In this document: piece after piece, positions 1 through 64,000 of the stretch | How positions within the stretch are numbered: position 1 is the first letter of the stretch | Layout of the letters: each line of letters begins with the position of its first letter | Assembly: GCA_965178125.1 (NCBI GenBank) | Contig: OZ237737.1 | Span: forward strand, 620,001 to 684,000 | Length of the DNA stretch: 64,000 nt | Source: Bilabrum cf. latius | Taxonomy: Eukaryota | Reading direction: 5' to 3' | Notes under the pieces: generated by a model | What the model was told of the DNA's origin: nothing | Databases searched by the model: none | The model's input: only the letters and a program-made list of their open reading frames with translations | Translations under genes and position numbers: made by a program

Positions 1-1378
1 GTCATTGATGGTCCACCAAGAGCTGCCGCTAGCTATTCCTCACCCCCTTCGTTCCTGGATCGTCTCAGCGATGCTACTGCATCCAGGTTTCCTGGCGATA
101 GCACATCACCGAGCAGCCCTTGCATTGTTTCGATCCCATCGCCCCACCCCGATAGAGACAAGTATTCTACAGGGATACCTATCTTCACGCCCTCCAGCGC
201 ATTATCCCTGGACTATTCCCCCCTATCTGCAAGCACGCCGGGCTCTACCCACGCAGTACCCTCCTCTCCCTCGGCCCGTCCGCTCCTCGATTGCGCCGAT
301 TTGGCAGTACCACGCTACCTGCACTTGCCAGTGGGAGGAACCACGGCAGCACTTGACGGCCGCTGCTGCAACGAATCGGCGGAAGCATTGCCCTGCAGTA
401 GCACGCCAATCGCATCTGACAGCTGCCCAACACCCCCAGCACCCTCCATTGATGGGTGCCTCCGGGTCGCGAGGATACCTGCATCCGACAGCTCCAGCGC
501 CCTACGGAAGCAGGCCAATCGGTCCTTGGACTCGCTTCTAGGAACCACACTCTCCCTGTCGAGCCAATGAATGCTTTTTTGATCCGCGGGCCGCAGCCTG
601 GCCGAGCTGTCATCGCGCTGGTCGCGGCCAGCAACCCTGTCAAAGGCCACGGCGCAGTCGCTCACAGTCCTCGCAAACACGCCCGGGCAATCGAGTGAGG
701 ACGCGAACGCGATCAGCCCCCAGCGCGATACTGCACCGTAGGTTGGCTTCAGCCCTACAACTCCGCATAGCGCCGCTGGCTGACGGATGGAACCACCCGT
801 GTCTGAGCCTAGGGCCACGTCCGCTTCCCCAGAGGCGACGGCGGCAGCTGAGCCACTAGAGGAGCCGCCGGGCGACCAGACAAGATCGGATGACAGTGAG
901 GTACAAGTGATACTATCGGTAGACATTGCAGGGCTCCATGGGTTCACCGTTGGGCCCATGGCCGAGAAAACACCTGCTGATCCCATTGCGAACTCATCGC
1001 AGTTCGCCATGCCAGCAAGTGCAACCGGAACACCACCTTCATGCTACATGAGGCGAGACACAGCAGTGGCAGTAAACGGAGAGGAATACCCGCTCAGCAT
1101 CTTCGAGGCGCATGAAGACACGTATCCTTCCACACAGAAGTTCTCCTTGACTGCAACCCGGAGGCCTGGTCCAGACTGTAGATCAGTGGCAGGCTGTGTC
1201 AGCGCATTTGTGGAAATTCTACAAGTATGCCGCTGAAATCCAGTTGCGAATCGCGATACTACCACTCGTTGTCTTGCCTGCGAGCAAAACTTGACATCGA
1301 AGTGGCATCAAAGTGGACAAGCAAGATTCTTCCTAGTGGGCCACTTGACAGTGATGCTGCCGTGCTCACGTATAGCAT
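1..1378 (-). CDS. gatA: Glutamyl-tRNA(Gln) amidotransferase subunit A, mitochondrial (QRSL1/GatA); 3' end runs off the window
   Basis: Amidase-signature motifs [49 protein letters not shown] and downstream [12 protein letters not shown] lie in one frame when TAG at 1044, 315 and 213 is read through. Proposed exon 1 is 1378-1370 (MLY), then a 92-nt intron 1369-1278 (GTGAGC..CGCAG). This gives an Arg/Ser-rich, acid-free N-terminus ([20 protein letters not shown]) resembling a mitochondrial presequence. Confidence 0.92.
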
Positions 1379-1531
1379 GATAGTTAATTATTCAGTTACC
1401 GATACTGAAACCATGCCAATAGCCTAATCTATCGATATTTTGGCCTATCTTGACGGACGAATTTTTTGGAGCAGATTGCGTGCACTTTCGCAACTTGATG
1501 AAGCGAGGCCGATTTTTCAAGACACACAATT

Positions 1532-4500
1532 ATGGCCGACCAAGGCGTGTATGAAGTCGATGAAATAGCAATAAGCAGAGATGTTAATGAAACACTGCGT
1601 GGCAGAGTGACATCAACGTGTGTTCATGGACCGTTGGTCTTCTTGGGATCCTCAACCGGAGATGTTGCAGTTTGTGCAATTGTTGATTGCAACTTCATCA
1701 GCCGCCGCAATGAAATACTAGGTGTCCCCGATGTCGGTGACACGGGGGGAATATCGGACTCGCAGCTAGCATTGCATCAAGTGCTGCTTCTGCCGGATTT
1801 TGGCAGCAATGCGAAGCCTCGACCAAACACAGATCCTGCCGCACCTGCACAAGCCATAGTTAAGCCAGAAGGATTCATCAGCTAGATCATTGTAGTACCG
1901 GAATGGGATATGATTTTCGTGTTACGTGGCGGAAGCGTGCTGGTCTGCAATCTCCAGCTTTCTGTTGACGAGGATCTTGAGGAGCTCTTCGTGACAGAAG
2001 GCCTCGTTGGAGGCAGGCAGGCACCAGACCTGGGTGCAGACGGGCAAGGGGGTGCACTTCAAGACCTTCTGCGCAGAGAGGCGCTCGGAAATTTGGATCC
2101 TTCCATACAGTACTGCGTCGGTGGCATGCCCCTTGCTGAGGTGGCCGCCTCGTTCAGGTCCAGCCGCGACCTGGATCCCTGGATCTTGCCCGAGGCAAAG
2201 AGGGTCGCCAAACTGGCCGCTTCCCCTAGGAACTTTATGTTGTATGCATTTGGCGGAGAGCAGTCCAACATGCTGTACCGGTTCCGGATCGCACCCGAAA
2301 CCCCGCCGCCAGCCGATGCCGGTGATGGCTCGGCTGGCAGCTCCAGCGATGCGGGGATCGAAGACTTTAGCAAGCAGCTCAAGCAGGTTCCAAGGGTGCT
2401 CCGACCGGTCGCGGAATAGGTGCACTGCAGGGTGATCCGCAGGAGGCGGGCGAGACGGGAACGTGAGCGGTCACAGGCGGGTGGGAACGAGGCGCAGGCG
2501 GGCGGTGCGGGGGTCGGTTTCCTCTCTCTCCTCGGCCTGGCTCCTGCGGAGTCGCAGATTGCGCAGCATAGCCTGGCTGTGGCCCGTGTACTGGAAGCAT
2601 CCGCCCCGATGGTGCTCGACGGAGAGCCCTCCGTGGACATCATTGATATCGCCGTGATCGAGACGGATCCTGGGATCGTGGCTGCAGCTGTGGGAGACCA
2701 CCAATCGGTGGAGCAGGTGCCTGTGACTCGAGCAGATGGAAGCACTGCGATCGGAGGTGCCGCGGGCCAGGGCACCGTGTTGCTGATCGCAACGCAGATA
2801 GGCTGGATCAAGCTGGATCCTGTCACATTGGAGCCACTCGACAACTGCATGACGGCAGGCGACGTACTCCAGGAAGATGCAGAGGCAGGATAGGAATTGC
2901 TGCTTTCTCTTGGTACTGAGGGCAAGAAGAAATTGAAGCGTGGAGCAGATAGCAAGAGTCCACACGGAGACGACCGGGCGGGTGGCAAGCGGCTGAGAAA
3001 AGCCAGGTCTAGAGGGTCGTCTCTAGCGTCGAGGAGCATGGCCGAGATTGATGTGGAAGTCTCTGCGGCGACCTGCACGCCTCTTCATGGCCACGCAGCC
3101 ATGTGGGCCGCTGCCGGTGGGGGAGGTGGAGGTGCAGCAGGCGGTGCCTGGCCGGACGGTGATCCGTGCCATACTGCAGAGGCGCTGGCGTACGCCAACA
3201 CGTGCTAGGCCATGTCCAACACCAGCCATGAGTGGGCCCAGTCGGGGAGCGCGTCCAGCATTCTCGCTGCTGCGGCACTCACATCTACCCTGGGCCTCGT
3301 CCCCACCCCTGCCTCGTTGCTGGCACAGACAGGCGTGCTCGCCGGTCCGAGGGCGGCTGCAACGGCTCGAAATGCAAGCGCGGCAATCGAGCAGACGCGG
3401 AAAGAGGAGCGTTTTGGTGGAGAAGTTGGCAAGACCGTGCTCGGATGCCTGCCGGGTAACTCAGCACTAGTGTTCGGGTCATCCCTGGGTCTCAGCAGCG
3501 AGCTGTCTGGCAGCGGTGAAGACATGGGCAAGCCAAGCGCAAGACCGGGACGAAGAGCAGCCACGGGCGGTGAGGATTTTGGCAAGGGGGGTGGTGCAAT
3601 GTCCGACGCTGAAACCGCAACCCCGCCAACTGCACAAAGCAGCGGAGGCCTCAGAATTGGGGCTCACTAGGGGTGGAGCAGCGCGCGAAGAGACACGCAG
3701 AGCAGCGTCGATACCCCGAGCCTGCCCCCGCCGCTCGGACAGGTCCAATCGACCATGCCCTTCCTGCCATAGGTGTGCAGGTCCACTGCCGAGTACCTAG
3801 GCCTCATTTCGAGGCGAAGAGAAAGAGCTTACGTGGACTCTCAGCACGGCACGCTCCAGCGCTCGACGTTTGCGATACCGCAAGGAATCCCGCCCCAGCT
3901 GCCTGTCATGATTGGAGTTCGGGCCTCATCGGTCTTTGGGGACTATGCAAGCCGTGGAAGCGGTACACTGCACATGCCTGTTGGATCATTTGCCCAGCTT
4001 TTGCGGTTTCGGGGCGATGTGCTTGAACCGGGCAGGGCGATGCTGGGCGGCCCTGGTGGCTGGAGAAGTCCCTAGAAGCACGTTGCTGGCGATGGCCGGG
4101 GTGGCCCGGCCGAAGGATTTTGGCTGCAGCACCATCTGCAGCAACTTTTGTTTGGCGTGCATGGTGTCGACCATTCAGACACGGGGTGTCTGCCCACCTC
4201 GCACTGGTGCACGCAGAGAACCCGTCGGACGCTGGGCAGTGCACTTCGGGAGCTTATTGGCCACGGAAGCGGCATGAACCGCGGAACTGTTCGAGAGCGA
4301 AGTGGTGTGGCCGATGACGAACAGCTGGACCTGCATGTGCCGGGGGTACTGACGGATGCCGACGATGTGGTAGCTGCTATTGGAGCGGCAGTGAGCCGAG
4401 TTTCTGGTGACGAGGGGTCAAGGGGAAGCCCACCATCCCCAGCAGTGGTCGACCCAGGCCCAGACGATGCGAAGCGGCTGCCTGACAGCGCGACCAACGA

Positions 4501-7500
4501 GCTTCTCTCTGGGGTGCTCTGTGGCGCCGGAGAGGTGCTTCTAACCTGCGGCGGGTCCGGAAGATTTGTGGCTCCGGACGCTTCGATCGGGTCGCGGAAT
4601 CACCTGAATGCCGTCCAGTAGTTCGAACTCCGTCACGTGGCTGACGCAGTGAATGCGAGGGCTGGAATGGGCCAGGATTTTCAAGCAATGCCAGTGTTTG
4701 GCAGCTCTGCCGCTGCTGGCGAGGAGCTGCTTGGGCCCGTGCTGCATGGGGAAGTGCCTTGGTACATGGAGCAGCCACGGGGCTAGAGTGGGCCGCAGAA
4801 GTCTGGCAATGGTCGCATCGGCAGCGCTGACGACGAAGATGTGTTGGCTGGGCTGCTCAAGACGGTATCTGGTGCTAGGGACGGGGCTCGCAGGTCTGAA
4901 GCGTACGATGGCTCTCTATCCCGCCCCGTGCTGCAGCCGCAGCTGACTAGGATGATCAGTGACACTCTTGGACAGCAGCCTCTTCGGCCTTTCCATGCCC
5001 ACTGGCACCCATCCCACCGCGTGGTGCAAGGGCAAGACCCGATCATGGGGATGCTCGCCAAGACTCGGGGCTCTGCGGCAGCTGCTAGCCACCAACTTTC
5101 AATCCCGGTGACGGGACTGAGAGCAGTACCGCCAGCATCCACCATGGAATTTCAGAGGGCTGCCCCTGTGACGATCGTGCCGTCTGCCACAAGGCCGCTT
5201 CTGGTAGCTTCCGTGGGCGGCGTGCTCGAGGTGAGGCACTCTTTGACGGGTGAGCTGCTCCAGTCATCCAAGGGCGCTTGCCCAATCATGAAGGTAGCCT
5301 CAGACGCTGACGAAGATGCCACGAGGCGAGCCATGTGTGGATCTGCTGGAATCCTCGCTTCCCCCGCACAGGTATGGAGGCACGACCCGCAAGCGAATGC
5401 GCTGTTGCGTGCTAGCCGCAAACGCGCGCCCGCTTCTGCGAGTCCTTCGCTCTAGGACTGGCTGCTTCGGCTCCTGCCTAGGGCCGAGAGAAAGGCGCTA
5501 GTTGCCTTGGCACTAGCTGCGGTGCGACGGGCAGCCATTGCTGCGAACTACCTGGGGCATGTGGAAGACGAGGCCCAGGACGCGGAGAGCCGAGGCCGAG
5601 GGGCCAACGCCGGAACCGTCGGTGGAATGGGAGCAGTAAATGCTCGCGGGCGTCTCGATTCAATCGAGTCAACGGGGTCCTCGTCGTCTGCGAAAGGGAG
5701 ATAGAAGGCCCAGCCGGTGCAACCAGAGGCAGGCTCAGCCAGAACGTCTAAGTCTCCGCTTGTACAGGCTGCTCGTGCCATGCTCGCCTAGATAGAGAAG
5801 CCCACCCTATCGCTGGCTCTCGTTGAATTTGCTCGCGACTGCTGGCTTGATTGTCCCGATCAGTCCCGACGGCTGGCTGATTGGGCCGAAGATGTGCGCA
5901 TGCGGCGAGAGTGCCGCTTTGCTGTGCAAGACGGCGACGGACGGCGGAGACAGGCACAGTTTGCAGTCCTTGCTGTGCAGCTGCAGCCACCCGTCATGCT
6001 TGGCGCCAACGCTGAAAGGCAAGCAAGGTGCGCCTTTCGCGCCGGTGTCGCCGACGCGTCCATGCCCTTCGAGACCGCCGTGGAGGTGGCGCAGCAGTTC
6101 CTCCGGCTGCAGAGGGCCCAGAGCGCAGTGTCATCGTCAATCCTACTCAAGGCGGCTGGGGTGGCAGCTGCTGATTCGGAGCTGCCTTCCGTGAAGCAAA
6201 GGGGAGAATCGTCAGCGGGGGCAGCGGCTGGCGTTGCCAGAGCTGACGCGGCCTCTTCCGGGGCAGGCGTCGATGCTGCTGCGGCAGGCGCACAGCATGG
6301 CAGCTTTTTTACTTCGGGCAGCCAAAGCGCAGCTGAGGCCTAGCTGCTGACAGCACGACGCGTTGGCGCGATCCTCAAGCTGTGCGCACGGCCGCTTCAG
6401 CTAAGTACGGAGAGAGCAAGATCGCGGTCGTCGCGTGGCAGCGACATCCGCAGGCTGGCGAGGCAGGCGGAGGGCCAGCTCAGCTCTGTGGGCCAAGTCT
6501 GGGGCACAATTGAGTCCACGTTTGGATCGGGAGCGCTGCGTTCCATCGACGAGGCAAGGCGCTCTCATGCCTTCATGGTGTTTTCCGAGGGGGAGGTGGA
6601 GATGGGTATGGCCCAGCTGTGGCGATCAGGTGCTTCCATGAAGCGGGTCCTTGGCCTGGTGCCACAGGCTGTTCCTCCCAGGGTAGTGCTAGAGAGGAGT
6701 TATCCTTGCAGGCTGGGCGTGCTCATCAATTCGGGGAAGATGCGAGCACTCTCTGCTATTCTGTCGGTGCTGCTGGGCGCCAGGCACGCTAGGCTGCAAG
6801 CAGTGGACAGCAGCATCAATCCTGGGGCACACGGGCGAGACGGCTTGCGCGGCAACGTGAAAACCACCAGCGATTCGCGCCGCATACTCGAGCTGGCCAA
6901 GCAAGGCTCCTTTGCCAGGGTGCTTGGCTCCTTGCTTGCCGGGGCAGAAGATGTTGACACCACAGAGCCGGAGGAACCTGACCCGAAGCTACCACAGCCC
7001 GCCCCGGTATCGGTGATCGCCCGTTCTGTCAGAGCTGGCCACATCAGGACTGGGTATGTTGCGCCAAGCACCAGTATTGTGACGCGTGACGACGGGGCCG
7101 AGCGGGGCAGGCACGGCGCTGCACGAGAGCTCGTATACCCGTACCTGCTAGATTTCGCTGCTTGGGCAGCTGGAGGCGTAGGCACTTCGGTCATGTCGGG
7201 CAGTCGCGGCGACGACTTGCCTAGCTCCTCGATGGCCGTCCCAGCTAGCTTGCTGCAGGGGCTTCTGCAGCAGCGGCAGATCGCCCCTGCCGCATCTGGT
7301 GCTGGCGCTGCTGCAGGACCGACGTCTTCGGGCGAGCTTGTGTTGAGACCAGGTGTGAGCGAGGACCAGTTCAACGCTGTCGCCCGGTCCTTGGCCATCT
7401 CGAAGGCGGAGCATAGGCCGGCTTTCGAGAGGCTGGTCCTCTCGCCAGAGGCTCTGGTAGACACCGCTTGCGTGGGTGTGCTGTGCAGGATAGAGACGGC

Positions 7501-10500
7501 GCTGTTTGCGGCATGCAGCTTAAGGCTGCACCGCAAGACCTCCGAGATCGCAGACGTGGCGCAGGATATGGTACCACTTGTCGCGGCTGTGGGTGATGAT
7601 GGCAACCTTAACCAGGTGGAATGCGTCGACCGCCCATTGTGGCAGCTAGATTCCTCTTGCGCTGAGCTGGATGCCAACCTTCGCATGCCTCACTAGATGC
7701 CAGAGAGCACGGTGGTGGATCCACTGGATGAAGCGTGGCTCGACGGATCGTTTCCCTCTGCTGCGTTGCCGCGCCATGGGTTCCTGCGGGATGAAATGCG
7801 GGATGTGGCTGGCGCCAGATCTCTGCTCCGAGCCGGAAGCAGCCCAGCCATTGCCCGATCCCAAGCCCGCTCATCAGATGCTCGCCGCACGCTCCACACC
7901 GCCGCGACCGCGACGCAGTCGCAGTTTGCAGGGCAGGACGCCTTCTCCAAGGAATCGATGAAGGCCAGGCTGGCAGAGTCTAGGGCCGCGCTATAGATTT
8001 TAGTGTGTGACGCGAGCCAGGAAGCTGACCTTGAGTCGGCAATGCTGCAGCTGTCAGGGTGTGCACCGAGCTTCAGCGACGGCGCTACCCAGGCCGGCAC
8101 TATGCCCGGTGGGGACTCGGACGCTCCAGCGCCTGACGAGGCACGACGGAGCGCCCCCGGAGTCCCCACCGGCGCAGGAGCTTCGTCCCCGCTGGCCCGC
8201 TATGTGCAGGCTCTGCCTCGTTGGACCGACGAGCTGGGCAGCCTGCTGAGCATCGAGCACTTTGACAGCCCCTCGGGGGCCGAGGTGCTGGTCCTGTCAA
8301 ATGCACAGCTCCCTCTAGCATCCTGGATCCTGGGCCCAGGGATGCGGTGGAGAGAAAGGGTGGCTCTGGTCTGGTCCAAGGGCGAGAGGAGGCTTGCGCT
8401 GAGGATGGTTTCCGAGGCGTGCGCGAGGGCTGAGCGGTCTTGGCTGGCGATGCGATGGAGAGTGCACGCACTGACAGAGGGCATTCTACAGCCGGGCGAT
8501 ATCCTCGACCAGCCGCTGCAGGACCCCTTGCAGACCTCTCTGTACAACGCGGGTGCTAGCAACTCGGCCGCCATCGGAGATTTTTCTGACGATGACGACT
8601 CGGACGACGATGGCACACCAGTTGTGGCAGGTGCTGGAAAGGGGAACGTGCAAGGCAGCGATGGGGCCGCATAGGGCACCGGACACACAGACCCGGACGA
8701 TGCGAGTCTGGAGGTGGCAACAAACAAGATACTTTCGGTCGCTGGCCGCGCGCTGCAGAGAGTAAGAAGGCTGAGGCAGGTGTGGACCGGCATGGTGTCG
8801 AGGCTCGGTCGGGGCGAAGAAAACGTCGCGATCGAGTTCTTGTCGGAAGCCAAATACGCCGCGTGGTTCGACGCGAGTGGAGTTGCATCAGTGGGCGCCG
8901 CGGGGCACATGGTAGGCCAACCGGCAGATGTTTGGATGGAATCGCGGGCCAACGTGCTAGAGAAGCTAGCGGAAGACGCCGCCATGGAAAGAAGGAAGAT
9001 CGTCACTGCTGCCACTGTAGCTGTGGCATTTGGCCCCGCCGTGTGCGGGCTAGCGACGGTACTGCCGTAGAGCACTGCAGTGCGGCGGTTGGGCAGCGCC
9101 CGAGAGGCGTCCGCGAGGGCATTTGAGCTTCTGTCCCAGTCATCAAAGGCGCTCGGTTCAAGCGTGACGGAGCTTGTGCCTGAGTGTGCTCCACTTGTTG
9201 ACTGGATGCTGGAGAAGGACCCTTGCCTGATTGCCGTGCGAGGCGCATGCAGCGTCATCGGGGGTCGGGCGGGCGCGGGGCTGCAGGCCGACATGAAGCA
9301 GAGCATCTACGTGGCCAAAGCAGCCGTGCGGGACCCTCCCATGCGGGAATTGCTGGATCGAAGCAGGCACTATTGCCTGCCGGCCTTGCTCTCGTACGAC
9401 CTCGGACTTGGACTGGGGGATGCTGCGGCGGCTTGGCCAGAGGAGCAGGACAAGGACGCAGCGATCGTGCAGTCTAAAGGAGGCATGCCTGCTTACTCGC
9501 TCTGCAGGCTGCCCGCATCCGGTGGCACGGAGCTTGATGGGTATGCGGGGAATGGCGCGAAAGAGGCAGGCTGGTTGTGTTTGGACCCAAGCGCGCTACT
9601 GCCTACTGTGTGCGCAGCTGCGTGGTCAAAAGCGAGCGCATCCTTGCGTGGGCAGAGTGGTGACAGGCTAGCAGGGCGAGAGGTGGCGCTTGTGACCGAC
9701 TTGCACCGCGGCATGTATGCCTGGCCCCGGAGCGTGTCGCGGGCGTTCATGCTGCATGCTTGTCTGCACAGGCACTCTGGGCCGCTGGAGGGCACAGTGA
9801 GCGATGATGTGGCCGGGCTGCCAAGTCCGGCGGTCCGATCCCCGTCTTTGATGTACACACTACTTCACGACCTGGCGTCTGCGTCTCAGCAGCTCGCAGC
9901 CGCCGGATCTGAGTCCAGGGGGGCCGCTGCGGGTGCTAGCTACCTGCAGCGCGCAATCGCAACCGCGGCAGGTGGGGAGTCGTTTGATGGCGTATCGCCT
10001 CGACGCAAGTTGTCCGGCGGCACTGGTGCTAGCAGGAGAGAGTTGATACAGCTAGATGTCATGGACCCCCGTGCCCGCAGCTCTCTTTCGCGTCTATGGG
10101 GCGTGCACCTGGCCGTCTGCTAGTCGAGAGCGTAGCTGCTGCGCGTCGTTGATGCAGTTTTCGCGGCCGCCACTCGCATGCAGGTGCACCTGTCCCAAGT
10201 GGCGCAACGCAGTCCCATGGCCGCCCTGCAGGCTAGCATGGCGCTCGTGGTGAATCCCGAGGCAGTGCTATCGCTGGTGCGGCCGGCATGTCCCGTGTCA
10301 ACGGCCGTGGTGCAAGCCAACCTAGGCATGCAGAGCCATGCAGTTCATTCTTTGTTCGAACTGGTCAAGAGCGGTGTACCCTCGGTGCTGCAAGGGCTCC
10401 TTACCGACGATGCACCTGCTCCGGCTGACAAGGACCAGCCAGGTGCAAATGACAGGCTGCAGTCTGGAGGCTCCGTGCGGGATAGAATGGGTGGGAACTC

Positions 10501-11230
10501 TTCGGATGCCCGGCGTGCAGCGATCGCACAGGCGCCACTCAGCGTGTTGCAGGCTTGTAGCCAGTCCTGTGCAGAGCTAGTGCTGCAGGTATGCGACATG
10601 GCGCGGTCGAAGGGTTGGCCGAATGCCGCCGTGTTGAGCGAGTTCGTGTGCCGGTCCGTGCTGGGCAGCAGGTCCGGTGGCAAGCACCGCCAGCGACCAG
10701 GCGCACTGGTGCATAAGGCTAAGCCGGGCGATGCGGCGGTAGAATCGATCGGTATTGGCACGCCTGATGTGCGCGTCAAGCCGCATCACCTGCCGCTGAT
10801 GCTCCAGCGCGAGCCCGGTCTTGGCTTGCTCCTTGCCTTCGCGGCAGACCACGTCGCCGGTAGCAGCGCCGGAGCAGGAGGCCCCACTGCTGAGGGAAGA
10901 GCCGCGGTGTTGGGCCGCAAAGGCCAGTCCACCGCGCTGGATGTGCTGCCCGATGCGTCCACCGTTGCGGCTCTGCTACCCGTGATGCGAAACACCATGC
11001 GGTAGGCTGGGTCCGAGGCTTGGTCTAGCTCCGTGCTTGCCCGGCTGGAGAGGAAGCAAGGAGCTGAGAGCACGGAAGCGGTGCGGCGGGCCATCGATGA
11101 TGTGACTGCGGAACAGGAAGGTAAGCGCGACGGCACTGGCAGGGCAGCCAGCGGCTCCAGCGGGGAGGGAAAGGCAGCCAGGTCTAGTCCCAAGCAGGGG
11201 AGGCGGCAGCGGTTGAGGGATCGTCGGTGA
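1532..11230 (+). CDS. Giant (~3232 aa) protein with CNH-like beta-propeller segments, Vps39/Vam6/TGFBRAP1-like
   Basis: Track ORFs from 1532..1885 to 11033..11230 share one frame and are separated only by about 20 TAG codons; the first TGA is at 11228. Segments TCVHGPLVFLGSSTGDV, IS[Q]IIVVPEWDMIFVLRGGSVLVCNL and PLLVASVGGVLEVRHSLTGELLQS resemble CNH-domain motifs of Vps39/TRAP1. The CDS is well supported, the family call only moderately. Confidence 0.7.
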
Positions 11231-11508
11231 ACGCGCGCTTAGGCGCAAGAGGGTATCATTTGGTAGTTCGAAGCCAAGGTTCTCAACGGAACTACGGCCG
11301 CTGATGCTCAGCCCTGCGCACCGACTGGTCTACCGAGACGGACCGACTGAGTTCAGGTACATCTAATAGTTCCGTTTTGTGTGCCGCACGGGATGGTGCT
11401 GCGGTGCGGCTGATTCACAGCGCACAAGGAGGTATCAATATTGTGTTGCATTTAGATTCAAGTCAGACAAAGTGAATGTCGCCGGCAAGAGGCCAAGCAA
11501 GCAGCCAC

Positions 11509-13020
11509 TCACTGCACCAGCTCCTTGCCGTGGTCCTCGAGGAACGCGTGGGCCTCGTCTACCCTCCCGATCCAGTCCTCCACCCTCTCGCACAGCTTGG
11601 ACACCTGACCCTTGTCCAGCGTGCGGGGGCGCACATACGACACGTGCACGATGCCCGCCTCTTTCTCTCTCGCAGTCGCACCGCCGGCCGCGGCGCCCGC
11701 GTCGCTCCCCGCCCCGCTGGACGCAGCAGGGCCAGTCTACCCCGCGCCTGCGTCTAGCTCCGGGCACGCATCGATGGTGCCCTTGAGGAGGCCCTTGGAC
11801 ATGGCACGCATGAGCAGCCAGTCCACCTGCTTGACCGGCAGCCCCGAGCACGCCGCCACCTGGGAGAAGGGCACGCTGCGCTCCTGAGGGGGCTTGGAAG
11901 CCACGAACTCCACGAGGGCCAGCACGGTGATCTTCTCCCTGACAGTGCCCATGTGCGCCGCGAGCGCAGGGGTTGTCTCGATGTCGGAGGAGTGCTCCGC
12001 CGCGGTCGTGTTGAAGGCCAGCAGGTCACCCTTGGCGCACGCAGTCGCTAGATCCAGGAGCCAGGCACGCCCCCCGCTCGCGGACCGTTCCGCCTCTGAC
12101 CTCAGCGCCTCACACACGGGGTGCTGCACCACCATGCCCACGTCGTACGTCTCCTCGTCCACAAGCGCGGCGATGCAGAGCTGGCTGGCCCAGTCGGCCG
12201 CCTGGCTGGGCCGCATGCCCTCGGCGCCAACGAGGCTGAGGTAATCCAGCGCCTCGGCCAGAAAGTCCGAGGCCGGGCCCGTTACCTGCAGCAGCTCTGC
12301 ACGGACCCGGTGAAAGGCGGCTTGCACCACGGGTTGCTTACCTTCGCTAGCCCCTGCAAGTTCCAGTTTGCGGACTCCTTTGGCTGCCTTCGCCAAGGCC
12401 TCTTCGCATGCGGCGACTTCTCGGCGCTTTAGGTCCAGGCTAGCGATTTCGAGCCGGGCGAGGAGCTGAGCATCCTCGGGCAGCCTCGACTTAAATTTAC
12501 CGTCACCATCAGTAGTACCATCGGATAGCAGTGATTCTAGGATTCCTATAGCTTGCTTTATCTCGTCGAGGTCGTGTGGAAAGCTAGCAGTGACCATGCT
12601 ACAAACATGCGATGCAAGCTCCACTCGGCGCAGCTGATCAAGGCTTCTCTTCGAATTCTCAACAACCCCGTCGAATAACTGCGACAAGCATTGCTGAACA
12701 AGACAGATTGCATGCATGCCCAAGGGCTACAACTCGGCTCAATTCAAGTTGCAGCGAAGCCACTCACCTTCAAGGCCATTTCGCGGCTGACCTGCCGTTG
12801 CTCAAAGACATCTCCAAGTGTCAATGTCAACTGGTGCCACAATCTGCGGGGGAATTGTCCGTATTTGCGATGTGGATAGCGGTGACATGGACTGAGCACT
12901 GGTTCTTGGCGGCTCGGCTGCACACCCTTACTTTTTCTGGTAGAGATTTAAAAGCGAGGAGTAAAGACCAGCCTTATCGGGATCCTACTATGCAGCCTAT
13001 TCTAAGCATGACAACGCCAT
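11509..13020 (-). CDS. RPN9: 26S proteasome lid subunit Rpn9/PSMD13 (~444 aa)
   Basis: Exons 13020-12932, 12843-12768 and 12678-11509 (88- and 89-nt GT..CGCAG introns). Splicing rebuilds the conserved LYQKKLWHQLT. PCI-domain motif VDWLLMRAMSKGLLKGTID is present, and the C-terminal VHVSYVRPRTLD is reached only by reading through TAG at 11737. Three more TAGs lie in exon 1. Ends at TGA. Confidence 0.93.
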
Positions 13021-13126
13021 AGCTGTAGTATATGCCCGGTAATCCTGCAAGAGTGACAGATCTGGTATGTGGCAAAACTGCACGGTATAATACGCTGGAG
13101 CGGCCGAATAATCCATTTGTTCAGCC
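13021..13126. promoter_or_regulatory. Putative bidirectional promoter between Rpn9 and cyclophilin
   Basis: 106-bp AT-richer spacer between head-to-head start codons. Inferred from gene geometry only. Confidence 0.45.
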
Positions 13127-13937
13127 ATGTTGCGCCGTGTAATGACTGCTTCAAGCCGAGTCGCTCTTAACGCTGGTCGCATTACATCTGCGGCAGTCGC
13201 AGCGCATGGGCTGTTCAGCACATCCGCCGTTGCCGCAGAAGGAAACCCCAAGGTCTTCTTCGACGTGGCAGTGGATGGCGAAAAGCTTGGCCGCCTCACG
13301 ATGGAGCTGCGGGCAGACGGTAAGATTGCTAGGTTATATCGTATTACTTTTATACACTAGGATTGCATGTTGGTGTGAACTCCACTGGTTGCAGCTCTAC
13401 CCCCGCAGTGGCTCCCAAGACGGCTGAGAACTTCCGCGGGCTGTGCACTGGCGAGTACGGAACGGGACAATCAGGCAAAGAGCTTGTAAGAACAATTTAT
13501 TGATAATCATATTGTGGTGATTACAGCAGCATATGATTAGTTTTCTTCCTAGTGGCATCTGCTCGCAGTCTTACAAGGGCAGCAAGTTCCACCGAATCAT
13601 CCCGGATTTCATGGCCCAAGGTGGCGACTTCACCGCTGGCAATGGAACTGGCGGTGAGAGCATTTACGGGAGGACATTTTAGGACGAAAACTTCAGTCTG
13701 AAGCACGACCGCCCTGGTCTGCTGTCCATGGCGAACGCCGGCCCCAACACGAACGGGTCCCAGTTCTTCCTGACGTTCGTCCCTTGCCCGTGGCTGGATG
13801 GTAACCACACCGTGTTCGGCCAGGTGGTGGATGGCGCAGAGCTCCTGCGTGATATGGAGGCGCTTGGCTCCAGCAGTGGCAGGACCCGATCCACCGTGGA
13901 GATCGTGGATTGCGGGGAGATCAAGGAGGAGGAATGA
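13127..13937 (+). CDS. Cyclophilin-type peptidyl-prolyl isomerase, probably mitochondrial (CypD/PPIF-like, ~212 aa)
   Basis: Exons 13127-13319, 13409-13485 and 13569-13937. Motifs [46 protein letters not shown][TAG 13680]DENF and [14 protein letters not shown]. The N-terminus ([14 protein letters not shown]) looks like a mitochondrial presequence. Confidence 0.95.
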
Positions 13938-14360
13938 GCGGGAGCATCTTGCTGCACAGGTTGAGAGTTTGACATCGGTAGATAAGATTGTGGTAGACGA
14001 ATCACTGCGTGTCGCGAACAGCGAGCCGCATGCAGGAACACTGGGACGAGTGGTCGCGGTGTACGCTTCAATCGGCCACAGTGGCATGCGAGAGCTTCTA
14101 TCCGCGATCATGTGGGCCACATACGTTCTAACAGCACGTCTAATCAGGCGGAACAATCCGCATTCCGGTGGACCTGTACACACGGCCGGCAATCTGAAAT
14201 CATCGTCAGCGACAATAACAACACGCTACTTGTGTCTGTATAGACTCGATGACAATAATGGCTTTACTCGCGCACTTTGCCACTGGTTCCGCATAAATTT
14301 GCCCTGAAAGCTGCTTGAATAGCAATGAAGTCGATTTCACGGGTTTCAAGAGCCGTCGGC

Positions 14361-16525
14361 ATGCTTCGATCACCGGCTTATTCGATTCTCAGAGCAAGAG
14401 TTACTCGAGCTTTCTCAGCTGCTGCGTCAGGCACTGGGAGCCGGGATTCATCTCTTCGACAGGTAAGTCGGGCCGATTTTGTGTAAACTGTTTTCATTTA
14501 TGGCATGACTGCAACAATGATGGAGATGAGGAATGGATTGTTTTAGTTTTTGGGACAACGGTTGGGGGACAAGGTCACGGAGGCCGCGATAAGTCTCTCT
14601 CAGGTGATTCATGTCATCATGTGCCTTCACACCACTCGCAGAAGCTGGATGATGGACTGGGACTTGAAGATTTCGTAAAGGCAGGCACAGCTGGCCTTGG
14701 CAACCAAGAACCTGAGGTGAGAAAGTCTTGTTTGATCACTTGGCGGTAAGGAGGGCCACGATTTTTGGCACAGTTGCGTTTCTTGTGTCGTTGCGCCGCG
14801 ATTTTTTGGTGAATAGCTGCTAAGTATTATCACGATCGTCCCATCAGCCTCAAGTACGCTGTTCGGCATGATGCCGCATCTTGGGGTGGCCGCGCTTGTT
14901 AGAGTCGGTGCAGGCATTTTCTATTGCGGTTTTGCAGCTTTCGCGGGGAGTGCACGGGCTATCAGTTCAGTTACTTGTATATCAACCACTTCCAATGTTT
15001 ACAAGTTTGCAGGGTATTGCCGCTGATCGGCAGGAAAGGGCGGTAATGCCGCTTTTTGATCTTCCGGCCGACATCAAGGACGTGCCTTTCAAAACGTACA
15101 CGAAGAGGCACATTAAGAAAATTCTTGCAGAACATGCGCCCTAGTTGGATTATATGGATTACTACGTGCCGTCTACTGTGCTGCCGTAAGTTTGGCTCAG
15201 CACGGATGAATCCAAGCTGCGTTGCAGCACTAGCGAATGATTTTCAGGCTGTGTAGCTGCTACTATTTATGAATATTCGCAGTATGCGTACCAACAACTA
15301 CTTAGTGGACGAACTTATTGATTGGAGCAACGTGCCAAACGACCCGATGTTCCGCCTGGTGTTTCCCTAGCCCGACATGCTCAGCGAGGAGCACTCTGCC
15401 ATGATGCGAGGACTCATCGAGAGCGGCGAGGCCAAAGGCGTCAAGCTGCAGACCGAGGCCAACAAAATTAGAGCACTGCTGAACCCCCATCCGGCCGGCC
15501 AGAAGACGCTCAACGTGCCCAAGGTGGACGGGGAGGAGGTCCCCGGCCTCCAGCACAAGTACCGCGAAACGGTCCTCTTCTTCCCCACAGAGTCGCAGTA
15601 CTGCTAGGCGTATTGCACCTACTGCTTCAGGTTCGCCCAATTCGTGGCCGTGGGCTCCAGCCTGCAGTTTGCCTCGAAGGACGCGCAGCAGCTGGCCCGG
15701 TACCTCGAGGTCAACAAGGGCGTGAGCGACCTCCTCTTCACGGGTGGTGACCCGGGCACGCTCACGGCGGAGCAGTTCAGCAGGTACATCGACCCTCTGC
15801 TCAACACCAAGGAGCACGAGCACGTGCAGACCATCCGCATCGGCACCAAGTCGCTCGCCTACTGGCCCTACCGGTACGTCACGGACAGCGACGCAGACGA
15901 TTTCCTGAGGCTCATCAAGCGTGTCGTGGACAGCGGCAAGCACGTGTCCTTCATGGCCCACTTTACCCACCCCGTGGAGCTGTCCACTCCGGTGGTCAAG
16001 GAGGCCATGCGCCGGATCCGATCCACCGGCGCGCAGATCCGCACGCAGGCACCTCTGGTGAAGCACATCAACGACGACGCCGACACGTGGGCCACCATGT
16101 GGAGGGAGCAGGTGAGGCTGGGTGCCGTGCCCTATTACATGTTCGTGGAGCGAGACACTGGCCCGAGGGCGTACTTCGAGGTCCCCCTGGAGCAGGGCTA
16201 CGACATCTTCACCAAGGCGTTCACCCAGCAGAGCGGGCTGGCGCGCACCGTCAGGGGTCCCTCCATGTCCTGCGAGCCGGGGAAGGTGCACTACCTGGGC
16301 CCCGCCACCATCAAGGGCGAGAAGGTCATGATGTTCAAGTTCCTGCAGGCGCGCAACCCCGAGTGGAGCAAGCAGCCCTTCTTCGCGCAATACGACTCCA
16401 AGGCCGTGTGGCTGCACGACCTCAAGCCGGCCTTCGGAGAGAAGAAGTTCTTCTTCGAGGACGAGCTCAAGGCCATCGAGCAGGCGGGGGCGTCGTCTGG
16501 GCAGCTGCTGCAGGCGGACGAATGA
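14361..16525 (+). CDS. KamA-family (lysine 2,3-aminomutase-like) radical SAM enzyme with predicted mitochondrial presequence (~530 aa)
   Basis: Proposed exons 14361-14462, 14642-14716, 15013-15185 and 15283-16525, all phase-compatible. Motifs VLPMRTNNYLVDELIDWSNVPNDPMFRLVFP[TAG]PDML, GLQHKYRETVLFFP, CxxxCxxC as C[TAG]AYCTYC, LLFTGGDP, IRIGTKSLAYWP and VPYYMFVERDTG. The first two exons are less certain than the core. Confidence 0.88.
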
Positions 16526-17122
16526 GAAATTAGCTTGTGTGACGAATGAGTTCGGGCTGACGGTGGAGCTGTGGATGATGATGATGCTACAACTGTGGGT
16601 GCTGCCTGCTTTTGTTTTTTTGCTACTGTAGCTGTCGTTACTTCGGCATTCGATGCTGGCAGGGCATGTCCTTGTTTACTTGCTTGCCCTGGCGTGCTTT
16701 TCGATTCGCTGTGGCAGCTGGTGCCATTGGAGGGAGGAAGGATGCTTGACATGGAGGAGTGAGGTGGGAGAGCTCGTGCTATTAGAGGGGGAGTGCGCTT
16801 GGCGCCGCTCCTCGTCGCTTTGGGCACTTGCTTTTGGGCGAGCGAAGGATGGGGCACACTTTGTGGCTGTTGGTGGAGCGGCACGGCGGCGAGACTTCCG
16901 ATAGGAGGCTTGCTTGCGCTGGTCCTGCCTACTTGCCACGCATGTATCAGTGCCAATGAAAATCAATTTATTGCTGTACTACACTATCTGGTCTTCCTGG
17001 TCTTTCCTGTGGGCTTCACTACAGGTTCGTTTCAGGTTCCTTTCTTGCCGAACCTCTCGCGGATTCATCACGGACTGCGGGCAAGTATAGCGCATCATTC
17101 ACAGGCCCCTTGAAAGCGCAAT

Positions 17123-18469
17123 ATGGCGAACCAAGCTGAGGCAATCTAGGCATGGAACAAGTACATTTCCCCAGAGTTTGATCCGTCGCTTTTGAAGAAA
17201 GACAAACGATAGGGCCAGAGAGGCGCACGACATGTTCGCATGGTTACACCCTTTAAATGTGCTTGCCTCAAGTGCGGGGCAATCATTCCTCATATGAAGA
17301 AGTTCAACACTAGGATAGAGAAAGCTGTGGACAAGGACTACCATGGTGTCGTAATATTTCGATTCTTTTACAGGTGTCCGGAGTGTTCACAGCCTTTCAC
17401 GATTGTTACTGATCCTGCGACCAATGACTATGCCGCTGAGCACGGTGTGCGGCGAATCATGGAAGTATGGAAGGAGAAACAGCTTGCACAGAAGAAGGAG
17501 GAAGCCGAGAAAGCCGCGAAGGATGAATTGGGTGGCGCTGACACAATGGAGGCGCTAGAGGAGCGCACAGAAAGAAGCAAACGACTGATGGAACAGCACG
17601 AAGAGCTGGAGGCATTAAAATCGTCAAACAGGGAGATAGAGGGGATGACTCCGGACGAGCTCCTGCGCTCCTTGTACGGCAGCGGCGGCGAAGCTGCCAA
17701 GGCAGGCGGGGGCGACGACGACGCTGTTGCTGCGAGGACCGCCGAGGAGGATGCAGAGCTCGCGGCAGCGTTCGGCGGCAGCGGCTCTGGGAAGGCCACT
17801 GGGGGCTTATCATTGCCCGGGCAGTCTTCGTCTTCGTTGTCGTCTGTGGCTGCGGCCGCGGCCGGATCGCAGGCACCATCATCGTCGTCTACGGTTCCGT
17901 CATTGCCACCCTCTGCCTCTGTGGGTGCTTCCAGTGGCTCAGCTGCCACCGCCACTGCTGCTGCCAGTGGGACCGGGTTCGACTTCTTCGGGGAACCCGA
18001 GGCTGCTTCGGCATCCCCAGGCGCGCGCGCATCATCGCAGAGCGCGTCGCAAGGAGTTCCAAATGGCGAGCAGCCCGACTCGGGTGGTGTTCCCCCGGTG
18101 GCACCTGGCCCGCCTGCTGCAGCTTGGAGTGGAGGGTTACCGGGCGTGGCGAGCGCCTCTGGTGGCGTCATTATCCGAAGAAAACGGAAGAGGGGTGAAG
18201 GATCGTCTGGCGCGTAGCCTGCGTCAAGCGATGGGCTCCGACTGGGCTCGCCAGGAGGTGGCCCCGCACCACAGACCGACTGTGGGGCTGGCTTGAACAA
18301 GCGAGCGCGCGTGGAAGAGAGTGAATCAGTTCTGCCAGCTAAGCCACCTACAAGGGTGAGTGGCAATACCCAATATAGTAGCGGGTCAGTGCAGCAGAAG
18401 AAGGCAAGCGTGCTGCTAGCTGCATACGCTGAAAGTTCGGATGAAGAAGATGAAGACGCTGGCGATTGA
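17123..18469 (+). CDS. YJU2: Splicing factor YJU2/CCDC94 (Cwc16) (~448 aa)
   Basis: N-terminal NKYISPEFDPS, RMVTPFKCACLKC, KKFNTR and IFRFFYRCPEC..TDP zinc-knuckle pattern, plus C-terminal LLAAYAESSDEE. Needs read-through of TAG at codons 9 and 30 and at 18215. Ends at TGA. Confidence 0.88.
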
Positions 18470-18715
18470 CAGGTTGAATTTTCCGAGGGGGGAAGCATGA
18501 TTTCGCCTAGTAAAGGCGGTTCTTATGTGCCATGGCCGCCCCTTGGAGGGCGAGCGAACAGATAGAGTCAAAGCACGTACATTGGCTGTGACTGGCCGAT
18601 CGACGATAGCGACGACACAAGACAAGACGTGCTGCAAGTGTATTGGGTTACTGTATATGTAATCTCAGCATGACAACCGATTGCGCTATCCATACTGAAA
18701 TCCTACAAAGATCGG

Positions 18716-20677
<1,962 letters not shown>

Positions 20678-21012
20678 GTGGTCTTTTCTTGCGTATAGGA
20701 ATGAGTGACTGCGCGTTCCCGCTGTCCAAATTATTGTTCAGTAAAGTTTGATTTAAAATGTTGGATTGTAAGTAGCGTGTTGGTATATTGTATTTCCCGC
20801 GTGCTTCCAACTTACTGACTTTTATATGCAGAAATTGGGATGGTTCATAGATTTAATATTTTGACATATGCTCGGTCTAACGGAACTGGCACAGATGATC
20901 CACTTCGACCACTATGGGCGCCAGGAATCCGAATACGGATGGGTTCCGGTTTGCTCAGAAGCGAGCTTCCGGATGAAGGTCGCACGCAAAGCACCTTTCA
21001 CGAAGATAGTGC

Positions 21013-24000
21013 TCAAACTACGCCATTGCAGACGTTTTGAATCATGACAAATGTCCCTGGGAGTCTCCTTGCCGCGACCTTGTCTTCTAGCACACCGGCG
21101 AAGGCCTCGCGCAACGTATCCAACAGCAACTTCCTGCCCTTATCGGTGCTTTGCCCGCGCACCACCTTGATCGCAGCCTTGGTAGCTGGAGCGCACCTAG
21201 CATCAATCTGCTGCACCATTCCAGTGGGCGCCCGTCGGCCCGCTGCCACTGCAGCGCATTGAACCACGTGCCCGATGCAAGCGAGCACACCTCGGGACGT
21301 TGCAGCTGTGGAGCTGCTGCTATTGCCGCTGCTCAGCAGTGACGAAGCCAGCGCATCGAGGCACCTGCAGGCAGCGAGGCTGGCAGCACCTGTCTCACTC
21401 GGGTCCACCCGCCTGACAAGCCCGCTACCGCAAAGCGCTTGCAGCAGGCTCTAGGCCAGATCAACTAAATCTGCTAGTGTCTGCGGGGAAACACCGAGAT
21501 CTAGAGCTACTGCCCCAGCAGCGACGACGTCTAGCCCAGTTGATACTGCGGCAGCCAGGTCTGCGTCGTGATTGATGCCCCCACTGTCGGCCAGCTGGTC
21601 TCGGACCGGACTCACTCGCTGGACGGACCTCGTCACCAGCGCTGCAGACACCACCGTGATGTGCCGCAGCTCCGTGAGCGATTCCCTGACCGATGAATCA
21701 CTCGATGCTAGCAATGCTTCTCGCGAGAGCAGCTTGGATGCGAATTGGTGCAACCGGCCGCACCTGCGCACCTCTCTCAAGCACTACTGCACGGATGCTG
21801 CGGGGGCACCTGGTCGTTCGCCTAGCACCTCCACGTCGCTGTCCAGCAGCCGCTCAACGACGGCATGCAGCAGGACACACAGAGCCCTCGCACACACGAG
21901 CAAGATGCTGACGTTCATTTCGCTGCCACTGACCAGCAGGAAGCGGAGGCTCTCGGCAGCACAGTCTTCCAAAGCCACAGAACCACCGCTGGAGCCCTAG
22001 CCGCCCCCAGAAACACCGTGGCCGGCTGCCTTTCCCGCAGTTCCCTTCAGCAGCATGGTCCCAAATCCAGCGAACCGCGTCGCCTCCATAGCTAAAACCT
22101 CGCCTGCGAGTGCCCTTGCCTGCGGCAGCACCTCTGCCACCCCAACGCAAGCAGCAAAGAAGGCTCGGAGGCTCTGCAAGAATAGCTGGGCAGCGGCTGG
22201 AAGCGCCGTATCCGAGTCGTCTTGGCTCGCAGAGAGAGCGGCCTCCTTGGATGCAAGCTGCACGCCTCGAGCCAGCGACTCGAGCAGCTCGATGCACCCC
22301 CGTGCCACAGTGTCTCTGGCCACCCGCTTAGCGGCGGACAGCTGCTTGGTGCTTGCTTGGAGCAGGTGATCCAAGGCACACGACATGGTGGCATCGATGA
22401 GATCCAGACCACCCTCACTCCGCAGACCTGCTGGAGTTGCAGCAAAATGAGCTGCACAGGCGGCGATCAAAGGAATGGCGGTTTGCTTGGTGTCCGCTGA
22501 ATCGCCGCTTGGCCCAGGATTAACAGCAGCGGCATCGGAGCTGGAGCTTCGCGGTGCTGTCACCCCGCCATCCAAATTGACACGGAACCTAGCCATTACT
22601 GCCTTTAGGAGAAGCGGGCAGCTTCTTGAGACCTCGATCATTGAGGCAAGGCCAGACTGAGGCTTCGCTTCGGTGCCGGCCGCCGCATCGGCGGGTATTT
22701 CACCGTCAGCGAATCCATTGGTACTCCCATCACGATCATCCTATTCAGCGCACAAAGTTGCGGCATCGCCGAGAACAAGACCCATCAGAACTTCCAAATG
22801 CTTCAGCATGGCACCAAGAGCCTGCGACAGCTGCTTGGCCTGCTCTGAATACGCAAGAGCCTCGTCATGATGCAGCTCTAGCTCATGGACCGCAGCTGCA
22901 CCCAGCCTTGACCCCGGAGATTCGGCCTGATGGAGCTGCTTGGCTGCAACTGCGGCAGCTTGTCCTGCATCTGCCAAAGTGTTCTTTGCAATCTCGATCA
23001 GCGAGCTGCTGGCTTTCCCCAGCCCGCACCTCGACATCTCCTTGGCACAGTCTGCCCACGCTCGGCGGTCGTGGCTGGAGCACGCTGCCTGCAGCAGTGC
23101 GCCTGTACATGAAACTACTCTGCACAGGGAGACGCACTCTGCAGCAGTCGCGCTAGGTGCCGCTGGGTCAACGCCCGCTTCCACCCTGCTGCGACCAGAC
23201 GAAGGCCTGGGTCGCTTTGAGCTCCCCGGGCGGCCGGCACCCACCGTGGGCGTCCTGGGACTGCCTAGCCGCATGGAGGCTCCGAACTGCTCCTTGCTGT
23301 GGCGATTACGGATAGTAGCGGCTGCACGGGCAAGAAACCGGCCAAGCGGCGACAAAAACAATCCATCTAATTGGGTACCACGCGACAGGTCGTCAGTCCC
23401 GGCACCCGAGGACGGTGTGGCATTCGATGAGCTGAGCACGAGCTGCCAGCGATGCATGGCCTCCGATGGCTGAGCCAGATCAGCCAGCAAGAGCAGGGCA
23501 CTGGCTGCGTATCCATCCCCAGTAGGAGCACCCGTCCGCTGTGATATCTCGAGACCGCGAATAAGGGGCGCAGCAATGCGACGGATGCTCTCATCAGCAA
23601 GCGTGGAGCCTAAAGCAAGCCTGGCTCTCAGGGCCAGTACCAACGGCCGGACAGGGTTGGCGCTTGGGCGCAAAGAACCATCTACGGGGGGCGATGCCGC
23701 AGTGGCCAGAGCAAGCCCAGCCAGCATGCGTTCGTTTTGTGCCAGCGAATCGCGCGTGCCTTCCGTCTGCGAGAGAATGTTGCAAGCGCATTGCAGGCTT
23801 TCCACGGATGGGGAGCAGGCCATCCCGTCCGCAGACCTACCTACCATCCAATCCTGCAGCCAGTTGGGCAGCTCCCACCAGCTCCGGTAGTCCATCGTCT
23901 GGTCGAGCTGGCTGCTAGACTTCTCAGCCAGCCGTCGCCTATCCAAGTCGTCGTCAAGCTGCGCCGCACAGTAGAATGCAGCTTCAGCCAACGCCATGTC

Positions 24001-26966
24001 ACAGGCCTATATGCATGCTGGTAAGGTTGCAGTTCGAGAGCCAGCGCTGCCGTGTGACCCTGCTGCTTCTCGAAGTCCGCTGAACAGCCGCTACCCGATC
24101 ATCTTGCGTTTCTCACTAAGCTCTGCTTGCGAGAAGCTGCCCATTGGCGCGAGCGATTGCTCTGGGACAGCTGTGGCATTCCGAAGGGCGCCTGCCAGCA
24201 TTGCTGCAGCGCATGCCGAGCATGCATCCAGCAGGACCTACGTGTCTCCCGCCTGCCCTGACCGCCTCGCCTTGACCGTCACGACGAGCACTTCGAGACA
24301 CGCTCTCGGCAGCACAGATCCCATGATGTCATTGGCAATTTCTGAAGAGACGCTCTCATCGAAGGCAACAGCCGGCTCTGATCGCCTACGAGTCCCTGGC
24401 CTGTCTGCCCGAACCACGCCAGAGGCCAGCGCAAGGCAATGACAAAGTGCACCGCACAGCTGACGAGCTGCCTTTGGCTGGGACAAGCCTGGCTCGTGTG
24501 TCTTTGGGCTGCCCGCCGCAGCCGCAAGCGTATCTACGACTGCCTTTGCAAGTTGCCTTAGCATCGATCTTCTCGTGCCTCCAGGCGAAGGCTTCTCCCC
24601 CTCCTGCTCCCTCCAAGGCATCCGCAGATAGCCCCCTGCGGCCACTGGCCTCACGCCGCAGGCCTTCGAGGCAGGAATCGCCACCTCTACAAGAAGGCTG
24701 GCAGCCAAGTCCTCTCCCTGCAGACCTTCTTGGGGCTCCCAACCGGGGACACAGCCAGACAGAAGGACAAGAAGCTCCACCGGTCCAGGAGTGGCTGGTG
24801 CTGCCGTTGAGTCGTCCGGGCTGGACGCCAGCTGGATCCAGTCGGTGGACGCAGAGAGCTTTTCCAGGATTGCAAGAACAGGGGCATTGGACACAGGTGG
24901 GCCTCTTGCACTGCGTGCTCGCTGCTCCGCGAGATACTCCTGCAGCTGGGTCATCTGGGTCGTTGTGTCCAAATCACAACCCATGCTGGCCACGCGCAGC
25001 ACCCTGTCGTGAAGGGACAGCTTGCTCGTGGCATCGTTGTCGCTTGGCCCACCTGCCTCCGAGCTGCACGCAGCTGTTGATTCACCAGTCGGGCGCTCAC
25101 CGGTCTTTGGAGAGGGGCTTGGGACCTGGCCGGCTTCGTCCAGGGCCAATTCGGCAGCGCCAGGCGCTTGGGTTCCTAAGTGAGATCCTGAAGCCGGCTC
25201 AGTTGCGGCATCGGCCTCAGCTGGTGGCAGATCGCGACCGTACGTCTCCTCCAGCGCAGACTACAGCGAATCAGAAAGCAAATTCTACGTATTGCTCGCA
25301 GCTGCGCCGCCGCTCGATTGACTGGGTCGTTGACCACGTGCGGGGCTTACGCTGTCGGATTTTGAACCGTGCGAACCAGCCATGTCCTCCTGCAAGTCAC
25401 GTGGAGTCTTCGGCGAGCTAGCCCTACTGCCATCTGGCGCGGCGTGGGACTCCTTCGACTCCGCTGCCTCCTCTGCGCGACTGGTGCCTGTTCCACTTAG
25501 GGTGCGGCTCTACGCACCAACGGCATCACTACGACCTCCATCCGCGGTGTCTCCTGCTTGCACATGAGATCCTACGGCTGCCCGGAGCTAGCTTCTTCTG
25601 GGGATTGACAGCCTCTCCCATACGTGCAGGCACTCGGGCACTTCTCGTGGCATGCCTCCGTCTGGAGTGAGGCCGAGCGAATCGATGCCTGCGCCAGAAG
25701 ATCGAAGCTTGCTTTTGCTTGTAGTACTTGCTCGGCCTCTGGATGCAGTACCACCTAGCTGGGTTTGGACGACATTACTTAGCACGCCTCGGCAGAAATC
25801 GTGCTTCGCGATGTCGGTCCACGTCGGTCGATCGAGAGGATGGGGCGCCAGCAGCCGGTCAAGAAGATCAACCAGCGGCTGACTAGATAGCATGAGGGCT
25901 CGACCAGGCGGAAGGACTGTACCTCGGTGCATGGAATCGTGGGTTGGGTGTCGGCTGTCGGCTGCAGGGCGCACCTCCCCCTCCCCCTGCCAACTGGTCC
26001 GCCGTTCGCCATGTCGTACAGGCCTTGCAGCATACAGCTCGCAGTAGGCAGTCAGCGGGTCCTGAGACACAGACTCGGCCGATTCGAATCGCGCGGACGC
26101 CGCCCGCGAGTCGCTCATCGTCGTTCTCCTACTGCTGCTGCCGCTCTCGTCCAGCATGTCAAGCGCCCGATCCGAGCCACGGGAGGCATTGGCAGCACGC
26201 CCGGCCAGTAGCCGGTACAGAAGCATCCCAACCCTCCACAAATCGCTCGCAATACCGTACAATGGCAAAGGCCCTCGTTCACCGGCAACATCAATTGCTC
26301 CCTCCAAGCACTCGGGCGGCGTGGCTTGCCCGAGCCGAGCCCCCGCACGGGTGACCTTGGCTAGCCTGTCAGCTTCGGCTGCTGTCCGCCTGTCAGAATC
26401 TGCGTCTGCATTGCCCTACATTATGGACACTCTATATGCCGATCGAAAGCTTCCCAGTTTGGCCACTCCATATGAATCCAAGCTGATGTTGTCGGGGTCG
26501 AGACCAGCAAGCAGAACGCCGTTCGCGTGGCACCATGCCAAACCTCTCAAGATGTCGGCAGCGATCAAGTTGACTGCAGATTCGGGAAATGAAGCACTCT
26601 ATCGGAGACATTGTCCAATAGTGTCGCCTGAGCATAGCTCCAGTACGATCCAGTAGTGTCGTGACGTTTCGTACCACCCGTGAAACTTGACTACATTGCT
26701 GTGCCCGCTTAACTTGTTCAAGAAGTACACCTCGGCTTTCGTCTGCGTATAGGATATAGCTGTGAACGATAGGTTCCTGGGTACGATTCAAGAGCACGAT
26801 GGTCATTTGTGAGGAAATTCAGATAGATACTCACTGCAACGCTGTCCAGCTTGTCGACCCGCCGTAGGCACACATACTCGATCTCCTGCCTGACTCTGCC
26901 CTTAAACGACCGAAACTACTTATTTCTAGATCCTTCAAGCTCCCCGTATAGCTGGTACTTCTCCAT
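21013..26966 (-). CDS. ULK4: ULK4/RUNKEL-like pseudokinase with long helical C-terminus (~1953 aa)
   Basis: Exon 1 is 26966-26835 (MEKYQLYGELEGSRNK[Q]FRSFKGR), then a 92-nt intron, then exon 2 at 26742-21013 with NVVKFHGWYETSRHYWIVLELCSG, ILRGLAWCH, SDLWRVGMLLY and LLDRLLAPHPLDRPTW. The FHxWYETS.H.W motif is typical of ULK4/RUK. The frame is interrupted only by TAG until TGA at 21013. Confidence 0.8.
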
Positions 26967-27164
26967 TATTCATGAAAAGGTGGAAACGGCAACTGCACAT
27001 TTTGAACCGGTTGTAACTGCGGAAGCACGAAGAGCCGTATACTCCGCGAAATCAAGGGCTGGTCAAGAGTTAATCGAGAAGTACAGTAGAACTATAGCAT
27101 TGCAAGTCAGTTGACTTGGGTGCTTGCTCTGAATTGCATGAGATACGTTGGAAGCTCACGGCGA

Positions 27165-28985
27165 ATGGCGGCTTCCAAACTCCCGATCGGATCTGCAGAC
27201 GTGGCGCACTTGTTTAGGTAGAGCATATCACATGGATTGAAAGACATCGGATTACTGTCGCCTGCAGGGCTTCAAGCTAGCAGGGCTAAGCTAGTCGGTG
27301 ATGGGCTAATGTTCGCGAACCAGGGCTCCTTGTACTTCGCACCATCCTTCGGTGAAAGCGGGTACAAATATGGTGAATCAACCGAGCTTCCGGCTTCCAA
27401 GGATAGTTTCACTTCACCACCTATGCAGCTAGAAGACAGCTTAGTCAGCTTCGCTGTGGGCGGCGGCAGCAAGCGCGAAGCAGAAGTGTGCAGCGTGGCT
27501 GGCAAGCCGTACGGCAAAGGGTTTCTGTACTGCAAAGGCCACGCAGATGGCAAAGTGTCAGTCGGTTTCGCCTCGGTGACTCATAGTGAGACTGTGCCCT
27601 CGGGAATCGAAGTGCTGTGGGAGGCTGCGGCATTTGTGCCAGAAGTCCGGTGCCAAGGCTGGTGCGGTGTTGACGTGGCCATTCGGCAATAGGAGGAAGG
27701 CATCGCCGTTCTGGTCGCGGCGGCTCACATCAACTCATCCCGTGGAGTAGTTGGGGTGGTGTCTGCACCGCCTGCAGCTGTAAGCGCGGCAACGGCTTCA
27801 GGCCCGCCGGCCTCAGGCTGCCCGTCAGCCACGCTGGAGTGGACTAGAGCCCTGCCCACGGCCACTTCAGCCGATGCGCTGTCTTGGGCCCAGGACCATA
27901 GTATTGCATCCAGCGATATGCTTTGTGTCGTGGATGGTGGCATGGTATATTCCTTCGCTGCATCGGACGCAGTTGGGCCGCTGCTGCCTCCATCGCGCCC
28001 TGGCGCGCCTCAGCCCGCGGTAGCGTCCTCCTCCTCCTCCTCGTCTGTGCCTGCGACTGTCAGCCCCTCCGCCTCCTCAAGTGCCTCTTCCGGTGGGGCT
28101 GCTGCTGCTGATGGGCCTGTTTTACTTGCGCTGGAGTCTCTGATGCGCCCTGCCGCGCTGGTCGGTGCAACAGCGGGAGCTGGTGACGCAGCGGAGTTGC
28201 CCGTCCTGAGCCCTGCTGCGGTGTCAGACGCGCGATCGTCCTCTGCCAAGAGCGGTGCCAGTGCTGCGCTTGACGTCAGGGCAATTGCAAGGGCGGGGAG
28301 CGCAGTAGTTGTAGCTGGGGCATCGAACTCCGTGTGCGCTGTGACCCACACAACTGATACTAGCAAGCCAGCCGCGGCTACCTCGGGCAGAATCTCTGGT
28401 CGGTGCATGGTGCCGGTCAAGCACGACGTGTTGGGGCTCGCGGCAACGAATGTTCCCTTGGAAGCAAGCGATGCCAAAGACGCGCCGCTACTCATGGTAT
28501 TTGCCGCCGGAGGCGACTACGAAGTCGTGTCGTCCGTTGTGCGAACGTGGGTGCAGAAGCAGCCAAAGAAGGGCGGGAAGGGTGGTAAGCGTGCCCGGCA
28601 ACAGAAGCCAGCTTCTGCCGCACCTACCGCATCGTCTGATCCAACTCCAAGTTCCGCGTCAGGTGCTGCCAGCAGCAGTGCTACGGCAGGCGGCAACGAC
28701 AGCACACATGCTGATGCTAGTGCTGGAGCGAGTGGCACTGAGAGTGCCACATCGGGCAGAAAGAAGGCGGTAGGAAGCGGCCCACCCGGTGGTTTGAAAG
28801 GAAGACTGACGTTAAAACAAGTCTCGGGGTTCAGAGTAGACGCAAGGATCGTGGGCATCGATGCAAGGGGCAGCCCGACAGGTGAGCGAGGCGTGGATTT
28901 GGCGGTTGTGACAGAAGCCGGAACGGTGTACCACGTGGCTCACGCGGAGAGAATGATTCCTAGCTGGTTGATTGCACAGGCGTGA
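27165..28985 (+). CDS. Hypothetical protein (~606 aa), beta-strand-rich, possibly a degenerate beta-propeller
   Basis: ORFs 27237..27692 and 27756..28985 join through TAG; an in-frame ATG lies at 27165 (alternative 27138). Ends at TGA. No family recognised. Confidence 0.65.
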
Positions 28986-29184
28986 TCGGATTGAGGGTAT
29001 TGCATCGTTATCGGTTCCATTCAGATCAGATCTGATTCAGATCGTTGACTACTGCTGCGCAGCCGGTTTTTCATCGCAGGGTCCACGACCACCAGCCAGG
29101 TCTTCTGTCCCATGTAGCACAGCTTCCTGCCAAATACACCCGCTTGGCTCTCGACGGATCCAAGCCGCATCCTGGCTAATTGGG

Positions 29185-32100
29185 TCACTCCGCCTTGCAC
29201 CCGCTCCATTCAAGCGACGCAAAGAGCGATTCACCTGTCTCCTCCCACGAGGCCTTGTCGATGTAGTCTCCAGACTCGGTCGATACGGCTCCTACCCCGG
29301 CGAGCACGCTGCCGCCCACGAGAGCATCGAACTGGCCGCATGGCCTCGGCTGTTCCTGCCACGCGCTCATCCAGCTGAGATCAGGGAACCGTCGCATCAT
29401 GCGAATGTGCCCCACCCGACCATGGCGGGGAGATTCATGCACCGACTGGAGCGCCTTGCGGGCAGCCTGGTGAAGCTCGCCCTAGGACACGACGGTGCAG
29501 GGCGAGTACTGGGGCGTGAACTCCTCGGCAAAATCATCAGCACCCATGCTAGTTCCTACAGAGGCATATGAGTACTGGCGGTCGCCCTCCACGTTCACCG
29601 CAGCCGCAGTGGTGAGTCGGAGCTCAGAGCACGCTGCTGCCAGCTCATCGCCCACACCATCAGTTGCATCCCTCCACGATAGCCGGCCTGCAGCCGCATC
29701 GGACCGGAGCTGCCCAGTGGAAGCCTCGGACAGACCAGGAAGAGACGCTAGACCTCCGCAAAACACACAGTCTGACAGCATCAGTCGCCGGATGGACGGT
29801 GGAAGGTGGGAACGCGTCACCTCTCCTGACCTCCTGCGTTTCTCCGTTGCCTCCAGATCCGCTGAATCGGGCACACCACAGTCGGAAGCTTCCACCATGC
29901 GGGCCAAGAGGCTTACTATACCACCGGAAGCTGTCGCTGCCTTCCCGGAAGCAGACAAGACAGTCTCCTGAAGCGCATCGTGCAGTGCATTGGTTGCCTC
30001 TGAGGCATACACCGCCCGCAAATGATCCTCCCCGGCGCCAGCTTCGCGGCCACCTTCAGGACGAAGCATGCAGCCACCTGTCGGCAGCAAGATGGCACCC
30101 GCTTTGTCGTCGTCGGCAGAATAGCCCTCATCTGCCAGATCAGGCAACCCCTCTGCGTCGAGCTTTTCCGTGAACATGCCGACAGCTCGACCTGCGAGCA
30201 CAGCCGACTCTCGCATGCACCGCGCAGCCCACAGTGCGTTGTAACCACTAGACCCCGACATATCAACCCCAGATTTCGGGGTTGTATTGAAACCCGCACC
30301 TTCGGCGCGATGCGTGCGCAGGTCCCACCACTGCGCCATGCGCCAATCGCCTGACCTCATCCTGGCCGCGAGGACTGCGTCGATCGCCGCGCCGCCAACC
30401 TCGCTCCGGACCACCGTCTTCAGAACCACCCGGCCGCCTTCCACTAGCCCGCAGCAGATGCCGCCATGGCTCGCCTCCACAGCGAACCCGTCCGATCGCC
30501 CCTGAGCAGCGAGTGACATCGCGAGTGAGGAGCGGTAGCACACTGAAGACGCGACGGACCCCTCGATCAGCCTCTCAGTGCATCTTGCCCTGTGCTTCGC
30601 TCCATCAGCGACGGCGGTAAGGGTGGCACCGCTCTCCACCACAAGCACGCTGGGTAGCTCCCCTGTCGCAGGAACACCTGCCCCTGCGCGAGTAATGCCT
30701 CGCCGGGCAAGCACCTCCCACCTGTCGTAGTCCAGCACTACACCGCCCTGCACCGGCCAGAACTGGTTCGAGCTGCTTTCCCTGTCGTCTACTGCTGCCC
30801 ATCGGTTGTACGCATTGCTTCCGATATACAGCTGCGCGCTCGAGGCATCCGCAAGGAAAGCAGATGCGCGACCAGTCTCTGATGCGGCGCTAGCAGAGCC
30901 CTCGTCACCCTCGCTGGGAGACTCAAACCCATCAGAATCGACGCAGCTTGCCCCAACAAACCCTGGCTGCCTAGATCCGGCGCGGCAAGACCTGGTGTGA
31001 AGGCTGCCAACGTCTAAAACGGCACAGCCGTACGCTTCTGAACCCGCAGCTACGTCGGGACGAGCACCTGTCGAGCCGCCCTCTGGCCCTCCATCATCTG
31101 CGATGCCACCAACTGCATCGTTGGAACCGGCTCCTGATGAAGGACTGTCTAGCACACTGCTGGCATCGTGTTGGCTGCGGAGCTTGGCGATTTGCGCCGC
31201 GAATGAGTTGCCGCTGCCCCCGCCCCCGTTCCCGCCAGCAGTCAGCTGCAGTGCCTGGGCCACGCGGAAAGAGTATCTTTTCTTGAGTCTCTGCCGCACG
31301 TCCTTTCCCCTGGCCGACTTAATGGCACTGGGGCTGGGCTTCAGTGGTGTCACAACGTCCCTAGATTCATCGCCTTCCTCGTCGTCGTCCTCATCTTCCT
31401 CGTCAGCTACAAGCGCGTCGAGGTCCAGCGACAGCCCCGCAGGTGTCTTTCCATCTGATCCTGGTTTGCTTTGACCTCCATCGACACGCACTTGAGAGGC
31501 CGCGGTGGGGGCCTCTCCGCCGCCCGGAGCGGACTGGCGCGGAGGCGGGCGCGGCTTCATGGAGGGGCGCTTGGGCCTGGGCGGATTGTCGCTGCTGGTG
31601 GACGACCCGGTTCCGGCAGCAGTCGACGAGGGCGGCATCGGCTTGGGTGGGGGCCCAGGGGCAACCACTGGGTTGTCCGCTGCTGCGAGTTGCTCCAGCG
31701 ACATGCCCTCTGGGATCGCATCGGGCGAGTCTCGGCGGCTGCTGGTTGTCTGGCCTGCCTCTGCCGGCGCCGATGACTCTGCAGCATCCTGCCTGTCATC
31801 GGAGGATATCGAAGATGGGGGTGATTCTGGATTGGAAGGCGCAGCCAACCCTGCGTCCATGCCACTGCCGCCTTTAGAAGCGCCGCTCTGGTCGCCTGAG
31901 CCATGGTACCCGCTCGCACGTTCAGGCACGTCAGCGACGTCCACGTCCTGCTGCATCTCCCTAAGCGCCGGTCGGTGGCCCAGGATGTCCTCCACGTCGG
32001 CATCTGCAGAGGCCCTTGCAGATGAGAAGAACACTCGTGGGGGTATGTCCAGCGCAGCAGACGCCCCCAGCAGCCCGCTGCCATGCCCAGACCGCCGGCC

Positions 32101-33165
32101 GGCAGTGATACGGTCCTTTTCTTTCTCTGCCTCGAGGGCGTCCTGCTCAGCCCGCTGCAGCAGCTCGAGAGAGGTCTCCTTGGTGACATCATCGGCCTCA
32201 ATCTCAGCGATCAGCGCCGCCACCTCCTCGGGAGACGGCTCATCGGCTGCCAGTAGTCGTTCTTGCGCATGGCCAGGTGGTACAGCATCAGCCTTGTGTG
32301 GACTCTCCTAGCCCTCTCCATCATCGCTGTCATCGTCCTCCTCGTCCACCAGCTGCGCACCCACGTCAGATAGATCGATGGCTTTGCCTGCTTTCGCCCC
32401 ATTTCCACGGCGAGATTGGCGCTCGGCGGCATGCTGGGTCCCCGCAGCGAGCATCTCCTCGATCGCGGAGCTCCGATGCTCGCCCTGAGCGACGGCGCCA
32501 AGCAGCGTGCCGTAGGCTGCGTCTTGGAGAGCTGCTCTCTCACGTCTTACCCACGACTACGTCGGGCGGAGGTAGCTCGGGGAGGCGCGCCCCGCGGGCG
32601 ACGCCCCTGGTCGCCTCTACGACGGTGACGAAGGCGAACCATGTCGGGGCGATTTGGCTGGGCTGCGGGAGGGGATACGTTTCGATGGAGTTTTCGATGG
32701 ACTACCACGGGCAGCCATACGCGCTGGTGCGTGCCGTTTTGCCACTCCTGATGCAGCGGCGCTCCTTAGCATCTTCTTCTAGTCGCGCAAGCTAGCGGTG
32801 GTCACTCGACGTAGCAGCTTTGCAGCCGCCTATCGCTTGTCCAGGGGAAGTCGATCGAATTTTGAACCATCTAGCGGCTTTAATGCATTATCAATGTATG
32901 CTTCAGAAAGCTTTTGGCGCGCCAGAGATTCACCTGCCTTTCGGCTACCTCGAGCGGACACCCTTCCTGCTTCTCGTGGAGATGCATCAGGGCGAGTGCA
33001 AGCCAAGCTACTTTCATCCGTGTCTTCAATGCTAGATTGCCCACGCCAATGTGACAGAATCCTGGCCGGGTCACCCCCTCGTAGCTTTAGATCTTCAGCT
33101 AGCGCTTCAACTTGAGACTCAAGCTGTGCGACCTTTCGATTTAGCCGCCTGTCTCGGGCCTACAT
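29185..33165 (-). CDS. Divergent actin-related protein with long N-terminal extension (~1326 aa)
   Basis: Actin-fold motifs AVLDVGSLHTRSC, LYIGSNA, WPVQGGVVLDYDRWE, SLAAQGRSDGFAVE, VFCGGLASLPGL and, only after read-through of TAG 29482, ALVGGSVLAG..YIDKASWEETG. The frame stays open (TAG only) back to ATG 33165. The start is uncertain because the second codon is TAG and could instead be a splice acceptor. Confidence 0.78.
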
Positions 33166-33209
33166 TCACACACAAAGGCGCACTTCGCAGAAAATTCACG
33201 TAGATTGTT

Positions 33210-34619
33210 ATGTTTGATCGCTTGGACCCGCCGATAGCAGCTGTCCTGGTGTGGGGTGGCCCGAATCCGATGGCTGGCGGTCGCACATCCGGAGCCGGCG
33301 GTGGCAATCGTGGTCGCTGCGCCCCCGCACACAGCAGTGCGTCAATGGACAAGAAAGCGCAGAGGAAAGCCCGAAAGCAAGAACGACAAGCAAAGAAGAG
33401 AGCCGAGCAATCCATATCGCTCGGTCGCAAAGGGTCAGGCGGAGATAGCGCAGGCCAACATGCCTCAGTGTCGTTGCAAGACCAGCTTGCGCCAGCATCT
33501 GCAAGAAGCCAGTATGACGATATAGAATCAACAACTACTGGTGGTCATCATCCACTTGTTGCTGGAATGGCGGCATCTACAGCCAAAGCTCTTGCCGAAC
33601 CTCACTTGCGGGAGGGTGGACCATATGACTTCGTCTCAAGGCAAAAGTTGTTGAGATTGCAGAGCCAGTTCAGTCAGTGCCTAGCGTCTGAGGTAGAAAT
33701 AGTATATCGTCGGGCCATGGGGATCGAAGAGATCGCGAGAGCTGCCCTTGCGAGGGAATTCGGCGCCCCTGTCGCTTAGCAGCCTGCTCTCGATGCAGGT
33801 GCAGGTGAGCGGCCAAAAACAATAGCAATCGGAGCACGTCCCCGAATTGATGCATCTAGTACGCATGGCAGCTATTCAGCTAGCCCGTCTGCGAGTGTGG
33901 CTCGCGGCGGTGGATCTGCAGCTGCCCCTCGTCTCTCACCTAGTGAGCAAGCCGAGTGCGCGGCTCTCGCCAGAGATCTCGAGTGGATGAACACAGGAGA
34001 GGGGGTTAGAGAGCTCTTCAAGCGAGAGAGAGCCACTGCAGCGTCCATGTCTACCGCAATTCGTGTCGCTGCTCAGCGGGCTGGGACTGGGTACGACCCC
34101 AAGCTGCCCCAGATGGTGAAAGTGCGGGATACCGAGCAATCAAGGGCGGCTAGCAGGATATTCGCTGCTCGAAATGAGACGTTGCTGGACGTATTGGGTG
34201 GGGCGGTGCCGCCGCAAGCCTTCGCCGGGTTGCCATCAGAATCTCTATCCCGATCGGGAGGGCGAACCGATAGCGCCGAGGTGGAGACGGTGAGGATGAC
34301 GAGGGCAGCGGGGATGGGCGCACTTCCAGTGGACATGCACGGCCTGCTACCAAAGGAAGCAGGGCATGTTTTGATGTGGTTGCTAGATACAATCAGGGCA
34401 GCCACGTCAGCCGGGGGGCCAGCAACAGCCGGCCCAGGTAGCGGGGAGGTGAAGTGGCTTGCCTGCGTCGTAGGAACGGGGCACCATTCAGAGCTAGGGA
34501 AAGAAGGCGGGTCGCTGGCACCTGCGGTACGGGACTGTTTGGAGAGCAGGAATGAGGCATTCTGTGAGCCTAGAGCAGTGGATGGCAAGCGAGGAGGGGC
34601 TCTTATGGTGCGGCTGTGA
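33210..34619 (+). CDS. Smr-domain protein (DUF1771-like segment + Smr/MutS2 C-terminal nuclease domain)
   Basis: C-terminal VDMHGL..EA, VVGTGHHS, L.PAVRDCL and GALMVRL form the Smr pattern; AASRIFAARN precedes it. The two ORFs join through TAG 33777. Start is 33210 or 33270. Ends at TGA. Confidence 0.82.
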
Positions 34620-34700
34620 GAGAGAGCTGTGCACGCACTGCAAATATGCACACCCGGAATCCGGTTCATTGTTCAAGTTACGGTATACCCTTCCATCATA

Positions 34701-37700
34701 TTACCCCAATGGCAAACTAAACCCAGCAGACCCGTCCGATCCCACCGGCTTTCCACCCGCCCGCATGGGGCTGAGCAGCGTCGAGTGCCTTCCGCTGAGA
34801 CCCACCGCAGATGGCCTCGCGATCATGGTGTGCGACCGGCTGTGCTTCAATCGAGTCCCGCCTGAGGCGGGCGGCTACGCTACGGGCTGTCCCTGTGCTG
34901 CAGCATGAAGGTTCGTCATTGACATGCCAGACACTGACAGTCCAGATCGCCTCCCGCCACGATCTCCGCTGCCAACCACAGCAGTACCGTGATGGACTAG
35001 AGTGAGTGAAGCTGGCGCAACCCCCTGATCGAGCCTGATGCCAGCCTGCAACCCCTGACGAGTTGATCCGCTGGAATATAGCTAGGTCCCTGGGCTGGCC
35101 CGAGAGGCGCCGCCCATGCCGAATACCGCGTGGTCCACCGGTGTGCCTGCCCCCTTCTCGTTCGTGTCTCCATTTTTAGCCGGCGGCTCCATACCTCTGC
35201 TGTTCCTAGCTGTATGGCTGCCGAAAACGTGAGCTAATCCCCGTTGACTTAGCTTCGATGGTGCATGTGTGGTAACGTGCGATTCAGGCTAAAGACGTTG
35301 AGCTTGAGCTTCACCAGCACCACTGGCAGGTCTGCTTTGCAACGTTCGTGGCATATCAACTGCTTTTGTAGGCGAGAGCTGGGAGGGTACTTGCTTGCTC
35401 CATTGCTCGCCATGGTCTTTTTGCATCTGCTTTGACCTGGACAGCTTGAATGGTTTTGCACTCTGCTTGCGGGCCATAGATGGCGATAGGCCGGGGGTGC
35501 TTGCAGCGGGCTTAGCCTTGCCCTTACTTTTGGGTATGCCAGGTACACCTCGGCGAGGAGAACGGGACCGCACTGTTCCGCTGGATCGACCGCCATGCAA
35601 AGTTGATCTATCCCTCGTCTTGGCCGACACACCCAGTGTCTCCTTGAACAAAGGACGAGGAGACCGCGAGCCTTTTGCGGGAGGCCTCATTGAGCTTACT
35701 GCTGGCTCCTTGGATGGGCCACTCTCTAGAGTCGCTCGCGCGGGAGCCCTTCGAGCACCCTACTGCTTCTCTATGGTTGCCAGCCTGGGTCTCAGGCGCT
35801 GGATGCCACTCAAGTTCTTGGTCCGCTCTGCGGCTTTCCTGCTGGCAATCGTGGCTATGGCCTCCTCTGCTTTTTTGATGAGCCCACTGTCCTTCTGCTT
35901 CGACTCTCTGAAGCTCTGCAGTCGCCGCATGGCTGCGCCTGGCTTGATGAGCTCGTTGAAGGCCTATCTTGCCGACTCGCCCGGACTTGGCCGCGATCGA
36001 GCGTGTGCCAACGCGGAGTGCACAGGTGATCGACTAATTTCCCGGGCTCTGTCCGCAGCCCCGCCATGGAATCGTGAGGTAGCCTTGCCAGTTGCAGGGG
36101 CTCGCAACGGAGAGGCAGCGGCGGGTGACACACCACTAGAAGCCCCGGGTGCGGCCATCGCGTCGCCATCTCCAGCCGCGAGGCCGCTCGAGCCCATATC
36201 AAGTGTGGCCAGGCCGCTCGGCAGCGGCGAATCAGTGGCAGGCGACTTGAACACGTTGAGGACAAGCGTGAAGCCTCGATAGCCAGCCCGCCGGAGCGTA
36301 GGCTCATGGAAGTCAGCAAGTACCGGCATCCCGCTGGGTGCGAACGGCAGCTCAGGCAACGGACCAGTTGCACGAGCAATCGAAAGCTACAGATGATCGT
36401 CAACGACTAAGCGCTTGGGTGCTTTCTTCGCTGTTGCACCCTAGCCCTAGGCCTATCCCGGCGTTTCTGGCGAATTCACGGCCTGCGGCAATTCTGCCAA
36501 GGCGCCCAGCAAAGACTGGGCGCGCATGATTGGAGACAGTCCAAGAGCGCCCTGCCAGGGCCGCTGCTCTTCGGCTTCTGATGTGGCGGGGCGACCCGCC
36601 TCAGACCCCTGAGATTCAGCTGGAGCTGTGGGCACATCACAATCAGTTGCCTTTGGGCCATCGACATCAGCCGTCTGGCTACCCTTCCCTTTCCGGCGCG
36701 AAGACAGCGCGGCGAACTTCTTGTGGCCAGAGAGAAGGAGCGGCCGCTCCAGCCTATCCCACACGAGCCGCCTGCCGAGCACGTCACAGTGTGAAGCTTC
36801 GTCAACCGGAGGGGATGCCTTCGACAGCTTCTCAGCGTCAAGCCACCAGATATTCTCATCGTCCGAGGCGTGGCCATACATGACATCACTGTCGTTGTCG
36901 GACACCACGATGCCGTCATCCACATCCTCTGCGTCCTCGTCGCTGCTGTCTGCCGCGGCTGCGGACCCTGCCCTGGCGGCAGCGGCTTTGGAAGCGACAG
37001 CAGCGGCCTTTTTGGTCGTAGTGGTCGCAGCGTCGGCATCAGGAGCCGACACTGCGGGGAACCACGGATCAGCCACGATAGTCACGAGTCGGTCCACCAT
37101 GACGTCGACCTGCCTCTTGTGCCAAGCGTTCTGGTAGGTCAGCGAGGGGTTCGTGTTGACCTCAATGAGCCACACGTTCATGTTGGAGTCCACCATGAAG
37201 TCGTACCCTAGCAGTTCAAAGCGCTGCCTGCTCGAACTTGCAGGCTTGAGGCCGAATCCCCACTCCTTGCAGCCCGCAGCGTACGCTGGACTCGGTCTGT
37301 TCACGTGCAGCGCCCTGAACGTGTCACGTACCAGCTCGCACATGCGGTCCCACACGCCGCCTCGCCCCCACAGCAGCACCATTCCCAGCCTCTTTTCATC
37401 TGCGCTGCAATCCCTTGGCAGCTTGCCCGAGATTGGCTCTGAAGTGGCGTTGGCAGCAAGGTCGGCTCTGGCTCGATCCGTGCCGCCCTTCTCACGAAGG
37501 GGCAATCCATCCGTGCTGAGCCCACGCTAGATCCACCACGCTTCCATCAATACTTTTAGCCTCGCTTCGTCCCATGGTTCCTTTGGTGCGGCGCGGCCAG
37601 TGCTCCCAGGCGTGCCGGCTCCACTAGCGGCAGGCATGGATGGTTCGCTATCAGCATCACTAGCGGCAGAAGTACCGCCAACCCCAACATCGCCGGTCTA

Positions 37701-38663
37701 ATCGCCTTTCTCCCCTGTCCCTGGCCCTCCTCCTCCCAAACCCCGGGTGCCCCCACTAGCAACCTGCGACCAGAAGGCGCTGCCCAGGCATGCCGCGAGG
37801 TCATCCATGCTCGCGGTGTTGCCCTCCTCGTGCTCGCCCAGCCGAGGGTTGTGCACCTGCTGGCAGTAGTTGGTCAGATGCACCAATCGATCCGTGACGT
37901 CCATGCGGAAGCCCTCGCTGGAGGTGCGCAGGTAGGCCGGGCCGTACACGTAGACCGACCCATCGTCATCGATTGCCGTCCAAAGCCTCAGGTCGAATTT
38001 ACGACTGTCGTAGAGCATGGGGTTCTCGATGTACTTCTGTACAAGCCAGACCGGCATCTACCCCATGCTTGCCTTGTTTCCTTTCTTTGCAAGGAACGAC
38101 TCGATAGCACCGAATGTGTCTTCTACCTGAATGCCAATCCCGCGGTTGAGGGAGCTGGGCTTGATCAGCCACATGTTCTTGCAACCTTCCAAGGCAGCGT
38201 ATCGCTGGAATGCATCGGCAAAGTCTGCCCATCCCGCCCACGTCTGCGGCTCGGCCCGTTTCGGTAGCACGACAAATGTCGGCGGCACGGACAGGAAGCA
38301 ATCCTCACGGCGCTCCGTGTAGTACCTGTGCATGGCAGCAAACAGCTTGTCTTTCGAACACAATGGTGCAGTAGAGCCCAGGTGATTAGATGTCTGCCGG
38401 AGGCGAACTTGTACGTGCCGCCTCTTGAAATTCGAGCTTGCAGGCCAAAGCTTCCTAGCTGTCGCTTTCCACACCAGGTTCACCGCCAGGCTCGGTTTCG
38501 ATTCATCGTAACCCCTCTAGTCCTCCTTCTAACGTAATTCGCGCCAACCTCTCCACCACCGGCGCCGCAGCGCTTTTCTGATTGGTTTTGTATTGTTTCC
38601 GCCAAGGTAGGAGTGCCAAATTAGAGGCTTGCCAGCGGGAAGATGGAGCTCTTTCCGATCCAT
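34701..38663 (-). CDS. Tubulin-tyrosine ligase-like (TTLL) protein (~1320 aa)
   Basis: Motifs GGNN..IRKALRRRWW, WLIKPSSLNRGIGI, WLVQKYIENPMLYDSRKFDLRLW, YLRTSS, VHLTNYCQQ and FELLGYDFMVD..VWLIEVNTNP. A single frame from ATG 38663 with many TAGs ends at TAA 34701. Subfamily not resolved. Confidence 0.9.
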
Positions 38664-38849
38664 CCCCGCTCAAGCTAGCGAATTATCTATGTAAGTACGA
38701 TTTTCAACGGAGTACAAGCGAAATATTGGACAGGTACTTCCGTATACCCCTGTTTTTCTTTGCACGCCAAACGACACGGAAGGGTGCAGCCCACTGTACT
38801 GCCATCATGGTTGCGAGAGCGGCACATTGGGTCAAGTTTGAGTAGAAGT

Positions 38850-40011
38850 ATGCTTCCTAGATTCAAACGAATGACAGTTTCTAGTAAATTATTATTCGCA
38901 TTTGGTGTAGGAGCAATATCTCTCTTGGTTGCCTACGTTTTCTTCTTTAGAGGGTTTGAGATTGGCTCGCCGATCGGTCAGACACTTCGAACCGAGCCTA
39001 GGGTTGACATCAGACAGATATTGGCTGCTAGTTTACAGGCAGTGGAGCATGCGGGAAAGAAGTGAGACCTTTTGGAAGCGATAGAAAGTCTATGAACCAG
39101 TGCTTGCAAGGAACTCGGGCCGCTGGGACTGCCTCATCACTTGCTTGTTTGACCGCAGAGTAGTCTCAATTCGGGAGTCTGGATAGCTTGATACAAGGAG
39201 CAAAGGAACGCTGCAGCAGGGTGTGAATGACCCTGTGACAGAAGCGGACATGCAGTCCCACATCACGCTGATGTCTCACCTGAAGCCTCTGTTTCCCAAC
39301 GTGGAGCTGATTTCAGAGGAGCACGACAGCAGAGAGCTACCTAGCCCGGAAATTCCCATCAATCTGGGATACCTGGACGAAGACCTCCCAGTGAGCGGCA
39401 TGGTGAAGCCATCGGACGTGCAGGTCTGGCTGGATCCACTCGACGCGACGAAAGAGTACTCAGAGGGCCTCACTCAGTACGTGACAGTGCTCGCCTGCGT
39501 TGCCGTTCGCGGGGTGCCTGTCGCAGGCGTGGTGCACTACCCTTTCGAGAAGTACTCCATGTGGGCCTGGAAGGGGAGGGGGCTGAGCTTCCGGCCCGCA
39601 GAAGCCCCTGCGGCAGATGCCCCATGGAAGGTGATCGTGTCCCGGTCCCACGCGGGGGACATTAAGGACAACGCGGGGGCGCTCGGGGTATCGGATGACG
39701 GCGTCACTCCCGCTGGAGGCGCTGGTTTCAAGGTAGGCGAGGTTCTGGCGGGGAGGCAGGACGCCTACCTGCACAAGACGAGGATCAAGAAGTGGGACCT
39801 GTGCGCTGGCCACGCTCTGCTGAACGCGGCGGGGGGCAGCATGACGGATTGGCGGGGGAGAGACATAGACTACTCAGACAGCAGCAAGCCCTACGTCCGC
39901 GGTGGCGTGGTGGCGGCGCTGCACAGGCACGGCGAGATGGTAACCAAGCTGAGCAAGCTGGACATCGACGCGGTGGAGAGGGCGAACGCGGCTAGTGCGA
40001 GCAACAAGTAA
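38850..40011 (+). CDS. IMPAD1: Golgi-type 3'-phosphoadenosine 5'-phosphate phosphatase / inositol monophosphatase family (IMPAD1/BPNT2-like, ~354 aa)
   Basis: N-terminal signal anchor (LLFAFGVGAISLLVAYVFFF); 97-nt intron 39062-39158; motifs DPVTEAD, ISEEH, VWLDPLDATKEYSE, IVSRSHAG, AGGAGFK and IKKWDLCAGHA. One in-frame TAG in exon 2. Ends at TAA. Confidence 0.9.
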
Positions 40012-40233
40012 ATCTGGGCCAATCGTCAAACTATGTGTTGTGGGCTCAGAACGCACAAACTATTGAGTAACGTTTTTGACATTCACTTTTTTTGCAGCCC
40101 ACGTGCGACCACAGCCCGGAGCCAGAATTGCCGGCTAAGCCTGGTCGCTCAACGGAACCATGCAATTACAGATACGGTCTTGTGGCAACACACCCCGCGC
40201 AAACCAGTCAAAGTGCCCCATAATTGACTATAT

Positions 40234-42195
40234 ATGCAATACAGCGATACAGCGTAGGAGTGGAAGCCGGCCGCAACGCTTCGAATGGAGCTGCAGGCAC
40301 AGCCGAAGCGCCTGGTTCCACATGTCGACGAGCGTGCGCTACATGAGCGCCACACGCACGACTTTACTGGACCTAGCCCCGCTGATTACGAGCCACGTGG
40401 CACTATTGGAGAGGAACCTGCGGCAAAGCCTGGAACTGAAGTGCGGTTTAAAGGTACTTTCTTCGGGTCTCAGCCTCGGTTCAGGGCCGGCGAATCGGCT
40501 GGAATAGATTCGCCTGGACCGGCGTATTTTCCGGCGGCCGCTGCTGAAATAGCTTAGAGGCAAACCTACAAGCGCAGCAAGCGGCATGGTGGACCACGTC
40601 CTACGTTTGGCACTGCCCCCAAGCTCAGGTCGATCAACCCGCAGTATATTTCAAAGTCGCACGCCGCAACGGAGCACACAGGCCACGACGGCCCAGGCCC
40701 AGGAGGATATTATATGAGCAGTAGCGAGGACGAGTCAGACGCAGAGTCCAAGCGAAGCCCCAGACTGCCGCAATCTGCGCGCGGCATGCCACCAAGGCCC
40801 GATTCGAGAGGCAGCAGGCCTGGCAGCCAGTCTGCCAGGGGAAGCAGGAGGCCGCGCTCGGCCCGCGCAAAGCGAGCAACGACCGGCAGTGGCCGCATGC
40901 AAAAGTTGAAGCGGGCTGATGCGTACCTATCTCACCGGGTTTCGGGCCCGCGCGGCGGCACATTCAGCCGGACGTCCCGTGACGGCGCCAAGCGCATCTT
41001 CATCGGGAAGGAGCACGTTGACCTCTCCGTGGACCGCCACAGGCACCTGTACCCGGCCCCCAACTAGCACAACAAGCTGCCTGGCTCGTTGGGGCTCGAC
41101 CGAGAGCAGACCAAGGCGCTCACGGGATAGTCTCCAAGGGCCGTCTTCGGGTCGGAGCGCAAGTGCGTGGCGGAGAAAGACAACAAGCTGTTCCTCACCA
41201 GGGAACAGCGAAGGGCGCGCTTCGGGGTGGAGGGCCCGGGCCCGGCCGCGCACTCCCCGCGCGTGGGCTTTTTGCACGAGATGGACCAGAGGGCCAGGGC
41301 GCTCGGCTTCGGGGGAACGCGGGTGGGCACGGCACCGACCGGCAGAATGCGGGGGACCGCCAGAGGGAGCAGCAGCAAGAAAGGCACGAAAGGAGGCCGG
41401 GGATCCGGAGTGGGGTCCAGGGGCAGCACGCCAGTGGAGAGGGGAGACAGGAGGGCGCAGACAACGAGCAGGGTGAAGCGGCGGATCGGGACGTTCGGCA
41501 CGGGGCCCAGGCTCGCCACGGACTTCGTGGAGCGAGAGGCGAAGCTGAAGCCGGGCCCTGCCGACTACGACGACGCGATTGCGATGGCTGTGGGGGACTC
41601 GTTGGGCAGGACAACAGCCATGGAGAGGCGAGAGGCGGAGGACATGGCGAGGAGGAGAGAAGTGCTTCGCGCCTCGGGGCGGCTGGACGAGTCGAGGAGG
41701 TCTCCGAGGCAGGTGTACGACCCCGAGGGACAGGGGCTGGGCGGGGGGCCTTCCCTGGACGAGAGGGAGGAGCGCATGATGGACGAGGAGGATGCGAGGA
41801 AGCTGGCCCTATCCATTGCAAGGGGGTCTCCGCACCGCGGGAGGAGGGCACCGGCATACAGCTTCGGTACCTCGACCAGGGAGCACCCCTACCTGACGGT
41901 GCTGGACGCAGAGGCCGTCAAGTAGCCGGCGCCGCCGGGGGCGCGCGGAGCAGGGGCAGGCGCTTTTGGTAGCGGGCGAGTGGGACGAGCCGCGGCAGGG
42001 GGAGAGAGCCCTCGGGCGAGGGTACTGCGGGAGTCGGCGCGAAACAGGGAGAGGGCGGGGGCGACGTCCGCAGTTGTGGCGGCTGTGACAGGGTCGGTGG
42101 GTCTCATGGGCGGCGTGAGCGGGCCCTCGGGAAGGCCGCGTTTCTCGGCTAGATCGTCCGGCCGATTCGGGACCACGTCCTTGCAGAGGCATTGA
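40234..42195 (+). CDS. SHIPPO-1/ODF3-like PGP-repeat axonemal protein (~653 aa)
   Basis: Repeated (S)PGP.xY motifs (TGPSPADY, SPGPAYF, GPGPGGYY, GPGPAAHS, KPGPADY) paired with (T/S)FG motifs (PTFGTAP, GTFGTGP, PAYSFGTS). Five TAG read-throughs join the frame from ATG 40234 to TGA 42193. Confidence 0.72.
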
Positions 42196-42353
42196 AAACG
42201 GTTTTATGAGGAAAAATCCATGCCCAGTAATGGGTTTGGTGTAACTCTATGGTTGCGCTAGTTGGGCGTGCGTGCTTGTTAGGGACTGTCCAATTTCGTC
42301 CTCGACATGCAGCGTCTTGGTTCGAACCGTGACCAAGCGATGCCGTTTGCGCC

Positions 42354-44594
42354 TCACTGTCGCTTGCCTCCGATCACGAGCCGTTTGGTCTTGCCGCCTC
42401 GCCTCTTCTTTTTGGCCTTGCCTTGCCCTGCATCGCCTCCGGTGCCGCTCTGTGGGCGACCCCGCTTCGAGCCCAGGGCGATCCCGCCGCCCGGCGCACC
42501 CTTGCTTCCCTAGGCCGCGCGTGTTGATGCCCCTTTGCTCGAGGCGCTGGATGACGACGAGGACGAGGCGCTGCTACCACTAGCAGCCGCTGCGCTAGCA
42601 TCCGCTCTCGGCTAGCACCGCTCGAAGAGTGCCACGAAGAACCCGCCCGAGAGATCCTGCGCCGCGTCCACCCTCACGAGGCAAGCCCTCTCCTGCTCGG
42701 ATAGGCCGGGCGCGGGCACCCCCCTCCTGTGCCACCAGGGCAGCGCGGGGATGAGCCTCCAGGGCCAGAGGGACGTGTCTCTCGCGAGGCTCTCCCTGGC
42801 TCCTGCGTCGGCCCCCCTCAGCGCCCTCTGCCTCAATGCACCGATCTGGGCGTTTGCCCTGGCCATGGCTGCCACCACCACCGCCTCGTCTTCCTCCACG
42901 TGCACGGAGCAGGTGGAGTAGGCCACTCGCAGGACGGAGGGCAGGTGCAGCGCGTGCTCGAGGGCCTGCATCTGGAAGGAGGAGAGGGCCTGCAGGCGCC
43001 TGCGCTCGTCCAGGGTGGTGGCAGGCAGCTCGATGCAGTCGGCAGGGCCGTCGATCGTCCCGGAGACAGAGGTAGGCAGCTTAACCCGTTTGCTCGAACC
43101 CCCCTTCAACTCCCGCTGCGCCTCCCCCACGGCGATTTCCAGCGCCCTCTCCAGCCGCTGCACCATGCCGCTGCCCGAGCAGGACGGGTCCAGCAGAATA
43201 GCCCGAACGGGAGGCAGGCCCTCGTGACTGGGTGGCTCAGCTGAGGACGGTGCCGGCGACGACGATGACGGGGAGGAAGAAGATGAGGAGGAAGACGAGG
43301 ACTGTGCATACCTCGGCTTGCCTGCTCCGGGCACGAACTCTGGCACCTCGGGTAGCTTGGACTGCACCGCCCCATCCGCATCGATGGCCAGGTCTAGGAA
43401 CGAAGCCAGGGTGCACTGCACGGAGGTGCCCGCCCCATGCTCTTTGCAGCGCCGCTTCAGCAGCGCCGCTCTCCTGGGGTCCCGATCGAAGGCCAGCACG
43501 CGGTTGGCCGAGCTGGCCGGCAAGCTAGACTCCATCGCAGACCAGGATGGGACAGTGCTGCCAGCCGCAGACACAGCCTCTGTCGTTGCCTTGCCCGCCG
43601 CACTGGCCAGGGGTGCCACGCTGGCATTGCCTGCGCCTGAAACGCGGGTAAGTAGAGAGGCAAGCTGCATGGTTTTGTTACCAGGGGCGGCGCACGCGTC
43701 CACCACGGTGAACGGGGTGGCGGGGGGCCAGCAGGAGCTTCCATCGGGGCCCGCGCCGCTCCCCGAGCTGGCCGCTACGTCCTCGGCGGATCCTTCCCTG
43801 GAGCCACATCCACTGCTGGATCGATCACCTGCGCCCCTTCCTTCGCCGCGCCCCGGGGATGGCGATGCCAGCAGCGCCAGCGCGGGCATGCAGGAGGACC
43901 TGTCCTGCTGCAGGAGGTGGCCCTCCTTGACCAGGTCGAATTCGCGGAGGTCCGAGGGGAGGGAGGGGGCATGTCCCAGGGGAGCAGGTGCGCGTGGCTT
44001 GGGTGACGCGGCATGCTTGCCTCGCTTGCCGGCTTTGGCCCCTTTGGAGTCTGATGCCGGGGCAGTCAGCACGTCGAGCACGGCAGGCTCCACCGTGGCT
44101 GCGGCGAGTAGCCCGCCCTTTATCGCAGATCGCACGGCCTCAATAGCACCCTCTTTGAGAGGATTGATCCGCAAGTATCTAGGCCACTTGGCTTGTAGCT
44201 GCATGGCCTAGCGCACGGCCGGAGCTACCAGCTCTGGGTTGTCGCTAAAATCCCGGGCTACAAGGCCTGCCAGACGAGACTTCCAGCTGAGCACCAGTTT
44301 TCCAGCCGCCCCGGCCCTCTTCACGCTAGAGTTCTTGCCAAACAAAACTTCAAACACTAGGACCGCAAGTAGGAACTGATTTCCTTTCTGATCTCCTTCG
44401 CTTGCAGCCTTGAGCAAACCAGACCGCCTGAGCAAGTGTAGGATGCCGTGATACCGTTTCAAGGTCTCGCACACTAGCGCATACACTGCACCCTTAGCCT
44501 GAACCCTATCGTCACCCAGTACACTTTCCTTAATGCTCGAATTTTTGTCAAGTACCCTCTGGAGGCACATGCCTGCAGTGCTAAAAATGCTCAT
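42354..44594 (-). CDS. NSUN5: 25S/28S rRNA m5C methyltransferase NSUN5/Rcm1 (~746 aa)
   Basis: Motifs VYALVCETLK, PRYLRINPLK, LLQQDRSSCMPA, VVDACAAPGNKT, ILLDPSCSGSG, VAYSTCSVHVEEDEAVV and GFFVALFER. N-terminal and catalytic parts join through TAG 44208. A Lys/Arg-rich tail follows TAG 42612 and ends at TGA 42354. Confidence 0.92.
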
Positions 44595-44758
44595 CTTGCA
44601 CCCTAGAAATCAATGGGTGGGCTACTCTATTCAGTCGTACTTTTATTAATACACAGCACGCAGTAATTTATTAGCGAAAATTAGACTCCTGATTGAATTC
44701 TTGCTTTTGCTCGCTGCACTTTATGGCTCCGGACCATTCATTTTTGGAGTGCAATTGA
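44595..44758. promoter_or_regulatory. Putative bidirectional promoter between NSUN5 and ISD11
   Basis: 164-bp clearly AT-rich spacer between divergent ATGs. Inferred from geometry and composition. Confidence 0.45.
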
Positions 44759-45233
44759 ATGGCCACTCCTGACGATATGAGCAGGTCCCAAGTAATTTAG
44801 TTATATAGAAATGTTTTGAGAGCTGCATCATCGTTCAAGGTATGGCTTTTTGCGGTCTGAATACGATGCAGAAGCCCGGATTCTCCGTATCTTTTATTTG
44901 CATCCGTCGAGTTGCCTCGTTCGCAGGACTACAACTTTAGATCGTACGCTCTCCGCCGAGCAAAAGATTCGTTTAGGGCTCATGCATAGGCAGACTCGAG
45001 CGAAGTGCCAGCTTTGCTTCGTGCCGTGAGGATAGTGTTGTTGTATGCTTGCCACGTGCGCTATCATGTGGTGCATCACCATCAAATTTTTAACTAAACA
45101 CGTTTCTCTACCGCAGGGAAACGATGAATTCTTGCGGTTGAGTCGAATGGCAATGGTGAACAGCATGTTTGCAAGCAAAGAGGCCGTGGTTGATGTCATG
45201 AAAAGGGAGGGCGGGATTCCTGGAAGGAAATGA
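44759..45233 (+). CDS. ISD11: ISD11/LYRM4, LYR-motif subunit of the mitochondrial cysteine desulfurase complex (~98 aa)
   Basis: Exons 44759-44839, 44927-45025 and 45117-45233 (87- and 91-nt introns) give RSQVI[TAG]LYRNVLRAASSFK-DYNFRSYALRRAKDSFR..RLSRMAMVNSMF. This matches the Isd11 LYR..F..YNF..YA.RR..D.FR pattern. Only the last exon is visible in the ORF track. Confidence 0.88.
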
Positions 45234-45294
45234 CCGTCTTGCTCATGCACAGTGGGTTGAACTGGATATTAACTCCCCATACGTGATCAACCTA

Positions 45295-46110
45295 TCACCG
45301 TCTATGCTACGGCTCGCCGCCCTCGTCGATGCCTTCGCTCGCGGCTCCACCGCTAGCAACGGCCCGACGCCACACCTTGCGGCGTGGGCGCCCTGCGACA
45401 TCTGCTCGCTCTCCAGGCTACCTACCGGGCTCTGCCGATGGCGAGGCCTTAACCTTATGCCCTTCCGGCTTGTCCGTGTCCTTGCGCTAGTCATTGTCCA
45501 TCTACGATCCGCCGAGCAGTCCAGCTGGCTTGGCCACGTCGTCTTCGATCCCCCAGTCGATCTCCTCCTCGTGGTCGTCCTCACCCCGGTCCCGCCACAG
45601 TGGGATTCCAGATGATCTCGCAAATTGAACTGTTGATTGGCGCAGGCCCTGTACCGCGCTTCGGAGATTGCCTACCGCTTCGCCGCCCCGGAGAGAGTCC
45701 ACACGAGGCCGCAGCATCCCCTTCATCCTATCTGCGAACTCTGCTGCAGAGCTTACCCCCAATACGATGCATCCGACGCCGCACGCGGCCGCAAAAACCG
45801 AAACAGACAGCACGGAACCGATCCCAAAGGCTCGTAGGGCCATGCGAGATACCTATGCTCGTTGGGCGGTGCTCAAGGCGGAGCTCGCAACCTTTGATAT
45901 CTGCCCAGTGTTAGCTTGCGCTTGCAGTTTCGCTTCGGAAGTCTTGAGACCGAAATATATTCCGCAACTAATGGTCAGGAGGCTTAGACCGAACGCGCTG
46001 GCCGGGAGTACCACTTGTCCTAACTTGCCCCGAACGAAGTGCAGTTGCGGCTCTTGTGAGACATCAGAGGGAGGATGATTTGAATTTTTATTATTTCTGG
46101 GAGCTGCCAT
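45295..46110 (-). CDS. TMEM242 (DUF1358)-like mitochondrial membrane protein (~271 aa)
   Basis: Two hydrophobic segments; ALRAFGIGSVLSV..LGVSSAAEFADRM resembles the TMEM242 ALRALG.G..LGV.S..EF..M pattern. Joined through TAG 45853 and further TAGs. Ends at TGA 45295. Confidence 0.65.
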
Positions 46111-46274
46111 CGGTCAATTCATCCTGTATACAAGGGTTGGCAACACTGCAAACGCAGCGTAAACAAGCGGAACCACAGCCTGAGAGGCGCGGCGCCGGCA
46201 GCGCCACAGTCGCTGCCGCTGCGCTTGCTCAGAATTGATGACCAGCAGTTCGATCACCGCAAGGACATGCTCAC

Positions 46275-47304
46275 TCACTTGCCGCCGCCAGCAGCCGCAC
46301 CCTTCGCGCCGGTACCAGCCTCCTTGAGCTTCTGGTCGATGATGGCCTGGGCCTGAAGCGTCACGGGCTTCAGGAAGGCAGGGTTGCTCGCCGCCAGGGC
46401 CGAGAACTCGTCGAGGTTGATGTACCCATCCTTGTTCACGTCATACTCCGTGAACGTGGCATCCACCATCTTCTGGATCTCCACCATGCTCACCGGCAGG
46501 TCGTGCTCGGTCATCGCGGCCGACAGCATGCCGCGCAGCTCGCCGGGGCTGATCAATCCATCCTTGTTCAAGTCGAACACCTTGAACAGGAACTCAGTGC
46601 GGCTCTTTGCAGGGGACTCGGGGCTCAACAAATCCAAACCGCTGACGAACTCAGCAAAGTTGATCTGCGATGGTGAACAAGTATGCCGTCGGAGGTCATT
46701 TGGGTTCTGGCGTGCAAAGCGTTTACGTTCTGGCGTGCAAGTTTCGCACCTTGGTGTCACCATCTGTATCAAATACTTGGAAAACTCTCTCCAGAAACAA
46801 GTTCGGCTGGTCCTTGTACCCGAGTGCCTCCTGGAATCCCCCGCGAGTGATGAACAGCTCTCCGGACTTCGTGTCTTTATCACCAAGCACCTGGAAGTGC
46901 TCCCAGAGTGCCTTGATATGGGCCTCATTGACTGCATTCCGGTAGAAATAAGACACGGCTCGCGCAGTGCAAGGGTAGAGACGCACAGCATGAGGCTACT
47001 GACAAGATCCCGGTAATGCTACACGGCCCGAAATCGGGTCGGTCGCCCATGCATCTGAAAGACACCACATGACTCCCTCAGAACCAGCCATACACTGGTA
47101 AACAAAACAATACGATTAGAATAGGCCTACCCAAAATCGGATCATGGGTTCGCAGAACCAGCAATGACAAGATTCTGGGAGGTCCAGGTCGTGGTCTATG
47201 AGATGAATTTTTTCGTCAATCTCACACGCTGTAGCCCTAAGAAGAGATCCCAACAATTTATCAGAAATGGCACTGGAGGCTGAAGCGCTCGATGTGTTTC
47301 CCAT
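46275..47304 (-). CDS. Calcineurin B-like (CBL-type) myristoylated EF-hand calcium sensor (~216 aa)
   Basis: Exons 47304-47226, 46931-46750 and 46664-46275. MGNTSS myristoylation motif; FNEAHIKALWEHF; NLFLERVFQVFDTDGD; EF loops DLNKDGLISPGE and DVNKDGYINLDE; C-terminal NPAFLKPVTL similar to the CBL P.LLKNMTL motif. Confidence 0.85.
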
Positions 47305-47541
47305 GACTCTACGAGAGCAATAATGGGCTGCTGGAATGTCGATGTAACCGGTCTCGACGTCGCGCCTGGCGGCGGTCGGCGGTCGCATCAAATCAACGAA
47401 CATTCGTTTTTGGTTCGGTAGGTCATCTTCGCACAGGCTGGAGCTGGCTCGTGGCAGATGGCACTTTCCAACGCAGCACAATTTAGACATCATCTTATTC
47501 ACTCCCTACGATTGAGGACGCTTCTTGTCACCGCTTCACGA

Positions 47542-50500
47542 TCAACCTCTCCGGGCAGCCGCCGATTCAACCTCTCCCTCTCGCAGAACAGCCCTTGCTC
47601 TACGCGCCAGGAGGCCGCGCTGGGCCTCGATCCGCCGCTTCTCCGCCGCCCACCTAGGCTTGTTCACGGCGCTATCGGCCGGCAGTCTTCTCCAGTGGGC
47701 CTCCCCAAGGTATTCATACGCAACCCTCGCGGCTCGCCTGAACGGGGGCTTGCCCTGCAGCTTCTCCTCTAGCTTCTGGCGCACCGCGGCGCTCGCGACG
47801 TCGGACGGGTCGTGGATCACGTCCGACGCAACGTCCTCACCAAGCCCGATCCCGTACTCTGGTAAGGTGTGGTCGAGATCGCCCACTGCGCGCGTGCCCT
47901 CATCACCCCGAGGGCCGCCCCCTTGGTTGCTGCCCCCCTCTTCTTCCTGGACTGAATCGCCGGACAGCTCAGGTGCTGGGGCCACCAATCGACTGGCGGG
48001 ACCTGCTGGCAGCACCTGCACGGCTTGGCCTGGCCGCAGGACGCGCCCGTTGTTGTTCTCCTCCTCTCGGCTGCCAGCACTCCCACCACCGCCGCTGCCT
48101 CTGCCGCTGCTGCCGTCTCCCCATCCATCGTCAGAGCGGCCCGTCGGGGAAGTCCTGCCATCGCCACGGGGCGCCTCGGGGGATTGGTCCAGGGGATATC
48201 CATCAGCACCCCCAGGAGCCATTCCAATGGGCCCCACCCCTGACCCGGCGATCGCGCGTTCGTCCGCTGAGTGCCTCAGCTTGGTAGTGACGAACCCCGC
48301 CAGCCTCGCATCCTTCTCCATGCGCCGTGGGGACACCTTGCCGGAGGGTCCCCCCCGCCACGTGTCCACTGCGTATGTCTCCACCACGCGGTGGATGTCA
48401 GGCGTGTCCAGGGTGTACCTAAGAGGCTCAGTGTTCCGCATTGGGCCTACCTTGGCCGCGGCTTTCCTGTGGATGGACCGCACAGTGTGCTCGGGGCTCC
48501 GCCTGTCGGCCTCACCCCTTTGACCACCACCCCCTCCATCCCTGCGACCGTGTTTGCTGCTCGATGAGTTCCCGCCATCCGACAGCTTGCTGCCAGCATC
48601 GGAATGTGCACCGAGCGTCGACTTGGATCCCCCGTGGGCCCCGCCCCCTTGGAGGTAAGAGTCCTGGGCCACGCTCTCTCTGTCCAAGTCCGTGCCCTGG
48701 CTCAGCTGAGACTGCGCTGCGAGCAACTCCTGCAGCGCGTTGCGCTGCCCTGTTGTGGGCCGCCGCAGCGTGACCGACCCCCTCCTTGCCCTCATCTGCT
48801 GCAGGGTCCTCTGCTTGTCGTCCTCCTTCTTGAGCCGCTGCTCCCGCTTGATGGACGCCTCGGCTCGGATCCTTGCCGTTTCCTTGCGCTTGGCCAGGTC
48901 ACTCAGTCGAGTCACAGTGACGTCATAGCCCTGAGTCAGACCGAGGGCAAGCGATGCGCGTGCGATGCGCTGCCCCTGCGCGTCTCTTTGCAGCACCGCG
49001 GGCCACGGCTGCGACTGCCCTATGCGCGCCACCCGCTCACCCCTTAGGGACCAGATGACAACATCGAGCCCGGCGGCGGTCACGAACACGGGTAACTTGC
49101 TACCGTCCCTTGGCAGCGCAAACGTGATGGATCGGACGGCCTGCCCCTGGGGTGCCACTCTCCACTCCCTCACCGGGTGCAGCAGGCAGCTCGGGTCCCT
49201 CTCCAAGTTCCTCACGTCGAAGATGCGAGCGCAGCCGTTCTCGTATCCTACGAACAGGACGTGGCCCAGCACATCGCATTGCATGGCAGTAACTGCCTGT
49301 CGGGAGTCCCCGGACCAGTTAGGCGAAGAGGGCTTGCAGCGAAAGCCAGTCCGCACCTTGTGTGCATCCAAATTGGCTGACTTGCCGTCTCGATTGCCTT
49401 GCGTCCGGATCGGCGAGGGTGGCGGGGCCATAGGCGTCTCCCCGAATCGACGGGAAGTCACCCTGGGACCAACCCCCATTGGGTTGTTCCCTCGATTCCC
49501 ACTCAGCAGCGCAGCCCAAGGCCCGGCCTTGCTTGCCGGGCTGGACTGTCGCCTGCTCTGCAGCGGCACAGGAACGAACTTGCCGGTCTGCAGATGCATG
49601 GCGTGAATAGAGCCACCTGCAGTACCCGCCAGCAGCAGCGCCTGGTGCGGTACCTCGGCCAGCGACTCGACAGAGGCCGGCAGTAGGCTGCCAATGTCTG
49701 TCGCGTCGCAAATTGTGTGCACAAAGAGCGTCTGTAGCGTCACTGGGTTCCACAGCACGAGCTGCCCGTCGGAGCTCCCAGTTGCGAGCCAGGACAGCCG
49801 TAGCAGCTGCGATGCGGTGGCAGGCCCAGAATGATTCCTGAGTATGGCACTCGAGGAGCCCTCGCCACCGGCCAGGATACACACGAGATCGCCAGACCGA
49901 CCCTTTCCCAGCACATCACCGGTCACCGCGGCACGCTTGCGCAAGGCACCTGCAGTAGTCAGGCCCCGTGAAGGAGGCTGGAGTCGAGAAGAATTCAAAG
50001 CCTTCGGTCGTTGTGCGGAGACTTTGCCTGTGGTCAAGGTCGAGCCACCGGCATCTTTGGCCTCTTGCAAGTTCTCTTGCGCCATCTTTGTCCTGCCGCC
50101 GCGCCCTACGCGACCAGAGCTGGAGCCGGGTGGCTGCGGTTTGCGCTGCTGGTTATCCGCAGAGCCTCCTGGCATGGACTCACTGCGCTGCGCAGCTGCC
50201 GCTGCAGCACCTGCAGCCTTGTCCAGAGTGCTGCTCAACTTCGAGACAGCACGCGTGGCGGTTGTCCTACTTCCCGCAGGATCATTGCTTTCAGGTCCCC
50301 CAGAGAACAATACCACGGACCTACGCCGAGCACGTGCCATCATGTCTGCTCGGCGGCGGTTCTCCTTCTCGATCTCGTCCTGCTTCTGCTATTCTGCCTC
50401 AACGGCACGCACCACCAGCTAGTCCCTGGCAGTGCGCTTCCAGCCCGCCATACGTTGCCGCAGTCGCATGAGCGTCCCGATGTTGGCCTTTCCCTCCGCA

Positions 50501-53500
50501 GGCATGCCGGGCAGCCCAACCTTTGTGCCGTCACTAGCCCGAATTCCCAGCAGATCATCGTCACCACCAGAGCGTGAGACTGGCGGCACGAAGCGCCTAT
50601 CAGGCTCCAGAGGGTCGCCGGCTTCAGACGGCGTGCCATGTGTGGCATTTCCTGGTGCATTGCTCCCAATCTGGGACCCTCCTTTGCTAGTCAAGTCTCG
50701 CAGCTTCCAGGGGTTTTGTCGCATCTGCTTGCGCTCGTCCGCTGAGAAGCCCGCTTCGATCATCTGTTTCCGCTGCTCTGCCGCAGCGACAGCCAGTCTC
50801 TCAGCGGCTCCTCCGTCCAGCCTCCGCGGTGAGCTGCTGTTCTAGGCTTGCAGCTTCATGCGGCGCTGGGCAGACCTGGCAGTGAGGGCGGAGCCTCCAG
50901 CCGGGCCAGCCTGCAGCGATCCATTTGTAACAGACGTGTGGGAGGTGCGTCGACCCCTGGGGAGCTGCAGGGGCTTCTTGCGGCGCTGAGGTGGGCGCGG
51001 CTTGGCTCTTGGTGAGACTCCAAGCGCTTTGGCTCGCCTTGAGCCATTGCCATGGGCATCTGGAGTCGACGACGCGACGATGATGGATCGATCCCCGGTG
51101 ATCGCTGCTAAATTGGCTCCCGCAATGTCCTTAGTTGTTTGCGATGTAGGGTGAAGCCTAGTGAAATCGAGCGATGGCACACCCTGGCCACCGTCTTGCC
51201 GGCCGTCCTTCACTCCCAAGCGGACGGCAGACTCGTCGAAGCTGCGCTCCACCCAAGACCAATCCAGTCCTCCTTCTGAACCGGGTTCCGCGGCCTCGTT
51301 TCTCTGGGTAGCAAACTGTGACGTGGGTGCTGCTGACGATCCTGGCGGGGCTGCCTTGCGCAGCTGCAGCGCAGCAGAAGCACCGTTGCTCTCGTCGCCA
51401 TCCTCAGCCTCCTCTCCGCCCTCGTCGCGCCAAAAGCTCACGAGGCCTCCCCAAGCACCCCCAACGATGGGGTGGGACAGACCACCTGCTGGATGGTAGC
51501 ATGCGCACGTGAGCTCAGAGTCGATCGAAATAAGCCGCCGATTGGGGGCGCCGTTGCTCAAGTTCCACAGGCGGATACTGCCATCAACCGCCCCGGTGAG
51601 CAGGCGACGCCCCTGCGCATCCAGCGAGGCGCACGTGAGCTCAATCGGGGCCGGTCTGCTAGTGGCCCCTAAGCGCAGCTCCGACCCATCCGTGTTGCTG
51701 TTGCGGTGATGCACCCTGAATGACGTGACAACTACACCGGTGCGCAGGTCCACAACAGCGACCCTGCCACCGTACCGCACCGTCACAATCTGGTCGAAGG
51801 CACCTGAGTACATGACCCTCATTACTACGTCGGCATCGCTCGCAAGCAGCACCTTATGCTTCTCCTGGGCCTCCTCGCGATAGTTCCGGAGAGCCCGCTC
51901 GTCGACGGAGCCCCGCCTCGCCCTTGCTTTCTATGCCAGCTGGTCCACCTCGTCCCCGTCCCCCTTCGTGAAAGACTTGTCGCTCTTGGACGATGGGCCA
52001 TCGGTCCGATCCCCGCGCTTCTCAGGGATGGCATCCATCAGGCGCTTGTCATCGTGGAGTGCCTGGGCCAAAGCGCTGCCGGGAGCTGCCGCAACTGCGC
52101 GGACGGCTGCCTTGGCTGCTGTCTCGTGGTTCAGCTCCACTTCTCTTACCCTCCATGCGCGCACATGGGAGCCAAACGTTATGACTGCAAGCCTCTGCAT
52201 GTCAACTGCCAGTCCCGCGCTCTGCCTAGACAAGTTGTCTTGCACCACTTGCAGCTGCCGCAGAGTGCGCGGGTCCCATACGGTCAGCCTGCCCCCCTTT
52301 GTGAGAGTGATGACCTGATGATGCACGTCATTGACCGCAACGTCCACGATGGCTTCCTGTGGCGAGGCAGAGGGTGGGGCCTCGCCCAGCTCAGCCACAT
52401 GGCTCTTTCTAACGAACGCATCCCAAAGCAGCAGCCTCCTGTCGAATCCGCACGTAACCACGCACCGTTCTGATTCGCACCACGCAAGGGCAGTGATCCC
52501 CAGAGGATGGGACATCTCAAAGCGCTTCGTAATCACGCAGTTCTTCACGTCAACTGCTTCGAGAGGCCCGCCTAGACCGGCACATAGCAATCCAAGCCCG
52601 GGTACAGGCAGGAGCTGGGTCACTGCCTCGCAAGTGAGGTTCACCATGCCATACAGCGAGGAGTCGTTTGGGCGCCAGAATCCAACACAGCCAGCAGAGT
52701 CGCCGACAGCGTACACCCGCCATGTGTCTGGGTTTTCATCTCCACTTGCATCAGCCTGCGCTGACTGTGACCGCCTCGTTGGTCGTTTCTTGCGAGATCT
52801 GCGAGATGTTGCAGGTGCCTGCGGAGCTTGAGACTGCTTTCCTCCGCTCCCACTGGTGGCCTTATTCTGTCCACCAGACTGAATTCCGGACGCTGGGACG
52901 CCACGTTTTATCCTGTCAATGATACCCTGAAGACTGCGGCGCTCGTCAAAGCCACTCGATACGAACACACTCACGCAGCACACCGCCCTCGGCACACCAG
53001 GCCCTGTTCCAAAACTAGCCATGGGGCGCAGCGTGGTGGTGGAAGGGTCATGCGCACCTACCCTCGGGCAGCTGTGCTGATCGACTGACATTATATCGAA
53101 CATACCGGGAGTTGACCCCTCCCCGTCATCGTCAAGTTCGCGCGTTGACCAGGGCACCCGTACAGCCGTGCCGACGGCTCGACCACTCGCAAGCTCGGTG
53201 CCTTGCCCAGGCATGCCAGCTCTCAGTCGATCGCCAGCCACACGGCGACCAGTGGGCCGACGCACCTGATCGTGCGCATCTCTGACCTTGACAATCGACT
53301 CATCTGCCTTGACGGTCCTGCCAAACCCGATCGCTCCCTCTACGCCAAGGGAAAAGGGACGGACCGCCTTCCCCCCGGCCCCTGCTTTGCCAGCCCCTGG
53401 CAAGAGCTCTGCACGCCGGGCGGCAGATCCTCCGAGCTGCTTCAACAGCCTGGTGGCGATAGTCTGCGCAGCCCCAAGGGCCGCGCCCCGTCTTGCAGCT

Positions 53501-56500
53501 GCGGCCACATTCATGCGCGCTGCACCCACAGAGCTGCCAAGGCCCGAGATCCCGCTGCTGTCTGTCCCAGCCGCAGCTACCTCCCGCATGGCCTGCTCCT
53601 CGTCACCCATCGCCTTTCGCTGCTGGGCAGCCGCTCGGTGGTGGCTGGCACCGCGCTTCGGTCGTCCCGACTGCAACGGCTGGGCGGCAATTTCCCGAAG
53701 AGACACGAGAGCCGCGCTTCTCCTCTCCCGCGCAGCTGCGTGTTCCGCCCCCACGTCCACTTCGGCGGCCATACTCACCCGCTGCCCCCCTGGCCCTGTC
53801 TTCTTCGACAGAGATACCTGTGTGGCTGCGTCAGCAAGATGCTTAGACTACTCTAGCAGCCCATCCAATCGCAGCTCAGTCTTCTCCTGGCCCTGCCGGA
53901 TCTTGGAGAGTTTTTGGTGCCGGGTGACCATTTCCCTCAATGAGGCAGCCCCGTCAGCCCTGTACCGGCTCAGGTTGAACACGCGACACAGCCGGTCGGA
54001 TGTCACGACGAGCAGGCACAGGCTTACCGGGTCGAAAGCTAAGCCAGCAACTGAAACGGCTGCTGTAGTCTGGTCGATCCGGTTCGTGCTGTGCCTAGTT
54101 GTGCCAAACGAGGCTGCCTGAGGCCCAACCGTGTCGTTGTACGAATTTCCGCTCGACTCGCGTGTCGATCTGTTGCCTCGCTCGACTCCATCTGGCTCGG
54201 CAGCTGCTGCCTGCGAACTGCTCCGCGAGCCGGAGTACAGGCCTTTCTTGGCATTTTTCCGACCACTGTGCGCAGCTTTGGGCTGCAGTGCGGCCGCGAC
54301 AATCTGGCGTGCCTTAGCTCTAGCTTCTCCCAGAGTCATACCAGCCAAAGCTGGGTCGGAGCCGAGCTTCCTGCTAGCAACAGCGCGACGCTTCTGATCC
54401 GCCAAGTCATCCACAGCTGAAGAGCCGAGATGACCGGTGACTGTTGGTCGAACGACGTTTCCATGTTCGTCACATAGACCAAACTCGGCAGGTTTGTCTG
54501 AAAACGGCAGGGCATGCTTGGGAGGGTTTGCCCTGGTGCCCACATCAAGCGTGAGGGCGTGCTGCAGCGTATCTGCCCACAAATGCACGGCATTCGTTCG
54601 GTACCCCACGGCGTACCCTTGCAGGGCAGGCAGCAGAACGAAGCAATTCGGTCGAACTCCGCCGTTTTCGGCCAGGACAGACGAGCCTGGCGTGGTCGGG
54701 TTGGGCGTCTCGATCATGTAGGTGGCTTGCGCCCGCTGGACCGCCAAGGCATTCCCAGCCTCCCGCAATAGGAAACTCACGTACTCAGCGAAGCTCAGGG
54801 TCTACGATGAGTCTGCATCCATTCGGTGGAAGCTCGCAACGATTGCTTCCGCTGGCAAAGTGCTGAGGCGAGTGAGCAGACCCACAAACTCTGTCTCTGT
54901 GATTCCCTCCTGCGGATGCAGCACACCGGCGCCGATCGCCATTCCATGAGAGCTTGCAGCACCAGACATGTCAGCCCCATTGCTTCCATCGGCATTGCTC
55001 CCATCCGCACCGCTGCTGCCGTGCGTGCTGGATATGTGCCGGAACAGGGGCTCAAGCACAGGCAAGTGGGCCGTGATGTCATTAATGGGATCTGCCTCGA
55101 AAGACTCCTGGAGCTGACGCAAAGCAGGAAGAGGGGTGGAAGCAAGAGCATGCCCCTGCCGAACGCCGATCTCGTAAAGGCTCTCCGCGGCCCGCGTCTC
55201 CATGGGGTACACGTCCGCATCGATCCTCCACTTCACCCGAACCGCAGCCCCAGGACAAGGAGTACCGCTGATCGAGACCTCTACTTCATCGCCATCGGAT
55301 GACCGTGATGAGAGCTGCTCGCTCTTCAAGTTGATGCTCGCCTCCACGCGGTCTAGCTGCTCGGTCGCTCCAGTTGGTGCACCGCTAGGCAGGGTACCGT
55401 GCAGCAGCAGGGGGTGCTTCAATCTCACGCGCTGGGGGGTCTAGAGCGCCTCAAGCACAGCAGGGCTGGGGCGCAGGGGGAGCCAAGTGTCAAGAGCAGC
55501 AGGTCGCGTCACCCCTCCACTCCGTCGGCGACGCCTTGCTCTTGCCGCGTCAGCTCTTGCTGCAAGTTCGACCCAGTTGTGGGCAGATATCTCTGGCACG
55601 CCACCGTTAGCGGTGGTGAAACCCACCGGCATCACGCTCGCCAGAGCCACGGCCCCGCCCCGAGATGCGACATCTCCCATCGCAAGCGCAGGACCGAATA
55701 CGTTAGAGTGGGGATCTGAGCACGGATGCACGGGGAGGCATTGCGGCACATCTCCGAGCTGGATGGTCACGCTTCTCCTCTCCATCGCGGACTTGGCGAC
55801 TGGGGCACCTGGCGCTCGCCCGGAACCGGCAGCTTCGCTCTCCGCGTCTCCTCGGCTGCTGCCGGATGCCGTAGAGGCACCATCGGCAACACTATCCCCG
55901 TCCCTCCCCGAGTCCTTGGTTGCTCCACCCTTCCCGCGAGCGCCAAACACGTTTAACACGCGCGTCGCCTTCTGCTGCGTGGACCGCTTCTTTACGCTGT
56001 GCTTCGATTGGGCGCGCTGGGTGACCTCTTCGGCCGCCGCTGCTGCAAACAGTCGGTGTCCGAACACGGCAACCCCGACGTGCAGGACACACGTACCCAG
56101 CAAGATCTGCCTGCTGGAATCGGACGCGTGCTTGGCTCCGCCCACGCGTGGAGAGGCCCCCTGCAAGATTGCTTCCTCCTCTGGCAACACAACCGAGGAC
56201 CGTCGGCCTCTTCGCACCGCTGCTCCTCTGGCAGCAGAGCTGTCCCCGCTGCCCTGCTGCCCCAAGGCTCCCGCCTCGGTGTCGAACTCGGCGTCGTCGT
56301 CAGATTCATCCAGCACTATCCTGCCCTGCTGCCTTGGCTTAGAACCCCCACCCCCGCGCCTGCCTTGCGTGCCCCCACCCTGCGACCTGCCGGCTCGCCG
56401 GTCCTGTCCCTTTCCGAGTACATGGGCTGCGGCAGAGATGCCACCGCCACGCACCGAGTACAACGACAGCTGAACCTGCGAATCAGCGCAAAAGTTGTGC

Positions 56501-58959
56501 AATCTCACTCGGAACACCTGCCTGAACTTGGGCCGAAGGGACTGGGGCACACTGACAGCCGCTGTCCTGGAGAGCAGCACCTCCTCCCGTCGCGGCTTGA
56601 TGGCAAATAGCATCTGCTAGCCAGCCTGCTACCGCTGATCAGCGTCTAGACGTGGCGCAACCAGCTGCAGCCCAACGGCGATGTCCTCGGTAGTGGTTCG
56701 CCGTTCCTCTTCCTCAGCAGCGTGCTCCGCCTGCACTGCTGCAAGGAGGGCTGTAGCAACGCTGCCGCGACGATGCCTTGCCGACCTTGCGGCAATCTGC
56801 TTGCTGCGCGCAACTGCTCGAGTGCGATCCGAGTCTGGATCGCCCGCAAACCGCACCCCCTTCTCCTCCCCTTTGCCACCGTCCTCCACCGCATCCTCAT
56901 CTCCAACTATGCCCGCGTGGTTTGCCTTCACCTCATGATGATGGGCGGCAATGCTGCCTCTTCTGTGCATGCTCTGGGCCACGTCTCCCATGCCTAGCTC
57001 AGCACTGTCTCGACCTGAGCCTCCCCCATCTGGAGAAGGCGCTCGGAGGGTTACAGAGAACCCTGTGCCCGCGCTTTCGCCCTTCTTGCCTTGGTTCGAA
57101 CCACCAAAGGCCGCCTGCTCCAAGCTGGCCACGCTGGACGTCGAGCCCCGTCTCTGCTTCTGCATCTCGATGGCCTGCTTTGACTCGTGGTGTGCAGCGC
57201 CGGAGTGCACCCGCTGGGTCATGACGGCGTCCACGCCAGATCGCAGAGCCGAGATCTTGGTGCGGGTGGAGGCCGTGACAGCCTTGGCGTCAATGCGTAG
57301 GGAAGCAGGGGCAGCGAGGCTTCCGATCGCATCGGCGCTGGCACTGCTGCGTCTTCGCTGGCTAGTCTGATTCGTTGACCTACCAAGCTTTGCGCTGGTG
57401 CCAACCTACTCCAGCTTCCTCCGGAGGATGTCCACCTGTCGGGAGGCAGGGTCCTGGGCCAGCATGTTGCCACCCGAGCTGCTCGCCCCGTGCAGCAGAG
57501 CATCGTGCAGCAGGACGAAGGAGGGGGGCCCGCCGTGCAGCATCGCGTCCAGCTGGTGCTTCCACAGCTTGGCACCCCAGCTCCTTGCCTCGAACCACGC
57601 GTCCTCCTCCATGACCTCGTGCGCCTCTGCCTCCGTCATAGGGGGGCCCCCGTTAGGAGACCCAAACATGCTACGGGCCGTCATGCCGGGAGTGGAGGCC
57701 AGCGCGCTGGTATCTAGCCCTGTGCCAACGATGGTAGAGGGGCAAAGGGGTCCGCTCACCAGCAGCCGCTTGGCAGTGAGCGCGTCCTCCACGTCAATCG
57801 ACGTCACGATGCGACCTGGGGCGGCTATTGGAGTCAGGACCACGTCTGCCTCCCCGCCCGCATCCCCTGCTTGGGACCGACTCGTGGACAAGCCGCCGTC
57901 GAGGCCGCCTTCCTGTCCCCCGTGGCCAGAGTCCCGGTCGACCATCGGAGACACGGCCGCTGCAAAGTGGGCCCCGAAACCACCGGGTGTGGGGGCAGAC
58001 CCCAATTCACCCCTGCGCCGCCTGGTGGATTTCGACCCGCCGTACCGTCCATGCCCCGAGCTACGCGCTCCGTCTCCGTCTTGCAGAGCCCAGGCGCCCC
58101 TCACCACGCGAGGACCACCCGCCACGCCCGCGCATATCGCGTCCATGGGATCGGCCATGCGAGCAAGCCCATCGATCAGTGCCTCTCTGTCGCGGAGAGC
58201 CTTAGACATGCTCCTCGACCCGGAGTCTGCGCCCCTGCCCGACCGCCTCGAGGTCGAGCTCCGCTTGGCCTCCTCTAGTCGATCCATCCTCGTGTCGGAA
58301 TCGTCGCGAAGCAGCGCGAACCGCTGTTCGACGTCGTCAGCGCGTGGAGAGACAGCACTTTGTTTCGTCTGAATGGCTACTCGCGCGGCTCGCCTGGTTG
58401 TCTGCGTGCTTTCCCTCCCTATGCCCATCGTGGCGACGACCTCGGCTCCCAGCACCGAGCGCAACAAGCGGCTTCGCTTCTGAAACGTTCGTCTTGTCCA
58501 TTGCTTGAACCCGCGCCAGCGATTGGCAGCAGCTCTGTCATTGGCTAGAAGTTCGGCTTGCTTGTAGTCAAACTCTCCGGTCGATTCGGTGGAAGCTGAG
58601 CGAAGCCTATCAGCTCCGCCTGCCTTTGGGCTAGAGGTACGCTTTTGGTGATCACGAAGCGCATCTGCGGCATCATCGCGCTTTTTGAGCTCGTACTTCT
58701 CAACATGCTCAGCCAAAGCCTGGGCAACATGAACAGCACGAGCAAGGGGCCGCAAGTCTGCCTCGTTTATCTCAATCGTTAGAGTAACGCTCGATAGCGT
58801 CGTCCTGTCCTCGCTGATCGCATATGGGCCTGGATGAATAGAGTTCATCTTTGTGACGCAGTGCGGGTTGTATGCCCGGACCACTACTGCCGCGTTTCTT
58901 GTTTGGAGCTTTGTGAATCGGCCAACGGATCCATGCGGTCGCAACCGCCGCAACCTCAT
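47542..58959 (-). CDS. Giant (~3770-3800 aa) EF-hand + WD40 protein, WDR49/WDR64/EFCAB8-like
   Basis: Nine track ORFs lie in one frame separated only by TAG. EF-hand FHRMDADSS[TAG]TLSFAEYVSFLL is followed by WD40 repeats (VVTCGFDRRLLLWD, GRLTVWD, LLTGAVDGSIRLWN, LATGSSDGQLVLWN). Start is ATG 58959 or 58848. Ends at TGA 47542. Confidence 0.78.
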
Positions 58960-59031
58960 GGTCGCACCACGGCGACCACAGGACTTTCTTTGCGGATTGA
59001 ACGTCTAATCATCAAATTATCAATGATTTCA

Positions 59032-61560
59032 TCAGGCAGAGTCGGCTGCACGGCGGCCGGCCGCTATTTCTTCGCCCTGCGGCTGGACGTGACTGTCGCT
59101 CGTCCCAACACCCGCTGCACCGCCGTCCTCATGTTTCTTCGCGGCATCCTGCCTCCTCCAGTACCCTTGCACCAGCTCCTCATCCCGCTCCTGGGGCGGC
59201 CGCCCCGACGCCACGCGTGGCCCGCACAGCCCCCCCACGCACCCCACTCTCGGCCTCATCACCAGCCCCTTGTCCTCGTCGTCATCCACCTCTGCCGCGC
59301 CCAGGGAGGAAGACGAGCCGTTGGGCGCACCTGCGGGGGCCGTGCCACCACTAGCGGAGGAGGACGCCGCGTTGCGTTCCCATGCCTCACGCCTGTCCTC
59401 GATCGGAGCCTCGAAGGGGTACTCGCTGGTGAGACCCAGGGGCTGGGGTGGGGGCGGCTGCAGCACCGGCAGCACCACCGTGCTCTCGGGCTCGAGGGAG
59501 ACTCCCCGAGCGAGCTTGAGCCTGTCTTTGTTCTTGCTGGCGAACGCCATCGGCAGGTAGTGCTGCTGCACGCCGGTGTTCGCATCGATGACCACCACCG
59601 TGCGCAGGTCGGCTCCCTGTTTCTGACGCCTGAGCCTCCGCTACGCCCTGCGGCGAGCTCGACGGATGGCCGCGGCCGCTTTCTGCTGCCGTTCCTCCTC
59701 CTCTCTCTCCTCCCGCTCCAGCCTCTCTCTCTCCTCCGGATCCAGGGCCGCCATGGCGATTCCCCCGCTGGCTCGCCTCCCGCCGTGGCTCCGCCTCGGC
59801 GCGCCCTTCCCCAGGTCAGCCCCTGGACCCCCACCAGCAGCCCCGGAAATCGCCCTGGCAGACCCGGCAATATCCCCGCTCGCCTCGCGCTGATCCGGTC
59901 CAGTGTTCCCCAGTAGGGCCCCCTGCTGATCGTCAGACTCGGAGTCGTCATCATCCATGTGGGACAGCTGCCCCACAAGAGAGAACAAGCCGCCCTTCCT
60001 GGCGGGCGCAGAGGACAGCAGGAAACTGCCCTTGTGGCGGAGGGTGCCACCGCCTGATGCGCCGGGGGCCGAGCCATCACCTCTAGCACGCAAGCCGGGT
60101 GGCATCTCACCCATCTCGTTGCCGTCCCCCCCGGCCCCCGCCCCGCCACCCACAGGCACCACTGTGGCCGGCCCCGGGGCCCTCCTCACCTGCGAGCCAG
60201 CATTCCCGCCCGTGTCGGGGCCCGCAGCCCCGGTTGCCTGGTCCAGCAGTGCTTGTGCCAGGTCGGACCCCTCCAGCCCCGCCTCCACCCGCGGGCTCAT
60301 GGCCTCGAGCATCTCCATCACGCTCGCCACCAGCTCCCCGCAGACCACACCCTCCAGGTCGTGCTCCACGGGGATGCGCTTCTGCGGCAGCCTCGCGAGG
60401 CCCATGAGCACCTCTTGCTCCGAGAGCTGCCCGTCCCCGTCCTTGTCTACCAGCCTGAGGAAGCCCCTTGCATCCGCCTCGGTGACCGACTTGCCCCTGA
60501 TGTCTGATAGCAGGGCGCGCACCTCGCTGGCTTCGATGTACCCACTGCGGTCCTGGTCCGCTCGCTAGAAGGAGCGGTGCACCTCCACTGCCACCTGAGG
60601 GGGCACCTGCCTCACTGCGGCCCACACGCGGGGCAACAGCATGTGCACCAGCTTGCGGCCGAAGGGAGTGAGGTCTGCGCGACCCATCGTGCGCCAAATG
60701 GGAGGAGCGGTGCCTGCAGTGGCAGATGTGCCCCCACTCCGCACGCTAGACCCGTCGTCCGATGCCCCGCTCGCGGCAAACTCGCCGGCTCGGGTTAGTC
60801 GGGAGGCCCCGGGAGGCTTGACCACGCCAGGAGCAGCATCACCCGCGCGACCCAAGCTGCGAGATGACGTGGACACTGTGGGGCGCATGGTCTATCTGGC
60901 ACGATTCGCCCTGAAGCGGGGCATCTGCGGTGCCCATGTAATCCCTCTCGCGGCGCAGTCAAGCAAACCGTTGAAAATGTCGTGTCTCGCATCTGTTCTC
61001 TACAGGATCAAACGGCGAACAACATACTGCGATGCTGAAACGGATACATTTAGCAGTCCACGGGCAGTGCCATGGCGCACTTGGCCCGATCATCTGGCAA
61101 GCAAGGCAAACAGCTCACATGCGACCCAGTTTCTTCCAGTTCTCGGAGCCTTGCTACCAATGGAGATAGCTTCAGACCAGCTATACCTGGCTCGCACAGC
61201 CACAATCGATCCTCGTGCTGCAGGATGATCGCTAAGTGTGACCATCCGCTCAAAGCTTGTCGCTGCACGGAAAAGTAGGCCCCGTTCGACGTCGATACCA
61301 CACCCCGTATCAGACCGGGCTACAGCGACCCTACGGTTGTATGGACCTGCTTTCGAATCAATAACAGATCACCAGAACGCAAATCACCAGCATGTACTGC
61401 GGGGAGCGATCCCCAAGCGCCCATTCGGGCGAAAAATTGGCAGACGAAACCGCAACCAATGGATTGCGGTTTTTCGCGCTTGGTTTGTGATTTGACACGT
61501 TACTCGAATTGCTGGGTCCGCCCGCGTCACCCTTCTGGGCGTCACCAAGAGGCAACCTTC
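59032..61560 (-). CDS. Permuted papain-like (YiiX/YebB-type NlpC/P60) amidase with an inserted EF-hand pair; 5' end uncertain
   Basis: LRSGDLLL, WSHLAII, LWLCE..GLKLSPL and YVVRRL (across the 92-nt intron 61118-61027), then EF-hands F[TAG]RADQDRSGYIEASE and VDKDGDGQLSEQE, then VVCGELVA and HYLPMAF..LKLARGVSLEPE. A further intron is tentative at 61503-61397. Ends at tandem TGA (59032). Start codon not resolved. Confidence 0.68.
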
Positions 61561-61843
61561 CTGTTTAGTGCAAGGTACGCATTGTAAGAACACCATTACA
61601 TCCACCTACAGGAAAATTGCTGGCATGAACGGTTGCATTGAGAGGCCTGCAGAGATGCATCCTGCTTCTCGAAGAAGAGTGTTCGCAGCAACATTGCGCT
61701 GCGAATGGTGCTGCATACCGACTTGATTCGCTTTCCTCTCGTTTTGTCCTTTTTAGATCGCAGATAAGCGCTGTTCGCTCTGCCCTGCCATTCTCAGCGA
61801 TCGTGTCGAACAGCTGTGGTTCGCGCTGACCTCATAAATTATA

Positions 61844-64000
61844 ATGGCGGGGCCAAATCGAATGCAGGATGGTTCCGTTGTATTTGACGTTGTAAAGGTG
61901 AATATGTTTGGCACCCACTAGCCCCGCAAGCTCCGGATTCTCGTACAGTCTGATGCGAGTGGGGACGACCGTGGAGATGGAACCTTGTGGATTCTTACGA
62001 CTGGAATGGGAGTAAGACGAAATCTTCCTGCCAGCCGGCTGCAAGCATTGGTAGAAATATTACACTTGTAGGCCAGAGAGAATGCTCGGGGCTTGCAGCT
62101 GCAGTTTGGTGAGATGGGGCTCACTGCTACCCGAACTCTACTGTTCTCGTCGTCGACTGAACGGGACGAGTTCGTGGCATTATTTAGCCGTCTGGTCGGA
62201 GCAAAGGCCATTGCACGGCCGCTATTAAAGCTTGGCAGCGCACTCGGGGGTGCCGGGCCGGCGAGTGCCTCGAAGTCACTCGCCTCTGCGGATAGCCATG
62301 CCAAGAGCGTGCAAGGCCACAGCGGGAACCACCTCGTCGCCATAGAGAACCTGTACGGCTTCCAGTGCAACCGAGTCACGCAGCTGGACACATCCAGCTG
62401 CATGCTGCGCATCCTCGAGCAGCCCGCCATGGACAGCACCAAGGCGAGCGTGCTGCAGGCCCACTCCCTCTCCCGCCTGGAGCGCTTCGACGTGCACTCG
62501 GTGGACCCCTGCGCCCTCGGCCTGTGCTTCCAGGGCGACAGAGCGGCCTCTAGCGCCCCTGCACAGCTGGTCATATCCTTCCGTTCGCGTGACGAGCGCG
62601 ATGATTTCGTTGAGGCGCTCAAGCCCGTGGTGGACCGCTCGGGTGCCACCGGGGAGGACGGGGGTCCTCTGCTGCCCAACTACACGTGGAGGGTGCCGCT
62701 GCCCGTCAGGAAGTGGTTCCGGTTTCTCGTGCATCGCAAGGCAGGGGGTAGCATGGGATCCGGGAAGGAATTCATCCTCATGTGCAGCGTGCGGCACCGG
62801 ACGCTCAATTTTATCGACTCGGCCGAGCTGGCTGCGCTGGGGGGCGTGGAGGCCCATTTCATCCCGGACACGGTCAAGATCGCACAAACTATCAGCACCC
62901 TGCCCGGAGCCATGCAAGTGGAGCTGGACCCGGCCAACCCTAGGCGAATTCGATTCTCGACAGACACGCCGGGCACGCCTGTAGGCGACCGGCGGTACAT
63001 TGACATTGAGCTGCCCACTGCTGGGGAGAGGCAGCGGCTCTCTGCAGTCCTAAACTCGATTGCAGCCGCGCCCACGGCAAGCAAGGACAATCAACCGTCG
63101 TCTGCCGCCAGGCTAGCCGCCCGAGACCCGGCCCCTCCAGTTGTGCCCGCCCTGTGGCATGCGGACTGGCCGCACGACGAGGTGGGCGTGTATGTGGGCA
63201 CGTACAACGTGTCGGGGTAGCCACCTCCTGGCCCGCGAGAGCTGCAGAAATGGATCCCATTCCCGTTCAACAAGGCCCACGACCTCTACGTCCTGGGCTT
63301 TTAGGAGATCGGATCGGCTGCCAACCGCGAGAAGTGGGGCAAGGCGCTTTTCGAGTTCTTGAATACGAACCCGAGATCCGCTGGGCTGGACCCAATGCAG
63401 ACAGAGCGGAACCGGTCGGCCACGGTGGCTGCATCAGCACACCCACTGTACGGCGACCTGTCCGGAGGTGGATCGTCTGGCGCTGGGGCAGCAGAGTAGT
63501 CCGAGTCGGCGCCAGAGCCGATCCACACCGGCGGGTATCTTCAGGTTGCCCACGCCTTTATGTGGGAGATATCTCTATGGGTGTTTGTGAGGGCACCGCA
63601 CGCCGGTGACATCTCCAACGTGCAGACGCACTACGAGCCCACGGGCCTTGCGCTCCTGAAGAACGTGACGGGGCAGCAGCTAGGCAACAAGGGTGGGCTG
63701 GGCTGCTCGCTGACGTGGAGGAGCACCCCACTGGCCTTCGTAAACTGTCATCTTGCTGCGAGACCAGAGCGCATTCCGGAGCGCGAGTCTGACTTTCGCT
63801 AGATTGTTCGGAACTTGCAGCTCAACAGCAGCATGCAGGGGTACGGGCTGGATTTTATCCATGGGCACGAGCACGTGTTTTTCTTTGGCGACATGAATTA
63901 TCGCGTGGATCTCCCATTTGCCACGGCGGTGGACTGCCACAAGCGGGGCGACTACCCGATGCTGGCCAGCAACGACCAGCTAGCCAAGCAGAAGCAGCTG
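61844..64000 (+). CDS. Inositol polyphosphate 5-phosphatase (INPP5B/OCRL/SHIP family) with N-terminal PH-like repeats; 3' end runs off the window
   Basis: Motifs VYVGTYNV, DLYVLGF[TAG]E, GNKGG, AFVNCHLAA, VFFFGDMNYRV and NDQL lie in one frame from ATG 61844, interrupted only by TAG. Confidence 0.92.

Follow-up and report, generated by a model that had tools for sequence, protein, structure and literature searches.

Evidence for UAG as a glutamine codon in the nuclear genome of a flagellate probably related to Cafeteria

In a 64,000-nucleotide stretch of intron-poor DNA with 61% GC (the window), the triplet TAG recurs within the reading frames of genes, which raises the question whether UAG is a sense codon in this organism and, if so, which residue it specifies. 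A preliminary description of this DNA had proposed that UAG is decoded as Gln genome-wide. Our analysis makes it very probable that the nuclear code of this flagellate, an apparent relative of the marine grazer Cafeteria, assigns UAG to Gln while UAA and UGA serve as stops. Family columns, exchange of TAG with CAG in a sister species and retention of TAG in spliced contigs back the proposal for the window and for a 3.9-kb contig of that sister species, from which "genome-wide" is an extrapolation.

TAG is a routine in-frame codon here and makes up about 12% of Gln-type codons. That it interrupts nearly every gene, as had been claimed, proved correct: 18 of the 21 gene segments examined contain in-frame TAG, the exceptions being polyubiquitin and the last exons of an inositol monophosphatase (IMPase) family gene and a calcineurin-B-like gene. 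Open reading frames (ORFs) of at least 500 codons cover 14.6 kb, and 57.7 kb when TAG is opened, as compared to 16.4 kb when TAA and 33.8 kb when TGA is opened instead. When the coding frame was called without regard to stops, 61 of 142 blocks gave a decisive result. Per 1000 codons of these 61 blocks, TAG occurs 4.0 times in the coding frame and 6.4 times in the other frames, whereas TGA (1.5 versus 13.6) and TAA (0.2 versus 2.3) show a roughly tenfold deficit. Pfam, NCBIfam and PDB matches run on across TAG without frameshifts, in agreement with the preliminary description; domain matches crossing TAG comprise those of the amidase/GatA-like, Yju2, kinase (ULK4), TTL, EF-hand, 5-phosphatase, cyclophilin, LYR and KamA-like genes. 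The share of TAG falls as GC3 rises (Spearman -0.54, p 0.017, 19 genes).

Retention of UAG in mRNA, which had been put forward as a check, was addressed with contigs of two studies (X5 and X8) carrying GT..AG splice joints, from which their RNA status is inferred, none being recorded as RNA. These spliced contigs keep TAG at each of 27 sites in X5 and 9 in X8, with zero other letters; sequencing contigs drop minor variants, and retention is therefore known at the consensus level. All four TAGs of a GatA-like amidase exon that runs off the window (3..1276, minus strand) are covered by spliced contigs of both studies, and the contigs define joints at 12678/12768 and 12843/12932 in the Rpn9/PSMD13-like gene and at 14459/14639, 14714/15011 and 15185/15283 in a KamA-like radical SAM gene. 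X5 record 11 shows no joint within 2457-11230, which belongs to a 3,242-codon ORF without Pfam match (1502..11230, plus strand; 20 in-frame TAGs, ending in TGA). Splice joints are absent from contigs X4 and X7; X4 may be the source of the window DNA.

The remaining genes are as follows. On the plus strand, the cyclophilin gene (13128..13937, start approximate) has three exons, one TAG and TGA at 13935-13937, and the YJU2 gene (17123..18469) has three TAGs, two of them common to the sister contig, and ends in TGA. The last exon of the IMPase family gene (39200..40011, start approximate), devoid of TAG, ends in TAA, and a LYR-family gene (44759..45233) of three predicted exons has TAG at 44798 and 44987 and ends in TGA; its Complex1_LYR matches lie on single exons, below the curated cut-off, and its label ISD11 comes from the preliminary description only. 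On the minus strand, the Rpn9/PSMD13-like gene (11509..13020; three exons; Pfam PSD13_N and PCI; ending in TGA) has three TAGs within its first 12 codons and one in the last exon, and polyubiquitin (18716..20317, ending in TGA) has 49 CAG and zero TAG. Further minus-strand ORFs are ULK4-like (21013..26787; 13 TAGs, ending in TGA), tubulin-tyrosine-ligase-like (TTL; 34701..38669; 14 TAGs, ending in TAA), NSUN5-like (42354..44609; 3 TAGs, TGA), a WD40 ORF of 3,824 codons (47542..59016; 10-11 TAGs, TGA) and an EF-hand ORF (59032..61089; 3-4 TAGs, TGA).

Which residue UAG specifies was assessed at individual TAG sites. The six sites named in the preliminary description are all present in frame (63302, 15368, 61919 and 15605 on the plus strand; 60565-60567 and 26599-26601 on the minus strand). 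Two of them that had been held to be diagnostic, 60565 and 15605, do not discriminate. In the inositol polyphosphate 5-phosphatase ORF (61838..64000, plus strand; six TAGs, running off the window), the TAG at 63302..63304 within the conserved motif LGF*EIG falls on a column with Q in 91 of 105 aligned homologs (11 of the 105 being gaps) and in Cafeteria P0122. When 10 of the 20 residues were tried there, the Pfam 5-phosphatase profile gave bit scores of 109.1 for Q, 106.9 for K, 106.2 for E, 101.5 for Y and 100.4 for L, Leu, Tyr and Trp scoring 7-9 bits below Gln. Near the N-terminus, the TAG at 61919..61921 (GTH*PRK) aligns to Q in 4 of 5 homologs, Cafeteria among them. Within the domain, the TAG at 63800..63802 sits in a variable column (E 36, Q 31 and D 27 among 142 homologs) with Q in P0121 and P0122, and the close-relative fragments P0126 and P0277 terminate just upstream of it. 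Site 63497 shows Glu in two 97-98% identical fragments and Ala in one ragged alignment. These homologs came from a HMMER library search; a word-index search with the whole 5-phosphatase returned no matches, and the PDB alignments of 5-phosphatase and YJU2 covered variable TAG sites only.

In the KamA-like gene (14320..16525, start approximate, plus strand; four exons, three TAGs, ending in TGA), the TAG at 15368..15370 (VFP*PDM) occupies a near-invariant Gln column, with Q in 115 of 120 proteins and in 78 of 79 other loci; the sister contig L001 has CAG at this position, and the spliced contigs of X5 and X8 have TAG unchanged. The TAG at 15605..15607, inside the CxxxCxxC motif, lies in a His column (H 115, Q 4 among 120 proteins; H in 79 of 79 other loci). 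This conflict is resolved because the sister species has CAG there; Q is also found in the close relatives P0271, P0272 and P0274, although that of P0272 could stem from a table-15 gene call in its database. In the ULK4-like pseudokinase domain, the TAG at 26599..26601 (CLR*SAS, minus strand) aligns to Gln in both ULK4 chains shown (6u5l, 6tsz), and a TAG in the TTL domain (38058..38060, minus strand) corresponds to Q in the close relatives P0298, P0414 and P0415, distant TTL homologs being variable or gapped at all five TAG sites. In the EF-hand, the TAG at 60565..60567 is a sense codon whose residue is not diagnostic (EF-hand_7 bits: Q, K and W 49.5 each, R 49.4, L 45.7). The same applies to the TAG in cyclophilin exon 3 (13680..13682, plus strand; E 128.2, K 128.1, Q 127.9, L 126.2, Y 126.1), which is unchanged in the spliced contigs.

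Scored by column, 12 TAG sites of the window placed Q first (2.7), with the next residue at -4.2 and Leu outside the top 8, and Q was also first over 14 sites including those of L001. As a control, 58 of 61 sense codons were called correctly, and the Q score was reached by 0 of 5000 draws of non-Gln sites. This score rests on two strong sites: without the two columns exceeding 80% Q, A and S are placed above Q. Leu scored lowest of the 10 residues tried in both the 5-phosphatase and the EF-hand Pfam scans, and among the 6 window TAG sites spanned by close relatives (71-99% identity), these relatives show Q at 4. Scoring of neighbour-residue context, run with no positive control, ranked Q 7th and gave no usable signal. 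Taken together, the alignments support Gln as the best candidate for the residue specified by UAG.

A comparison between species was provided by the 3.9-kb contig L001, which shares 81% nucleotide identity with the window in the main exon and aligns over 650 codons. In 5 of the 7 pairs of TAG with a sense codon, TAG stands opposite CAG (p about 7e-10, against a background in which non-Gln codons stand opposite CAR in 10 of 1232 cases), and TAG stands opposite TAG at 2 further codons. Across these two related species, UAG thus acts like a further CAR codon. In the other two pairs, one TAG of L001 is opposite TAC (the column holds Y 69, Q 40 and H 9 of 120), and one TAG of the window is opposite TCT. 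The sister species also uses in-frame TAG at sites of its own, and the code is probably shared with at least one sister species. Two fragments of relatives, P0271 and P0274, end exactly at a TAG of the sister species. Among 16 internal C-termini of close-relative fragments, 8 fall before CAG/TAG of the window, 2 before TAG of L001 and 6 elsewhere; as these ends were read from proteins, they are only suggestive.

These data also bear on the alternatives to UAG as Gln. Another residue (Leu, Tyr, Glu, Lys, Ser or His) or a mixture might be favored by the His column at 15605, the single TAG/TAC and TAG/TCT pairs and the Glu at 63497 in two close fragments; however, none of these alternatives recurs, while the 5 of 7 exchanges with CAG, the deficit of Leu, Tyr and Trp in the 5-phosphatase profile and the first rank of Q over both site sets speak against them, and we regard this explanation as extremely unlikely. 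The probability is practically negligible that the in-frame TAGs come from pseudogenes, from errors of the assembly or from U-to-C editing back to CAG in mRNA. The evidence comes from contigs, in which minority variants do not show; still, the window is matched by runs of four studies that list no other letters at the covered TAG sites, the spliced contigs keep TAG, the matched domains lack frameshifts, the diverged sister has TAG at its own sites, and P0271 and P0274 independently terminate at one of them. TAG is neither an assembly nor an editing artefact.

Two further alternatives concern the stop codons. UAG could carry a dual meaning, being read as Gln inside genes yet still ending translation close to the poly(A) tail or in a subset of genes, with an eRF1 that partly recognises it. 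The gene models end in TGA (17) or TAA (2), and since ends were defined as TAA or TGA, a TAG terminator could not show in this count; moreover, several genes (NSUN5, YJU2 and one at 45295) have their last TAG in a low-complexity tail that lacks homologs, and in comparison with CAR the first fifth of ORFs is slightly richer in TAG (KS p 0.04). However, the homology-anchored ends, few in number, are all TGA: the KamA-like relatives P0003 and P0272 end at the TGA of the window, where L001 also has TGA, and the cyclophilin TGA follows six residues past the end of the Pfam match. TAG also persists into the final fifth of ORFs, where 15 of 82 TAGs and 136 of 644 CAR codons lie, and we consider a dual meaning very unlikely. 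In 8 of the 79 other KamA-like loci stops occur only at query positions 394-410 of 413, and these we read as gene ends. That UAA and UAG both encode Gln (table 6), UAA being merely rare in a GC-rich genome, would fit the scarcity of TAA in all frames (47-92 per frame) and the mere two gene models ending in TAA, neither anchored by a close full-length homolog. Yet zero TAA occurs in the 3,242- and 3,824-codon ORFs in spite of 154 CAA versus 550 CAG (totals that leave out cyclophilin), TAA is as depleted as TGA in the blindly called coding frames, unlike TAG, and opening TAA alone adds almost nothing to ORF coverage, leaving this assignment exceedingly improbable.

UAG as Gln with UAA and UGA as stops, a table-15-type code, is already known from Iotanema and three ciliates, and the novelty is the lineage. 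The organism appears to be related to Cafeteria and is probably a bicosoecid stramenopile. The best named match of the KamA-like protein is Cafeteria burkhardae (74%) and that of the 5-phosphatase is Cafeteria (41%). In protein cluster look-ups, too, Cafeteria was the single name returned. In the KamA-like tree (38 rows, midpoint root, a patchily distributed gene) the TAG clade stands beside the Cafeteria group with support of 98/92, and in the 5-phosphatase tree Cafeteria is nearest by path, in a placement without resolution. C. burkhardae (= roenbergensis strains) likewise has an intron-poor, GC-rich genome, with about 70% GC as opposed to 61% here (PMC6972860), and the KamA-like tree separates the two by 0.7 substitutions per site. 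Its nuclear code is apparently standard, to judge by its annotated homologs, which are full length, and by the available sections of PMC6972860, which mention a non-standard code for the mitochondrion only. We conclude that the window documents a further and independent occurrence of this rare code, in a lineage that is rich in GC and probably bicosoecid.

Iotanema spirale (Fornicata) reassigned only UAG to Gln in its nuclear code and kept UAA as stop; it is an unrelated lineage with UAA as primary stop, in contrast to the dominance of UGA here (17 of 19 gene models) (PMC5304391). The ciliates Hartmannula sinica, Trochilia petrani and Protocruzia tuzeti (table 15) share the assignment and the Gln columns, with UAG in 78-84% of genes (18 of 21 segments here) and as 18.5-31.8% of Gln codons (about 12% here), but their stops are dominated by UAA, unlike those of the GC-rich, UGA-stopping and probably stramenopile genome studied here (PMC11687900). 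Table 6 (UAR = Gln), found in many ciliates, hexamitid diplomonads and ulvophytes (PMC5304391), has UAG as Gln in common; UAA is also Gln there, whereas TAA is kept out of coding frames and ends genes here. In nuclear codes with UAG as Leu (rhizarian exLh, TARA ciliate MAGs), UAG marks Leu columns, a pattern that the TAG sites of the window do not show.

The reassignment may have followed a tRNA and eRF1 route, modelled on PMC5304391. A duplicate of tRNA-Gln(CUG) with one anticodon base changed to give CUA would pair with UAG and not with UAA; such a one-base change is predicted for Iotanema (PMC5304391), and we infer the same route here. Concomitantly, eRF1 would have lost or weakened its recognition of UAG, and CAG-to-TAG transitions could have spread as near-synonymous changes, more so in low-GC3 genes and not at all in polyubiquitin. 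The 64-kb window contains no tRNA gene, and suppressor tRNAs were likewise not found in H. sinica and T. petrani (PMC11687900). An eRF1 change, T32G, is reported for Iotanema (PMC5304391); the genes annotated in the window do not include eRF1.

Few nuclear codes separate UAG from UAA, and the examples named in the available sections of PMC11687900 and PMC5304391 (a rhizarian, Iotanema, Scotinosphaera and several ciliates) do not include a stramenopile. The literature searched, which included few subscription journals and no supplements, so that an earlier mention is possible, contained no UAG reassignment in a stramenopile nuclear genome. It is likely that this is an unreported, clade-wide reading of UAG as Gln and the first nuclear stop-codon reassignment in stramenopiles, old and of GC-rich origin in a sister lineage of Cafeteria; explanations by AT pressure would not apply to such an origin. 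A fuller and speculative version, unlikely as a whole, adds that the code may have been favored or kept because it corrupts genes ending in UAG in the giant viruses, virophages and other elements infecting these grazers; if it were true, viruses of the clade would be expected to avoid the stop codon or to be recoded to match. A new independent case is a further test of the eRF1 and tRNA changes that permit loss of UAG alone, and it offers contrasts: the genome is GC-rich with UGA as its main stop, recoding affects at least two species, and a relative that has been cultured and sequenced apparently keeps the standard code. In public collections, proteins of this lineage are cut into fragments by gene callers, and therefore the lineage is hidden from metagenome surveys.

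Reading TAG through gave 57.7 kb of ORFs of at least 500 codons in the window (GC 61%), as compared to 14.6 kb with all three stops in force, 16.4 kb when TAA was opened and 33.8 kb when TGA was opened. The six TAG sites named in the preliminary description (15368, 15605, 61919 and 63302 on the forward strand, 26599 and 60565 on the reverse strand) all exist and are in frame. The 19 main segments in correct frame, cyclophilin excluded, comprise 18,264 codons, among which we counted 97 TAG, 550 CAG and 154 CAA, TAG making up ~12% of Gln-type codons. When cyclophilin and the LYR gene are included, 18 of 21 segments carry in-frame TAG. The 19 complete gene models end with TGA (17) or TAA (2), but this count is circular. 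Therefore, frames were also called from codon usage blind to stops, which yielded a clear best frame in 61 of 142 blocks. In the called frames TGA was reduced to 1.5 per 1000 codons (13.6 in the other frames of these blocks) and TAA to 0.2 (2.3), while TAG occurred at 4.0 versus 6.4. Judged by coordinates, the residual TGA and TAA codons mostly belong to blocks spanning gene ends. UAA and UGA act as stops. Translation table 6 (UAA and UAG as Gln) failed the test, TAA being depleted in coding frames as TGA is, and so did a code with UAG as Leu. The main rival is that UAG keeps a residual stop role; however, the few gene ends anchored by homology are TGA, and TAG is not depleted toward 3' ends.

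The residue encoded by TAG was assessed from family columns. Of 120 database proteins, 115 have Q opposite site 15368 in the KamA-like gene, as do 78 of 79 other loci. Site 63302 in the 5-phosphatase gene aligns with Q in 91 of 105 homologs (11 gaps); the Pfam 5-phosphatase model likewise scored Q best among ten residues tried. Gln was also found opposite site 61919 of this gene (4 of 5 aligned homologs) and opposite the ULK4 site 26599 (both chains displayed). Position 63800 of the 5-phosphatase has E 36, Q 31 and D 27 among 142 residues, and three further TAG sites of this gene fall into variable columns. The cyclophilin and EF-hand sites show a preference for polar residues only. Contrary to a Gln column, 15605 aligns with His in 115 of 120 proteins. 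Of the six sites proposed as diagnostic of Gln, 15605 and the EF-hand site 60565 thus do not discriminate. When all TAG sites of the window having four or more aligned residues were scored (n = 12), Q ranked top at 2.7 and A second at -4.2, although A and S outrank Q once the two columns with >80% Q are removed. As controls, 58 of 61 sense codons were recovered, and none of 5000 draws of 12 non-Gln sites matched the Q score.

Further evidence came from L001, a metagenome contig of a sister species (GC 54%), which carries the KamA-like and YJU2 genes at 951-3897 in the same order as the window. The main exon is 94% identical in protein and 81% in nucleotide sequence, and L001 has in-frame TAGs at positions of its own. 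Among 650 aligned codons, TAG is opposite CAG five times, TAG twice, and TCT and TAC once each; the column of the TAG/TAC site contains Y 69, Q 40 and H 9 of 120. The TAG/CAG pairs run in both directions and include 15368 and 15605. For non-Gln codons, the opposite codon is CAR in only 10 of 1232 cases, which gives a binomial p of ~7e-10 for the TAG/CAG excess. The His column at 15605 is explained accordingly: in the CxxxCxxC motif the clade replaced the conserved His by Gln, which the window encodes as TAG. Database proteins 71-99% identical to those of the window have Q at four of six spanned TAG sites and E and A at one each; Q in P0272 could stem from a gene call under table 15.

Eight sequencing runs from four studies each contained 50% or more of the words sampled from 11000-20000, and four of them were compared with window positions 1-18600. 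A single contig of X4, which may be the source of the window sequence, matches this entire region with zero differences, and X7 matches as unspliced pieces. X5 and X8 exhibit GT..AG joints at eight introns, which are absent from X4 and X7, indicating that both contain spliced RNA, even though neither is recorded as RNA. The spliced contigs span 27 in-frame TAG sites in X5 and 9 in X8, without any other letter, which excludes assembly error as well as majority U-to-C editing at the covered sites. Minority editing is compatible with these data, as rare variants get dropped from contigs. UAG is thus a transcribed, in-frame, Gln-equivalent codon, and the proposal that it is read as Gln is supported by family columns, by TAG/CAG exchange with L001 and by its retention in spliced contigs. 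We consider a dedicated UAG=Gln code highly probable.

The best named matches of the KamA-like protein (74%) and the 5-phosphatase (41%) are from Cafeteria roenbergensis/burkhardae, a bicosoecid stramenopile. The KamA-like tree comprises 38 rows, namely the top 35 matches except P0003, together with P0283, P0272, L001 and the window. It was midpoint-rooted, and the gene is patchily distributed. Window, P0272 and L001 form one clade (100/100), sister to a Cafeteria-containing group (98/92) at 0.7 substitutions per site. For the 5-phosphatase, a tree of 37 among the 50 best matches places Cafeteria closest by path, the branching order being left open. The organism is quite likely a bicosoecid or close bigyran relative. 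Many fragmented proteins of the clade (P0003, P0123, P0126, P0271-P0277, P0291, P0292, P0297, P0298, P0308, P0414-P0416) occur in public collections derived from Logan, ENA and JGI data; their range of 71-99% identity suggests that several strains or species are represented.

This codon assignment is that of translation table 15, as described for nuclei of Iotanema spirale (PMC5304391, available text) and of Hartmannula sinica, Trochilia petrani and Protocruzia tuzeti (PMC11687900, available text). It represents a new independent instance of a rare code that has precedents. In the accessible portions of the papers on the Cafeteria genome (PMC6972860) and on Cafileria (PMC6723347), the sole non-standard assignment mentioned is mitochondrial UGA=Trp, and those of PMC11412368, PMC12574857, PMC10767852, PMC12153298 and PMC8547959 contain no stramenopile nuclear reassignment. 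A literature search, with thin coverage of subscription journals and supplements, found no stramenopile nuclear UAG reassignment, and the present case is likely, albeit not proven, the first nuclear one in this group. The nearest stramenopile oddity is Blastocystis, in which stops are reportedly created by polyadenylation.

No tRNA gene is present in the 64-kb window. According to the available part of the Iotanema paper, reading UAG without UAA requires a CUA anticodon, and eRF1 T32G was proposed for that species (PMC5304391). By extension, duplication of tRNA-Gln(CUG) would be the simplest origin of the CUA anticodon, which an eRF1 with weak UAG binding would accompany. CAG-to-TAG transitions would supply TAG, and selection for translation efficiency may limit its use. 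TAG usage drops as GC3 rises (rho -0.54, p 0.017; 19 genes), and polyubiquitin (18716-20317, reverse strand; 533 codons, by length seven units plus one residue; GC3 0.92) uses CAG for 49 of 49 Gln and no TAG, which fits a minor, non-preferred codon. In ORFs >300 codons, the first fifth is mildly TAG-rich relative to CAR (23 of 82 versus 114 of 644; KS p 0.04), which may result from unmodelled 5' introns or wrong starts. Three of the first 12 codons in exon 1 of Rpn9 (12931-13020, reverse strand) are TAG, and two of these are adjacent.

The KamA-like radical SAM gene (~14320-16525, forward strand) has three introns with RNA support and, by eye, an Arg/Ser-rich N-terminus resembling a mitochondrial presequence. 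Its homologs are a mixture of bacteria, fungi, Lingula, Branchiostoma and Acropora, which suggests that it was laterally transferred. The 3,242-codon ORF at 1502-11230 (forward strand) has no Pfam match, and X5 shows no splice joint over 2457-11230. One X5 contig extends from this ORF into the convergent Rpn9 gene, hinting that their 3' ends overlap. The ORF at 33200-34619 (forward strand), likewise without Pfam match, is arranged back to back with that at 29185-33165 (reverse strand), and its C-terminus is a candidate Smr-like domain.

Follow-up and report, generated by a model that had tools for sequence, protein, structure and literature searches.

The question raised by this locus is whether the two UAR codons have become uncoupled, UAG being read as sense while UAA still terminates translation. 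We addressed it in the window, i.e., the whole stretch of 64 kb (GC, 61%), which offers 19 visible gene ends, only two of them TAA. With considerable confidence, we regard the window as nuclear DNA of a Cafeteria-related heterotrophic stramenopile with a variant code, UAG serving as an ordinary Gln codon, UGA as the main terminator, and UAA as a minor one.

Long frames do not show up unless TAG is taken as a sense codon, the open frames then extending over 3242, 3824, 1924, 1322, and 1326 codons. The frame of 3242 codons (1502..11230, plus strand; no Pfam match) carries 20 in-frame TAG, the WD40-repeat frame of 3824 codons (47542..59016, minus strand) 11, and the ULK4-like kinase frame of 1924 codons (21013..26787, minus strand) 13, and each of them ends at TGA. 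In 18,307 codons of 19 genes (~55 kb), we counted 101 in-frame TAG, 0 TAA, and 0 TGA, which bears out the sequence-only reading of no in-frame TAA against many dozens of TAG in roughly 55 kb. In-frame UAG occurs in 18 of 21 genes, near-invariant Gln columns included, and makes up ~12% of the Gln codons within the window. UGA, never found in frame, ends 17 of the 19 genes with a visible end and TAA the other two (TTLL and IMPAD1), the same tally as had been reached before; sixteen of the TGA ends include the LYR-motif gene at 45231, and the seventeenth is that of cyclophilin (13935-13937), where the region of 12.7-15.0 kb was read from the ORF listing. TAG is a required terminator at none of the 19 gene ends in this window. 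Within these 64 kb, the code proposed earlier (UAG sense, UAA stop) thus stands, with UAG as Gln and UAA never internal and ending two genes.

That UAG is read as Gln is indicated by alignment with homologous proteins. In the KamA-like radical-SAM gene, the TAG at codon 108 (15368..15370, plus strand) falls in a near-invariant column with Q in 115 of 119 homologues, Cafeteria included. In the inositol polyphosphate 5-phosphatase gene, the TAG at the conserved GxQE motif (63302..63304, plus strand) corresponds to Q in 74 of 88 alignments, or 74 of the 77 aligned at this column, since 11 of the 88 are gapped and 3 show other residues. The Cafeteria homologues are full-length predictions under the standard code and have Q at both invariant columns. 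Furthermore, the ULK4-like gene has a TAG within its kinase domain (26599..26601, minus strand) that is aligned to the Q of human ULK4 (two PDB chains); a homologue search with the ULK4 kinase region gave no match. The bases at +4 and -1 of TAG also resemble those of CAG.

Other codes assign UAG to Leu (rhizarian exLh), Ser (Scotinosphaera), or Glu, Lys, or Tyr (some ciliates), and a different residue here might find some encouragement in TAG columns that show H, E/D, A/S/T, or K in homologues. At the KamA-like TAG of codon 187 (15605..15607, plus strand), beside the CxxxCxxC motif, the homologues have H in 113, Q in 5, and F in 1 (n = 119), a column that is compatible with Gln and not diagnostic. 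The 5-phosphatase TAG at position 221 (63800..63802, plus strand) lies in a variable column (E 36, D 32, Q 30), with Q in six of the best eight matches listed, the two closest included, and the TAG at position 27 lies in a column of A/S/T. Against the near-invariant Q columns and the Q of human ULK4, however, no column consistently favours another residue, and Q is the second residue even at the H column; an assignment other than Gln is therefore extremely unlikely. The remaining alignments speak to neither side: the TAG sites of GatA, Yju2, and TTL fall in variable or gapped columns of PDB alignments, the PDB alignments of IMPAD1 begin after its TAG sites, the KamA one takes in a single TAG, that next to the CxxxC motif, and the 5-phosphatase ones listed leave the GxQE motif outside the aligned span.

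It might also be asked whether the TAGs are translated at all, or whether they reflect pseudogenes, sequencing errors, or UAG-to-CAG RNA editing. Our analysis found no support for any of these, and we give the idea next to no credence. The 101 TAG are spread over 18 of 21 genes whose frames are otherwise intact up to 3824 codons, and contigs from four independent runs agree on the letters. Spliced contigs of runs X5, X7, and X8 have no letter differences over the stretch, with the TAGs unedited. For TTLL, the X5 RNA contig (34671-38743) has 0 differences from the genome and holds all 14 TAG of the gene, which rules out U-to-C editing. Near-identical public protein fragments, moreover, break at the same codon; fragments P0008 and P0126 each have a terminus at a TAG site, and P0126, which is 98% identical to the 5-phosphatase, ends just upstream of the TAG at 63800..63802. 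The RNA contigs also contain four GT..AG introns of 85-97 nt, in accordance with the earlier description of an intron-bearing organism. Two further joints, 28041-31369 and 28046-42549, were rejected as introns, being low-complexity cross-matches.

The role of UAA rests first on TTLL and IMPAD1, the two genes that had been said to end at TAA; both codons indeed read TAA, and each closes a long frame. TTLL, a tubulin-tyrosine-ligase-like gene on the minus strand, runs from ATG at 38663 to TAA at 34701 (1321 codons including the TAA), and its terminator (34701..34703) ends a frame of 1322 codons. It is identified by Pfam TTL (E 4.6e-43) and by PDB matches to TTL and TTLL; no relatives of it were found in metagenome contigs. 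IMPAD1, an IMPAD1/BPNT-like gene of the inositol-monophosphatase family on the plus strand (38850..40011), starts with ATG at 38850 and consists of exon 1 (38850-39061), a GT..AG intron (39062-39158), and exon 2 (39159-40011), with a single in-frame TAG (39184-39186) and its TAA at 40009..40011. The family is supported by Pfam Inositol_P (E 2.2e-41), the homology with PDB 3'(2'),5'-bisphosphate nucleotidase (E 1e-30) runs to ~22 residues before the end, and the splice joint is present in contigs of three runs. The X5 contig of TTLL ends 30 nt past the TAA, those 10 codons being without a stop, and for IMPAD1 the RNA contigs, which come from two studies, reach 40014 (X5) and 40016 (X7), i.e., 3-5 nt past the TAA, although contig ends are weak evidence of mRNA ends and the kinds of run are guesses (X5 bears the label 'RNA? 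(probably DNA)' in spite of its spliced contigs). An unspliced X6 contig extends past the IMPAD1 TAA to 40332.

Suppose that both UAR codons meant Gln, as in ciliates with table 6, oxymonads, and some ulvophytes; TAA would then be merely rare owing to GC content, and the two terminal TAA would be read through to the next TGA. The next in-frame stop lies 71-72 codons beyond the TAA for both genes (72 for IMPAD1), yet the RNA contigs end 3-30 nt past it. GC3 falls as well: the shift in composition noticed earlier past the IMPAD1 TAA is real, from 0.76 in exon 2 to 0.53 in the same frame downstream, with GC going from 0.62 to 0.51. It is true that, at a GC of 61%, TAA is less frequent over both strands than either of the other two triplets (379 versus 977 TAG and 1577 TGA), and that the absence of in-frame TAA is partly a matter of construction, TAA and TGA having served to delimit the frames. 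Nevertheless, for 101 TAG, one would expect 16 to 89 in-frame TAA if the ratio of TAA to TAG matched that of other codons ending in A to their counterparts ending in G (0.155 to 0.88), and even at the lowest ratio the probability of finding none is 1.5e-7. A-ending codons are common enough in frame (CAA/CAG 0.28, GAA/GAG 0.35).

In another independent check, we searched all six frames for stop-like triplets flanked on either side by 100 or more open codons. Both flanks were open for 41 of 977 TAG, 6 of 1577 TGA, and 1 of 379 TAA, the lone TAA being an antisense shadow of the KamA gene, so that no gene has in its frame a TAA with long open sequence both before and after it. By Fisher's test on the flanks, TAA differs from TAG (p = 2.8e-5) and does not differ from TGA (p = 1): TAA behaves like TGA, unlike TAG. 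This test replaced a flank score of codon-usage log-odds, which was too weak at a GC3 of ~65%; by that score, coding sequence lay on both sides of 19 TAG, 0 TAA, and 0 TGA. Taken against these counts, Gln as the meaning of both UAR codons appears very unlikely.

A more subtle possibility is a context-dependent code, as in Condylostoma and Blastocrithidia, where UAG would mean Gln inside genes and act as a terminator near the 3' end of the mRNA, with the help of very short 3' UTRs. Judged by contig ends, weak as these are as markers of mRNA ends, the 3' UTRs here are indeed very short (3-5, 11, and 30 nt; one of 194 nt), and Swart et al. in 2016 reportedly linked short 3' UTRs to position-dependent termination in Condylostoma. 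Additionally, the gene at 45295-46113 (minus strand) has a TAG only 4 codons before its TGA. Set against this, all 19 gene ends can be explained with no TAG terminator, and where the contig end is resolved (four genes), 58-431 codons separate the last TAG from the TGA or TAA that follows it. TAG is not depleted towards the 3' ends of genes either, the counts by quintile along the genes being 26, 20, 14, 14, and 17. On the evidence of this one window, we hold a context-dependent code to be unlikely, although UAG may still end a minority of genes elsewhere in the genome, and prefer UAG as an ordinary Gln codon with UGA and UAA as dedicated stops.

By analogy with other UAG-only codes, such a code would require a tRNA-Gln with anticodon CUA that reads UAG only, and which may have derived from tRNA-Gln(CUG) through a single substitution in the anticodon. 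Its C34 would not pair with A, leaving UAA unread, and no tRNA(UUA) would be expected; this wobble argument of CUA versus UUA is given in PMC11687900. Meanwhile, eRF1 would have lost the recognition of UAG and kept that of UAA and UGA. A tRNA scan of the 64-kb window returned 0 genes, and eRF1 is likewise absent from this stretch.

Where, then, does this code belong? For KamA, the closest named homologues are those of Cafeteria (74% identity) and a Heterosigma cluster (62%), and for the 5-phosphatase those of Cafeteria (55%) and Cantina marsupialis (46%). Going by the closest named homologues of these two genes, the only ones with named matches, the host is probably a stramenopile near Bicosoecida/Cafeteria. 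PSMD13 gave only 2 matches in the homologue search, and a search with the PSMD13 relative confirmed the family with no useful taxonomy. A stramenopile host near Cafeteria differs from the known lineages with UAG-only Gln, Iotanema (Fornicata) and ciliates, from which the nearest named homologues are far removed, and would thus imply an independent origin, as had been suspected from the letters. We found no report of a nuclear code change in a bicosoecid or any other stramenopile in the full-text literature, a coverage that lacks most subscription journals; this agrees with the earlier statement that none was known for such a lineage, without being proof.

Full-identity copies of the window sequence occur in public runs under four different organism labels, so that the organism may be an overlooked co-inhabitant of cultures. 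On the wider scenario our judgement is evenly balanced: stramenopiles would here show their first reassignment of a nuclear stop codon, with UAG-only Gln arising independently after the split from Cafeteria, in a GC-rich, UGA-led genome with 3' UTRs of perhaps a few nt, in an organism that may have been overlooked in cultures and that public protein sets would represent by systematically truncated genes.

The codon assignment itself is already known. Few codes treat UAG and UAA differently, the cases so far coming from a few unrelated protists, and such codes demand a release factor able to discriminate between G and A in the last position of the stop codon, together with a tRNA for UAG only. 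Every independent origin is therefore a natural experiment on the co-evolution of eRF1 specificity and suppressor tRNAs, and the present case adds a supergroup branch different from the known ones. It also fits poorly with the notion that the rarest stop codon disappears first, since TAA is the rarest triplet, yet TAG was reassigned. On the practical side, gene calling with the standard code breaks the genes of this organism at every TAG, and table 15 has to be used for it in annotation, phylogenomics, and screens for contamination.

Among known systems, Condylostoma, Parduczia, and Blastocrithidia may share very short 3' UTRs with the present genome, which differs from them in having dedicated UGA and UAA that never occur in frame, with no sign of termination at UAG in the window. 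UAR = Gln codes (table 6) are found in many ciliates, Hexamita, Streblomastix, ulvophytes, and Amoeboaphelidium (PMC5304391 and PMC11687900); both they and the present code turn a stop into Gln, likely through a Gln tRNA with altered anticodon, but in the present window UAA has no sense role (0 of 18,307 codons, and two gene ends). UAG alone has passed to Leu in rhizarian exLh and three phyllopharyngean MAGs and to Ser in Scotinosphaera (same sources); these codes, like ours, uncouple UAG from UAA and keep the latter as a stop, the residue in ours being Gln. The assignment itself, UAG = Gln with UAA and UGA as stops (NCBI table 15), is that of the fornicate Iotanema spirale, whose eRF1 carries a T32G substitution (PMC5304391), and of Protocruzia tuzeti, Hartmannula sinica, and Trochilia petrani (PMC11687900), the phyllopharyngean ciliates making two lineages. 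As in all of these, UAG alone went to Gln, and UAA is not internal and serves as terminator. UAG accounts here for ~12% of Gln codons in 18 of 21 genes, compared with 18.5-31.8% in 78-84% of genes for two ciliates, and the dominant terminator is UGA (17 of 19) rather than the UAA of the UAG-only Gln ciliates (PMC11687900). Finally, whereas the known UAG-only Gln codes belong to a fornicate and to ciliates, the one described here appears to belong to a GC-rich (61%) stramenopile near Cafeteria.

With TAG read as sense, the window, whose G+C content is 61%, opens into frames of 3242, 3824, 1924, 1322 and 1326 codons, each ending in TGA or TAA; under the standard stops, no frame in it exceeds 948 codons. 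Comparisons with Pfam and PDB identify its genes as ordinary eukaryotic nuclear ones, namely a mitochondrial-type GatA, PSMD13 (11509-12738, minus strand), cyclophilin, a lysine 2,3-aminomutase-like (KamA-like) radical-SAM enzyme (14872-16525, plus strand, with an intron before 15302), Yju2, polyubiquitin (18716-20590, minus strand), a ULK4-like kinase, an actin-related protein, the tubulin-tyrosine-ligase-like gene TTLL (minus strand), an IMPAD1/BPNT-like phosphatase (plus strand; hereafter IMPAD1), NSUN5, two EF-hand proteins, a WD40 giant and an inositol 5-phosphatase. Spliced translation alone adds a small three-exon gene (about 44.7-45.2 kb) with the looks of an LYR-motif (ISD11-like) protein. 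The 3242-codon frame (1502-11230, plus strand) is intron-free, carries 20 TAG, encodes abundant Ala, Ser and Gly, and has no Pfam match. Polyubiquitin consists of eight near-identical units closed by an extra Cys and TGA, and on the opposite strand its repeats give rise to long shadow frames with spurious Pfam matches. A tRNA scan found no tRNA gene in the 64-kb window, and no rRNA gene lies in it.

The sequence-only reading had proposed that UAG is sense while UAA remains a stop, having seen dozens of in-frame TAG and no in-frame TAA, and the counts bear this out: across 19 genes and 18,307 codons we counted 101 TAG, 0 TAA and 0 TGA, so that the 95% upper bound on the TAA frequency is 3% of the TAG frequency, with TAG writing 12.5% of all Gln codons. 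The two TAA that it had assigned as terminators are indeed read as TAA and close the frames of TTLL (34701-34703, minus) and IMPAD1 (40009-40011, plus), and all 17 other definable gene ends are TGA, the very number it had given. In-frame TAG occurs in 18 of 21 genes, the three without it being polyubiquitin, one EF-hand gene (visible exon) and cyclophilin, whose one TAG probably sits in a stretch of the ORF that is intron. Since the bases adjoining TAG are similar to those adjoining CAG, and TAG is spread along the genes (26, 20, 14, 14 and 17 by gene quintile), there is no hint of a special read-through context.

Because TAA and TGA themselves served to bound the frames, the zero count for TAA is partly circular. 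Three checks are free of that circularity: a six-frame flank test, the expectation from A-ending codons, and transcripts. When stop-like triplets in all six frames were scored for at least 100 open codons on each side, 41 of 977 TAG, 6 of 1577 TGA and 1 of 379 TAA passed (Fisher test, p = 2.8e-5 for TAA versus TAG and p = 1 for TAA versus TGA), the lone TAA being the antisense shadow of KamA. When only 50 open codons are required on each side, 16 TAA pass; manual inspection of their frames showed them to be the two terminators together with off-frame or antisense positions. A-ending codons are common in frame (ratios of 0.28 for CAA/CAG and 0.35 for GAA/GAG, the lowest pair being TTA/TTG at 0.155), so that 16 to 89 in-frame TAA would be expected if the codon were sense; at the lowest ratio, the probability of finding none is 1.5e-7.

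The third check came from public sequencing runs (coded X1-X8) whose contigs match the window. Contigs of X5, X7 and X8 skip GT..AG introns, which identifies them as spliced RNA, whatever the run labels say; the run kinds are guesses, and X5 is labelled as probably DNA. Introns at 39062-39158, 45026-45116 and 46665-46749 are spliced in three runs and that at 44838-44924 in two, all four being short (85-97 nt), and the LYR-motif-like gene is visible only through such confirmed introns. The X6 contig runs unspliced from 32854 to 40332. With the genomic letters unchanged in the RNA contigs, and all 14 TAG present in that of TTLL, editing of UAG in the RNA is excluded. The TTLL contig, from X5 (34671-38743, zero differing letters), ends 30 nt past the TAA, the ten codons between being free of stops, and for IMPAD1 the contigs of X5 and X7 (a different study) reach 40014 and 40016, 3 and 5 nt past the TAA. 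Reading on in frame, the next stop is 71 codons beyond the TAA of TTLL and 72 beyond that of IMPAD1. Contig ends are a weak hint of mRNA ends, and those of IMPAD1, from two studies, fall within 2 nt of each other where a DNA contig continues. The change of composition noticed earlier past the IMPAD1 TAA is also present, GC3 falling from 0.76 in exon 2 to 0.53 downstream, and homology to PDB entries runs to about 22 residues short of the protein end.

Judged from the ends of RNA contigs, 3' UTRs in this region are very short: that of the gene with its end at 28985 measures 11 nt (28983-28996), that of TTLL 30 nt (34671-34703) and that of IMPAD1 3-5 nt (40009-40016). The exception, of 194 nt, belongs to the gene that ends at 29185 (28991-29187). 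Convergent transcripts overlap or almost touch, with 81 nt between the stops at 34619 and 34701, and one 4.5-kb contig joins genes at 40.2-44.7 kb.

As to the amino acid inserted, the KamA-like protein, with X at every TAG, was aligned to 119 homologues after dropping P0008, a public fragment 99% identical from a sister strain. Codon 108 (TAG at 15368-15370) stands opposite Q in 115 of the 119, and codon 187 (15605-15607) opposite H in 113, Q in 5 and F in 1. For the 5-phosphatase domain, compared by BLASTP with the 150 best representatives, the TAG of the GxQE motif (63302-63304) meets Q in 74, a gap in 11 and other residues in 3 of the 88 alignments reaching there. Position 221 (63800-63802) meets E in 36 alignments, D in 32 and Q in 30; of the eight best matches shown, six have Q, both closest among them. 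The TAG at positions 27 and 120 lie in variable columns. The TAG at 26599-26601 of the ULK4-like gene stands opposite a Q of human ULK4, and those of GatA, TTL and Yju2 fall in uninformative columns. At the invariant columns, glutamine is the sole residue that fits TAG. We conclude that UAG is a sense codon for glutamine and that UAA and UGA are the terminators; within this one window, the observation of the sequence-only reading is confirmed and its reading of the code is supported.

The best named matches, all stramenopiles and from two genes only, point to the lineage of the organism. KamA is closest to Cafeteria roenbergensis (74% identity), with a 62% cluster containing Heterosigma akashiwo, and the 5-phosphatase to Cafeteria (roenbergensis/burkhardae) at 55%, with Cantina marsupialis at 46%. 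Cafeteria and Cantina belong to Bigyra, and by these best hits the organism would stand near the bicosoecids. The Cafeteria homologues, predicted at full length (501 and 1550 residues), have Q at the two invariant columns, which fits a standard code, presumably in use in Cafeteria, and a change that came after the split. Beyond Cafeteria, KamA matches are patchy among animals, fungi, algae and bacteria (57-64%), an eukaryotic distribution that looks unusual.

Public contig sets hold proteins 97-99% identical to the KamA-like, 5-phosphatase and PSMD13 products (P0008, P0126 and P0276, respectively). P0126 stops just short of a TAG and P0008 begins 12 codons past one (genes at 63140-63997 and 15047-16525), showing that standard-code gene calling truncates the proteins of this organism. 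P0276 (97% identical, on another public contig) has 'SA' opposite TAG-Thr of the window in a low-complexity linker, so sister strains differ at some TAG sites. For 27000-46999, contigs without letter differences occur in runs of four studies, filed under four coded organism labels (X1-4, X5/X8, X6 and X7), and small shares are present in a 'protist metagenome' and in an 'algae metagenome'. The four labels may be synonyms, or cultures may commonly harbour this flagellate as a co-inhabitant.

As for mechanism, a tRNA-Gln(CUA) would read UAG alone, and PMC11687900 gives the argument and experimental basis for such reading by a CUA anticodon. At the same time, eRF1 would have dropped recognition of UAG while keeping UAA and UGA; for Iotanema, a T32G substitution in the eRF1 GTS motif is proposed for this loss in PMC5304391. 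No report for such a lineage was known to the sequence-only reading, and full-text searches, mostly of open-access main texts, likewise turned up no change of the nuclear code in any bicosoecid, in Bigyra or in another stramenopile; for Heterolobosea, another supergroup, a 2025 paper on non-canonical codes is cited in PMC12574857. Among the variant codes listed in PMC11687900 are UAR = Gln in many ciliates, Hexamita, Streblomastix, ulvophytes and Amoeboaphelidium, UAG-only Leu in a rhizarian and ciliate MAGs, UAG = Ser in Scotinosphaera, and UAG-only Gln in Iotanema spirale, Protocruzia tuzeti and two phyllopharyngean lineages, so that the codon assignment found here is already known. The novelty lies in the lineage and the setting, for whereas the UAG-only-Gln ciliates, as described there, terminate mainly at UAA, the chief terminator in this GC-rich genome is UGA.
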